The notes under the pieces are model-generated. The model did not search any database and was not told the DNA's origin. It saw nothing but the letters and a program-made list of their open reading frames with translations. From Balanoglossus misakiensis (lineage: Eukaryota > Animalia > Hemichordata): a stretch of DNA of 64,000 bases. The DNA lies in contig CM082590.2 in NCBI GenBank assembly GCA_040954595.2, forward strand, positions 7,068,001 through 7,132,000, given 5' to 3'. A program made the translations under genes and the position numbers. Positions 1 to 64,000 of this stretch are shown piece after piece (position 1 is the first letter of the stretch; each line of letters starts with the position of its first letter).

Positions 1-2385
1 TTCGGCCTTGCAAAGGAATTCGAGACAACCCATGAGAGGACGAATCATGCAAGATTGTGTCGGCTTCTACTTGAGGGCGGCGCCAAGGCACTCCGTGAGG
101 CATTTAACAAAATACACCCATCAGGTACTTTGGTGGGTATTCTGGCTACCAACAAGGCAACCGTTAACAGTAATTTGCTGATGAAGAAAATTATTAACAG
201 ATCCCAATTCGATGTACTTTACCCTCAGCATGGAGCGGTAACCTCAGAGGACTTTGACATCAGTCTATTGATGGTCCTATTGCGGAACATCTGTTGGCTG
301 CAACGTCCAGTAACTGGCTGGGATGCTAAACCAGCAACAACTGATCACAGTATGGAGGCCGATATGGTACGTATTAAGTGTTACCGAAACGAACTGAGTC
401 ACATGAAAACAACAAGCATTTCTGATGTTGACTTTGAGGCCAAGTGGCTTGAGATCAGCGAGGCTCTGCAACGTCTGGGTGCCCGGAAAGACGACATTGA
501 TCACCTGAAAACCGTTGCCATGGACAGTGAACTCGAGAAGACGCTCTTGGATAACTTGGCAACGTGGACTGAGAGTGACATGGATGTGAAGATGCAGGTC
601 AGGGAAATGAGAGGCGATGTCAGTGAAATGAGAGGTGACGTCACTAAGATTAAAGGTTTGCTGGAGAGTCGCCAAGACGGACAAGAAGCTGAGAAAGAAA
701 CCACGGCACAACATGAGAAGGACTTAAGTGGTCGAGATGCAAATGCTCTGAAATCAAACCGCAAAACTGTGAAACAACACCTGGACGACACACGTGAGAA
801 TCAGCAGAAAGCTAAGGACACCTTGCTTGGATTACAGTGGCAATACTATCGTCAGCGGCGAATCATTAGGGAACACGCCCGCAAAAGGCTATGCAGCGCC
901 CTCGTGAGGAAGGACCAGGAAGCAAGACTAGTCGCAAAATTAACCGAGCTGTATGGACAGATGCGCGACGATGTTTCAAAAGACGAGGAACGACTGCGCA
1001 GAACCGAACAGAGACTGAAAGACATTCTACACAAGGTAGACGTGCACATACAAAATGCAAATTCTGTCACTTTTTTGTGGAACAGCAGCGACATCAAGCA
1101 GTCTGTGGAGGAGGCACGTAACACGCACACCAAATTCAATATGTATTGTGACGTCGTCGCTGAGTTCTTTCCCGGGCCTTATTTTTCGGACACGACATTC
1201 GGGTTTCTGCTGTTACCAGCCATGCCAGCCACGTCTATCGTCGCTGCAGAAACCCCCCTTGATCTGATAAGGCTTGGAGACCAACTGTCATGGCATATCG
1301 ATATTAAAAACTATCGCGGGGACACAGTTTCGGACTGCCCCGATCTTGTGGTAAATCTCAAAGATGGCGACAACCAAACACGTGTGCTTAACATTCAACC
1401 GACGGAGGGCAGCGTAACAATTGATTCCCAAGCGGAAGGGAAGAGACGCATCACTTATAAAACTCAAACAGAAGGAACACACGAACTAACTGTAACTTTG
1501 CGTGGTTACAACGTCCTCGGCTCTCCGTGCGCGTTTGAAGTGCCGCCATCTTGGAAATTCACCGAGATACCGTTTCGAGTCGATACATGTTCACCTAATT
1601 TATCCCGACCTTGCGGCATGCAAGTGGATACATCTGGAAACATAGTTACTGCGGACCGTGACACAGGCAGGCTGATCATATTAAATAAAGACAGGAGACG
1701 AAAGCGTGACGTTAAAGTGAAACTCGAGAAATTTCTACCAGTCGGTGTGGCCGTGTATGGTGACGACGAATATTTGGTAACAAACCAAGATGCTGAACGT
1801 CCAGTTCTTTTATGCAATATAGCCACTGGGAAAGTGCTTGTCTTTGGGGAAGGAAGGTTAGTAGAGGCAAGTGGCGTGGCAGTTAACTTCGGCAAGAAGT
1901 TCATCTACGTATCGGACATACATCAGCACAAGGTCTTCATAATCCGTAGCACCACAAAGAAGTGCTTCGTGATATTCGGCGCCAAGGGGGCAGAGCCTGG
2001 CCAGTTCGACACCCCTCGTTACCTGGCAACCAACAGCCGGGATCAGGTCGTCGTGTCCGACTGCGGCAACAACCGGATCCAAGTCTTCACCGACGACGGA
2101 GTATTCCTGTTCCTCTTCGGAAACCCCGGGTCCGAACCCGGAGAGTTCAGTTCCCTGGCAGACGTTTGCGTCGACGTAAACGACAACATCTACGCGTGCG
2201 ACACCAAGAATCATCGCGTCCAGAAGTTCAGTGCTGAAGGGAAGTTCATCTGTTGTGTTCTGACCAGCGGCGACGACCTACAGTTTCCTGTTCACATCGC
2301 ACTAATCCACGGCCAACCAGGGAAGATACTTGTTTATGACGCTGTAGACCTTAAAGCTATCAAGTACTACGAAAGAGCTCTCTAA
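1..2385 (+). CDS. HEPN (DZIP3-like) - coiled coil - filamin - NHL repeat protein, TRIM-NHL-like; 5'-partial
   Basis: Frame 1 is open from base 1 (FGLAKEFETTHERTNHARLCRLLLEGG...), so the TTG at 55 is not a real start. The N-terminus has DZIP3-like HEPN hallmarks (NHARLCRLL, DFDISLLMVLLRNIC, TGWD, RIKCYRNELSH). A long charged coiled coil runs ~520-1130. A filamin-like repeat (ITYKTQTEGTHELTVTLRGYNVLGSP) lies ~1240-1545. NHL repeats follow (GEPGQFDTPRYLA-like, VVVSDCGNNRIQVF, YACDTKNHRVQKF). Stop TAA at 2383-2385; no intron within the window. Confidence 0.88.
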   Translation, partial: FGLAKEFETTHERTNHARLCRLLLEGGAKALREAFNKIHPSGTLVGILATNKATVNSNLLMKKIINRSQFDVLYPQHGAVTSEDFDISLLMVLLRNICWLQRPVTGWDAKPATTDHSMEADMVRIKCYRNELSHMKTTSISDVDFEAKWLEISEALQRLGARKDDIDHLKTVAMDSELEKTLLDNLATWTESDMDVKMQVREMRGDVSEMRGDVTKIKGLLESRQDGQEAEKETTAQHEKDLSGRDANALKSNRKTVKQHLDDTRENQQKAKDTLLGLQWQYYRQRRIIREHARKRLCSALVRKDQEARLVAKLTELYGQMRDDVSKDEERLRRTEQRLKDILHKVDVHIQNANSVTFLWNSSDIKQSVEEARNTHTKFNMYCDVVAEFFPGPYFSDTTFGFLLLPAMPATSIVAAETPLDLIRLGDQLSWHIDIKNYRGDTVSDCPDLVVNLKDGDNQTRVLNIQPTEGSVTIDSQAEGKRRITYKTQTEGTHELTVTLRGYNVLGSPCAFEVPPSWKFTEIPFRVDTCSPNLSRPCGMQVDTSGNIVTADRDTGRLIILNKDRRRKRDVKVKLEKFLPVGVAVYGDDEYLVTNQDAERPVLLCNIATGKVLVFGEGRLVEASGVAVNFGKKFIYVSDIHQHKVFIIRSTTKKCFVIFGAKGAEPGQFDTPRYLATNSRDQVVVSDCGNNRIQVFTDDGVFLFLFGNPGSEPGEFSSLADVCVDVNDNIYACDTKNHRVQKFSAEGKFICCVLTSGDDLQFPVHIALIHGQPGKILVYDAVDLKAIKYYERAL

Positions 2386-2403
2386 CTTTACACGGGATTT
2401 CAT

Positions 2404-2735
2404 TTAAGCAGCTCGAAACACTGATAAGAACTCCAATGTAAATGGCTAGAGTAAAGTGAGATTGTTATGCTGAAGTCGGCGTCTGGTTACGTTCGTTTTG
2501 ATCATTAGAACTGATTAGAGCAGTTCTGTATCAACACACTCTGGGGGTGTCCTGCTTCGAACATGTCTAAAACACATGTGTACACTGAGAGGGGCAACAG
2601 GACATGTTGATACAGAGCTATGTAATCAGTTATAATGATCATTGCAAATGTAACCAGATGCCAACTCATTCATAAAGTCTTTGATTACTCTGGCTAATTA
2701 TATTGGAGTTCTTATCAGTGTTTCGAGCTGCTTAA
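2404..2735. mobile_element. ~330-bp fold-back (palindromic) MITE-like element just after the HEPN-NHL stop codon
   Basis: TTAAGCAGCTCGAAACACTGATAAGAACTCCAAT at 2404 is mirrored by ATTGGAGTTCTTATCAGTGTTTCGAGCTGCTTAA ending at 2735. Inner arms (tctggttac...tgatcattagaactgattagagcagttctgtatcaaca / tgttgatacagagctatgtaatcagttataatgatca...gtaaccaga) also pair. Confidence 0.75.
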
Positions 2736-2825
2736 GTGATAGGCATTGTATCTCCAAGAGCATGTATTCATAATATGGTCGGAAGAGACATGAATTAATG
2801 TGTGTATATCAAGAAAAACGATGAA

Positions 2826-2864
2826 CTGTCAAACACAAAACTTCGGATGAAGTACAACTTTATT
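2826..2864 (-). terminator. Candidate polyadenylation signal of the large minus-strand gene
   Basis: Minus-strand AATAAA at 2859-2864, followed ~20 nt downstream by a U/GU-rich element (TTTTGTGTTTG, 2830-2840); ~1.2 kb after the TAG at 4064. Confidence 0.4.
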
Positions 2865-4063
2865 TTACATTCTAATAGACTGCAGGATCAACAGAAATTA
2901 AAGTACATCAAATGATATAAGTAAATTTGGTAATTTCAGAGAAATTGAGTAAATGGAATGGGGACTTATCTTAGTTATGGAATATGGAACTTGTCTGTAC
3001 AGAGTAAAATTGTGGTCTACAGCAATTGGAGTTGTCTGATGCTTTATATAACATATGGTATACTCTATGCAAGAAAGACGAGCAAATCGTTCTCCTGTCC
3101 ATTGAATGACATGGCAGAATTATCACCGTTTGGAGACAGTCAGGGGCATTCTAGACTCTATGTCGGTCGCTGTGCCTGTCGATAAGGAATGGAACTTTGG
3201 TACGACGCGCCGCCAGGCAAAGTGGCTGTACATTTCTGTACATTATTTGATATGAATATTCATGGGTAAGGCGAGGGGCGGGGTTATTAAATTCGCTTAT
3301 TAGAACATGTAGAAGTGCACAAGAACTCGACATGACAACTTTCAAAATGCGTATTTCTATATGTGCTATGTACGCGTATAGAACATCATGTTGACGCAAC
3401 GCTAATTTGATTGATAGACATATGAGGTTCGAATGTTCTCTTGGAGCAAGACTAGGGAGGGGCGTACCTGCTTTGCAGATAGGTCCTTCCTAACTTATCC
3501 CTGTTTGGCAGGACGCTCTAAGTAATCAGATCGCTGAGCAATGTCATCAAAGAACGACGACAAGAGTACAGTAGCAGAATACGTTTAACCCTACTGGGTG
3601 TCATAGCCAGTTGGAGTCTCAAGTCCACAAAAAATGATATATGTATTCTGACGAAGTTGGCATCTTTGCTTAGTTGCCATGTGTGCATTTTGCCTCAATT
3701 TAGCAGTATCCACTGATGAATGTACTGTATATGCGTATGTGTAAGACCCTATGGACTACAGAAGCATAGCTGAAAAAGTACCTTTTGGGATGAGGGTATA
3801 ATTATGATTAAGATACATTGAATTATTTGGAGATTATCTGATTTCATGATGTAAGACTCTATGAATTATTACTCAAGCATAGCCTGAACGTATAAGCTTT
3901 TGGGTTGAGGTATATACAATGTATATGATATAGATACAGTGACTTATAAAGAGATCCTGGGATTTCATGATATTATACATACTACCGACCTGCTCGCCTT
4001 TCTGTGTTTCACTAACCCATTGCTAAAAACATCTACAGAAACTGCTATCGGTGTGGGACTACG

Positions 4064-4850
4064 CTACTTTGCCGGACACACGCTGCGACCTGTTCGCCGG
4101 AAGTGTAGCATGAGTTCCCGCTTCTTCCTCGCCTGCGGCGTCTCGTCTTCCGGCGCTTCCACCTCCGATGCCGGAATGCAGGTGCATTCCGTGATGATGT
4201 CCACCTGCGGATTGAAGAGGTGGTTGAAAATTAAAGGGACAAAGTGTCTCTCTCGCTGGCCTTTTTCATTAATTATTTTTGATACAAGACACCGTTTATG
4301 TTATTCTACATGTGGATATCTAGTGAATCAACGTTCGACCACACAGTACAACTTCCATCCCACTTGTAGACACGAGAGTGAAAAACTCGCCAAAATGAAT
4401 AATCGGTGTTTACCATTTCTTCTTTTTGGTGAGATGTTTACTCTCATATCCTGTAAAGGGTCTCTATAACGTACCATTGTCCATATATCTTTCTTTCACA
4501 GACTTCACATTGTGCTGTGTTTTTTGTTGATTGTCGTATCATTTCGTCTCTGTCTTTGCAACTGGCTGTATAAATACTTTATATTTGACCTATGAACTTT
4601 AGAATATAGATGTGTATATATTTACGTACCATCGTTTCAGCGACCACTGTGGTGTTGTCGGGGTTCACAGAGCAGTTGAGAGTGACCGGTGTGTTCTCGA
4701 TGGTCAAGGGTTCGCAGCAGTGGCTCCATTCCTGGGAGCAGCCGCCGCGACACAGACCGACGTTCACCGAGGCCGTGCAACCGTCGTCGTTCGTCACGTC
4801 CACGTAGTGCGGCATCATGCTGCACAGCAGCGGTTCCGAGCCGAAGAATT
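4064..4850 (-). CDS. Terminal exons: C-terminal cystine knot, RKKR and tail
   Basis: Exon 4630-4850 ([74 protein letters not shown]) and exon 4064-4204 ([46 protein letters not shown]). CxGxC...CCxP...LxC...CxC pattern. Confidence 0.85.
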
Positions 4851-7800
4851 CTTAAAAGACAAAAATTTTCATTTGTTACAACTTGTATGGGGGTCTGCAC
4901 ACACACAATTAAGACGGTTCTGAAGCGTCTCAGATCAGATACTGTCTTAAAAAACCATGTGTGGACGGTGTATAGTGGTTCTGAAACGTCTCAGATCTGA
5001 GACGGCTTTGCCGACCAGACCCTATATAGGGGTCACACACACACTATTAATGCGTTTCTGAAGCGTCTCAGATCAGATACCGTCTTAAAGAAACACGTGT
5101 GGACTGTGTAAGTGGTCCTGAAACGGCTTAGATTTGAGACAGCTTTGCTGACCAGACCCTATATGGGGGGTCACACACACACCATTAAGACGGTTCTGAA
5201 GCATCTCAGATCAGATACCGTCTTTAAAAAACATGTGTGGACAGTGTAAGTGCATGGTCCTGAAACGTCTCAGATTTCAGACCACTTTTCTGGCCAGACC
5301 TGAGCCGGTGTATGGATTAACACCTCTCCGCAACCCATTGTCTATGGGGCCGAGCCTCAGCGCCTATACACAAACTTTGTGTGTGTGGACGCAACGCGAC
5401 TCAAAGGATAAATGCTCTGAGTTTACCATAGGCAAATAGTGTCTCAAATTTTACCCTGTCTGAACCTGGTAATATTAAAACGCATCTTCTTTATCAACTT
5501 AATAAAAATCAAACAGATTAATCTGATAAAGATTTTAATGCAAGAACCTGGGGTGAATATTAACTGTGGTGGAAATAATGAGCTTGTCAAAACACTGTGT
5601 TTTAACTGGATAATAGGGATAGAAGATGTTTATGTTACCAATTGAAAACAAAATCACACTATAATGATATGCTTATTATGTTATTTATTACCCAGACATT
5701 ATCTGCACCACCTGACAAACTGATGTATACAGACCCATAACCCTTTCACCCCAGTTCCCTCTGTAAAGGTCCATTTTAACACAGAAAGTAATATATTTGG
5801 ACCAAACCATGGTGGTCAAGGGGTTAAAATACACCACCTGACAAACTAACGTATACAGACCCATAACCCATTCACCCCCAGTTCCCTCTGTAAAGGTCCA
5901 TTTTAACACAGAAAGCAATATATTTGGACCAAACCATGGTGGTCAAGGGGTTAAAATTGTCTCAACCTACCCTCATCACACCTTCCATACTTGACAACTG
6001 TAATGATTTCACCCGTCAAACAGGCCCTGCGCATCATGTTGCACTCGGAGCGATAAGTCTTCATTTCGTAGTGGCTCAGTCCACACACGGGGCTGTGTCG
6101 CGCCTCTGTACAGTCCGGACACTGGCACTGGTAGTCGCCGCCTCCAAGTGGCACACAGGTGGCACCATACTGGCACACTTGGTTGTTGTTACATTCACCT
6201 GGAATTTAAGGATGTACGTTTGTCAAAATTGAAAGTATTGTCATTTCTTTTAATTGTTGATTTTTGGATTATCCTGTGTATGTATAATGATAATCCGTGA
6301 TAAAATATAGTGGTCACCACGCTTGTATTTGAAATACAGAGCCATGAATTTAGTCGATAATACAAGAAAGCTGCTGACTCAGCATTTTCCACCAATGGTT
6401 TGTCTATGGGCTAAATTTTTAACGCAATTTATCTCAAAATAGAGCGCGGTGACCATATGATTTTATTTGTCCAATGAATTCATTTTTAACTGACTGAGCT
6501 ATTTGTAAAATTTCATGAAAATGACAATAGTAGAAGTTTGTTTTCTGGCGATTGTCAATGTAATCCTATGGGAAAAAGACCGGGCGCGCACTGTTTCCGG
6601 TTTATGTTCTGCGCGTACATCCTTAATTAGCCCGCCGTTCAGTTGACAAAAATGCAATCACCACCACAAAATTCACAGTGACGGATTAACCAACTGTGAA
6701 GTCACACCAGCAAAGAATATAGTAAGTCATAATTTTAGAACAGTCATGTGAAATTGCATGTGCAAGCTCATAAACCCCTTTATAGTTAAAATGGTTAAAT
6801 GTTCACACGACCACATGGTACACTCGCATAAATTGGGTTGTAAGAAGGTAAAAGGGGTTTCACATTTTGTATATAATTTTCATGACTTAATTCCAACTTA
6901 AATCAGTCCATCTAAATAAGCTTACTGATAGGTATACATGAACACCTTATCGATGCCCGATTGTGACTGCATGTTGCAATTTGAACACGCTATGTATTAA
7001 AACGGTGCCACACCGATTTATTCAGCTTCCATACAAACAGTGCACAGCTATCGTTGTATGCGTTGTCAAGAGATGACAAACTGATGCAAATAGTAATATG
7101 GCTTAATGATGAAAATTTTAAAGGATAGGGAATATATTTGAAGTATTTTATTGTGGAAAAAGTATGTGAAATTTGGCAGCTATAGCAGCTTTAACATTTA
7201 TACTTACATGGTATAAACTGGGGGCACATTTTAGCAACCTGCTGATCTACACAGGGTAAACCAAGTTCATTGGGTTCTTGCTTGACTGACCGGCTTCTGG
7301 TGACAACGCCCTCACCACACGTCACTGAACATTCCGACCATGGTCCCCAAGGGTTCATGACACAATCTGCAGAAAGAGAGAAATCCATAGCAATATTATG
7401 GATTTAACCATCTCATCTTCTGGTATTCTTATGCGTCTTTATATTTTGATAATTAATTACATTGAATTATATCAGGAAATAAGCTGAGATGCCAGTTATC
7501 ACAGCTCAAATGACAGACTGTATATATGGGATTAGCCTGAACATATTCCAATACAAACTTCTACATGTACTACTGACCCAAACTTATCACATACTAGTAT
7601 CTATGTTATGTTCACAGCAAATGTGACATACCGCTACAGTTCTTACACCCAAACCTATGTGCATTGAATTTCAGATTTCTGAGTAAATGTTTTCTTAAAA
7701 TCAGAATTAGACAGAATTTCGTTTTAACAAACTGGATAACTATTTGTCCATATGTCTTACTGCGTGAAGTTAAGAGACCATTACACCATGTTCACTGGGC

Positions 7801-8523
7801 CACATTAGTGTTCTTTATAGGCAGGGCTCTCGGCAGGCAATCTCGCTATCACAACATATTCATATACTGTAAAACAGGTTATTTTTGCGACAGGAAATTT
7901 TCGCGATATTGAAAGAGGCAACTGTTACACATGTTTCGCGTTCTCGTATTTCATTAACTACAATGTTATCTCTGAAAAACATTTTACGGGACTTTTAAAT
8001 TTAAATTTCACGTTTCTTTGGCTCTCGAGTATTTCGCGAAAATTTGTTACTCGTGAAAATAACCCGCTTTACAGTATAAGGAAGTTGAACCAGAGTAACC
8101 CTTCTTGCTATTCATGTTTAATGCACATACCTCTGCGGCATTGTCCATCGCCAACCTTACGTATTATTCGCCTGGACTTGCACATTTTATACTGCATGGC
8201 GCACAGGTCGACATACGTGTTACCATCGTCACCACACACAGCGACTATAAAACAGAAGGTAATAATAATTGTTGAGGTCTAGGAAGAAATTGTTATTTCT
8301 GGCAGCCCGACATATCCCACTTCAAATCCCGTCGACCGTTAACATTTTTTCTCCACCTGAAGCGAAAATCGCACTGGATTGTGCAAAATTAGATAAAATC
8401 GAAATTACACTTGACTTTAAATGTTTCATTTTGGTGAATTTCTGCCACATTTTCATTTCAATTTTGAAAAATTATTTTTACAAAATTAAAAAGAAAGAAT
8501 ATCCGACCTATCTACCTTATGTC

Positions 8524-8555
<32 letters not shown>

Positions 8556-10222
8556 TTATGTCATTGTTAGAAAATAAAGCAAGTAAATTATAATCTTCAT
8601 AAACTTAAGCTAAATAACGTCGGAGATAGTAAAACATTTTTGCCTTTTTGAAACTGTGATTAAGCTACTAAAAGAGAGAGAGTAATAATAGTAATTGTTA
8701 ACATATTCTACGTCAAATTCAGCTGACCCTAAACAAGATTGTGCAAGATTTGGTAAACATTGGATGTCAAGCACAATTCAATCATGTCATGCATTTTGGC
8801 TAAGTTCTGACATATTATTTTTTGACCTGGTCAAAATTTTAAAATATTTAAAAAATTGAACAAAAAACCAATTTACTCTAATTCAGGTGTGCATGATATA
8901 GGAGACATACATGATTTGTCTGACTTTTTTAAGAAAATAAAATATGTGTCTTTTAATCTTTATTAAGCTAAATAGCATGTCAGTCATGGTGAATCATTTT
9001 CACGTTTTTCAAACTGTGCTACTTACTGGCATCTGGTGGTGGTTCAGGGCATGGTTCACACACGCATATAGGTCTGCTGAACAGATCAGACATTTCACAA
9101 ACGGCGCCCATGCGACACACAACACCATCACAGGTAGCTGAAAGGAAACAAAATGGTCCCATTCAAACTTTGCATCCATAATTTATATTCCTTACGGTAA
9201 TTTTGCAAAGTATTCGCCATCTTGTTTTCATTAAAAAAAGACAACATTCTTCTCCATAGAGTTAACACAGAGAATTGGATTGGCGGCCATTTTGAATTTC
9301 AAATATGCGACAATTTGCTTTCTCATTACACACTGACCCCAAATTTCTTTTCGTACTTTTAAGATAAGTTAATTTAAAGTTACCTTGAGCAAAATAGAAG
9401 AAAAAGATTATGATTTTACAATTTTGATTATCGAGAAGTATACTACCTCAAAGAAACATATCAGTATACAATAGCTCTTTTTTATCTTAACGAAGATAAG
9501 AATAAATGTACATACGTTTGCAAGGTCCAGGGTAGTCGTAGTGGACAGGATGGCCACTCTGACATTTGAACATCATCAACTCATTATGGCTTAAGTAGGT
9601 CTGTCCATCTGTTCCACAAACCAAACCAGGGATGTTGGAACATGTATGTTCTCTGCACCTACACTCACAAGATGGCAGGTTGTCGTGGGTTACGACACAT
9701 GTCTTCAGTCCCGGACAGGGTCCAGCTAACCCACACACATCTGAAAGTATGAGAAGGTATGTTAATTAAAGGCAATAGGACATCTCACGTGCATGCGCGT
9801 AACTTCCATTCAAATAGTGGACTGTCTTCGCTTAGTTCCATATTTCATGCGCACCGTATAAGTAGATTCTGGTTTTTCCCTTCTTTTCACTCAAGCTGGT
9901 GTATATTTCATGATCTCCGACGCAGATTATGGTCGCCGCCATCTTCTCTGTTGTTATGGCCACACTAACGCTGAAATTATTCAAGACTACATGAAAGTGT
10001 ATGAGCCAAGAAAGTTAGGGCAGTTATACTCACAGGTGCATATAAATCCGTTTCCATAGTAACCATGATTGCAAACACATTGGTAACTCCCGTGAGTGTT
10101 TATACATTGAGCATTCGCATCACATAGATGAAGACGGTCACATTCATTGATGTCTGTAATTAAAAATAATGATATCAATATAAAGACAACAATAGTAATT
10201 GTATTTTTCAGAAAAATGATTG

Positions 10223-10255
<33 letters not shown>

Positions 10256-13200
10256 CAAAAGTTTAAATAGCGCTAAAATCCAAAACAAGAAATGTTGCCC
10301 AAAGACGCTCATGGTTAAACCACACTGTACACTCTTTTGAACATTGATAATATATGTATTCTTGATATGTTGAAATAAATAGCCCATATCTCGTATTCTG
10401 ATTAAATTCAAGCTTCGCTCCATGGTAAGGATAGCTTATATACAGCCACCTTCAATGAGAAAAATGCATTGGGACACAGACATATATGATACAAGTGATG
10501 CAGCAACTTACCCACACAAGTGCTATTGAATCTCTCATATCCACGTTCACACTGGCATTCATAGCCACCTTCCAGGTTAATGCATCTTGAATGAGGTCCA
10601 CACACAGCAGTAGCACACTCATCGATGTCTGTCAGAGCACAAGATGAAATTCAATTAAAATGTAATTAACAAACGCAATTGTTTTGCTATATGAATGCAT
10701 AAAGATCAACAGTAAAATCATCAGTATATCTTTAGAGCGACATAAATGCAATACTAAACAAATACAGTTTCTAAATGTCAATCACTCTCACTCTTATAAT
10801 ATGTTAATGTATGCCTTTTACGGTACGTCATTTGGATTTGATATTTCCACTGGCTTAGAGAAATTCTTCGATATATGAAATGACGTCAGACGCATTCAGG
10901 CGGCAGTTACGTTCGCATTCAAATTTCCAGATGACGGGCAACTTCAGCAATGTGGTGCAGACAAAGACTGTGCAGACGAAACGCCATGAGGCTGATGAGG
11001 CACCATACCTGATACATATTACGTGTCTGGCGGTTCTAAAGTAAAAACATACTCGGAAAAACTTTTAATGGATGCCGAAATATTGCTTGCCCATCATCTG
11101 TAAATGACAGCGCTATGGGACACATGGCCATATCACGTGATTGATAGTAAAGAATAAGAAGATGCCATTATGTGCGCATCTTGTTATCACTCACCGACAC
11201 ATAATTCTCTGTATGGATAGATGCTGTTCGCCATCTCTTGGTTTGTGTTGTTCTTGATGACCAGCTGATAGCCTTCCTGGCAATCGCAGTTGAACGATCC
11301 AAAGGTGTTCTCGCAACACTTGGCGTGTTCTCCACACGCATGAGGATCACCGCATTCATTGACGTCTGTAGATGGTACATAACCAAAACAGAGAGTCACT
11401 TAAAGGGAAATGTGTAACATACATATTTGCATATACGTACATACCAACACAACACAGTCTTTCCTCTCCCAGTACATTCATATCAGATGCTACACATTGT
11501 TAAGCACAACTGCCCACCCCAACCAACATTCATAACCACGTCTCCTGATGAGTGCATGAGTCAAGTATGTGACTCACGAAACAACGTTGTAGAGATTATA
11601 CCACCTATCGTACAAATGTATCTTCAGTTACCCTTACTTTAGATACAAATGCATGCATACCGGTACACCTTCATACATCATACATACATACATACAGACA
11701 CACACACATACATACATGTATACATACATGTATACATACATACATACATACCAGTACATACATACATACATACATACATACATACACACCACATGCATAC
11801 AAACAACATCTAAAAGGCGAGTTATTTTACCTAGACATAGCTTGCCAGTGCCATAGAAACCAGGATTACATTGGCAGTAATAAGATCCTATGGTGTTCTT
11901 ACAAGTTGAATGTTGAGAACATATTGCCGTCTGCGCTGTACACTCATCGATGTCTGTAACACATGAATGAGATAGTTTGTTCAGTGAATATTTGCACACA
12001 TTTCTCAACAGTGCTCAGGTGCATATCCCTGTTCATGAAATTACGTTTAAATGATATTTATACTACGTCTATATTTTGTAGTTTGGGATCTATTTTATTC
12101 AGGTGTTGTATACGTAATGGTACACTTTTTATATTTCTTTCTAATTCCTTGTTTCTTATTTCATGGTAAGCATCTTTTTTCCAAATTATAACTTTCATTT
12201 TATCATTCCCAGAGCTGTAAGTAGGTTTGCATAATGAAAAAAATATAAAGGGTATTCATAGCTTAAAGGTTTAGGTCACCTCAAATTTCTGGTACATACG
12301 CCCATATATGTCAGAAATAGCGTGTTTGACTGTTCGAAAGAACATATGGTGCCACTCTTTTTTTTCACGTGTGCCACCCACTGAAAATCTGTGATTTGCT
12401 AGATCTCAATTTGCCATGGTAAATTTAGCCATATTTGCATAGGTGACCGTATAGCTTGAATTCAATGGATTTTGTTTGAACACATAATAATGCTTACCGA
12501 CACAAGTTTCTCCAGAAAGTTCAAAACCCACATTGCAAATGCATTCATAGCCCGGGAAGAGGTTACTGCAGACTTCATGGTCATCGCAGACTGCATGGTA
12601 TACAGAACCCTCTCGTTCTGTACATTCATTGAAATCTGCATTGCGAGAAAGACAAATGCAAGCATATTCAGGATTATTTATAACCATTACAATTCATCCA
12701 CAAATCCTTGAAATTAGATAATTCTTAGAATGAACGATGCAGCCAACCGTAGCAAAGACCGGGCATGACAGCAACTGAAGATCCTAGAAGGTCGTGGCGA
12801 CTGCAGTCAGGTTTGTGCTGGTATTGGAGGACATATTCTCATCAAGGGGGGACACCCACGCGGCGCGACGACCCCTTCCCTTTAGCGTAGACTGGGCATG
12901 ACAGCAACTGAAGATCGTAGTAGGTCATGGCGACTGCAGTGGTGTTTGCGCTGGTATGGGAGGACATATTCTCATCAAGGGGGACACCCACGCGGCGCGA
13001 CGACCCCTTCCCTTTAAATATGACACAACAGGGGTACTGTCTACATATACTAAAGCAGATTGCATCACAGATTATTTTGTCTTTGAAATAGACGGAATAA
13101 ACAAGACAAATTTTGTATTACTGACCCGCAAATTATAACGAATGATTCTCAATCAATTTATTTGCTTTAAACAAACAAAACATCATTAAAGCCTCTAGAG

Positions 13201-16200
13201 CTGCCACTTTTTGCATTATTTTCATGATTTTATTTAATTTCCAACTGAGACTGGTTCATCTAAATAAGCTTACTGATAGGTATACATGAACATCTCATCG
13301 ATGCCCGATTGTGACTACATGTTGCAATTTGAACACGCTATGTATTAAAACGCTGCCGCACCGATTTAATCAGCCTCCATATATAGTACGCAACTATTGT
13401 GGTATGTGTTGTCAAGAGATGACAAACTGATACAAATGCAAGTAATATGAGGATTTTAGAGGATAGGGAATAGAGACGAAGTACATGTTTATTATTGTGG
13501 AAAAAATATGTGAAATTTGACAGCTCTGGAGGCTTTAAAATCCATTGTATTATTTAAATCACTATTGCCAATTGTTTCCTTACCTATGCACCCTTTCTTG
13601 CGATCAGACACAGTACCACTCGGACAGACACATTCATTGCGGCCATCAACGTCTTGACATGTTGCAGGGGCGTTACATTCTTGTTGGCCAGGTGTGCATT
13701 CATCATTCACTGTAATGGGAGAGCACAAAATCTGTTTATTAAGAATATTTGTACATACAATGATTATACACTCTTTTCATAAGTCTAGTGCCCTCATGCA
13801 GCCATCTTGAATTTGAACTCAAAGTGAGGCCAATTGGGATGTGATCGGTCTTTCCAACTTTCCCCATTGGCCACGTTTTGATGTCCAATTTAAATTCATA
13901 ATGGCCTCATGTGGGTACTTAGACTTATGAGTACTCGCTTGAAACAGTCTCCAGAATAGTATGAAAAATCAATAGTTCACAGATGTTGCTTATACCGGGG
14001 GGTATGAGTATGGTGGGGATGCAGTTGTTACTGTTAGAATTGTTCATAGTATTTAAAACCTCTGATTTGACTCACTTGTGCATGTAGTCACACCATCTCC
14101 TGAGTAGCCATCTCTGCAGGTGCAGTCATAACTTCCGGCCGTGTTGATACAAATTGCATTCTTGTGACAGTCGTTTGGTCCCTTGATACACTCATCAGTA
14201 TCTTCAAATACAAGAAAATACAGGTATAATACTGCGGTAATACGTTACTGGAAAAATGCTGCAACCTTTTGGGGTGATGTGTAATTGTAAGTAACTCATT
14301 TGTATTCTATTTTGCGCATATAAATAAGATAAAGAAGCATTATACCATTTTGGTTCCGGCAAGGTAACATTCACTCTGTGAGGTAGCTTGTGTATTTTGA
14401 TTTGAATTATTAAATTTTTCATAGTTGACTATAATAGCAGGTTCATTATTGCAAAATGTTCACAAAAATTAATTGCACGATTTTTTGTGGCTAAAAACAC
14501 AAAGAATTCAACACCATTGAAATGTTTGCTCATGCAGACATCTATAAGACATAAAAAAACAGTTCGGTTGAATGACATTTGAGGGCAAAGAGTTAAAATT
14601 GTTGGCCTCACCATAACAGCCGTTCAATCCAGGTCTGTTTTCGTAACCAGGCAGACATGCGCAGTAGTACGACCCCACGACGTTGAAACAAGTAGATCCA
14701 TGTTTGCAGGGATTGTTAAGACACTCATCAACGTCTGAAATTCAAAACAAAAATCGATTTTCAACATTGGCATGATATTTTCATAACTGTTAAAGATTAT
14801 ATCAAAATAACAAGTGTCAGTAGGCCACACTCGTACATTCTTTTCCTTTAATATGGAAATAATGTGGAAGTTCATTGGTCAAATATCCAATATTTACATG
14901 GCAAGTTGAAAAGACAGACAGTTACAAAACGATACAGCACAGCAGACAATTAACGAAACACACAGAGCAATGTCAAGTCCGTGAAAGAAAGATATATGGA
15001 CTTCCGGCAAAAAGACCAGGAAGTGATGTCAGGTGTTTCGAAAATAGTAAGCCTATCCTGCCCCACATGTGTTACCCGCTCTATATCAATTTCAAAGTCA
15101 AAACTTACCCATGCAAGAGAACGGTGTAACATGGCCATATCCTTCCTCACAATGACATCTGTACAGACCCTCTGTATTCACACAAGTACTATGCTCAGCG
15201 CATTGATCTACACCAGCTGTACATTCATCAAAATCTATAATAAAAACAATCAATGTATTTATTGTAACTCTATGACTGTATCACTACTAAAACATACCCA
15301 ACTGCAATATATATATTTACAATAATATTCAAGTTTGTGGTCAATTGGCCACACATACTTAGGGCCTAATATGCTGGTATATACACTTGTGTGGTGGAGT
15401 AAGTGCATAGATTTGAATAAATAGTCGTTAATAACATTAAGTTACATTCTAGTTGCATTGCAAGCGTGCATAATCACTAAATACGATTAAATGTAGCAAG
15501 TCCTTAGTATGATACCAAAATGACATACGAACTTACCTATACAGGTATAACCGTCACCCCGGAATCCAGACTTACACTGGCAACCAAAATCACCATACCC
15601 ATTGACGCAATCTGCATTGACGTCACAGTTGTGGCTGCCAACGTCACATTCGTTGATATCTGGCCAATACAATAATACAATCCATAATATATGCAAGTTA
15701 GTTTATTAATGGATGCCTCTATTACTTTTATCATGGTTAGGTAGAGACCGATTATTCATTTTGGCGAGTTTTTCACACTTGTGTCTACAAGTGGGATGGA
15801 AGTTATGTGTGGTCGAACGTTGATTCACTATATATCCACATGTAGAATAACATAAACGGTGTCTTGTATCAAACATAATTAATGGAAAAAGGGCAGCGAG
15901 AGAGAGACTTTGTCCCTTTAATTGGCAGAAATAGAGTAATGTCCAAACCCTAGTCCAACTCAATAGTATAGTTGACTGGCAAACCAGCTTACAGAAATAA
16001 AATGAAATACATATTTACCAATGCATGTATGGTCAGGCGCTGTCACGTCCTCCTCGAAGCCAGCCTTACAGCCGCATTCATAAGATCCTTCTGTATTTTG
16101 ACATTTCCCATTTACTGAGTCACAGAGGTCAGTACCTTCGGCACACTCGTCGATGTCTGGGGAATTAATGTAAATATAAGTTTAATATGTTTCAAATTGA

Positions 16201-19200
16201 TCCACAAAAAACTTGTGGCAGTAACGGTCTCAGGAGAACTCGTTTTGGAACATCTTTAAAATTGTCAGGGCCAGCTTTGTCGAACTGCAAAAGCTAATCC
16301 ACTATGAGGTAACTCGTGTCTGTAAAATAACTAGTGAGACATTGATTTAAAAAAGTATTTTCAACTTGCAGAACTCTCAGACAGGTACGTAATGGAGACA
16401 TAGTGATGTGGTTTCTCCATATTCATGAGCACTATAACGACGTCATGTTGGAAATTTGTCAATGGCAGATCTATCGTTCGACCAATTGACACTTATAGTT
16501 TCTTTAATGTGGAATTTCTGCCCCGATTAACAATGAGCTCATACCGGTACAGTGCGACATTTATCAACATATCAAAGAGGAATCCTTTATCCTTTCACCC
16601 CTACTTCCCACTATTGAAGTCCAACTTTACCATACAAAACAATGGATTTGGACCAAACCATTGTGCTGAAAGGGTTAAATTTGGTATAAGTGACACTGAC
16701 CCAGACACACGAATCCATCTCCTGAATAGCCAGCATGACATTCACAATTGTAATCGCCTGCAATGTTCAGACATCTTCCATTTGCACTGCATTGATTGGA
16801 TCCATCACTACATTCGTTTACATCTGCCAAGAGAACATATTAACTTGTTAAAGTCGCTGGTTTATCACAATAAATAGTATGTACCTATTGATGATAGAAT
16901 AAAATCTATCTGTCCAAACTGGCCTGTTTGATTTATATATCTCATGTAGGACATTTTTTTTTACAAAACGTGATCTGAAAGGAATTTTTTTTTATCAAAG
17001 TTTGCAATCCATTGTGTACTGGTGTGTAGTGTGTTAGTTGTCTTATATGATTGAAATAATGCAATATAATGTAATGCAATGCAATGTAATGTAATATCAT
17101 GTAGTAAAATGTGTGAAGTAATGTTCACTGCTGAATGTAATTTCAAGAATATAATGTCATTACAGGGAAGATACAATTTATGCACAGACTAAAGGCAATA
17201 TGGGGACCCGAAAAATACTTATACACCTAGGTGTGGAAATATTTTGCCAACAGCAAGATCTCACTACTTACCCGTGCAAGTAATTCCGTCTCCTTGGAAA
17301 CCAGGTAAACATTGGCATTCGTAGGTACCATCAGTATTCTGGCAGAGAGCATCTTTCGCACATGGGAATACACCACTACCACACTCGTCGATGTCTTAGG
17401 GTTAAAGGTCATAGAAATATGAAACATTAAATATTCATATCTAAGATTATGTACATGATAACTGACAGTGTTTTTGCTCAGGCTTGGGAACACTGTTAAA
17501 TGACTTGGAAACCCCAGTAATGCTTCTGCTACCTACTAATATGACTGCATTGATATACCATGAGGAACTCCAGTAAAATGGCTGGGGAACCCCGGTAACA
17601 TTTACCTGGGTACTGCCCTTAACAAAAACACTGACTGATTCTATAAAATAAAGCCTTATGTCCTCTCCCAATCTCAACTCACTGTACCATAATTTTCTGT
17701 TAGGACGATATTAAACCGCACGAAGAAATTACAAGATGTCTTATAGCGATTTGAAATTAAAAACATGTACGTTCTTTGCTTACCTTCACACCAGAATCCA
17801 TTGCCGCGATATCCACCATTGCACACACAATCATAGTAGCCATCTTTGTTTATGCACGCAGCGTTTGCATCACAGGTTGCAGCCCCATTACATTCGTTGT
17901 TGTCTGGAAAAAAAAAACATCAAAATTTGAAAAGTTGTGACAAATATTCGCTGATGATGACATTGTGTGAATGAAGGATCTAAATGGCAATATGAGTCTG
18001 TTTGACCAAATTTACAACTGTCTGGGTAACTTTGCATGGCAAGCCACAAGCTAAATCACCATATATGTGATTTGTGTGTTTATCTAGTATCATGTCCAGA
18101 ATGGAACTCATCGTTCTGCAATCACTGTGTATTACTTATATCCCATGGCAGGCAATCCTCCTGTAATATACAAACTTACCAACGCATACACCGTCGCCGT
18201 TTCTATGGAAGCCATAATGACATTTGCAAGTGGGTACATCGTTAACATAATCACAATATTCCGTCAGAGAGCAGCCGTTTGTGCAGTTGTCGGTTTCTGT
18301 CAAATGAAAATAAATTATCGCATTTTGAAATAAGATTAAGGCAAAACCAGATAGTGATAGTGCAAGGGTGCATTAAAAATCCCTGAGTCCATATATAGAT
18401 TATAAGGAAACATCTAAGAATGTCTCTACATAGGCATGTGATTAGCTGACGGTGTTGTAGCACATTGTCGCAGATCCAAATGTTTATAGATAAAAACAGA
18501 GTGCAAAATTATCAGTTACACCACAATCCCTACAGGATAAGACAGACTGTGGTTACATTGAAAAATCAGCAAATGTAATGTGCAAGTACAATACAGTCAA
18601 ACAAATGCGGACTAGAGTCATGGATTACTTACTGTAACAAACACGTCCATCTCCATAGTAACCTTCTATGCATGCACACGTGTGGCTCCCTGCTATGTTT
18701 GTGCAGTCAGCGTGTGCGTGGCACATGTCAGTTCCTTGATCGCATTCATCAGTATCTGAAATACACCAAGAGGAAAATAATATCAGATTCATTGGGAAAT
18801 CATATGAAAAGATATGATTTTGACTAGTGGATTCACAAGAGCAGACAAATGAATGGTTATCCAATCATAATGACACAAATAGCCAAGTTATCAATACACG
18901 CTGTCTCTACAGCCTAGGTCAATTTTGTTCACTTAGACTCCTGCAGAGACTTTACATCCACCATGGCCGTTCATTAAATTGAAATCTGACCTCAAACTAT
19001 AAAGTGAGTGAAATAGAAACAAGCAAACATTCCTAAAAGTACCAACAAGTCCAATCTAGATTTTCACTTACACTGAACATGCGCTTATCAGTATGGTACA
19101 TTTAACCTAGAAATATTTGCGGCATGGTATATTGTTTAGAATGATGACGATTACAACAACGATGATGATAATGATGGTGATAATAATAGTGATGGTGAAC

Positions 19201-22200
19201 GTGAAGATGTGGTGCCCCAAGGACATGTAACACCTCCCTATGTCTCTCTTACTGAGAACAACTTACCATAGCAGGTTTGGCCAGTTCCATAATACCCTTC
19301 ATTGCAAACACACAGATAGCTTCCCTTGGTGTTCGTACACAATGCGTCAGTGTGACATGGATTTTCATCACACTCATTAATGTCTGGAAATAAAGAAAAC
19401 AATTTTGCAAGTTAATTAGGAAATTTATAATACAGTCAAACCTGTGTTAGTAGCCACCTCTATATAGTGGTCACTTCTACATAGTGGCTAGCTACTTTGT
19501 TGCAGTCCCTGCGCAATTCACATATGCATTAATTTACCTGTCTATAAAGGCCAGTTTGGGAAAGTCCCTTGACTGGCCACTATAGACAGGTTTGACTCTA
19601 ATACTGTTGTTGCAATTGCAAGTACTTTTCATTTGGCCAATCAACGTCCTTCCTAATCAGTGGCCTCGGTATGATCACTGGTGAATGTAATGTCTACGTA
19701 CCAATGCAATGGTCATTTTCAGATTTCTTGAATCCAGCGTCACAGACACAATCGTAGCTACCATCTGTGTTCGAACAGGTCGAATGGGCGCCACAGAGAT
19801 AGGTGGTAGTTGGGTCATCACATTCGTTAACATCTGCAAAAAAAACGGTATATCAAATCTTGCTGTTAAAGGCGCATCTTCTTTATCAGCTTTATATAAA
19901 CACTAACAGATTAACTTGATAAAGATTTAAATGGAAAACAGAAGGTTTTCACCACATAAACATTCAATGTCAACAAGAGCTAATGGGAGAACCAGGGATT
20001 GAAAATTGCCCCTCTATAAAGCGGAAGTGAAATTCTGATTGTCATGTTACATTTACCATCAAGACATTACCAGCACACAATATAGAATTGGGGTCAAAAT
20101 AATCATAAACATCCAAGAGAAACTTTCCAAGAACTCATTAAATGAACTCCTTTTCAGCTTAAAATCTTTGCCTCCTGTCATACAGAAAGATATTTTCTCT
20201 TTCCATTAAAATCAGTGCTCTTGTGTTGCACGATGGGTACATACATGTTGAAGGAAAAACGACTATGGAAGATTATGCCAATTTGTTCATTTTCAAGCAA
20301 TAACCTACGGCATATATGTTTTACGCCTGTTTAAAACAATTGCATGAATAGTTGTCAATCTTGTGCTTATAATTGAGGCATAACATTATCTCGTATCACT
20401 TTTAAAAGTCGCTATTTGCTATGCTAAATTTGCATATATACATACGCACCTGTACACCCCTGACCACTGACTTTCCCGTCTCCTGTGAAACCAGGTGGAC
20501 ACGCACAACGAACACTTCCAACAATATTCTCGCAGGTAGCGCCATCAACGCATGGCCCTGGTGACATCTCTGTACACTCATCAACGTCTGTTAAGATAAG
20601 AATATTTTGAAATCTGACTTGTTGATGGGCAACAATGTGTAATAGTTTGTCTATTTGTCTCAGATATGACACAGTATGTATGTAGTTTGAATGTACGTAC
20701 GTATGTATGTATGTATGTATGTATGTATGTATGTATGCATGCATGTATGTATGTATGTATGTATGTATGTATGTATGTATGTATGTATGTATGTATGTAT
20801 GTATGTATGTATGTATGCATGCATGTATGTATGTATGTATGTATGTATGTACGTACGGTATGTATGTATGTATGTATGTATGTATGTATGTATGTATGTA
20901 TGTATGCATTCATGTATTAAAAATACTACAAAATGAAAATAAATGATGGTAATCTTCTGTCTGCCAAAGAAACTACCCACCTCTACAGATGTTGCCGTCT
21001 ACCGCAAAGCCATTCTTACACTGGCAGCTATAACTTCCAGGTCCTGTTACTTGACATCCATTCGTTTCCCTGCCACAGACTGTTCCATATGCACCAGGCG
21101 AGTCACACGGGTGGCTTGCTGTAACACAAGAAAAGTTGTCCATGAGATTGTTCATAATCCTGCTGATCCTTGCGACAGGGAATGTTATTTTACGAAGAAA
21201 ACTGTCACGAAAATAGCCAAATTGTGGTTCTTATTCACCTTGCAGTGTTCTCCCCAGAGCAATTAAAGCATGGTGGCCACCACTCTTTAATTTTGAGAAG
21301 ACAATAGAACTTAATTAACATAACATTTGATTATATTGTCATTCAAATTAGCCGTCATGCTTTCCCTAAATCCTGGGGAGAACCCTATCTTGCCTACATA
21401 GACACAACATCTGTCCATCAACTGGAAAACAGCAGTATAGTTATACTAATTGCAGACATCTGCACACACCAGCATAACTGTATTATTACATGTTCCATTC
21501 CTTAGGATTTGTATTATATATTTTGACCAGAAGTTACTAACCTTCACACATGTATCCATCACCCAGATAACCTGTATTGCACTGGCATCGATATCCACCA
21601 TCAATATCGACACATGAAGCGTGGTTACCACAAGAGAAGGTTCCTTCAGTACATTCATTGATCGCTGCAAGCATAGAATACAGTGTATGTGATTCACCAT
21701 TTAACTAGTGGCGTTGTATAAGTATCAAATATTTGGAAAATCGCTATGTTGCTCTACACTCTGTTAACGATAGGAGACCCTTCCTACCTTAATGGTGTGC
21801 TTCAAAAATAATAGAATATCATGATTGATAACATTCATCGATTATTGCAAGCTTTATAGAGTACAGTATATTAGAGGCACACCATTTAATTATCAGAGTT
21901 TTTTGTGTGTAAAATAATTGATTATTCGATATGTTGCTGTACACTTTGTTCATGATAGGAGACACTACGTATTCAAAATGGGTACTTCAGAAATAATATT
22001 ACATAATTGATAGTTTGATATCTATGAGAATGCTCTGTGCTAACCAACTGGATTGGAATCATGTGCATACATGTAGAACAAGTCATCGCTTGAATATATA
22101 AGCTTTTCATGTCCAATATCAGTGAAATTGTGGAAAACAATCCATAAAATTGAAAATTGACTCACGATCGCATGTTTTTGATCCGCTCAGGAAATTAAAC

Positions 22201-25200
22201 CCGGTCGGACACACACACGTGGCTACTCCGTTTTCCACTTCACAGAACGCTTGTCCGCAATCAATGTTTTCGTCAGAGCATGGACCTGGTTCTGTGATAT
22301 AGGAATGAATAAAGAAGTTGCAAGACATTTATTTCGAATGCAACTTGACGCTACTCCAGATGAAGATAATCTGCCATACTACTACAAAAGTGTTCCGTTA
22401 CAAGGACAAAGTTTCTCTCTCGCTGCTCTTTTTCCATCAATTATGTTCGATACAACACACCGTTTATGTTAATGTACATGTGTATATGTAGTGAATCAAC
22501 GTTCAACCACACACAACTTCTATCCCGTTTGTAGGATATGAGAGTATAAACTCGCCCAAAATGAATAAATGGTAGAGAACGATCACTCATTTTGGCAAGT
22601 TGTTTTCACTCTCGTGTCTACAAGTGGGATGGAAGGTGTGTGTGGTTGAACGTTGATTCACTATATATCCACATGTAGAATAACATAAACGGTGTCTTGT
22701 ATCAAACATAATTAATGGGAAAAGGGCAGCAAGAGAGAGACTTTGTCCCTTTAAAGTTCGACATTGAACAGCACAATGCAGAGAGAAATATGCAAATTTG
22801 AACCGGAAACAGACGACACTGGATTACAGATCTTACCATAGCAGACGTAGCCATTTCCTGCGAAACCAGCATTGCATTCACACGTGTAAGAACCATCTTG
22901 ATTGACGCACTCAGCATTAGGGTCACACTGGTATGTTGAAGGATCCTGGCATTCATTGAAATCTGCAAGTTGATAAAAAATAGCGTCAAGGACACTGTTG
23001 CTCCCAGTGTGTGGTCAGGTTGTATGGTACTCATTATGAGCATACTGTAAAACGGGTAACTTTCGCGAGCAATAAATTTTCACAAAATATGGGAGAGCCA
23101 AAAAACCGTGAAAATAAAAAGTCGCGTAGAATGTTTTTCGGAGATAACGATGCAGTTAGTGAAATACGAGAATGCGAAAGTTAATCGCACAACAGGTGCC
23201 TTTTTGATATCGCGAAAATTTCCTGTCGCGAAAATAACCCGTTTTACAGTATAATGTATTCATTAAATTCATTGTATCTGTGAGTTCATAAAACATTAAG
23301 TGAGTAAAAAGGACGAAATAGCATCAGGAAATTTCTTTCATCATTGATGGTTCTATAAACATATGTGGAAGCATGTTTTATTTGAAAGAAAATCATCACA
23401 ACCTAGCTATTAGTTCGACTGCAAATTGCAGCAACTATTCTCTCTGCACCAGAAATTTACAGAATTTTCAAACACAAACATGATGCATAATTCATGATGG
23501 TTTTCGCAGAATAGAGTCTAAATTGTAAATACCTGAATAGACAAAATGCAGAATATAATTTACATTACACCAGAATCTAAACAAAAATTTGACTCTTCTA
23601 AGATAGTGCAAACTCTACTTTTATCAATCTTCCGACAACACAAGAACCATCAAAACATTGACAAAACCAAAATTGATTTTATTTCTGATATCTAACAATT
23701 CAGTTGTCTCTTACCTTGGCACACGTCATTGACCTTGACATAACCAGAAAGACATTCGCATGTGAATCCGACAATCTCGTTCTTGCAGCGAGAGTCGGCA
23801 GTGCAAGGATCCGTACCCAGGCGACATTCATTCACATCTGCAAAACAAAGTTCGATCATTACTTTGACAATTGTAAGATATGTCTAAAGAAGCAAAGTCA
23901 GAAATGTTAAGTTCCCTGATGATATTTGTGACCATCGGTAAAATATATACAGTATTTATATGGTTGGCCACAAAGGCAAACATTCACACAATGAAATAGC
24001 ATAGAATTGAAATGTTTAGTTGAGACATCACTTTGAAATTCAACAAAAGAAGCATAGATGTCCTTTATAATCTGAAATGTCAAATCCCATGAATTACCAT
24101 TGAGATATTTGTGATCACACCCGTCACCCATCAATGTTCTGAAGTTCATAGATGAAATATACAGTATTATATGGTCATAAACAGTCAGACAATGAAATAG
24201 CATAGCAAGCTGTCCAGTTTAGACATCACTCTAAAATTCATCAAATCTTTGATATATAAGCTTAATATAACTGTTAAATGGCACAAAAGTTACAATTTGT
24301 GTTAACCTTTATTTTAGGTGCTTGACTTATTTACTTGGCTAGCGACCAGTTGCTATGGTATACCTAAGTCTCGCGAGATCTCATCATGAGTGGAAATCAC
24401 ATAGACTTCTCACCTTCACAGAAGACACCATTACCCGTTGTCCCGTCTTGACAGACACACTGGTAGCCACCATCAGTGTTCACACAGTCAGCGAACGCAT
24501 GGCAATTGTTCTCGCCATTACATTCGTTGTCATCTGTGAAAGACCACACAAAACAAAGTTGGTGGTGTGAGATTATAGGATCCTCATTACAATCATCATG
24601 AGTTGAATTAACTAACTAATTATATGACTTTAGATGTAAAGGGTAATTAGACTCGACTCTTCCTGCTGTCTTTGTTAAGGGTGATGATAATACCCTTGGT
24701 ATACAGATGGTGTCATGTAATTAGTAACATTGGTGTTAATTTACCAGGGTTCCCAAATCATTGACAATCTCCCCAACATTACCAAAACACTTGAGATTGT
24801 ACTAAAATTATTGGTGTACGACCCAGAGTAAACATTAGTTATTAACGAATTATGCTAATTAAGATTCACTTTGGTATCAGAATTATAGTATATATCATCG
24901 ATAATAATAATGCATGTGCAATTAATTGAGATGTATATACTGGTAAATGTGTACAAAGGCAATACAAATGTGTAATGTGTACTTACCCACACAGACTCCA
25001 TTTTGGTTTTCATGGTAACCCTCTTGGCAAAGGCACTCAAAAGCACCGTGGGTGTTTCTACACACAGAGTGAGTTCCACAGTCATCTAGATCTTCCACGC
25101 ATTCATTGATGTCTACATGAGAGAATGTACAATTGAACGGAAATGTCTCAAATGTGCCATTCAGAACCCCTCCCCACTATACACACACACAAATATAAAT

Positions 25201-28200
25201 AACATAATTATCATGTATCAGTGCAGACCTGTTAATTTCCTACAAAGCATTGTAACTTTTTATCATCATTCTAATTTACTTTGAAATACCATGTATTGGT
25301 TGGCAGGGTCTCCCTGAACAGTTGTGAACAGTTGGAGCAATGCCAAAGATATGTAAATTCTATAAATGGAAATGTCCCATAATACACACAAATATAAATA
25401 ATATAATTATCATGTGTATCAAGTGTAGACCTGTTCATTTCATACTCGATCATTGTTTGTATAATAGAGGTGTTGATTTAGAGCAATTTGAAGAACCCCT
25501 GACTTTCCATACACATGGCTTTCTACATTCATAACATACAGGTTATATCACTTAATTTCCTTGCTATTGGTATATCATGGCATTGTTTTAGCATCATTTT
25601 ACAAACCTTGACAAAACAATCCATTGCTTTCGAAACCATTGTTGCATATGCAGAGGTAATCGCCTTCGATGTTTAAGCAGTACGAGTTCTCCGGGCAGGA
25701 GAAGGTTGAAACATCAGCACACTCGTCCTTGTCTGTCGGTTAGAAGGTAGATTTCAGGATAAAATTAAAATTGGATGAATGAACAGAAACATTACTGTTC
25801 AATTAAGTTGGAAAAGAGACATGAACTGGTACTATTTCATATTAAAATCTGGTCTCATATCATTCAGCCTTACATGCAATACCACTATTTTGTAAAAGAC
25901 AAAAATAAACCACATTTTTTTCTTGTCTAGAGAGAGTGCAAAATTCCAGATTTTTATCGACTTTTCCAGAATTTAAACTCATGCCAAAAATGGGTTGTGG
26001 AAGAGTCTTATTAGCAAAGGACAATAACCTTCAATGTACATTTTCCCATTGTCTTATACTTTCCCATATGGTGGTGCACTTTTATGCATGTCCACACAAG
26101 TAAATACATGTGATTGTTTAGATCTCCATTATCCATGGTAACTAAATAAAGACATATAAGCGGCCAAACCATGATGAAAATATGACCACGTACCTGTACA
26201 TTGCAAACCATCTCCTGTGTAGCCATCTTTGCATACACACGAGTACCCACCATGTTGAGTCCTTGTACAGAATGCATCAGCATGGCACGTGATACCAGTC
26301 GTGCAGTTTGTGTTAGCTGAATACAAAAAAAAAAACCTTGTTATTCGCGTGTCTGAATATAAGCGTTTTTTCATCCGAGGCTGTGGGCATGGGTCCAATA
26401 AAAACACAGTTGCTAGCAAGTCAAAATGTGGGCAAAGTGTAACTGCTCCTGTTTTTACATCATTGCAAATAACGTGCGCTGTTGTTACTTTGTATTGCCC
26501 ACTGTTGTACATGGCAAAAAAATGTGTTATTATTTCTTATAACATTTGAAAGTTATCACATTTGAAAATTGAATTGAATTGAAATGGAAAATTGAATTGA
26601 ATTGAACTAAAAAGTTACTTTGACATAACATGTGCCATTTTGCAGGGCTCTGTAAACAGTGGGGACAATGCTGATGGTGTGATTATAAACAGAAAAGTTG
26701 TACAAATGCAGTAACAATATCTTGTATTGCAGATTCATATAGCTGTATACTTACGTTCGCAGTCGAAACCATCGCCTTTGAATCCCGCTTTACATATGCA
26801 GTCGTAGCTACCGTCTGTGTTGTAGCATGCTGCGTCCTGGTGACATGGCGACGCATAACCATCAGAGCACTCGTCGATGTCTGCAACAGAAACAAATAAA
26901 TCTCAAGAAGCTGTATATTTTCCAGAAAAAAAATCAGTGTCTCAAATTTCAATAATTAGCTACATAAAGGTATGCAAGTTTGTTTTGAAAACAAAGACGA
27001 AGACAAGTGTTCACCATCCTGTTTTCATGAAAATCACTACTCTGATTTTTCTCCATAGACTTAACACAGAAATTGGCGGCCATTTTGAATTTCACATTTG
27101 AGAATCATTTAGTCTCTCATCAAAAATTTTGCATGGTGACTCCTATTCTTTTAATCCAATAATCTTAGTGTCGAACAAGGTTTATGACGTCTGTACAAAC
27201 CTTCACATTCCCATCCATTACCAGCATAGCCTTCTTGACACATACAAGCAAACGAGCCGTTGAAATTGATGCAGTGGGCGTTGACATGGCAACCACTGAC
27301 CAAGGGGTTCAGACACTCGTTGACATCGTAGCAATGGCCGCCATCACCAATGTATCCATGTTCACACTGGCAGGTGTAAGAACCGGGCTCGTTTACACAG
27401 GCCGAATTCGGAGGACAAAAGTAGTCACCAGTGAGACATTCATTATCGTCTATGAAAACAAAACAAAATAAAACAAAACAAAATGTATCATTTAAATAAC
27501 ATCTCATTTATTCTTTAAGGGACAAAGTCTCTCTCTCGCTGCCCCTTTTCCATTAATTAAGTTTGATACAAGACACCGTTAGGCGTTTAGGTTATTCTAC
27601 GTGTGAATATATAGTGAAACAACATTTGACCACACATAACTTCCATCCCACTTGTATGATATGAGAGTAAAACTTGCCCAAAATGAATAAATGGTAAAGA
27701 ACGATTATTCATTTAGGCGAGTTTTTTCACTCTCCTGTCTACAAGTGGGATGGAAGATGTGTGTGGTCGACATTGATTCACTATATATCCACATGTAGAA
27801 TAACATAAACAGTGTCTTGTATCACACATAATTAATGGAAAAAGGGCAGTGAGAGACTGAGACTTATTCCCTTTAACAATAAATCTTGTCGTCAGATACA
27901 TAACCTATGTCATCATATGGAATACACAAGCGACCAAGGTTGGTATTTGTTCTGTAAGAGACATAACATAACTATTTTCCTAGCTTTTGTAACACACACT
28001 GGTAAAATAGTCTGTGTGATTTTGACACCAGTCATTGCATCTGTGCTTTAAGACCTTGTTTTCTGAGAAGTAGGAAAGTATGACGTTCTCAATGTACAAT
28101 GCTAGTTGATTTTACATGTATGGTGCACTTACCGAAACAAATCTGTCCATTGCCAGTGTACCCTTGGTTACAGACACACTTATGGCCGCCATCGACGTCA

Positions 28201-31200
28201 TGACAGGTCGCAAACGGCGAGCAAGAATGTTCTCCTTCCGAACATTTGATCTCTGAAAAAGAAACAGTGCCTTAAAACATCAACTGATAATTCATGCAAC
28301 AACAGTCGTTTCCTTCACATACATCTCCACAACAATTTCTACATGTAAATATGCAAGTTCCTGGAGGATGGCAAAAATGTGCAATACGATCATTTTGGAA
28401 CTACTACTACTATACTACCGTTAAAGTCATTTTATAAGACACACCTTTTTTGAGTGACAGTTTGTGCCGAAAAGGGGGTGCGACTTATAATGCCAATATT
28501 CTGTTGTATTCATTTCCTTAAAATCTCCTCCCAAACAAGTCTTTCAAAGAAGGGGTGTGACTTATAATACCGCCGCGACTTATAAAATGACTTTATTTCT
28601 TAAAAGTACACCATGGTAGACTTCATCTCAGTGCTCTGTACACATCTATAACTACTGCGCGTTTTGTGGTTGTTACCCTTTGCATGCAAATACACTTGTC
28701 TTGTTTCAGTTATAAGAAAGTGGTGTTTATAGTCAATTTTCAATGTTCCACTTATATCATTCCTGAAGACAAAATGTATACCCATTCTTTTTCTTGGCGA
28801 ACCCAGGATCTATTTAGATCTGATATATTGCCGACTGTGACTTAAAGATGAAGTAAAGAAAAGACGGAAAACAACGAAACGCCCTTACCGGTGCAGAAGA
28901 GCCCGTTTCCATAGAGGCCGCTGTTACACTCACACCTATATGAGCCTTCAGTGTTAATGCATGTGCCATAGACATGGCAAACTCCATCCTGTTCACATTC
29001 GTCAATATCTGAAAAAGTAAATTTATTGCTTAAAATGCGTATTTGTCATCACATGTACTGGTACATGTAACAATTCCTCCATATACATGCCTGATATAAT
29101 ATTCAATATCATTCTCACAACAGCATTTATATACCGTACAAGTCAAGCCCCCTTACTACATAAGATTTCAGTCATATGCAAAATATACCGAATGATCTGA
29201 TACTACTGTAAAACACTTTATTTTCGCGAGCAATTAATTTTCGCCAAATACGCGAGAGCCAAAATAGCGTGAAAATAAAAAGTCGCGTAAATTCGTTTTT
29301 GAAGATAACGATGCAGTGAATGAATAAGAGAACACGAAAATTAATACTCGCAAAACAGTGGCCTCTCTCGATATCGCGAAAAATTTAACTCGCGAAAATA
29401 AAGTGTTTTACAGTATATCCTTAAATTATTGCCTTTGTAATGGTTCATCATCAAATATGTACTTACCAATGCAGTGATAGGGGGCCTTCTTGGAGATCTT
29501 ATAACCATCACCACAGAGATCATCAGCTGGTTGCATGACTGAAAATAAAAAATTAAACTATTAGCAATGCGTATACTACTAAATTATGTATCAACCACAT
29601 AACATTATTTTCCTGTACGTTTTCATATTCCATTTACCAGAATACAAAAGGGTGGACAAACTTGACATAAATTCAGCTTTTATTCAGGATGGCATCAAGA
29701 GGGAGGATATGTCCCCCTTTGCCAGAATATTTTTTTTTTTTTTTTTTTTTTTTTTTGGGGGGGGGATTCCACTCTGGTAAGGGGGAATGTAATATCTCTA
29801 ACATGTAAGTGACATCATTTTAAGGGGAACTGGTCCCCCCTTGACAAATTGCTAGAGGGTGCCAACATGCCAACAGGGGGTGAATCCCCCATCCCCCCTT
29901 CTAGATGAAACACTGCAAATTACTTGGACTTTGTTACCTAGACACATTCTTCCATCTCCAGAATAACCCTCGACGCAAGAACATTCAAATCCTCCGTCTG
30001 TGTTCTCGCACGTTGCCATGAAGTGACAATCTACATCTGTTGTTTCACATTCGTCAATATCTGCAAAGTGATACAATATGCATTATCCTCATGGCGAGAT
30101 CTTGATTAATGGCCATAGTAACGGGTTGCTAGCAAAATGATATACAACAAGCCTTCATGTTATTCTACACGTGGATATATAGTGAATCAACGTTCGACCA
30201 CACACAACTTCCATCCCGTTTGTATGATATCAGAGTAAAAACGCGCCCAAAATGAATAATCAGTCTTTACTATTTATTCATTTTGGCAAGATATTTACTC
30301 TCATATCATACAAACGGGATGGAAGTTGTGTATAGTCGAATGTTGATTCACTATATATCCACATGTAGAATAACATAAACAGTGTCTTGTATCAAACATA
30401 ATTAATGGAAAAAGGGCAGCGAGAGAGACTGTCCCTTTAAGTAGAATAGGAGCAAAGATTCAAAAAGGTTATTTTGTGTCATTTGATGTGTTCTTCATCC
30501 TGTGTCACATGACAATGACCTTCCATATCATGCATATAAACTGCCCAGAACAAGCAGGGTCACACTAGTGTTCAGAAAATGGACGATTATAATCTGAAGT
30601 CCCTATGCTCCATGTCCAAACGTCAAGCTGAGACAAGACATAACACAATAATCACAGCTTACCTACACACTGGTTTCCTTCCTTCTGATATCCATCGGGA
30701 CACGCACAGTAATAACTACCCTGGGTGTTAACACATTGCAAGAGTACATCTGTGTAACAAGGCAGGACCAACCTATCACATTCATCGATGTCTAAAATAA
30801 AAAAATAAAAAACCTGTTTATTTGTTCGGTTAATTCAGTGTTAAATACCGGTATTACTTGTTTGCTTGGAAATTATTTTAGCGAAGCAAAGCAAAAATGT
30901 CTGTGTATTTGAGTGGCAAAATAAAGTTTGGTATGTAGTTGTTATCTGATTTCTGATTAAACAAATAGAAGACTACGTTTAATCGAAAGGCAAACAAAAA
31001 TACAAGAAAGCATTAATGTGACAATTTTATATTTCTTTCTATTGCGACAAAGTGTACATGCTACGAATTACCACTACTGAACCATTAGTACAGTTAATGA
31101 CATCATAGTTTGCACAGTGCAACCAAAATTCATTTCATGGCAGAATGGTTCTATAATATGTATATTATCGTACCTATGCAGGACAGTAGTCCATCGCCTT

Positions 31201-34200
31201 CAAATCCAGTCTTGCATCGACAAACTGAATTTCCCAGGTAGTCGTTCGTGCAGAAGGCATCTGGATGGCAGTCGTCTCTCATTTGATCACAATTATTCTT
31301 TTCTGCAAATATCATAATTATATATCACATTATATAGTCTAGTCTAGAATAGTATAGTACATTTCATTATAGTATAATATGCACTGCAGTACAGTACAGT
31401 ACAGTACAGTGCACTGCAGTACAGTACAGTACAGTATGGCATGGATGGTACAATACAGTAAAGTATAGAATATAATACGGAACAGCATACTACAGTATAG
31501 TATATTTAGTATAGTGTACTGGTAGTGATGTGTAGTGTAGTGTATTGTAGCTTAGTGTAGTGTAGTATTGGCAGTACAAGTTGGTATTGAAAGCAATTTT
31601 TTGAGAAATAAGTCGACTGGATGGTATATAAGATTTCCCATGCCACACAAGAATAACGTGAATAGTAACAGACATGACAAATAGATTTATGCAATTTTCA
31701 TACTGGAAGATGGGACGGATTCGATCCTTACCTAAACATGCTCCACCGACCATCTCATAATTACTGAAACACTCGCAATCGTAATCACCATCTCTGTTAC
31801 GACAGTTGGAATTGTCAGGGCAATTGTGGCTTTGTTCTCTACATTCGTCAATATCTGTGGAAGAAAAAATATTATACACGTCACAGCAATATATACATTG
31901 TATGTACAAAACAGGCCTCACAAAATTGTGGTAAAAATGTTTCTGTAAATCATCTTCAATTCTGACATGATCGAGACATATATGTACTACAGAAAAGTGT
32001 AATCCAAAACTGTTGTATGAATCGTTCTTCCATAACCATCGCCTGTGCAACAAGTGAACATTATATTACACACGTCACTGCGATATCTGCAAAATACAAA
32101 CCTCACAAAATTCTGGTCAAAATGTTTCTGAAAATCAGGTACATGCTCTGATCAACACAAGACAGATATGCGTACTACAGAAACATTTAATCCAAGACTG
32201 TCACATGAATTGTATGTCCATATATAACCCTCACCGTCGCCATCAATCTATCCTTCAGTGACTATTATCTCCCTACGAAGTACAAATCACATCAGCGGAA
32301 CTGTGTAACAGTCTAACCAGAAATGTAAAGCAATTCGCAATTTCCATTACATATGTTTTGGTATTTCCGTCTACCTCATTGTAGAAAATTTATTATACAT
32401 ACCGACACAGTTACCAGAACCATCTTTTTCGTATCCCTCTGCACAGAGACATTTGAACGAACCCACAAGATTGACACACGAAGCACCGTCTGAGCAAGAA
32501 TCCCCAGCTAAACATTCATCTATGTCTGAAACAGAATACAATATATACTGTGAATAAATTACATGAATGTACTTTATCATTATCATCTTTTTGTCTTCTG
32601 TCATAGTACATGATAGGTAAAATGTACACAATGAATGCTTGTGGCCTTTTTGAGAATTTTTTTAAGGAATGCATGATAGATTCAACAAAACGCCGATGTT
32701 ATCACACAATATACCTTTCAGTGTTTCTGTCATGGAATCTCAAAATTACCAATATCCAGTAGTGTACTTAAAACTGAGTATGCAGACTACAATTAAGAGT
32801 GGGCATGACAGCAACTGAAGATCCCAGTAGGTCGTGGCGACTGCAGTGGGGTTTGTGCTGGTATGGGAGGACATATTCTCATCAAGGGGGGACACCCACG
32901 TGGCGCGACGACCCCTTCCCTTTAGCATAGACTGGGATTGACAGCAACTGAAGATCCTAGTAGGTCGTGGCGACTGCAGTGGGGTTTGTGCTGGTATGGG
33001 AGGACATATTCCCATCAAAGGGGGACACCCACGCGGCGTGACGCGTTATAGTCATAATGATAAAATATTATCTTACCATCGCATACAGTTCCATCACCCA
33101 CAAAACCATCATCGCATGCGCAATGGAAGCTGTCAAAAGTGTCCACGCATATACAACCATAGTCTGTACAGCAGTTGTGTTCGCCTGTAGCACACTCATC
33201 CACATCTAAGGAGAAACACAAGAAGTAATGTAATTTCATATCTCCAACAACAAAATGCTAGTGGGGCAGCAGTTCTGATTGGTGTTCAATCTTTTGGATT
33301 GGCAGCACACAAAAAACATTCTATAGATATGGGGTAAGCTTTTAGAATTCTATATCTTTAGAATTTTTATAGAAGTTCCTATAATTTCTATGGATATGTA
33401 CCGTATACATATTTCTAGGTATATTTGGACTCTTTTTATTAATGTAGAAGCATCACAATATTTAGAACGTTAAAGAACTATACAAACCATTTTTGCAAGG
33501 GTTGCTGTAAATACTGAGGATGGTTAATATAATGTTTTGTAAGCTAAATAAAACCCCAAACAAAATTCTGAAAAGATCTCATCTCATACAACTCACCTCC
33601 ACAGACAAAGCCATCACCAACAGTTCCAGCTTCGCATCGACAGAGGAAACTGCCTTCTGTGTTTGTACAAGTGGCTCTGGTATCACATGGATTGGTTGTA
33701 CACTCATCGATATCTGTTGTTAACATGGGTCAACAAGACGAGAACATATGTCAATCTCTGTTTTTACAAATCAAGTGTCTTTAATTACCACAGTGATGCT
33801 AGTTATTGTGTCACCAATTTCAAGTTCATATATATGATGCCCAATGGTCATTCTCCTACTACTATACAGACTGCAAAAACTTCATACCTTTTGTATAAGC
33901 CACATACCATATCAAGAATTTCCATTGTGGCATAACAAAATACATGGATATTTTCCGTACAATACAAAACAGTATTAACATGCCAATACATGTATTCTCC
34001 TGTTGTTTAAACTAATATATCACATATGCAGAAAATAAGAATTTAAATTATGCACATAAAATGACGCATAAATATTTTTAAATACAATACAATACAATGT
34101 ATTACAATACAATGACGTTTTTACATGTATAATTAGTATAACTACCTATGCATGTGCTTCCTTGTTGATCAAACCCATCATCACATATGCAGGAATACGA

Positions 34201-37040
34201 GCCTTCTTCGTTCTGGCAGTGGGAATGTATCGGGCAGTCATCGAGATTTGCGTGGCATTCGTCGATATCTGCACATTACAAAAGCAAGGCAAATGTCAAA
34301 GAGGTTAATGTCTACTTTGTGTTAGTACTTTGAGATGGTTTATTGTACCCTTAAATTATGTTACAGTAAAGCATTGCTTAGTTATAGACAGTTAAGGCTT
34401 AGGGAATATTTCACAATATTTAAAGTTATATATCAGGATAGGAGGAAGGTACATCACTTTGCAAACTACACAATACGACTAGACGCCATATAACATAACA
34501 CTGCACTATAAAATACAGCACAACACAACACAAACTCACATTCAAACACAAACTAAAGGGAACACAACACAACACAATAAAACACATCACAACACAACAC
34601 AGCACAAAACAACACAAACTCACATTGAAACACAAACTAAAGGGAACACAACACAATAAAACACATCACAACACAACACAGCACAAAACAACACAAACTC
34701 ACATTCAAACACAAACTAAACGGAACACAACACAACACAATAAAACACATCACAACACAACACAGCACAAAACAACACAAACTCAAATTGAAACACAAAC
34801 TAAACGCAACACAACACAAAACAACACAACGCAATATAACACATCACAACACAGCACAAAACAACACAAACTCACATTCAAACACAAACTAAACGGAACA
34901 CAACACAACACAATAAAACACATCACAACACAACACAGCACAAAACAACACAAACTCAAATTGAAACACAAACTAAACGCAACACAACACAAAACAACAC
35001 AACGCAATATAACACATCACAACACAGCACAAAACAACACAAACTCGCATTGAAACACAAACTAAACGCAACACAACACAACGCAACACAACGCAATATA
35101 ACACATCACAACACAACACATCACAACACAAACTCAAATTGAAACACAAACTAAACGCAACACAACACAACGCAACACAACGCAATATAACACATCACAA
35201 CACAACACATCACAACACAAACTCAAATTGAAACACAAACTAAACGCAACACAACACAAAACAACACAACGCAATATAACACATCACAACACAAGCTCAA
35301 ATTCAATTTCAAACACAAACTCAACACATCACAAGACATTTCACATACCAACACAGCTTCTTCCATCCCCCATGAATCCCTCCTGACAAACACAGATGTA
35401 AGAACCAGGCTTATTAATACAGTCTGCGTTGACGTCACACTTATTCAGCTCCACTGCACACTCGTCCACATCTGCAAACAATCAGAATAAAATTAGATTT
35501 GTATTTAATGCATGGTTCAGTCAAATACAGTAAAACACTTTATTTCCGCGAGTTGAAATTTTCGCGATATCGAGAGAGGCCACTGTTTCGCGAGTATTAA
35601 TTTTCACGTTCTCTTATTTCATTCACTGCATCGTTATCTTCAAAAAAATTATGCAACTTTTTATTTTCACGCTATTTTGGCTGTCGTGTATTTCGCGAAA
35701 ATAAAGTGTTTTACAGTATACTAAAACGAAAGTCTGCTTAATAATGTCCACTTGCCATCTAAAATTCTTATCCATAAAAGTGATACTGAGGATGAAGGCT
35801 ATATTTTTAGAATTTCATTGTACACATTGCTTGCATGGTTAATTCATTTTCTCAGGAAATTGCATATGTTTAAGACAGACATCCATAAAACCTTGCTATG
35901 TACCAGTGTCATCAAGATCAGGAGGTTGCTTAACAATACACGTCAAACAGTGTCTCTCCCTGACAATCCCGTGGAGGAAACTGTTTATTGGATTGAGTGT
36001 CCTGGGTGTGACGTCAAATAGCAATCATAAACCAACCTTCACATGTGTATCCATCGCCGGCGTAACCCACCAGACAGTGACAGAAGTGACTTCCCCAACT
36101 GTTAACACACATAGCATTTCTGCTGCATTGGTTGAGTCCGTGGGTACATTCATTGACATCTAAAAATAAATAAAAACGATTTTGTCTAATAAGAGTAAAC
36201 AGGAAAACAATATTTATGGCATTTTATCTGGATAGATTGACATTTGCATATTTTTGTTTTACATTGAATTGCTAGTTTACATTCTTTATCAAAAGGTCAA
36301 TTATACTTACCAGGAATACTGCAGTTGGCACTACACTGTTTTTAAAAACTCCAAAGTATATTTTTATTGTTGTTGTTTTTTGTATATTTCAGTGGCTTGT
36401 AAAGGAATACAAATCTGACAAAACTCGATACACAGCATTCGAATTGAAGCATACTTGCTTTGGTGGTCTTTCAAATTGATGTGTAAGAACACAATTATCT
36501 GCCTTAGTCGTCAAATACATTCAGATATATTTTGTAGTTTTGAACTTTTTGTTCAGCCATATAAAAATATTTATTTTATATATTTGTTAATTTGAACTTT
36601 TTGTTTAGTCATATTAAAAATATTTGTTATAAATTTGTAATTTATAATTCATGTTTAGTTGTTCACAAAATATTTGAACTAAGATTCTTACCAGCGCAAT
36701 GGTTGCCATCGCCTCGAGTGCCTTCGTTACAGACACATCTGTAAGAACCCGCTGTGTTAATACATTCAGCATTATATCCGCAATACGCCATGTCGTACAT
36801 ACATTCATTTATTTCTGTGGATAAGAAAAAATGAAGATGCAAGTCAACTTTTTCTGTATTAATTCCTTCAATGTAATGTATTCTTATGACCAAAGAAATT
36901 ACATTATGCCATACTGCATGTACAATGTAAATGAAAACCCCAAACAATGTTCATATAGGCTAGACACTCTATACAATATGTATGTATGTATATGTGTGTG
37001 TGCATGTATGTATGTATATGTGTGTGTGCATGTATGTATG

Positions 37041-37074
<34 letters not shown>

Positions 37075-40000
37075 TGTATGTATGTATGCATGCACGCATG
37101 CATGCAAGTATGTGCATATGTGTGTCAATTAGCTATATAGAGCCCCATAGTTAATAATTCCCCACGAGATAAATCTGTTCTTCACAAAATATTATTTAAT
37201 TTATTTAATAGTGATATGGTTGTAGCAGTAAGCACTCCAGAAATCCTATTACCTTGACAACTTTCGCAATGCCCCAAGTATCCTTCTGCACATTCACACT
37301 TGAACCCAAATGGAAGATCTTTACAGACTGCGTTGGCCTGACAGTTGTCTCGTCCAATGTTGCATTCGTTTATACCTATAAGCAAAATAATGATTAAATT
37401 TACAAATACCTGAAGCAAGCTGCCTCATAAAGAGACTATAAACATTGAAAGAATTGTATTGCTTTTAAATGTCAATTGTAGTTCCATGTGATTGGCAAAT
37501 TTGTCTCCTGAATAGAAAGCTATTGCATTATATGGTACAATTTTAGTAACGGTGAGATCAGGACTTATGAAAGCTACTGTATCACACTTACTGTCGCAGT
37601 GTAATGTCGCCAGTTTTACTTTCTGGAAAACAGCACTGATAGCTATAGAATGCTATTGAACTCTAAAATGCGAGATCAGAACATGTGAAAGCTATTGTAT
37701 CCCAACTTACTGTCGCACAGTCTACCATTGCCAGTTTGACCTTCGGGACAACAACACTGATAGCTACCGATGGTGTTGGTGCAGACAGCATGCTGGTCAC
37801 ACTCATCAGTGCCTGTTGCACATTCATCAATGTCTGTTGGACAAAATGTGAGAAAAATGCCATAGTTAGTATTCTTTATTATCAATCACGTGATCTGGCC
37901 ATGTGATCCATGGCGTTGTCATTTCCAGATGACGGGCAAGCAATATTTCGGCATCCAGTAAAAGTTTTTCCGAGTATGTTTTTACTTTAGAACCGCCAGA
38001 TACGTAACATGTAATCTACTACTTAAGTATGGCCCTGATTTTTTTGGCAAAGCATTGCCTGTTAAAAAGCTTATTATCATAGTTAGTATTCTTTACTATC
38101 AATCATGTGATCTGGCCATGTGACCCACGGTGATGTCATTTTCAGATGACGGGCAAGCAATTTTTCGGCATCCAAGTTTTTCCGAATATGTTTTTACTTT
38201 AGAACCGCCAGATACGTAACATGTAATCTACTACTTAAGCATGGCCCTGATTTTTTTGGGCAAAGCATTGCCTGTTATAAAGCTTATGAAACACTTAATA
38301 TATGCACAATCAGAAATAGGCACAAACAGAAATATCTTACTGAACACAATATAAGCAGAACTTGAAAGCAAACATTTCCTCCAATACTGTTAGCTTTTTT
38401 CCTGACATCAGTTAGCACACACCCTTTCACCCCCACTTCCCTCTTTAGAGGTCCAACTTTACCATAGGAAACAATGGGTTTGGACTGAACTATTTACCTG
38501 TGCAGGTAACACCGTTTCCTTGGAATCCTGTCCAACAACTGCAGGTGAAACTACCAATTGTATTGATGCATTCAGCATGGATGTCGCAATTGTGGTCCCC
38601 AGTGTCACATTCATCAACATCTGAAACATAAAAAGCAGTGAGGATGCTAGATATTAAGAGTCATATAAGACTTACTGCTGAGTGTCAGATTTATAGTGCT
38701 CATGAATCTCTCATAACAACAAAATTTTGAATTGATGTGAAAAGGGAAAAAATGTTAAAAAGCAATGTGGATATTTAGTGGTATTGACATGAAGTTTGGT
38801 CGTTAACGCCTCGTATTCGAATGATGTGTCCGTATTTTTACGGACCATCACGAGTGGATTTCATTTCGTCAGTAATGGAGACAAGCCTTGGTATCATTGA
38901 TTTACCATGCTTGACTTAAAATAGGACCCTTACAAAAAATGTTCTATGGAGTTCTATTGCTTTCTATAGATTTTGATTCTTCTATAGAAATCAATAGGAA
39001 ACAGGTCCAAAATTACACAGAAATCTACAGATGCCCATACAAATTCTATAAATTTCTATAGAAATTCAATAGGCTGTAGAATGCTATAGATGTCTATAGA
39101 ATGTGTTTGTAAGGGGAGTAACATGGTTAACATGAAAACTCACCACCACAGAAGTAGCCATTTCCACTGTAGCCAACCTCACATGTGCATACATAGCTGC
39201 CAGGTAGATTATGGCATATGGCATTCGTGTCGCAGTACAGGGAGTATGTTTCACACTCGTCCGTGTCTACAAATAGACAAAGAGATACACGTTTATGGTA
39301 GAAATGGCATGATGAATTCAAATGCATGTAACTTCAAAGTATATCTGACCTTTAACTGCAAGCCAAAGTACACCTGTTTGCCGTTCTTTACCAGTTTACA
39401 ATACCATAAGACCAGTTTCTTCATTCATTTAGACCACCACCACCACAACCACCACCATCAGCATTACCATCAGCAGTACCACCACCACCACCACCGTCAC
39501 CATCATCATCATCATCATCAGCACCACCACCTTCCCCACCAACACCGCCATCCCCATCTTCGCGTAGTACCTGTAACCACCATTCTATTAGTTCCCCCTT
39601 TTGCCCTGGCTGCCCAGTAGCATAATATACATTCAATTCATTTTATGTTCACTTCTTTTCCTGGCTCTTGCTCACTTACCCTGACAAACGCCAAACGCAT
39701 TCTCTGTGTATCCCTCCTTGCATGGACAGGTAAAAGAGCCAGGTGTATTCAAACAACGTGATACAGCATGATCACAGTCGTCTGTCTGCTCCATACATTC
39801 ATCAACATCTGTTACCAAATGCAAGAAAGCATTATTATAATTATCATATTACCGGGTATTATTTGAACAAAATAACAGAATACAGAGTAACATTAAACAC
39901 TTTAACAGGTTTGAGTTTTGTGGATATATAGTGAATCAACGTTCGACCACACATGACTTTCATACTGTTTGCAGGATATGAGAGTAAAAATCTCGCCAAA

Positions 40001-43000
40001 ATGAATAAACGGTAGAGGCCGATTATTCATTTGTGAGTTTTTCACTCTCATGTCAACAAGCGGGTTGGAAGTTGTGTGTGGTTGAACGTTGATTCACTAT
40101 ATACTAGTATCCACATGTAGAATAATACATTGTCTTGTATCAAACATAATTAATGGAAAAGGGGCAGCGAGAGAGAGACTTTGTCCCTTTAAATGAAAAG
40201 GTCTCCAACTTTAACAACGATGATGTTTTATTTACCTTCACATTCTGGAACTGTGCCTACATGTACATATCCAACTTTGCATATGCAAATGCTGATGTCG
40301 TCGTCAAGGGGAACACAGTCTCCACCATCACCACAGTAATAGTCAGGGTCCGTGTCACAATCGCTTGTACCACCTCCGGTGACTGAAAGAAAAATTTAAT
40401 TTTCATTTCAATGTATAGGTGGAACTGGTTCATTTGACAATTTTCAGAAAGACCTTCTGCTGACAGCACAATGGAGTGTGACCCCTTTGTCCAAAATTGC
40501 CGCATTTGAGATGCAGAAAAGTGGTGGTTTATTACGAAAAACACAAGACTTCACTTTTCACTTTATTGATGCGTACATCACATGGAATGCTGTATGAATC
40601 CCCTTAGTACTAAAGCATGCACTTTGTCCCTTCTTTAAATTCACCCAATTTACTGCCTTTTCCCAATCCCTGACGTAGACTATGGTCGTCGCCATCTTGT
40701 CTGTTGTTAGGACAGCACACGGCCTTATGGTACTGACTGTATACAATTCTGTAACCAGAGTCTCTGGTTTGGTACGTACACATGAAACGATCGACCATTG
40801 CCCTTTAAGGCGATATTAACCAATTCAAGTATCTTGGTTGCTGGACCTACCTTCACAGATTTCTCCATTGCCAACATATCCATCGTTACACTTGCAACTG
40901 TAAGACCCCACAGTATTCGTACAATTTGCTCTGAAACTGCACGTATGTGTGCCGTCCTTACACTCATCCACATCTACAATGAGAAAATGGCAATACATTA
41001 CAACAGGAGTAATACATTACAACATTTTCTTGATATCTCTCTAGTTAGTGTATAATTTGCATATAAGCATATCCTTGGTAATGCAGATGAGGGTGCTTAG
41101 CCGACTTGCAAATCTTACTTTTCTGATTGGATGCTTCTATATCTTTGGATGTAAAGTGTGTAACGTTTTGCCGAATATTCTTCAGTTTAAATCGTATGTG
41201 AAATCTGTTTATACAATAGAAGAATACGTAGCCACATCGAATGATAGACAGGGGATACTTTTAGGAAAATGGGGAGCTTTTGTCAATCTTTTTGTTGAAT
41301 AGTGTTCTTTGTGGTGCCTTTCTATTGCCATATGTCGACTTACTAGTTATGTCCTTGTGTAATAAATATAGAAAAAAAATATAAGCATATCCAACCCACA
41401 TGTGTTACCCACCATATATCAGTCTCTGGTATGACTTGTTACGGGTTCTTTATGTGTTGGGGCTCAAGAAACAGAGAGAACGACAGGCGATGTATAGCTA
41501 ACAACAAGTCGCCATGTTTAAAGGGACAAAGTCTCTCTCTCGCTGCCCCTTTTCCATTAATTATATTTGATACAAGACACCGTATATGTTATCCTATATG
41601 TGGATATATAGTGAATCAACGTTCAACCACTCACAACTTCCATCCAACTTGTAGACACAAGAGTGAAGAACTCGCCAAAATGAATAATTGATGTTTACCG
41701 TTTATTCATTTTGGCGATATTTTTACTCTCATAATATCCTACAAACGGAATGGAAGTTGTGTGTGATTGAATGTTGATTCTCTATATATCCACATGTAGA
41801 ATAACATAAACGGTGTCTTGTATCAAACATAATAATTGGAAAAAGGGCAGCGAGAGAGAGACTTTGTCCCTTTAATCTACGACAGAATAACACAAGTCAA
41901 CACTATAGGGCGATATACAACATACAACTTCAAGAACATGACTCACCGTCACAAAAAGTGACACCATCTCCTTGGTAACCATCAATGCACGTGCATTCAA
42001 ACGTGCCGGGGAGATTCGTACAGTGGGCGGTGTCCAGGCAATCGTTCAAGGTGTCGTCGATGCATTCATCGGTATCCGAGCAGCTGAAACCATCGCCCGT
42101 GTAGCCGTGGCGACACTCGCACGTGTAGGAGCCAATGTTGTTGTTGCAGTCGGCGTTCAAGTCGCAATTGTTGGCAGCTGGGTCAAGGCACTCGTCTATG
42201 TCTATTGATGTTCAGGAGAGAATACAGAAAAGGAATTACTTTAGCCCTTAAAGGTATACAGTCACCTCCAATTTACATACGCCCATATATGGGTGAAATT
42301 GAGTATTTGAGCATTCTAAAGAACATATGGTGGCGCTCTTTTTTTCGTGTGTGCCACCCACTGAAAATCTGTGATTGGCTAGATCTCAATTTGCCATGGC
42401 AACTATAGTTAATTTTCCATAGGTGACCGTATACCTTTAAAAGGATGTTTTTTGGCACTTGAAATAATGCCCAATGCTAGATTACATGCTGAGAAAATTG
42501 TCCAGGATACTCTTTTCAAGCTTGCAAAATTTACGTCCAAAAACAGAAATTGCTGACTCAACAATCACCATTTTCCTTTTCCACATAATGATACTTCAGA
42601 AGTGCAATACATGTATGTATCTTAAACCTAATCACAATGTAACCGAGAAAATCTCAAAACTGGTGACATATATAACTTTTATCTTAATCTGTGGTAAAAC
42701 CATCGTATGTGACAATATAACATTAGCCAAACAAGGTCGTTTGGATGTAAATGTCTATATACTGACTGTTAAAAAATTAGAGTTAAAATTTCCTAAGTAA
42801 CTTACCATCGCAAATGTCCACACCATCACCAGTGTAACCGTCGACACACGAGCAATCATAGTTTCCGATTGTGTTACCACACTCTGCTGTACCATCGCGC
42901 AGACAGTTGTGAGAATTCTGCGTACATTCATTGATATCTGAGAGAGAAAGAGAAAGAGACAGAGACAAAGAGAGAAAGAGAGAGACAGAGAGAGAGAGAC

Positions 43001-46000
43001 AGAGAGAGACAGAGACAAAAAGAGAGAGAAAAAGACAGAGAGACAGAGAGAAAGAGATAGAGACATAGAGAAAGAGAGAGACAGGGAGAAAGAGAGACAG
43101 GGAGAGAGAGACACACAGACAGACAGACAGACAGACAGAGACGGAGACAGAGAGAGACAGATAGAGAAAGAGAAAGAGACAGAGGCAGAGTTATCAATGC
43201 TTGTCACGTTCTGAGGCCATGAAAGTGGACTATTGACCTGCCACACGCAGCGTCATGTACCGGTAAACATCCCTGAACCATTAGTCATTTTATATTTCAA
43301 TGTCATTTAACCATTAGGTTCACCGCAAGTGATAAATACCCTCACACCTGTTGCAGGCCTAATGACAGATTACTGTCTAAGACAACTTGTCAAGCTGGCT
43401 TATGTGGTTCTTACCTGAACATCTTTGTGGATTGAGCCTTGTGTAACCATCCTTGCAGATGCATTCGAAACTTCCAATTAGGTTGTTACACTCTGTGCTG
43501 CCTGTGTGGCAATCATCTCTGTATTCCGAACATTCGTCGATATCTGAAGAAAAGAAAAAAAAAGGCAAGAATAGGAATGAATACTTTCACATGTGCATGC
43601 ATTTATTTGATTTAACAAATACTAGTGTTTTGGAGATTTCTCTTTTTCTCTCTCTCTCTCTGTTCTGTGTGTCTCTCTCTCTGTGTCTCTGTCCCTCTCT
43701 CTCGCTCTCAATACAAGTTTTTATTTCTACTAATATCAGCATTTTATATTCCACACTAACTTTCCAAATTCCCCTGTTAATTGTACTATGACTGAACGAT
43801 TTTATACAATTCAGAACAAAAGTTCACTGCATGTTTATAGTGTTTTGGAGATTTCTATTCAAACATCTCAGCGTCTGATATTGTTATATAATGTGGCTTA
43901 TTTACTGTAATAAACTAGAATATATAAAGATGGAAACGACAGAAAATCATAAACTTTTGTTACGTGTATAATTATTGTTACTTGGCAGTATTAGCGATTG
44001 TAACACACTACACACTTTTCTACAGCATACATACATACATACATACATACATACATACATACACACATACATACACACACACACACATACATACATACAT
44101 ACATACATACATACATTCACATCAGATTTAAAACTTACCATTGCAGGTAACACCGTCGCCTCGGTAACCCTCATGGCAGAAGCAGTCGAAGGACCCGGGA
44201 GAGTTCAGGCAATCAGCGTTGCTATGGCAATTATGGGTACCCTCTAGACACTCATTGATTTCTTCACAGTCCAAGCCGTCGCCACGGTAGCCAGTTTTAC
44301 AGGTGCAGATGAAACTGCCGATTGTGTTGGTGCAGTCGGCATATTGGTGGCAGTTGTCAGTTCCTTCGTCACATTCGTCAATATCTGGCAGAAATAGAAT
44401 ACACAAATTCTTGCTATCTTCAATAGGTTTTTACTAGGGTGTCTAATCACTTTACAATATAATAAACCATTATTTTGTGTAATGACAAAAAATCTTGCAT
44501 TTTATCAACAACAAGAATTGATGCAATGATCCTAAAAATCTGAACAGAGCAATGATAAATAAAAGAATTGACAACCAATTAATATGTCATTAATTTTCTA
44601 AACACACGTGGCTGACACTGAATATACCAAAACGCTTGTTAATAAATCTATCCAAGGCTTTTCCTTAGCTTTAGCAGCAGTTTCTTCTCAGTGTACAATA
44701 TGTGATTACTACGTATTCAGGCAGCTATTCAAAATGCCGACATATGAAATGCAAATCTGTTTCTATGGTCAACGCAACTCATCTGGCGAGACACTTATTT
44801 AAATCAGCAAACCCTTAATTACCATCGCACAACTGTCCATCACCACGGTAACCCGGGTTACAATGGCAACCCATCACACCATCCTGTATACCACAGAAGG
44901 CATCACTGTCACAAGTGATGTCATAGCAATTAGTTACGCCTCCCGGTTCACAGACACATTCCTCTTGACAATTTGGATCACCGATGATTTGACCCACCTG
45001 CATAAAAATCAAAGAAATAAATCATCAGCAATTTTATTTATAGGGAAGCGGTCATCGCGCCATGTTTGTTTGTTTATAAACATTACACATCCCTGAAATT
45101 AGATAACTCTTAGAATGAACGAAACGAAGCAGACAACCGTATCGCAACTGAAGATCCTAGTAGGTCGTGGTGACTGCAATGGGGTTTGTGCTGGTATGGG
45201 AGGACATATTCTCATCAAGGGGGGACACCCACAGGGTGCGAAGACCAATTCCTTTTAATCATTGATTTAGATTGACATTTCTCCTAATAACACCAAACAA
45301 TGGAGAGCACATTTCGTCGAACATCACCAACATCTTACCGAGTAGTATCTTGTGATGTCACCATCTGTCAGTGCACAACCGCAGTCGTCCCCGGCAACAC
45401 ACTGGTCGCCATCTTGGTACAAACCTTCCGGACAGAAGCAACCTTCAATGCATTTGCTGTTGTCGCAGGTTTCCGCCTCGGAGCCACACATCAGAGGGCA
45501 TGCGCTGCCACACACGTCGTGTATCATTCCTTCAGTGCAATTTGGTGCTGTAACACAAAGAACAAATAGTCCTGTTTATATAGTTTATGACTGGTAATAT
45601 AATAAGTTAGAGTGCTTAAATGATAACAGGCATACTTAACTTCCATTAATTGATGCAAATATATACACTCTCACTTTTAATCTACATACATACATACATA
45701 CATACATACATGTACATACATACATACATACATACATACATACATACATGCATACATACATACATACATACATACATACATACATACATACAGACATTAT
45801 ACATACATACATACACACACACATACATACATACATATATACAATACATACATACATACATACATACATACATACATACATACATACATACATACATACA
45901 TACATACATACATACATACCGGTACATACATACATACATACATATACACACATACATACAACATACATACATACACACACACATATACATACATACATAC

Positions 46001-49000
46001 ATGCATGCATACACACATACATACATATATACAATACATACATACATACATACATACATACACACACATACATACACATCCATACATACATATATACATC
46101 AATTAATTTTTTGAAGAGATATTGCTATATTGCATAGCAAGGAAATGGGTGTGTTAAAGTACAACTTACAACAGAGATTTTCATTCTTGAATTGGATGGG
46201 ATCCACACCAGCTTCTGCGCAGGCCGTCGCATAGGAATCCAACGATTCACACTCAGCATTCGGGTCCAGTTCCAGCGATGCGCATGTGTCGTACACACAC
46301 GAGTCGTAGTAACTTTGAGGGTCCACAACCGCGTGGCAAGGTGCAAAGGGACCTGGTTGTGAAAAATGACAAATGTTCAAAGAAGTCTTTTAACATTGAG
46401 AAAACATGAAACGAAAACCAGGGTTTGGCCACTTTCTCTCTTTTTTATGTCTGGATTAGGTTTGTAATACAACTGCAAATCATTGTACATCCAACAACAT
46501 TCTATGAATTTATTAACTGAAGTATATTATTGATATTTTCCTCTACTTTAACACAGCCGGCCTGAAAGAATCACGATGTGTTTATTCGTGCCTACCTGTG
46601 GGGTCCAAAATGATGGCACAGCGGAACTCGGCCTCCTCAAGCACCGGTACATCACTGCAAGGGTCAGGCTGTTCGGGCTCTGGCAAACACTCAGCGTTAC
46701 TTGTGTTGTGTTGCCAGCTGTTTCCAAATTCAGAAGTTGATCCGGCCTATAAGTGTATGTGCAATTGACATATGACATCAATGAATAATAAGACCACAAC
46801 AATTGCCATATATACAAAATTACCAACAGGAGGGGTATCTTACTGATCTTTCCACTGATAAATGTAAAACTCGATACCGCAAACTGCCTATTATGTAAAA
46901 CACTGTTTATGTTATTCTACATGTGGATATATATAAGTGAATCAACGTTCGACCACACACAACTTCCATCCCGTTTGGAGGATATGATAGTAAAAATCTC
47001 TCCAAAATGAAAAAATGGTAAACACCAATTATTCATTATGGCGAGTTTTTCACTCTTGTGTCTGCAAGTGGGATGGAAGTTGTGTGTGGTCGAACGTTGA
47101 TTCACCATATATCCACATGTAGAATAACATAAACGGTGTCTTGTATCAAACATAATTAATGGAAAAAGGGCAGCGAGAGAGAGACTAACTTGTCCCTTTA
47201 ACTGTATGTTGAAATGTCTTTGCATTTAGATCTGAATAATAATAAATAGAGCAGCATTATTGCGATATTTACCCGTTCGTGAGCAGGAGTGTAGAACTCG
47301 TTGTGTTTGTTTTGATCGTAATCCCCACACAGTCCACAGGTGCTGTTCTGATAGTAGTAAGGGACACCAACTGTGGCCTTCGAACGTCCATTCCATGTCA
47401 CCTCAAGACCGAAATCAGCAGTCATGACCTATGGAGTATCAGTAACATCAATGTTAGTGGTCCAGACACTGTTATCAAAGTAATCATGTCTCTGGGCCTC
47501 GGTGTACCGTATGAAAATGTTTCATTCATTGTCCTAGGCCCACAGATAATCTATCAATTTAAAACAAAAATATATACCCATAAATATCAAATGTGTGGTG
47601 ATTCGGAATCGCTGTATGGAGAACCAAACTGAGTATGCAGTGAATGAATGAGTGAGTGAGTGAGTGAGTGAGTGAGTGAGATGGTGAGTGAGTGAGTGAG
47701 TGAGTAAATGAATGATGGAATGAATGAGTGAGTGAGTGAATGAATGAATGAATGAATGAATGAATGAATGAATGAATGAATGAATGAATGAATGAATGAA
47801 TTTGTCAAATAAGTGATTAAGTCATATATACTTATTTCCAGGGAGGGAAATGAAAACACTTAATAAAGAAACACTTATCCATAAACATTTTGGTCTGACA
47901 GACAATTAACATTAAGGGGACCTTACCACAAGTGATCCACTACGCTTGATTTCGATTCCGGCATGAGGGTATGAGGGCAGTGTGACTGTTACTCCGTCCA
48001 CGCGCACTTCCTTCTTCGGCAGAAGTTGTATTTCCTGTTAACAGACAATAGATAAAGCTCCATCAGTTGCCAATTCTGGCGTATTACTGTAAAACACTTT
48101 ATTTTCGCGAGTTGAAATTTTCGCGATATCGAGAGAGGCCACTGTTTCGCAAGTATTAATTTTCGCGTTCTCTTATTACATTCACTGCATCATTATCTTC
48201 AAAAATAAATTACGCGACTTTTAATTTTCATGCTATTTTGGCTCTCGCGTATTTTGCGAAAATTTATCGCTTGCGAAAATAACATGTTTTACAGTATTTC
48301 AGCGATAAAACACTTCAACTTCTGCATCTGCTAAATTCATCTCCATTTAGCCATATAACTTGCATTTGCATCAATTTGTCATATTTTAGTGACGCATGCC
48401 ACAATAGCTGTGGTGGCCAATTAAACGGTTGATGCATCAGTTTAATATATATACCTATTCAAATTGCTAAATACATGATTATAAGACATTCATGTACGCC
48501 ACAGATTGGTTTAATGCAGGAAACCCCATAACTGAAGAATTTGGAAGATATTATACGGTAAGCTACAAAAAATGTAAAAATTCTTAAAATGGAATCTTGA
48601 CCTAATGGGAAACGTTACAAGTGTGCCACATTCGACCCATCTGTGAAATCTGAAATATCCAATGACGTGCTCTAAAGCTACCACTGTGGTGTACATGGAT
48701 TGTACATGATTGTGATAAATTAATAAATGAATACACTGTCACTTACAAGGCCATATGCGATCACATAGACCTGTTTCGTCCACGAAAACTGCACACCATT
48801 CTCCACGCTTCCCCAGTTTTCGGACACAACTTCAAAAGGAGGTCCAATTTCTTCGCAGTCCTTTGCCAGTGTGTAGTTGCACATTCCTTGGAAGTTGTAG
48901 AATTTTCTGTCGAAGGTCAGGTAATGGGGGTCACCAAAAGCGATACATGTACCATACTCTGAAAAAAATTGAAAAATATTATGTGAATCTCGACCTGTAA

Positions 49001-52000
49001 TGGCGCCAACACCTTTCATCAGTATTCCTGTAACATACACCCAAAACAACGTAGATCTCACATTTATAACAATTATATCTCAATAATACATTCTGCAAAC
49101 TGTATGTATGTATGTATGTACAATGTATGTATGTATGTATGTATGTATGTATGTATGTATGTATGTATGTATGTCTGTCTGTCTGTCTGTATGTATGTAC
49201 AATGTATGTATGTATGTATGTATGTCTGTCTGTCTGTCTGTCTGTCTGTATGTATGTATGTACAATGTATGTATGTATGTATGTATGTATGTATGTACAA
49301 TGTATGTATGTATGTATGTATGTATGTATGTATGTATGTATGTATGTATGTATTGTGTACTTACTCGTGCAAATTAATAAATCTCTTACCTGTGCATACT
49401 TTACCATCTCCTTTATAACCTTCATTACACAAGCATATATAGGAGCCAATCGTATTGTGACACGTAGCACGCTCATGGCATTCAAAGATCCCCTCAGCGC
49501 ATTCGTCGATATCTACCGGTAGAAGCAACAAATATTTCAAATAATAAGAACAGAACACATTATTATTAACACTCTGGGTGTCTGCAAATTGCAATAAGGA
49601 TAGTGTTCCGTTTATATATCAGTTATTTGTTAACTCTCTAGAATTTTATTGTTTATATATGTATGATGTTTCGAAACATTAATTGTGGACGTGTATCTAT
49701 CCTACCAACACACTCTACATGCTTCTTGTCTACCTGCAAAGCTTCTTGTGGACTGTAATAACACAATGCCAAAAAAACTATTTAAGAATAAATCCCTCAG
49801 CAAACGCCAATTTCATTTGAACAACTAAAACAAGCGGCAGTAATTTTGTTGTCTCTTAATGTATTTTCTTTTTCTTTCCTTATGCCTTGTGCCTGGTACT
49901 GTAACCTCTTGAAATTTCCGTCGGAATAGTCGCCATTTTTTATAGACTGTAACACTTCATCACTTGAGTTGGGACTGAACTAGATTAGTGCCTATGGCAA
50001 CTATTTTTCAGTCCTATTCTCATTGTAAACCAAACAGTTATCTTTTTTCACTTTCATTATGTTCGTTTGATTATTATTATTATGAGAATAAACTATTATT
50101 ATTATTATTATTAATATATGTGGAATACAATAAGACAAGACAATGATGTACTATACCAGATGGCAGACAGACAAGAAGCAGATGTTGACTCGACCTACCA
50201 TCACAAAGTCGCCCGTTGCCAACGCTGACGTAACCGTCGTCACAGTCACATCTGTAGGAACCAATCAGATTGACGCAGGTTGCTACGCTCGGACAGGCAT
50301 TTTCAATCAGGCATTCATCAACATCTGTATTAAAATGTCAGAATAAAAGATGGCGACATTTTTGTTATAACATGTTTTCTTCATGATTGGTTTTGATTGT
50401 AACTCTGTGTTGAACATACAGTGAAACCTGTCTAAACCGAACACCAAAGGGACTGAGAATATTGTTCGGTTTACAGAGGTGTCTGGTGTATAGAGGTTCT
50501 TTTAATATGTGGTTAAATGTGAGGGGGACTGGACAGTGTGTTTGGTATAGACAGGTTTCCAGATTGGACAGGGTTCGGATTAGGCAGGTTTTACTGTATG
50601 TAATAGCATGTGTACAAGTATGACAAGCCTATGCCGAATATGTCAAGCAAAAGACGTTATTATGTAAAAGGTATCAAAACACAAGAAGTGTGTCCAATTC
50701 TTTGAATACCGTTTAGTGGTTATAACATGTTTTCATCATGATTGGTTTTGATTGTAACTCTGTGTTGAACATATGTGATAGCATGTGTACAAGTATGACA
50801 AGCCTATGCCCAATATGTCAAGCAAAAGATATTATGTAAAAGGTATATACATATGACGGAAGAAGCATGCATGTCCAATTCTTTGAATACCATTTGGTGG
50901 CAAAATTTTTCACGTGGCTGTCCAATGAAAATCTGTCATTGGTCAGATCTCAACTTCCTATGTAAACTGTAGCTAAATTTGTACATGTGATCATATACCT
51001 TTATAAACTTTCAATGTCTGACTCACCCAATTCTTTGAATACCGTTTGGTGGCACACTTTTTCGCTTGGCTGTCCAATGAAAATCTGTCATTTGCCAGAC
51101 CTCAACTTCCTATGTAAACTGTAGCTAAATTTGTGCAGGTGATCATACCTTTATAAATTTTCAATGTCTGACTCACCCAATTCTTTGAATACCGTTTGGT
51201 GGCACACTTTTTCACGTGGCTGTCCAATGAAAATCAGTCATTGGCCAGATCTCAACTTGCTATGTTAACTGTAGCTAAATCTGTACAGGTGATCATATAC
51301 CTTTATAAACTTTCAATGTCTGACTCACCCAATTCTTCGAATACCGTTTGGTGGCACACTTTTTCGCTTGGCTGTCCAATTAAAAACTTGTCATTGGTTA
51401 GACCTCAACTTCCTATGTAAACTGTAGCTAAATTGTACAGGTGACCGTATACCTTTACAAATATTCAATGTCTGACTCACCTGTGCATTCTCGTCCATTA
51501 CCGGTGAAACCATCATTACAAGCACACATGAAAGTACTCGGAGTGTCTGTACAAGTTGCATTTATGTGGCAGTCTGACACGCCAATGGCGCATTCATTGA
51601 TCTCTGAAAAACAGAAGCAAAAAAGTGTCTAGATAAAGTTCACACGTCAAATGAAGTGTTGCTCTATTTGATGGTAAATACTGTAAAACAGGTTATTTTC
51701 ATGAGCAATAAATTTTTGCGAAATATGCGAGGGCCAAAAAAATGAGAAAATACAAAAATTGAATACAATGTTTTTCGAAGATAACGATTCAGTTGGTGAA
51801 ATATGAGAACGCAAGAACTAATCCTCGCATAGTTAGTTGCCTCTTTTGATATCGTGAAATTTTACTGTCGTGAAAATAACCCGTTTTACAGTATATTCGC
51901 ACAATCAGTTTATGGACATTGTTTCCATGTCCAGAAAGACTTAAAGGTAGAAAGAGCTGTATTATATTTAGTGTCAATTACTCTCAATTACTAAAAAGTT

Positions 52001-55000
52001 CTACTCACAAATTGAACAATCTTTATATGAGGAAGATCAGAAAGTTAAAGGGACAAAGTCTCTCTCTCGCTGCCCTTTTTTTCACTAATTATATTTGATA
52101 CAAGACACCGGTTGTTACTCTACATGTGGATATATAGTGAATCAATGTTCCATCACACACAACTTCCATACCTCTTATAGACAGGAGAGTGAAAAAACTC
52201 GCCAAAATGAATAATCGTTCTTTACCATTTATTCATTTTGGGCGAGTTTTTACTCTCATATCATACAAGTGGGAAGGAAGTTTTGTGTGGTTGAACGTTG
52301 ATTCACTATATATCCACATGTACATTAACATAAACAGTGTCTTGTATCAAACATAATTAATGGAAAAAAGGGCATCGAGAGAGAGACTTTGTCCCTTTAA
52401 TGTGAGCTAAACATACATTCAATGCAGATGATGTGCCTTAAAATCACAAAAGTCGCACATGTGCAGTTCAGACGCCACTACCCTTTTAAGTTACACCCAG
52501 AACAATTCTACATACCCATAGTACTTGATTGTGTACAGAACATTGGTCCAATCCTGACAGAGCCCTGACTCCCCTGGGAGAAAGTAACACTGACCAAAGG
52601 CAAATGGGGCCAGTAGGCCAGCAGTCCACCATCACTTCTCATGGTGCCGTCATTCGTGTTACATGTACATTCACTAGTTGATCAAAAAAATGAAATAATC
52701 AATAGGATGTACACAGTTAAAGGGAAGGGGTCGTCGCACCGCGTGGGTGTCCCCCTTGATGAGAATATGTCCTTCCATGCCAGCGCAAACCCCCACTGCA
52801 GTCGCCACGACCTACTAGGATCTTCAGTTGCTGTCATGCCCAGTCTACGCTAAAAGGGAAGGGGTCGTCGCGCTGTGTGGGTGTCCCCCTTGATGAGAAT
52901 ATGTCCTCCCATACCAGCGCAAACCCCCACTGCAGTCGCCACGACCTACTAGGATCTTTAGTTGCTGTCATGCCCAGTCTATGGTAAAGGGAAGGGGTCG
53001 TCGCGCCGCGTGGGTGTCCCCCCTTGATGAGAATATGTCCTCCCATACCAGCACAAACCTCACTGCAGTTGCCACGACCTATTAGGATCTTCCTTTGCTG
53101 TCATGCCCAGTCTATGCTACAGTTGGCTGCATGATCCATTCTGAGAATTATCTACTTTCAGGGATTTGTGGATGAATTGTAATGTTTATAAACAAATAAA
53201 CGCGGCGCGACAACCCCTTCACTTTAATATCCATAAGTGATGACAGCAATTGTAGCAAGATGTTGTGAGCACACACAGACAATTAATGCATGCTAGGCAC
53301 ATTATTTGCATATTTAAATTTTAAGTTTATTCTGCTTTACATAATTGGACTGTATCACAGTTTACTAATAGTTCAAGGCACTAGTTCATGTTCAACAACC
53401 ACTTGTAGCAATGTGGCATGTGCCAAGAGATTTTCGTCAGTCTAGAGCTATCCATTGTATTTAAAGTACATTTTAATCAATTGCCTTTCTTCAAACTGTG
53501 TAACATGGCAGAGGTCGCGGTAACATTTTTTTGAGTGCGTCTTTTTGACGCATTCATCCAAAAAAATGCGTCAAACTCCTTTCAGCCTGCGTCCTAGACA
53601 TGTCTAGTTCAATATTCATTAAACAAAATTAGCTACATTTTGAGTACAAAAGGTTGGGCGCACTAGTGATTATTTTGATCCCAGGGGGATAGTCAGCGGT
53701 ATGCGGTATCACGCGTATGGTTTCCGTTGACCATTGTGCATATAGAGCGGCCGTTCCTATGCGTCAATATTGACGCACTGATTAAGATATCTGCGTCAAG
53801 TGAGGATTTTTTGCGTCAAATACGCATACTTTTTGCGTAAACGCGACCTCTGCATGGGTACATTCCTTTTTGATTTTTTTTTCGGAGGGGGGGGGGGATG
53901 CGTCATTGATAACAAAACCTAGCAGGCTAAATAACGCCAGTACTCTGCCCCCTCATTGAAACACACAGCCATTTCACTCACCTTTCTCTTGGCGTACCTC
54001 CGCATTTATTGTCCAAACTACAGGTACACTTCTGCGAAGTTACACCTACTTGACCCCAGTATTGATGCGTCTTGCCACCATATGCTGTCCAGGTGAAGTC
54101 AAACTGCAAAAAAAGATAAATAAATTTTATAATTTATAATATTTTATACATACATACAAACATAAACACACATATACATACATACATACATAGGCATACA
54201 TACATACATACATACATACATACATACATACATACATACATACATACATACATACATACATACATACATACATTCAAACTACATACATACATACATGGAC
54301 ACATTATTTTACTGGATAGTTATCTCCGAAAAACATTTTTCGCACCTTTTAATTTTCCCATTTTTTGGCTCTCGCGTATTTCACGAAAATTTATTGCCCG
54401 CGAAAATAACCCGTTTTACAGTACACATTTTGAAGGGCTATCTTTAATTTACTAGAAGTGTGAGAATGGTCACTTACATTTGATGCAAGACAGTCAACTT
54501 TGACAGCCAGGTAGCACTTTTTCGTCTCTCCACGACGAATCAATCCGTAAATCTGAGAATGTGTAGCTTGTAGGTAGTTGATGGGTACAGTGACTGGTCC
54601 AGCACTTGTATCTGGGATCTCAATGCCCTTCTCCAAATCCGTATGTACAATAGTTACGCCTATCAAAGAAGATAGTTGAATTATATCGCGTTCACACAGG
54701 GATATTAGGACGTTTCTGAAACGTCTCAGGTGAAATACTGGCATAAATTAGTATGTGGCTGTGGACAGTATAGTCAGACGATAAGATTTCCTCAAAGGGA
54801 CAAAGTCTCTCTCTTGCTGCCCCTTTTCCATCAATTTTGTTTGATACAATACACCATTCATGTTAATGTACATGTGTATGTGTAGTGAATGAACGTTCAA
54901 CCACACACAACTTCCATCCCACTTGTAGGCTATGAGAGTAAAAACTCGCCCAAAATGAATAAATTGTAGAGAACGATTATTCATTTTGGCGAGATTTTTA

Positions 55001-58000
55001 CTTTCATATCCTACAAACATGATGGAAGTTGTGTGTGGTCGAACGTCGATTCACTATGTACATACATAAACGGTGTCTTGTATCAAACATAATTAATGGA
55101 AAAAGGGCAGCGAGAGAGAGACATTGTCCCTTTAAGCCATTTGGATTGTACCACAAGTACTACGGTACAGTTACTCGCTTCATATGGATGAAGTCCTGGG
55201 AGGACTTACAGACTGCCTAGTCCATGATCCATCTGGTGGAAGTCCAATATGCTGGGCAAAGTAGCACCCCCACAGGAGACAAAATTTCACTTACCTTTTA
55301 AAGTATCCGAATAATCCATGACACATTCCACCAAGAAGGGATCGTAATTTGCAGTTGGCCAAATAAGAACGGGTCCACTTTTGTAGCCCTGGTTGTACGC
55401 GGTATAACAGGTGGCTGGTAGATCTGAAAAGACAAACAGCGCAAAACATAATATTATTTCAAACATTCTGCACTTTGATTCAATGTAAAACACAATCATT
55501 TCACACATTATCAAAACAGTTGTACTTTTTAAAGGACTGGACTCACTCATTTAGTCACCAGTTTAGTCTCCTGATGAGTGAGTCCAGTGACTCACAAAAC
55601 AGCGTTGTAGAGATTAAACCGCCTTTCGTTTCTCCTACTACCCTTCTTTATACCCCGCTCTACTTTTGTATTGAGCACTTTGTATCGGACCAGTCGAACC
55701 GCATACTTCGTATACATACATACATACATACATACATACATACATACATACATACATACATACATACATACATACATACATACATACATACATAAAAGTA
55801 AACCAACATTCGTTATACTGTAAAACACTTTATTTTCACGATTTGAAATTTTCGCGATATCGAGAGAGTCCACAGTTAATTTTTGCGTTCTCTTATTTAT
55901 TTCATTCACTGCATCGTTATCTTCAAAAAAAAATTATGACTTTTTATTTTCACGCTATTTTGGCTCTCGCGTATTTCGCGAAAATATATTGCTCACGAAA
56001 ATAAAGGGTTTTACAGTATCCCTTACCAAATGGCTGGTGTCCACATCTAACGTCGCCAATAATTGCAGTAGCACTGGACGTGTCACTACCAAACACTTCG
56101 CCGAAATTGAGACTAGCCACGGGCAAGAGGTCCCTGTTGATGACCAACCCACTGTCATGGTTGGGCTCCGTGTCCATGGCGTCGCAGGTACACGTCTGGC
56201 CGGCCGGGCAGATGTCGAAGAGCTGACAGGGGCACCCGACGTCGATGTAGGACTCGGCCCCCGCCCAGGCAGTCACGGGTTGTCGGTCGTACGACGTGAA
56301 GTATCCCAGCAACGGGGCGTTGTCGTTGATCAGGTGGGCTCCTTCGCATTGGTATTGCAGAGGCTGTATACAGAGAAGAAGACGTTTAAAAAGGTACAGT
56401 ACATGATCTGTCCTTACAAGTGATAACCATAAACGGTGCAACCTGGTTCTCTTGAGAATATTAGGGTTGTTCCACTGTATTATCTAAAGCGTACTTGTAA
56501 TACAGAGCAATACATAGCCATATTTTGTTTACAAGCTCTGCAAAACTTCCTTCACTTATGCAACACTATTCTTCGATATCAAATGACGTCAGACGCGCTC
56601 AGGCGACAGTTAGATCAGCATTCAAATTTCCAGATGACGGGCAACTTCAGCAACGTGGTGCAGACAAAGACCGTGCAGACGAAATGCAACGAGGCTGATG
56701 AGGCACCATACCTGATACATGTTATGTGTCTGGTGGTTCTAAAGTAAAACATACTCGGAAAAACTTTTACTGGATGCCGAAATATTGTTTGCCCGTCATC
56801 TGGAAATGACAACGCCGTGGGTCACATGGCCAGATCACGTGATTAGAGAATAATGAACGCCCCAAAGACCCATAATGGACGAAAGCACACATTGTGCGTC
56901 ATAATATACGAGGCGAAGCCGAGTATATTATTGAGCTAGCACAATGTGTGCTTGAGTCCATTATGGGTCTTTGGGGCGTTCATTATTCTCATTATTTTAT
57001 AGTTTTGTCAATGCCAGTGAATTTGCAGACTTCAAAAAGTATAGGTGCGAACAATTCAGACTCGGACACGGAGATCGAGAACAGAGCAATGGCGTACGCG
57101 TAAACAAAAGGTCACCTGATCGCGGTGTATCAGTGTACTGTACATTTCTAGTATCATATTCAAACATCAGGAAATAAATAATGAAGGTTTATTAACGCAT
57201 GTGAAAATTCATTTAAGGGTTCTGCTGAAATATATCTGAAAAAGTTTCGATTTTTGTGTAATCTTGGGGATGACTCGGGGAATATTTGAATTCGTTTGCG
57301 TTCTCAGGAAAGTTCACGTATACGGGCGCTCGGAAGGTTGCAATACATAAACAAACTCGCCCTCGATCGACCCTCCGTACCGCGTAGACAACATGACAGT
57401 GACACTTGCGGCATATTTTTTTACGTATAGCTTCGTTGACATGACTGCTTTGTACATGGTACACGGTATGTATGGTGAACGAATGTCAAATCCAGCATCA
57501 TGGAGAGGTTTGCTTTACGTGCGTGAGTGAGCCATGTTGACTGCGCGTGATTCAAGAGCAGACGACATGTACTGCAGCCGTAGGAAGAAAAAATAAACAA
57601 AATGCCAGTCGAGGACAGATATAGAAATTAATAAATATCGCCGTATTTATTCTGTGTACGTTTGCATTTCTTTTTTAGCCCTTAAAATGTTCGCATTGTT
57701 TGAAATCCTCCGTTATTCAGTCGGAAATTGTACACGTCCACTGGTTCTTGGGCGCGTCGCGCGTCCATCGAATAACACGATACATTATCAGTAATAATGT
57801 ATAGCTATGACGTCACAAAATTCGCTGGTATTGATAAAGCTATAATATAATTGATAGTAAAGAATTATTATACAACTTAGCTATACTCTGAAATGTTTTA
57901 TTCTCATACACAGAATTCCATACTGCATTGTGCTTACATATAGGTGCTGTGAAATGTTTGGACTGTACCTGTTGGCAGAATTGCGAGGTCTGTGCCAAGG

Positions 58001-61000
58001 CTTGTATTTGCTCGTAGCTCGCCGCTTCATATTGGATGTCGTACACTGAATTTTCTGCTACCATGATAATGCTCTCACTCGCCAGTCGCACCTAAGAATG
58101 ATATCAACTTTGTCAGTGTATAGTGATGTAAAGACGAACACTTATAGGCCTATGCCAGAAAAGGATTAGACAGGGGATTGAGAACTAGACAATGAAGAAA
58201 GAGAAACCAAACAGTTTGCAAACGTTTGAAAATTTTACAATGTTTTAGCACAATTGATAATATGGTCAATTATAAAGACAGTCTGTTTGTTGTTTTGTTT
58301 AGGTCTATGCCACACTGACTCTCTTGCTCGCCAACTGCACCTACGGAGGACATTACTTGGGTCAGTACGTGGTGTTGATGCTATTAACAATGAAAAGTTA
58401 GGAAGTGTGAATTAGCAATGTGTTCAACTACAGAATAAACATCACTATGTTTGCTGAATAGCCTTTTCACCCCAGTTCTCACTATACTGGTCCACATTCA
58501 CCATAGAAAACAATACATTTGGACCACATCATTGTGGTGAGGGGGTTAATTAAATGCCATAAAAATCTTACCTCAGTAATTCCTATTCCACCAAATTTCT
58601 TAAAGTCACAGTAAACTTTGAACGGCTCAAGATCACCGGTCAGATCTGGATCGATTGCGTAAGAGTGGTCGCCATTCGGGTTGTAGTTCACTTCAGCTAA
58701 GAGGATTTCCCGGCAATTGCGAAGAAGTCCTGTGCAAACAGAAAATAGTTTATCAAAACAACTAAAATAACGGTCAAGAATTACACCAGCCTTGTGCATT
58801 GAACGCCATTAATCTGTGGCAGCAGATTCGACTTTTTATAAAGTTACTGGACAAAGACACCAGGGTGTCAAATTAAAGGGACAAAGTCTCTCTCTCGCTG
58901 CCCTTTTTTCCATTAATTATGTTTGATACACAACACCGTTCTATTATTGTACATGTGGATATATAGTGAATTGACGTTCAACCACACACACCTCCCAGGA
59001 CAAAGTCTCTCTCTCGCTGCCCTTTTTTCCATTAATTATGTTTGATACACAACACCGTTCTATTATTGTACATGTGGATATATAGTGAATTGACGTTCAA
59101 CCACACACACCTCCCAGGACAAAGTCTCTCTCTCGCTGCCCTTTTTTCCATTAATTATGTTTGATACACAACACCGTTCTATTATTGTACATGTGGATAT
59201 ATAGTGAATTGACGTTCAACCACACACACCTCCCAGGACAAAGTCTCTCTCTCGCTGCCCTTTTTTCCATTAATTATGTTTGATACACAACACCGTTCTA
59301 TTATTGTACATGTGGATATATAGTGAATTGACGTTCAACCACACACACCTCCCAGGACAAAGTCTCTCTCTCGCTGCCCTTTTTTCCATTAATTATGTTT
59401 GATACACAACACCGTTCTATTATTGTACATGTGGATATATAGTGAATTGACGTTCAACCACACACACCTCCCAGGACAAAGTCTCTCTCTCGCTGCCCTT
59501 TTTTCCATTAATTATGTTTGATACAAGACACTGTCTATGTTAATGTACATGTGGATATATAGTGAATCAATGATCAACCACACAAAACTTCCATCCCACT
59601 TGTATGATATGAGAGTAAAAACTCGCCCCAAATGAATAAATGGTAAAGAACGATTATTCATTTTGGCGAGTTTTTCACTCTCCTGTCTATAAGGGGGATG
59701 GAAGTTGTGTGTGGTTGAACGTTCATTCACTATATATCCACATGTAGAATAATAAACGGTGTCTTGTATCAAATATAATTAATGGAAAAAAGGGCAGCGA
59801 GAGAGAGACTTTGTCCCTTTAATGATTATTACAGTTCCTTTGATACGAGTTTCTCTTGATGCAAGGGGGTAATCATTTGATTTCTGGGGGGAAGGTGTAC
59901 TGGTATGTCAGCAATTTATTTCTCGAGCCATTCTGTTTCATCTGCCAATCAACCTTTTTTCTTTGGGGCATTGCATTATATTTTTTGGTCCATGGCACCA
60001 TCTGCCAACAAAGGTTTTTCCCTAAAAATCCTCCATCCACCTCATAAAATCAAATGGTTCTCTCCTGGGGATTCTACGGTTTATTATGTCTATAATCCCA
60101 ATACTGTAAAACACTTTATTTTCGCGAGTTGAAATTTTCGCGATATCGAGAGTGGCCACTGTTTCGCGAGTATTAATTTTCGCGTTCTCTTATTTCATTC
60201 ACTGCATCGTTATCTTCAAAAACAATTTACGTTACTTTTTATTTTCATGCTGTTTTGACTCTCGCGTATTTCGCGAAAATGTATTGCTCGCGAAAATAAA
60301 GTGTTTTACAGTATTTACTCATTTTTTTACCACGCAAATATTACCTGAGCATTTCAACGGACCAATCTCAATCTGCCTCAGTGAACCATCTGCTGATGAG
60401 GGATATCTGAACTCGCTAACAGGCAAGGTATCTTTATCGAGCAGAAGACCGTCGTCCACGTGGATGTCGCCATCAATTTGTGAGCACTGGCATTCCCCTC
60501 CTGCACACCCAACTCCGTCTGCAGTTGAAGTAATGGGTATGGGAATGAGAAGATGGGTGAATTGGTCGGCAGTATCGAATGGTGGTTGTTTTGAGTTGTT
60601 GTTGTTGTTGTGACTGAGTGAGTGAGTGAGTTAGTTAGTTAGTAAGTGAATGAGTGAGTTAGTTAGTTAGTTAGTGAGTGAGTGAGACAGTGAGAGTGAG
60701 TGACTGGATGAGTGAGAGTTACTGTGTGTACGTGAGTGAATATTAGTCAGTCAGAGATTCACTGAGTCAATGCGTGAGTGAGTGAATCAATCTAAGAATT
60801 ATTCCATTGCCTATTCTGTCTTTGTAGAACCGACTTGGCGTTTTATATTGACATGAGCATCCTTTGTATTATGGTATAAACACATGATGAAATAAATTAG
60901 AGAAGTTCCAGTCGGGGATTTGGCGGGAGGGGGTATGAACTATTTAATGTTCACCATGAGTTACTGGTTTATGAGTGCAAACAGATTACACTGAGTACCA

Positions 61001-62303
61001 TAAGTATTATTAACGTGAAACTTACAGGTATTACCAGCCCAGTACGCCATGTGTATACCATCCCTATCATACCATCCGTGGCCGCCATTCAAATTCAAAA
61101 TGGCGTCCTGGCAAGTGTAGGCCATGTACTGCGTGCAGTATGTTGAAAAGTTGGCCAGGGCTTCTAGCTGTGAGGGTGAGGCGTGTCTGTATTCGGTGGT
61201 AACCTTGCCGGCCTCATTGGTCAGATTCTTTCGCCCTTCATCGTTATGGTGAACAATCTGAAGAGATTAGCAGACGACACTTTTTAGAAGCGAAAGTGAA
61301 CAAATTTCTGTGATTTTGTAGTTCTTCACAAACCCCTTAATCATGGGTAGGAGAAACAGGCAGTATGATTAGAAGTAGATTTGGATCGAAATAATCAAAG
61401 GAAATCAGGTACAATGTTAAAGCAGAATAGTTGTAAATTCCAAATACACTAAAAATAATACACGGAAATTGTGAATCCGTAACTTGAAACTATAAACCTT
61501 GCACATGCAAGCATACTTTCCAATTACTTTGTCCGAATATTTAACTTTAAAGGTAAACGGTCACCTCCAATTGACATATGTCCATAAATGGCTAAAACGG
61601 CGTATCTGAGTGCTCTTTTATTTGTGTGTGCCACCCACTGAAAATCTGTGATTGGCTAGATCTCAATTTACCATGGTGACTGTAGCTATATTTGCATGGG
61701 TGGGTGACCGTATACCTTTACGTAACCAATAACACAACACAGCTTCTAATTGGTTAATAATGTAGTATGCAAATCAGAACCAACGTACTGTTACTCCGAG
61801 TGGCGGATACTCCATCATTTCACAGTACACCGGGAATGGGTCGACCGGACCATCTCCATCCGGATCAATCACCCAAGGCTCACTGGTGTGAACTTGACCG
61901 ATTGACCGACGTTCTTGGCAGTCCTTGTACATGTCTGTAGAAATTTGAAGGTCGTGTGAGAGAAGTTGTTCTTCATAAAAAATACAATCATGTCAAATTT
62001 TCATGTGGTTAAATATAAGATGCATGTACACCAATTTGTGGCATTTGGTTGTCTGACAGAAAAAGAAACTTTACAAGATTTGAAGAACTTTAAATGCAAA
62101 TAGACTGAAGTACTTACAAACACATACGCAACACTGGTTATAAGTTGAAGTAACTCAAACATTTTCAATTTTGTAAGTGACGACATTTTGCTCATATAAT
62201 TACTTATGTGGTTATTTATTCCAATTTCCAGAATTGTGCCTTTGTTTCTTCAAACTCTCTCTCCTCTCACACCTCACCCAACACACATACTGACACACAC
62301 ACA

Positions 62304-62351
<48 letters not shown>

Positions 62352-63114
62352 CCTTGATACTTACCAAACTGACCAGGCCCACAAGCCAGCCTGTCCAGTG
62401 TATATCTCTGCAGTTTTCGTTCATAGTGCGTGCCCGTCACGTTCTTCTCCGACACCCCCATGCACACTTTGGTGATCGGTAACAAGTCTCTGTTGACAAA
62501 CTCGCCATGGTCCAATCGTAGTTCGTCGTCGTTCGCATCACAGTTGCACGCCATGTCTGTGCCGCCGGCACAAGAACCTGTTTCACCACATGAGCAGTAC
62601 GGACCATCAGCAGAACCAGCCCAGCCTGTGGATCAATAAGAAAATACCAATTGATCAGAAATGATTTCTTTCAAGTTAATATATACTGTAAAACACTTTA
62701 TTTTCACAAGTTAAAATTTTCGCGATATCGAGAGAGGCCACTGTTTCGTGAGTATTAATTTTCGCGTTCTCTTATTTCATTCACTGCATCGTTATCTTAA
62801 AATAAAATTAAACGACTTTTTATTTTCACGCTTTTTTGGCTCTCGCGTATTTCACGGAAATTTATTGCTCGCGAAAATAAAGTGTTTTACAGTATATTAC
62901 TTTTAATAGTGAAAAGATTAATGAACATAAGTACCCTCTAGTACATTACAGCAACTAACAGTAACAAACTTTAAACTAAATGATTACCTGAGCCGAGATC
63001 ACCATCCGAGTCGTACCAGTAAGCATACGATTCACCTCCACTGTTTACAAAGGGGGCATTTCGACACTCCATCTTGGCATATTGCTTACAGAACTCTGAC
63101 ACATCTGTCAGACC
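4064..63114 (-). CDS. Giant secreted multidomain ECM/mucin-like protein (tandem Caspr-type fibrinogen-like modules, VWD-C8-TIL, ~60 EGF/cbEGF, follistatin, TSP1, cystine knot); 5'-partial, ~84 exons
   Basis: A chain of GT-AG exons with consistent phases runs from 63114 down to the TAG at 4064-4066. No transmembrane segment is seen before the stop. The 5' exons and signal peptide lie outside the window. Domain blocks are listed separately below. Confidence 0.85.
4231..4455. mobile_element. MITE family A fragment (TTAA/AGGGACAAAG termini)
   Basis: Same sequence as the left arm of the full copies at 41518 and 52046. Confidence 0.75.
4890..5395. repeat. Tandem array of about three ~130-bp hairpin-containing units, possibly a non-autonomous DNA element
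   Basis: Repeated cacacac...attaagacggttctgaagcgtctcagatcagataccgtctt...gtgtggac; outer ends gtctgcacacacaca / tgtgtgtgtggacgca are roughly inverted. Confidence 0.65.
5706..5955. repeat. Direct tandem duplication (~125 bp x2) containing a small piggyBac-like (CCC...GGGTTAA) MITE
   Basis: caccacctgacaaact...taaccctttcacccc...ggaccaaaccatggtggtcaaggggttaaaat occurs twice. The core recurs at ~16590-16680, ~38420-38490 and ~58460-58550. Confidence 0.7.
5971..6198 (-). CDS. Exon: follistatin/Kazal domain 3
   Basis: [76 protein letters not shown]; canonical splice sites, phase 1-1. Confidence 0.85.
6206..6626. mobile_element. TTAA-flanked MITE (Kolobok/T2-like)
   Basis: TTAA-GGATGTACG ... CGTACATCC-TTAA terminal inverted repeats. 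Confidence 0.7.
6875..7194. mobile_element. Partial copy of the TTAA-flanked MITE found complete at 13186-13538
   Basis: Shares catctaaataagcttactgataggtatacatgaaca...gaaatttggcagct...gctttaa with 13225-13538. Confidence 0.7.
7208..7366 (-). CDS. Exon: thrombospondin type-1 repeat (spondin-type)
   Basis: [53 protein letters not shown]; WxxW, CSVTCG and RxR motifs. Confidence 0.88.
7865..8076. mobile_element. MITE family B (~210 bp, TA-CTGTAAAAC...GTTTTACAG-TA; Tc1/mariner-pogo type)
   Basis: Terminal inverted repeats and CGCGA-rich internal palindromes; about 10 copies in the window. Confidence 0.75.
8131..9740 (-). CDS. Exons: follistatin/Kazal domains 1 and 2
   Basis: Exons 9516-9740 (...[25 protein letters not shown]...YPGPCK), 9027-9137 ([30 protein letters not shown]) and 8131-8244 ([37 protein letters not shown]). 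Confidence 0.85.
10034..19833 (-). CDS. EGF/cbEGF exon array, distal block (18 single-EGF exons)
   Basis: Phase 1-1 exons, mostly D[IV][DN]EC: 10034-10153, 10512-10628, 11195-11365, 11831-11953, 12498-12635, 13584-13709, 14076-14201, 14612-14734, 15109-15234, 15537-15659, 16019-16156, 16701-16823, 17272-17394, 17784-17903, 18180-18296, 18633-18755, 19267-19383, 19702-19833. Confidence 0.88.
10872..11160. repeat. Interspersed repeat family D (tttccagatgacgggcaa internal inverted repeats)
   Basis: Near-identical to 56570-56845; its reverse complement is duplicated at 37860-38285. Confidence 0.7.
12262..12455. mobile_element. MITE family E copy (TTAA-AGGT...GGTGACCGTATA)
   Basis: Matches 42248-42440 and 61547-61720. 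Confidence 0.7.
12675..13018. mobile_element. MITE family C copy with a duplicated ~130-bp terminal unit
   Basis: Two tandem gggcatgacagcaactgaagatc...cacccacgcggcgcgacgaccccttcccttta units; matches 52717-53227 in reverse. Confidence 0.75.
13186..13538. mobile_element. TTAA-flanked MITE (Kolobok/T2-like)
   Basis: TTAA-AGCCTCTAGAGCTG ... CAGCTCTGGAGGCT-TTAA. Confidence 0.75.
13778..13929. repeat. ~150-bp imperfect palindrome (fold-back MITE-like)
   Basis: cataagtctagtgccctcatgcagccatcttgaatttgaa... mirrored by ...tttaaattcataatggcctcatgtgggtacttagacttatg. Confidence 0.55.
15735..15921. mobile_element. MITE family A, right arm
   Basis: ...aaaagggcagcgagagagagactttgtccctttaa-like terminus. 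Confidence 0.75.
19431..19600. mobile_element. Tc1/mariner-pogo-type MITE (TA-CAGTCAAACCTGT...ACAGGTTTGACT)
   Basis: Terminal inverted repeats and TA flank; termini resemble 50417-50598. Confidence 0.7.
20450..29538 (-). CDS. EGF/cbEGF exon array, middle block
   Basis: Phase 1-1 exons: 20450-20587, 20981-21118, 21542-21664, 22166-22291, 22837-22962, 23715-23837, 24414-24533, 24987-25112, 25607-25732, 26194-26316, 26755-26880, 27201-27449 (two EGF), 28133-28252, 28889-29008, 29467-29538 (half-EGF). Confidence 0.87.
20675..20907. repeat. (TATG)n microsatellite
   Basis: Direct reading. Similar TACA/TATG tracts occur at 11680-11790, 36978-37120, 44026-44115, 49101-49352, 54148-54296 and 55711-55793. 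Confidence 0.95.
21243..21387. mobile_element. Small hAT-like MITE (CAGTGTTCTCCCCAG ... CTGGGGAGAACCCTA)
   Basis: Terminal inverted repeats; flanks ccttg/tcttg form a near-perfect 5-bp duplication. Confidence 0.5.
22400..22754. mobile_element. MITE family A, near-full palindromic copy
   Basis: aaggacaaagtttctctctcgctg ... cagcaagagagagactttgtccctttaa. Confidence 0.8.
23043..23251. mobile_element. MITE family B copy
   Basis: tactgtaaaacgggtaac ... ataacccgttttacagta. Confidence 0.8.
27515..27876. mobile_element. MITE family A, full copy
   Basis: ttaagggacaaagtctctctctcgctg ... gagacttattccctttaa. Confidence 0.8.
28416..28595. mobile_element. Tc2/pogo-type MITE remnant
   Basis: taccgttaaagtcattttataagac ... 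gcgacttataaaatgacttta inverted ends with repeated cgacttata motifs. Confidence 0.55.
29205..29414. mobile_element. MITE family B copy
   Basis: tactgtaaaacactttattttcgcgag ... cgcgaaaataaagtgttttacagta. Confidence 0.82.
29938..44384 (-). CDS. EGF/cbEGF exon array, proximal block
   Basis: Phase 1-1 exons: 29938-30060, 30663-30791, 31174-31302, 31732-31854, 32403-32525, 33077-33205, 33597-33713, 34146-34268, 35349-35471, 36037-36159, 36692-36814, 37253-37375, 37711-37833, 38498-38620, 39144-39266, 39680-39808, 40236-40382, 40851-40973, 41947-42201 (two EGF), 42806-42937, 43415-43543, 44139-44384 (two EGF). Confidence 0.88.
30155..30440. mobile_element. MITE family A, truncated copy
   Basis: Palindromic core and right terminus gagactgtccctttaa. 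Confidence 0.75.
32798..33042. mobile_element. MITE family C fragment, two tandem units
   Basis: Same unit as 12760-13018. Confidence 0.75.
34515..35335. repeat. Complex A/C-rich minisatellite (~60-bp higher-order unit built from AACAC/AAC)
   Basis: Recurring ...caaactcacattcaaacacaaactaaa[c/g]ggaacacaacacaacacaataaaacacatcacaacac... Confidence 0.9.
35527..35719. mobile_element. MITE family B copy
   Basis: Same termini and body as 29205-29414, reversed. Confidence 0.78.
37860..38287. repeat. Tandem duplication (~217 bp x2) including a family D fragment
   Basis: catagttagtattcttta...gcattgcctgtta[a/t]aaagcttat occurs twice. Confidence 0.8.
38927..39115. mobile_element. EnSpm/CACTA-like non-autonomous element (CCC...GGG termini, 2-bp TSD GA)
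   Basis: GA-CCCTTACAAA ... TTTGTAAGGG-GA with many subterminal [t]ctatag[aa] repeats; a related remnant lies at ~33315-33500. Confidence 0.6.
39918..40192. mobile_element. MITE family A, truncated copy
   Basis: Core plus right terminus gagactttgtccctttaa. Confidence 0.75.
41518..41875. mobile_element. MITE family A, full ~355-bp fold-back copy (TTAA TSD, AGGG termini; Kolobok/T2-like)
   Basis: TTAA-AGGGACAAAGTCTCTCTCTCGCTGCCC ... GGGCAGCGAGAGAGAGACTTTGTCCCT-TTAA; the arms pair over almost the full length. Confidence 0.85.
42248..42440. mobile_element. MITE family E, full copy (TTAA-AGGTATACAGTCACC ... GGTGACCGTATACCT-TTAA)
   Basis: Terminal inverted repeats with TTAA on both sides. Confidence 0.8.
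42940..43190. repeat. AG-rich degenerate microsatellite
   Basis: (GA)n/(GACA)n; on the minus strand it forms a long pyrimidine tract directly upstream of exon 42806-42937. Confidence 0.9.
44823..48958 (-). CDS. VWD - C8 - TIL - TILa/EGF exons (FCGBP/zonadhesin/mucin-type D assembly)
   Basis: Exons 48747-48958 ([32 protein letters not shown]), 47927-48034, 47273-47428 (TCGLCGDYD), 46596-46746 (FGNSW), 46170-46352 ([25 protein letters not shown]8), 45339-45547 (CGSACPLMC...[10 protein letters not shown]...CV...CGC, TIL) and 44823-44997 (TILa merging into an EGF end). Confidence 0.9.
45038..45257. mobile_element. MITE family C, single-unit copy
   Basis: tagggaagcggtcatcgcgcc ... cacccacagggtgcgaagaccaattccttttaa; degenerate terminal inverted repeats. 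Confidence 0.65.
45683..46098. repeat. (TACA)n microsatellite
   Basis: Direct reading. Confidence 0.95.
46903..47201. mobile_element. MITE family A, truncated copy
   Basis: Palindromic core plus right terminus. Confidence 0.75.
47640..47800. repeat. (GAGT)n/(GAAT)n microsatellite
   Basis: Direct reading; a similar tract lies at 60613-60790. Confidence 0.9.
48085..48296. mobile_element. MITE family B copy
   Basis: tactgtaaaacactttattttcgcgag ... catgttttacagta. Confidence 0.8.
49390..51603 (-). CDS. Three cbEGF exons between the fibrinogen-like repeats and VWD
   Basis: 51481-51603 ([12 protein letters not shown]...), 50199-50324 ([11 protein letters not shown]...), 49390-49512 ([12 protein letters not shown]...). 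Confidence 0.87.
50417..50598. mobile_element. Tc1/mariner-pogo-type MITE with demonstrable TA target duplication
   Basis: TA-CAGTGAAACCTGTCTAA ... TTAGGCAGGTTTTACTG-TA. The paralogous empty site (gttgaacaTAtgtgatagcatg) is at ~50765-50785. Confidence 0.85.
50874..51480. repeat. Tandem array of four ~151-bp units derived from a family-E-like MITE end plus the adjacent splice donor
   Basis: ccaattctttgaataccgtttggtggcacac...gtgatcatacctttataaactttcaatgtctgactcac repeated; units end at 51026, 51176, 51328 and 51480. Confidence 0.85.
51678..51893. mobile_element. MITE family B copy
   Basis: tactgtaaaacaggttattttc ... aaataacccgttttacagta. Confidence 0.78.
52046..52400. mobile_element. MITE family A, full copy
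   Basis: ttaaagggacaaagtc ... gactttgtccctttaa. Confidence 0.85.
52516..63114 (-). CDS. Tandem Caspr/neurexin-IV-type fibrinogen-like modules (one partial plus three complete)
   Basis: Module A (partial): 62988-63114, 62365-62625. Module B: 61789-61934 ([18 protein letters not shown]), 61026-61257, 60345-60518. Module C: 58572-58729 ([18 protein letters not shown]), 57969-58091, 56027-56363. Module D: 55295-55423, 54478-54659, 53982-54103, 52516-52673. Recurrent motifs are S..C.Q...Y.C, W[AG]G, CNCDA...D.G....+..LP[VI] and G...C, as in the contactin-associated-protein fibrinogen-like segment. Confidence 0.82.
52717..53227. mobile_element. MITE family C, full copy with a triplicated ~134-bp terminal unit (TTAA flanks)
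   Basis: TTAA-AGGGAAGGGGTCGTCGC ... GCGACAACCCCTTCACT-TTAA; units start at 52721, 52855 and 52988. Confidence 0.8.
53509..53852. mobile_element. hAT-like MITE with a 5-bp target duplication (CATGG)
   Basis: CATGG-CAGAGGTCGCG ... CGCGACCTCTG-CATGG; subterminal TGCGTCAA/TTGACGCA repeats. Confidence 0.7.
54793..55135. mobile_element. MITE family A, near-full copy
   Basis: aaagggacaaagtctctctcttgctg ... gagacattgtccctttaa. Confidence 0.8.
55816..56018. mobile_element. MITE family B copy
   Basis: Terminal inverted repeats; ends 8 nt from the exon boundary at 56027. Confidence 0.8.
56570..56845. repeat. Repeat family D copy
   Basis: Near-identical to 10872-11160. Confidence 0.75.
56846..57850. 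mobile_element. ~1-kb non-autonomous element: 145-bp terminal hairpin plus an internal/terminal inverted-repeat pair
   Basis: Hairpin 56846-56990 centred on GAGGCGAAGCCGAG. ttatagttttgtcaatgccagtgaatttg (~56997) is inverted relative to caaaattcgctggtattgataaagctataa (~57816-57845). The interior is CpG-rich. Confidence 0.6.
58873..59822. mobile_element. MITE family A copy whose left 119 bp is tandemly amplified
   Basis: ggacaaagtctctctctcgctgcc starts at 58879, 58998, 59117, 59236, 59355 and 59474; the last unit continues into a normal element ending gtccctttaa. Confidence 0.88.
60102..60313. mobile_element. MITE family B copy
   Basis: tactgtaaaacactttattttcgcgag ... aaagtgttttacagta. Confidence 0.82.
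61547..61720. mobile_element. MITE family E copy
   Basis: ttaaaggtaaacggtcacc ... ggtgaccgtataccttta. Confidence 0.75.
62684..62894. mobile_element. MITE family B copy
   Basis: Same termini and body as the other copies. Confidence 0.82.
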
Positions 63115-63559
63115 CTGTGAAACGAAAAAGAACAATTAAAAACGTTATGCACAGGTTACCCTTTGTTTTCTACTTAACAAATTTACGAACAAAGGCTATA
63201 TTGTTTGGAAATGTGATAAAAAGTAACCATGCATTGTTTGCTATGATTTACAGTGTAATACAAAGTAAACAACCCATATTGTTTGCAATGATGTACATTG
63301 TAGCAGTTACACTACAGTGTAATACAAAGTAACAACCACATTGTTTGCAATAATGTAGATTAATTGTAGCAGTTACACTTCGCGCATACTTTGACTTGTT
63401 AGCAACTGTGTCGTATGGGACCCACATGCGCAGATGCAGATGGGACGACAGTGTGCCCTTTAAGTCCATATGACGCACCACTGACTCAACAAACTCACTG
63501 GTGACTCAAGAAAATTATCCACACTACATGCAAAGGTATAGGGCTGACCCAGAGAAATT

Positions 63560-64000
63560 TGTGGAAATCCTCAAATTGACTCAAAGCTTTCAAAAATTAT
63601 GCTTGTTAGAGGGCACACTGGACGACACCCACTCTTCATCAACTTTCTGCATTGGTTACCAGTTTGTGCCAGGATCGATTACAAGATCTTGCTTCTTACA
63701 TATAAGACCATTCATGGCCTTACCCCACAGTACATTGCTGACATGGTTAATCGATATACCCCTTCACGCAGCTTAAGGTTTTGGGAAAAAGACCTTCTGA
63801 CAATAACACAAGTCAACTATGGAGGACGTGCATTTTCTTATGCTGCTCCAAAGCTCTGGAACTCACTACCTGATGACGTCTAGACTCTTTTAAGGGGAAA
63901 CTGAAGACGTTATACTTGTTTGAAAAAGCCTACAGTGTGTGAACAACCATCGGGCGCCACTGAACAGTTCTCTGGATATTGGCGCCATATAAATGTTTTT
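63560..64000 (+). mobile_element. Degenerate L2/CR1-group LINE 3' fragment (C-terminus of ORF2)
   Basis: LHWLPVCARIDYKILLLTYKTIHGLTPQYIADMVNRYTPSRSLR...GGRAFSYAAPKLWNSLP...FKGKLKT is the typical post-RT tail of L2-clade ORF2. It has in-frame disruptions and is antisense to the host gene. Confidence 0.85.

Follow-up and report, generated by a model that had tools for sequence, protein, structure and literature searches.

The question raised by this locus is whether one gene can encode all of the extracellular domains that lie along it and, if so, to what family its product belongs and what it might do.

A single giant gene

The window, by which we mean the whole stretch of 64,000 nucleotides of Balanoglossus misakiensis DNA that was analysed, carries on its minus strand 83 coding exons that run from 63114 down to 4064 and join into a single frame of 4,033 codons, closed by its only stop at 4064-4066. 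The exon borders were set singly, one exon after another, and the resulting acceptors are AG in 83/83 cases and the donors GT in 82/82, with introns of 243-1,615 nt. These sites are distinct from intronic decoys both in acceptor pyrimidines (10.9/15 vs 7.2/15, n = 2,074 decoys) and in donor match (5.1/6 vs 3.2/6, n = 3,013 decoys), and GC content is 48.7% in the exons vs 35.6% in the introns. A six-frame scan of the window for the EGF pattern gave 54 matches on the minus strand and 0 on the plus strand. Outside the model, the window contained no convincing domain exon: local HMMs made 93 matches on model exons and 6 weak ones elsewhere (8-14 bits). An earlier note on this DNA had described a protein of about 4,000 aa, open at the 5' end, and had proposed splicing its exons and scanning the product for domains. 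Both points are borne out, since the 4,033 codons are open, the gene leaves the window at its 5' end, and Pfam searches on single exons confirmed VWD, C8, TIL, TILa, three Kazal domains and TSP1.

That two or more adjacent genes merely mimic one is conceivable insofar as the EGF exons are mostly of phase 1-1, so that any splice combination is possible, the public hemichordate models are fragments, and our own model was read from genomic DNA alone. No intron exceeds 1,615 nt, however, and no internal stop or start exon occurs in the window, while the same domain order is found in 13 single proteins from other animals. The cluster of one short-form record includes 2,604-aa products encoded on contigs of 8.3-8.6 kb, most simply explained as spliced mRNAs; as these contigs are most likely mRNA assemblies, they support a single transcript for the short form, and a limpet transcript of 2,500 aa points the same way. 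We thus consider several genes extremely improbable and conclude that the window holds one real gene, as the earlier note had maintained.

Alignment of the window protein to Saccoglossus XP_006815282.2 begins at Saccoglossus residue 922. The approximately 920 further N-terminal residues of the Saccoglossus fragment contain EGFs, additional modules and a WSC insert, and the full acorn-worm protein is therefore probably about 5,000 aa long. The orthologues imply that the part upstream of the window would comprise some 900 residues or more, with EGFs, head modules 1-3 and a signal peptide. The head within the window is 59% identical to that of Saccoglossus XP_006815282.2 and 62% identical to that of Glandiceps XP_077996831.1. 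Secretion of the acorn-worm protein is predicted. In agreement with the earlier note, the 4,033 aa contain neither a transmembrane or hydrophobic segment (the highest hydropathy over 19 residues being 1.16) nor a PTS region (at most 30 P/T/S per 100 aa).

Domain order of the window protein

From its N-terminal side (all coordinates of this section are on the minus strand), the window protein enters with the C-terminal part of the fourth of a series of Caspr-type modules, predicted to be of the COLFI fold (62366..63114; assigned by module HMM and tree). It is followed by module 5 (58728..61932), whose fold is deduced from the predicted Glandiceps counterpart, module 6 (56028..58727), which has a weak Pfam COLFI match in addition to module HMM and tree support, and module 7 (52520..55421; module HMM and tree). 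Three calcium-binding EGFs (49390..51603) lead to a VWD domain (46699..48958; PF00094, E 1e-12 and 1e-13 on two exons) with a GDPH motif at 48924-48935, and then to C8 (46170..46698; PF08742, E 8.5e-19), TIL (45339..45547; PF01826) and a TILa/EGF domain (44823..44997; PF12714, PF12947). The rod proper begins with a proximal part of 12 EGFs, the twelfth with seven cysteines (37711..44384). There follows an EGF with seven cysteines and the ending G-H-C-x-x-C (37253..37375), which we call the signature EGF and whose extra cysteine (codon 37266-37268) is a candidate interchain site, and a distal part of 44 EGFs (10034..36814) that is collinear with the rods of Lineus, Macrostomum and a chiton. The tail consists of three follistatin domains, each recognised as Kazal_2 (9516..9740; 8131..9137, on two exons; 5971..6198), with a single TSP1 repeat (7208..7366; PF00090, PF19028) between the second and the third, and of a cystine knot with nine cysteines (4172..4850), of which the odd one, the first of the CC pair, is encoded at 4717-4719. 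The last stretch (4064..4171) has a furin-type RKKR site and then 17 residues with one cysteine. This end is absent from the 13 non-hemichordate orthologues, and its extra cysteine could serve as a cap or as a further interchain link. The order given by the earlier note thus holds throughout, apart from the TILa/EGF domain after TIL, which had been left out.

Five RGD motifs in the window protein lie within the ordinary G-Y-x-G-D-G loop of EGFs, and we take them to be chance occurrences.

Fold of the head modules

The earlier note had described the head as a tandem of Caspr-type fibrinogen-like modules. The first half of this description stands: an HMM of the module scores 156.7 bits on a Caspr-type protein with laminin-G and discoidin domains. 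The second half holds in part, however. A profile built from 81 module-bearing proteins has the collagen I C-propeptide as its best match, along its length, while its match to fibrinogen is confined to the first subdomain (about the first 80 profile positions). An AlphaFold2 model of a fragment of the Glandiceps orthologue (pLDDT 82) matched the procollagen C-propeptide both in Foldseek (E 3.8e-9 over 221 columns) and in VIA (Z 14.6, rmsd 4.5, 183 aligned; next fold Z 6.9), vs partial structural matches to fibrinogen (E about 1e-3, Z 4.7-5.3). Judged from these models, the head modules are of the COLFI fold and not of the full fibrinogen fold, so that 'Caspr-type' is an apt name and 'fibrinogen-like' a loose one. 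The same comparison suggests that the 'fibrinogen-like' region of Caspr itself has the procollagen C-propeptide fold; our literature search for this fold in the Caspr/neurexin IV module found no mention of it.

The two positions of the collagen interchain cysteines are not cysteine in the module profile. Since the modules are, in addition, joined head to tail, collagen-style trimerisation would not be expected. A prediction of four tandem Saccoglossus modules (AlphaFold2, pTM 0.77) is compatible with ordered packing. A quick tree of 64 modules sorts those of bilaterians by position, modules 2 and 7 sharing a clade (SH-aLRT 96), and places those of the window with bilaterian modules of the same positions, 4-7 (SH-aLRT 98, 90, 97); it does not sort the Trichoplax modules in this way. 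The module is also a mobile domain, found with SRCR, CUB/link, C1q and Ig domains, and in the jellyfish Rhopilema (XP_065055552.1) four copies alternate with runs of EGFs in a large protein of secreted type.

An ancient family under other names

With the Saccoglossus and Lineus proteins as queries, then local HMMs, and with 56 of the 150 listed phmmer matches parsed, we found the frame module(n)-EGF3-VWD-C8-TIL-EGF(n)-FS-FS-TSP1-FS-CK in at least 13 proteins from four other phyla. Long forms occur in Trichoplax H2 (RDD42651.1, 4,339 aa), Macrostomum (PAA83517.1, 4,265 aa), Lineus (XP_064643492.1, 5,886 aa) and the chiton Liolophura (5,476 aa), and nine short forms of 2,065-2,679 aa in Gigantopelta, Patella, Lottia, Lymnaea, Babylonia, Dreissena, Pecten, Mercenaria and one further record. 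The window protein belongs with them by its order from modules 4-7 onward, the positional orthology of these modules and the signature EGF with its seven cysteines. Seven head modules are present in 11/13 orthologues, the other two showing five and no signal-like N-terminus at their start. Six mollusc members have N-termini that are hydrophobic as judged by eye, GDPH is found in 11/14 full-frame members, and the Babylonia copy is without TIL and without the signature EGF. Additions at the N-terminus vary: Macrostomum has three C-type lectin domains, Lineus and the chiton have stretches that look similar by eye, and Saccoglossus has WSC; a search of solved structures with the Saccoglossus sequence matched the WSC domains alone.

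Among the 56 of 150 listed phmmer matches, there was no full-frame orthologue from an echinoderm, chordate, annelid, ecdysozoan or cnidarian; 20 matches were looked up by name, and word searches were weak (1, 3 and 3 matches). A published description of the family was not found in the literature covered, which took in parts of PMC4948705, PMC12549020 and PMC11452194; the main text of PMC4948705 does not contain 'EGF', 'Kazal' or 'Trichoplax'. On sequence evidence the family is thus an ancient one, reaching from placozoans to hemichordates, with no name in the literature searched. The architecture that the earlier note called unfamiliar is indeed that of no named family we could find, but other animals share it. 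In the databases the members from Trichoplax and Macrostomum are labelled fibrillin, and labels such as this, 'neurexin-4-like', 'contactin-associated protein-like' and 'uncharacterized' have concealed an old animal family.

The EGF rod and its length

Between the TILa/EGF domain and follistatin domain 1 there are 57 contiguous EGFs, with linkers of 4-9 residues, of which 43/57 carry both elements of the calcium-binding consensus, in line with the earlier count of about 57 mostly calcium-binding EGFs. The signature EGF divides the rod into 12 EGFs before it and 44 after it in the window, vs 20 and 45 in Lineus, 7 and 45 in Macrostomum, 25 and at least 43 in the chiton (which has a mis-modelled stretch of 115 aa besides), 22 and 19 in Trichoplax, and 0 and 2 in snails and bivalves. 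The distal EGFs of the window align repeat by repeat with those of Lineus (z 5.2, reached by 0/300 order-shuffled controls), Macrostomum (z 3.8, 0/300) and the chiton (z 3.3, 3/300), and collinearity is higher still for Lineus-Macrostomum (z 11.8), Lineus-chiton (7.2) and chiton-Macrostomum (6.4). A single gap falls at the identical place in the distal rod of the window whether it is aligned to Lineus or to Macrostomum. The distal rod of Trichoplax showed no collinearity with the bilaterian rods (z 0.1-1.4).

This repeat-by-repeat alignment indicates that the long rod is ancestral to bilaterians instead of being an acorn-worm expansion, and that the short form is derived. The window rod shows no internal periodicity, its best pair of EGFs being 65% identical against a median of 37%, which argues against a recent expansion. 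The constant distal count in four lineages, a small sample, may reflect slow change instead of selection on length.

Odd cysteines in the knot and the rod

The exons of the cystine knot have no Pfam match and a weak similarity to Norrin (E 0.06), and they match the C-termini of orthologues with E 1e-8 to 1e-11. The pattern C1, CxGxC, CC, CxC is present in 14/14 proteins (the window and the 13 orthologues). C2 and C7 have been lost jointly in 3/14, suggesting that they form a pair and leave the first cysteine of CC unpaired. This cysteine is kept in 14/14 and aligns to Norrin C95, which is interchain in the Norrin dimer, a proposed model for the knots of mucins and VWF (PMC3828517). Of the Norrin interchain positions C93, C95 and C131, the C95 equivalent is the one conserved in the family. 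Modelled as a pair without an alignment, the FS-TSP1-FS-CK end of Macrostomum scored 0.00 in complex prediction, which speaks neither for nor against a dimer.

The second conserved odd cysteine is that of the signature EGF, whose ending G-[HD]-C-x-x-C is found in 13/14 members, with a minor change of the loop in one of them, and is absent from the Babylonia copy; in Trichoplax a poorly modelled EGF forms a second one of similar kind. Snails and bivalves have kept the signature EGF and deleted all but two of the other rod EGFs. Most of those checked have an extra cysteine in the last EGF, which could be matched to an extra cysteine before the first Kazal domain. Further odd cysteines occur in EGFs 12 and 55 of the window rod, in the window tail, and in Macrostomum and Lineus, and any of these could absorb the signature cysteine within the chain.

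Relation to known extracellular proteins

The family shares with gel-forming mucins and VWF the VWD-C8-TIL unit with GDPH, the C-terminal cystine knot, secretion and a probable tail-to-tail dimer. Unlike those proteins, which have an N-terminal D1-D2-D3, a PTS spacer and three interchain knot cysteines, the window protein and its 13 orthologues have one VWD each, an EGF rod as spacer and one of the three interchain knot positions kept as cysteine, the equivalent of Norrin C95. The second link, provided by D3 in mucins and VWF, has its candidate here in the rod. With one VWD and one of the three interchain knot cysteines, mucin/VWF-style polymerisation as such cannot apply, and the odd cysteine of the rod is a different, candidate route to a polymer. 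SCO-spondin, hemolectin and otogelin are likewise giant secreted VWD...cystine-knot proteins that form fibres or gels. SCO-spondin, however, has a long run of TSP1 and LDL-receptor A domains, whereas Pfam scans, covering a set of the window exons and the orthologues, gave one TSP1 and no LDL-receptor A or discoidin domain.

With fibrillin the family has in common a long calcium-binding EGF array with one exon per EGF. The TB and hybrid domains of fibrillin and LTBP are absent, the window rod being made of contiguous EGFs and the orthologues having no TB match, and fibrillin lacks the VWD, follistatin and cystine-knot domains of the family. The earlier note had reported the absence of both TB and laminin-G domains, and neither appeared in Pfam scans of the orthologues. 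Caspr/neurexin IV has a homologous module, single there and in seven tandem copies here, and its laminin-G, discoidin and transmembrane parts are absent from the window protein and the full-length orthologues. Fibrillar procollagens share the COLFI fold, but the family has neither their triple helix nor their interchain cysteines, and the head modules differ from fibrinogen-related proteins in not forming a full fibrinogen C-terminal domain. Zonadhesin, alpha-tectorin and FCGBP repeat the VWD-C8-TIL unit, which is single in this family; MAM, ZP, NIDO, FCGBP_N and TM were absent from the orthologue scans. Acanthaster XP_022108975.1 comes close in having three modules of this type and VWD-C8-TIL-EGF units. 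It differs in that its VWD units are three in number and that it has SUEL lectin and discoidin domains, and is without the EGF rod and the follistatin-TSP1-knot tail; its domain set is like that of the sea-star footprint protein Sfp1.

A limpet mucus protein and the possible function

A functional context comes from P-vulgata_2, a 2,500-aa pedal mucus protein of Patella vulgata listed with a signal peptide, vWFD, 11 EGF, 2 Kazal and 1 TSP1, and present in each of the three types of mucus of all three limpets (Kang et al., PMC7333891). Its two published primers translate into six-residue peptides that occur, among 180 proteins, in the P. caerulea orthologue only, at 1331 and 1581 and in the right orientation. 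On this evidence P-vulgata_2 is a family member and the orthologue of the P. caerulea protein; it would be of the short-rod form, and its seven head modules, knot and family went unrecognised in the original study, which obtained no function. It is a minor transcript (FPKM 28) with a predicted 'cell membrane' location and no cystine knot listed, and was not among the five probes with a specific in situ pattern (PMC7333891), so that it could be a tissue contaminant of the mucus. Those hemichordate VWD genes that others have examined, a set not known to include this gene, are expressed in ectoderm and endoderm, have been read as encoding mucus glycoproteins and have been tied to muco-ciliary feeding (Simakov et al., PMC4729200). 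Orthology with P-vulgata_2 connects a gene of hemichordates with a protein from the adhesive mucus of limpets.

Our preferred reading, which we put slightly short of an even chance, is that the acorn-worm protein would be a secreted, disulfide-linked scaffold of surface mucus with a spacer of conserved length. The odd cysteine of the knot would tie two chains together by their tails, and that of the signature EGF would link these dimers into chains or a net. At 2.6-3 nm per EGF module, the 44-45 calcium-stiffened EGFs would keep the cross-links at some 115-130 nm from the tail, and the proximal rod, the VWD unit and the head would stand out as side arms binding glycans, other mucus proteins or surfaces. 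In snails and bivalves, with two distal EGFs, the net would be much denser. The polymer-forming mucus or fibre protein proposed in the earlier note thus survives as a secreted protein of mucus type, in keeping with the limpet orthologue, but not as one that polymerises in the mucin/VWF manner; the multivalent binding head that the note also proposed is a conjecture.

The same secretion and mucus evidence would fit dimers joined through the knot only, dumbbells of about 300 nm with two multivalent heads that bridge mucins, glycans, particles or cells in mucus non-covalently, the signature cysteine being capped or holding a partner protein. The lectin-type additions to the head (the three C-type lectin domains of Macrostomum, the WSC of Saccoglossus) and the low abundance in the limpet foot, which suits a cross-linker, speak for such dimers. 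We nevertheless hold them to be a doubtful possibility, as the signature EGF was retained when snails and bivalves deleted nearly all others and the EGF count is conserved on one side of it only, both of which suggest a geometric role for its cysteine.

It is also possible, though in our view unlikely, that the protein is an internal extracellular-matrix fibre or linker of the fibrillin kind, beneath epithelia or in connective tissue, with a head that possibly engages collagen, and that its presence in limpet mucus is incidental. The calcium-binding consensus in 43/57 rod EGFs, the procollagen C-propeptide fold predicted for the head, the fibrillin labels of the Trichoplax and Macrostomum members and the lack of a gland-specific in situ signal for P-vulgata_2 would all agree with this. 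Against it stand the absence of TB domains, the recovery of the limpet protein from every mucus type in every limpet, the two collagen interchain cysteines missing from the modules, and the combination of VWD-C8-TIL with a terminal cystine knot, a usual mark of secreted proteins that build gels and fibres at surfaces and in lumina. Even less probable is a tethered signalling modulator, in which the follistatin/knot tail would bind factors of the TGF-beta/BMP type or a receptor at a distance from the anchored head set by the rod. In its favour are the three follistatin domains, the TSP1 repeat and the Norrin-like knot of nine cysteines, and the GDPH of 11/14 full-frame members could split head from tail; these domains are, however, frequent structural parts of matrix proteins, and adult foot mucus would be an unexpected place for a morphogen sink.

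If the preferred scaffold is extended to the whole family, it would amount to a second, non-mucin network of mucus or glue in existence since the placozoan-bilaterian split, built on a VWD/cystine-knot scaffold and polymerised through the knot and rod cysteines. The 44-45 calcium-stiffened EGFs would be a ruler of mesh size kept from the protostome-deuterostome ancestor; shelled molluscs would have reduced it to two EGFs, yielding a gel that is dense and adhesive, and vertebrates would apparently have lost the network. We regard this joint reading as speculative and rather improbable as a whole. The long and short versions of the scaffold that exist in nature make the relation of rod length to gel mesh and adhesion directly testable.

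Neighbouring and intronic sequence

At the other end of the window, positions 1-2385 of the plus strand hold an intronless, 5'-open frame of at least 794 aa that is convergent with the giant gene. Its domains are a DZIP3-type HEPN (E 3e-47), a coiled coil, filamin and NHL repeats, and the product would be a TRIM-NHL-like protein with a HEPN head. In 11 introns of the giant gene we found a MITE-like near-palindrome of roughly 360 bp, with copies about 78-95% alike at 4230-4450, 15740-15922, 22397-22754, 27514-27877, 30154-30440, 39919-40192, 41518-41876, 46897-47202, 52044-52402, 54794-55135 and 58872-59824; within the last, part of the element is repeated in tandem, in 5.9 copies of 119 bp (58879-59584). 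The introns also contain many (TACA)n microsatellites and minisatellites with periods of 89-302 bp (4886-5300, 5706-5957, 34515-35338, 37861-38287, 50875-51481 and 52719-53119), and the 134-bp unit at 52719 seems to be related to sequence near 12840-13020 and 32750-33045. Finally, a plus-strand frame at 63548-63880, in the intron that lies upstream of the first exon of the model, resembles a LINE reverse transcriptase at its C-terminal end.
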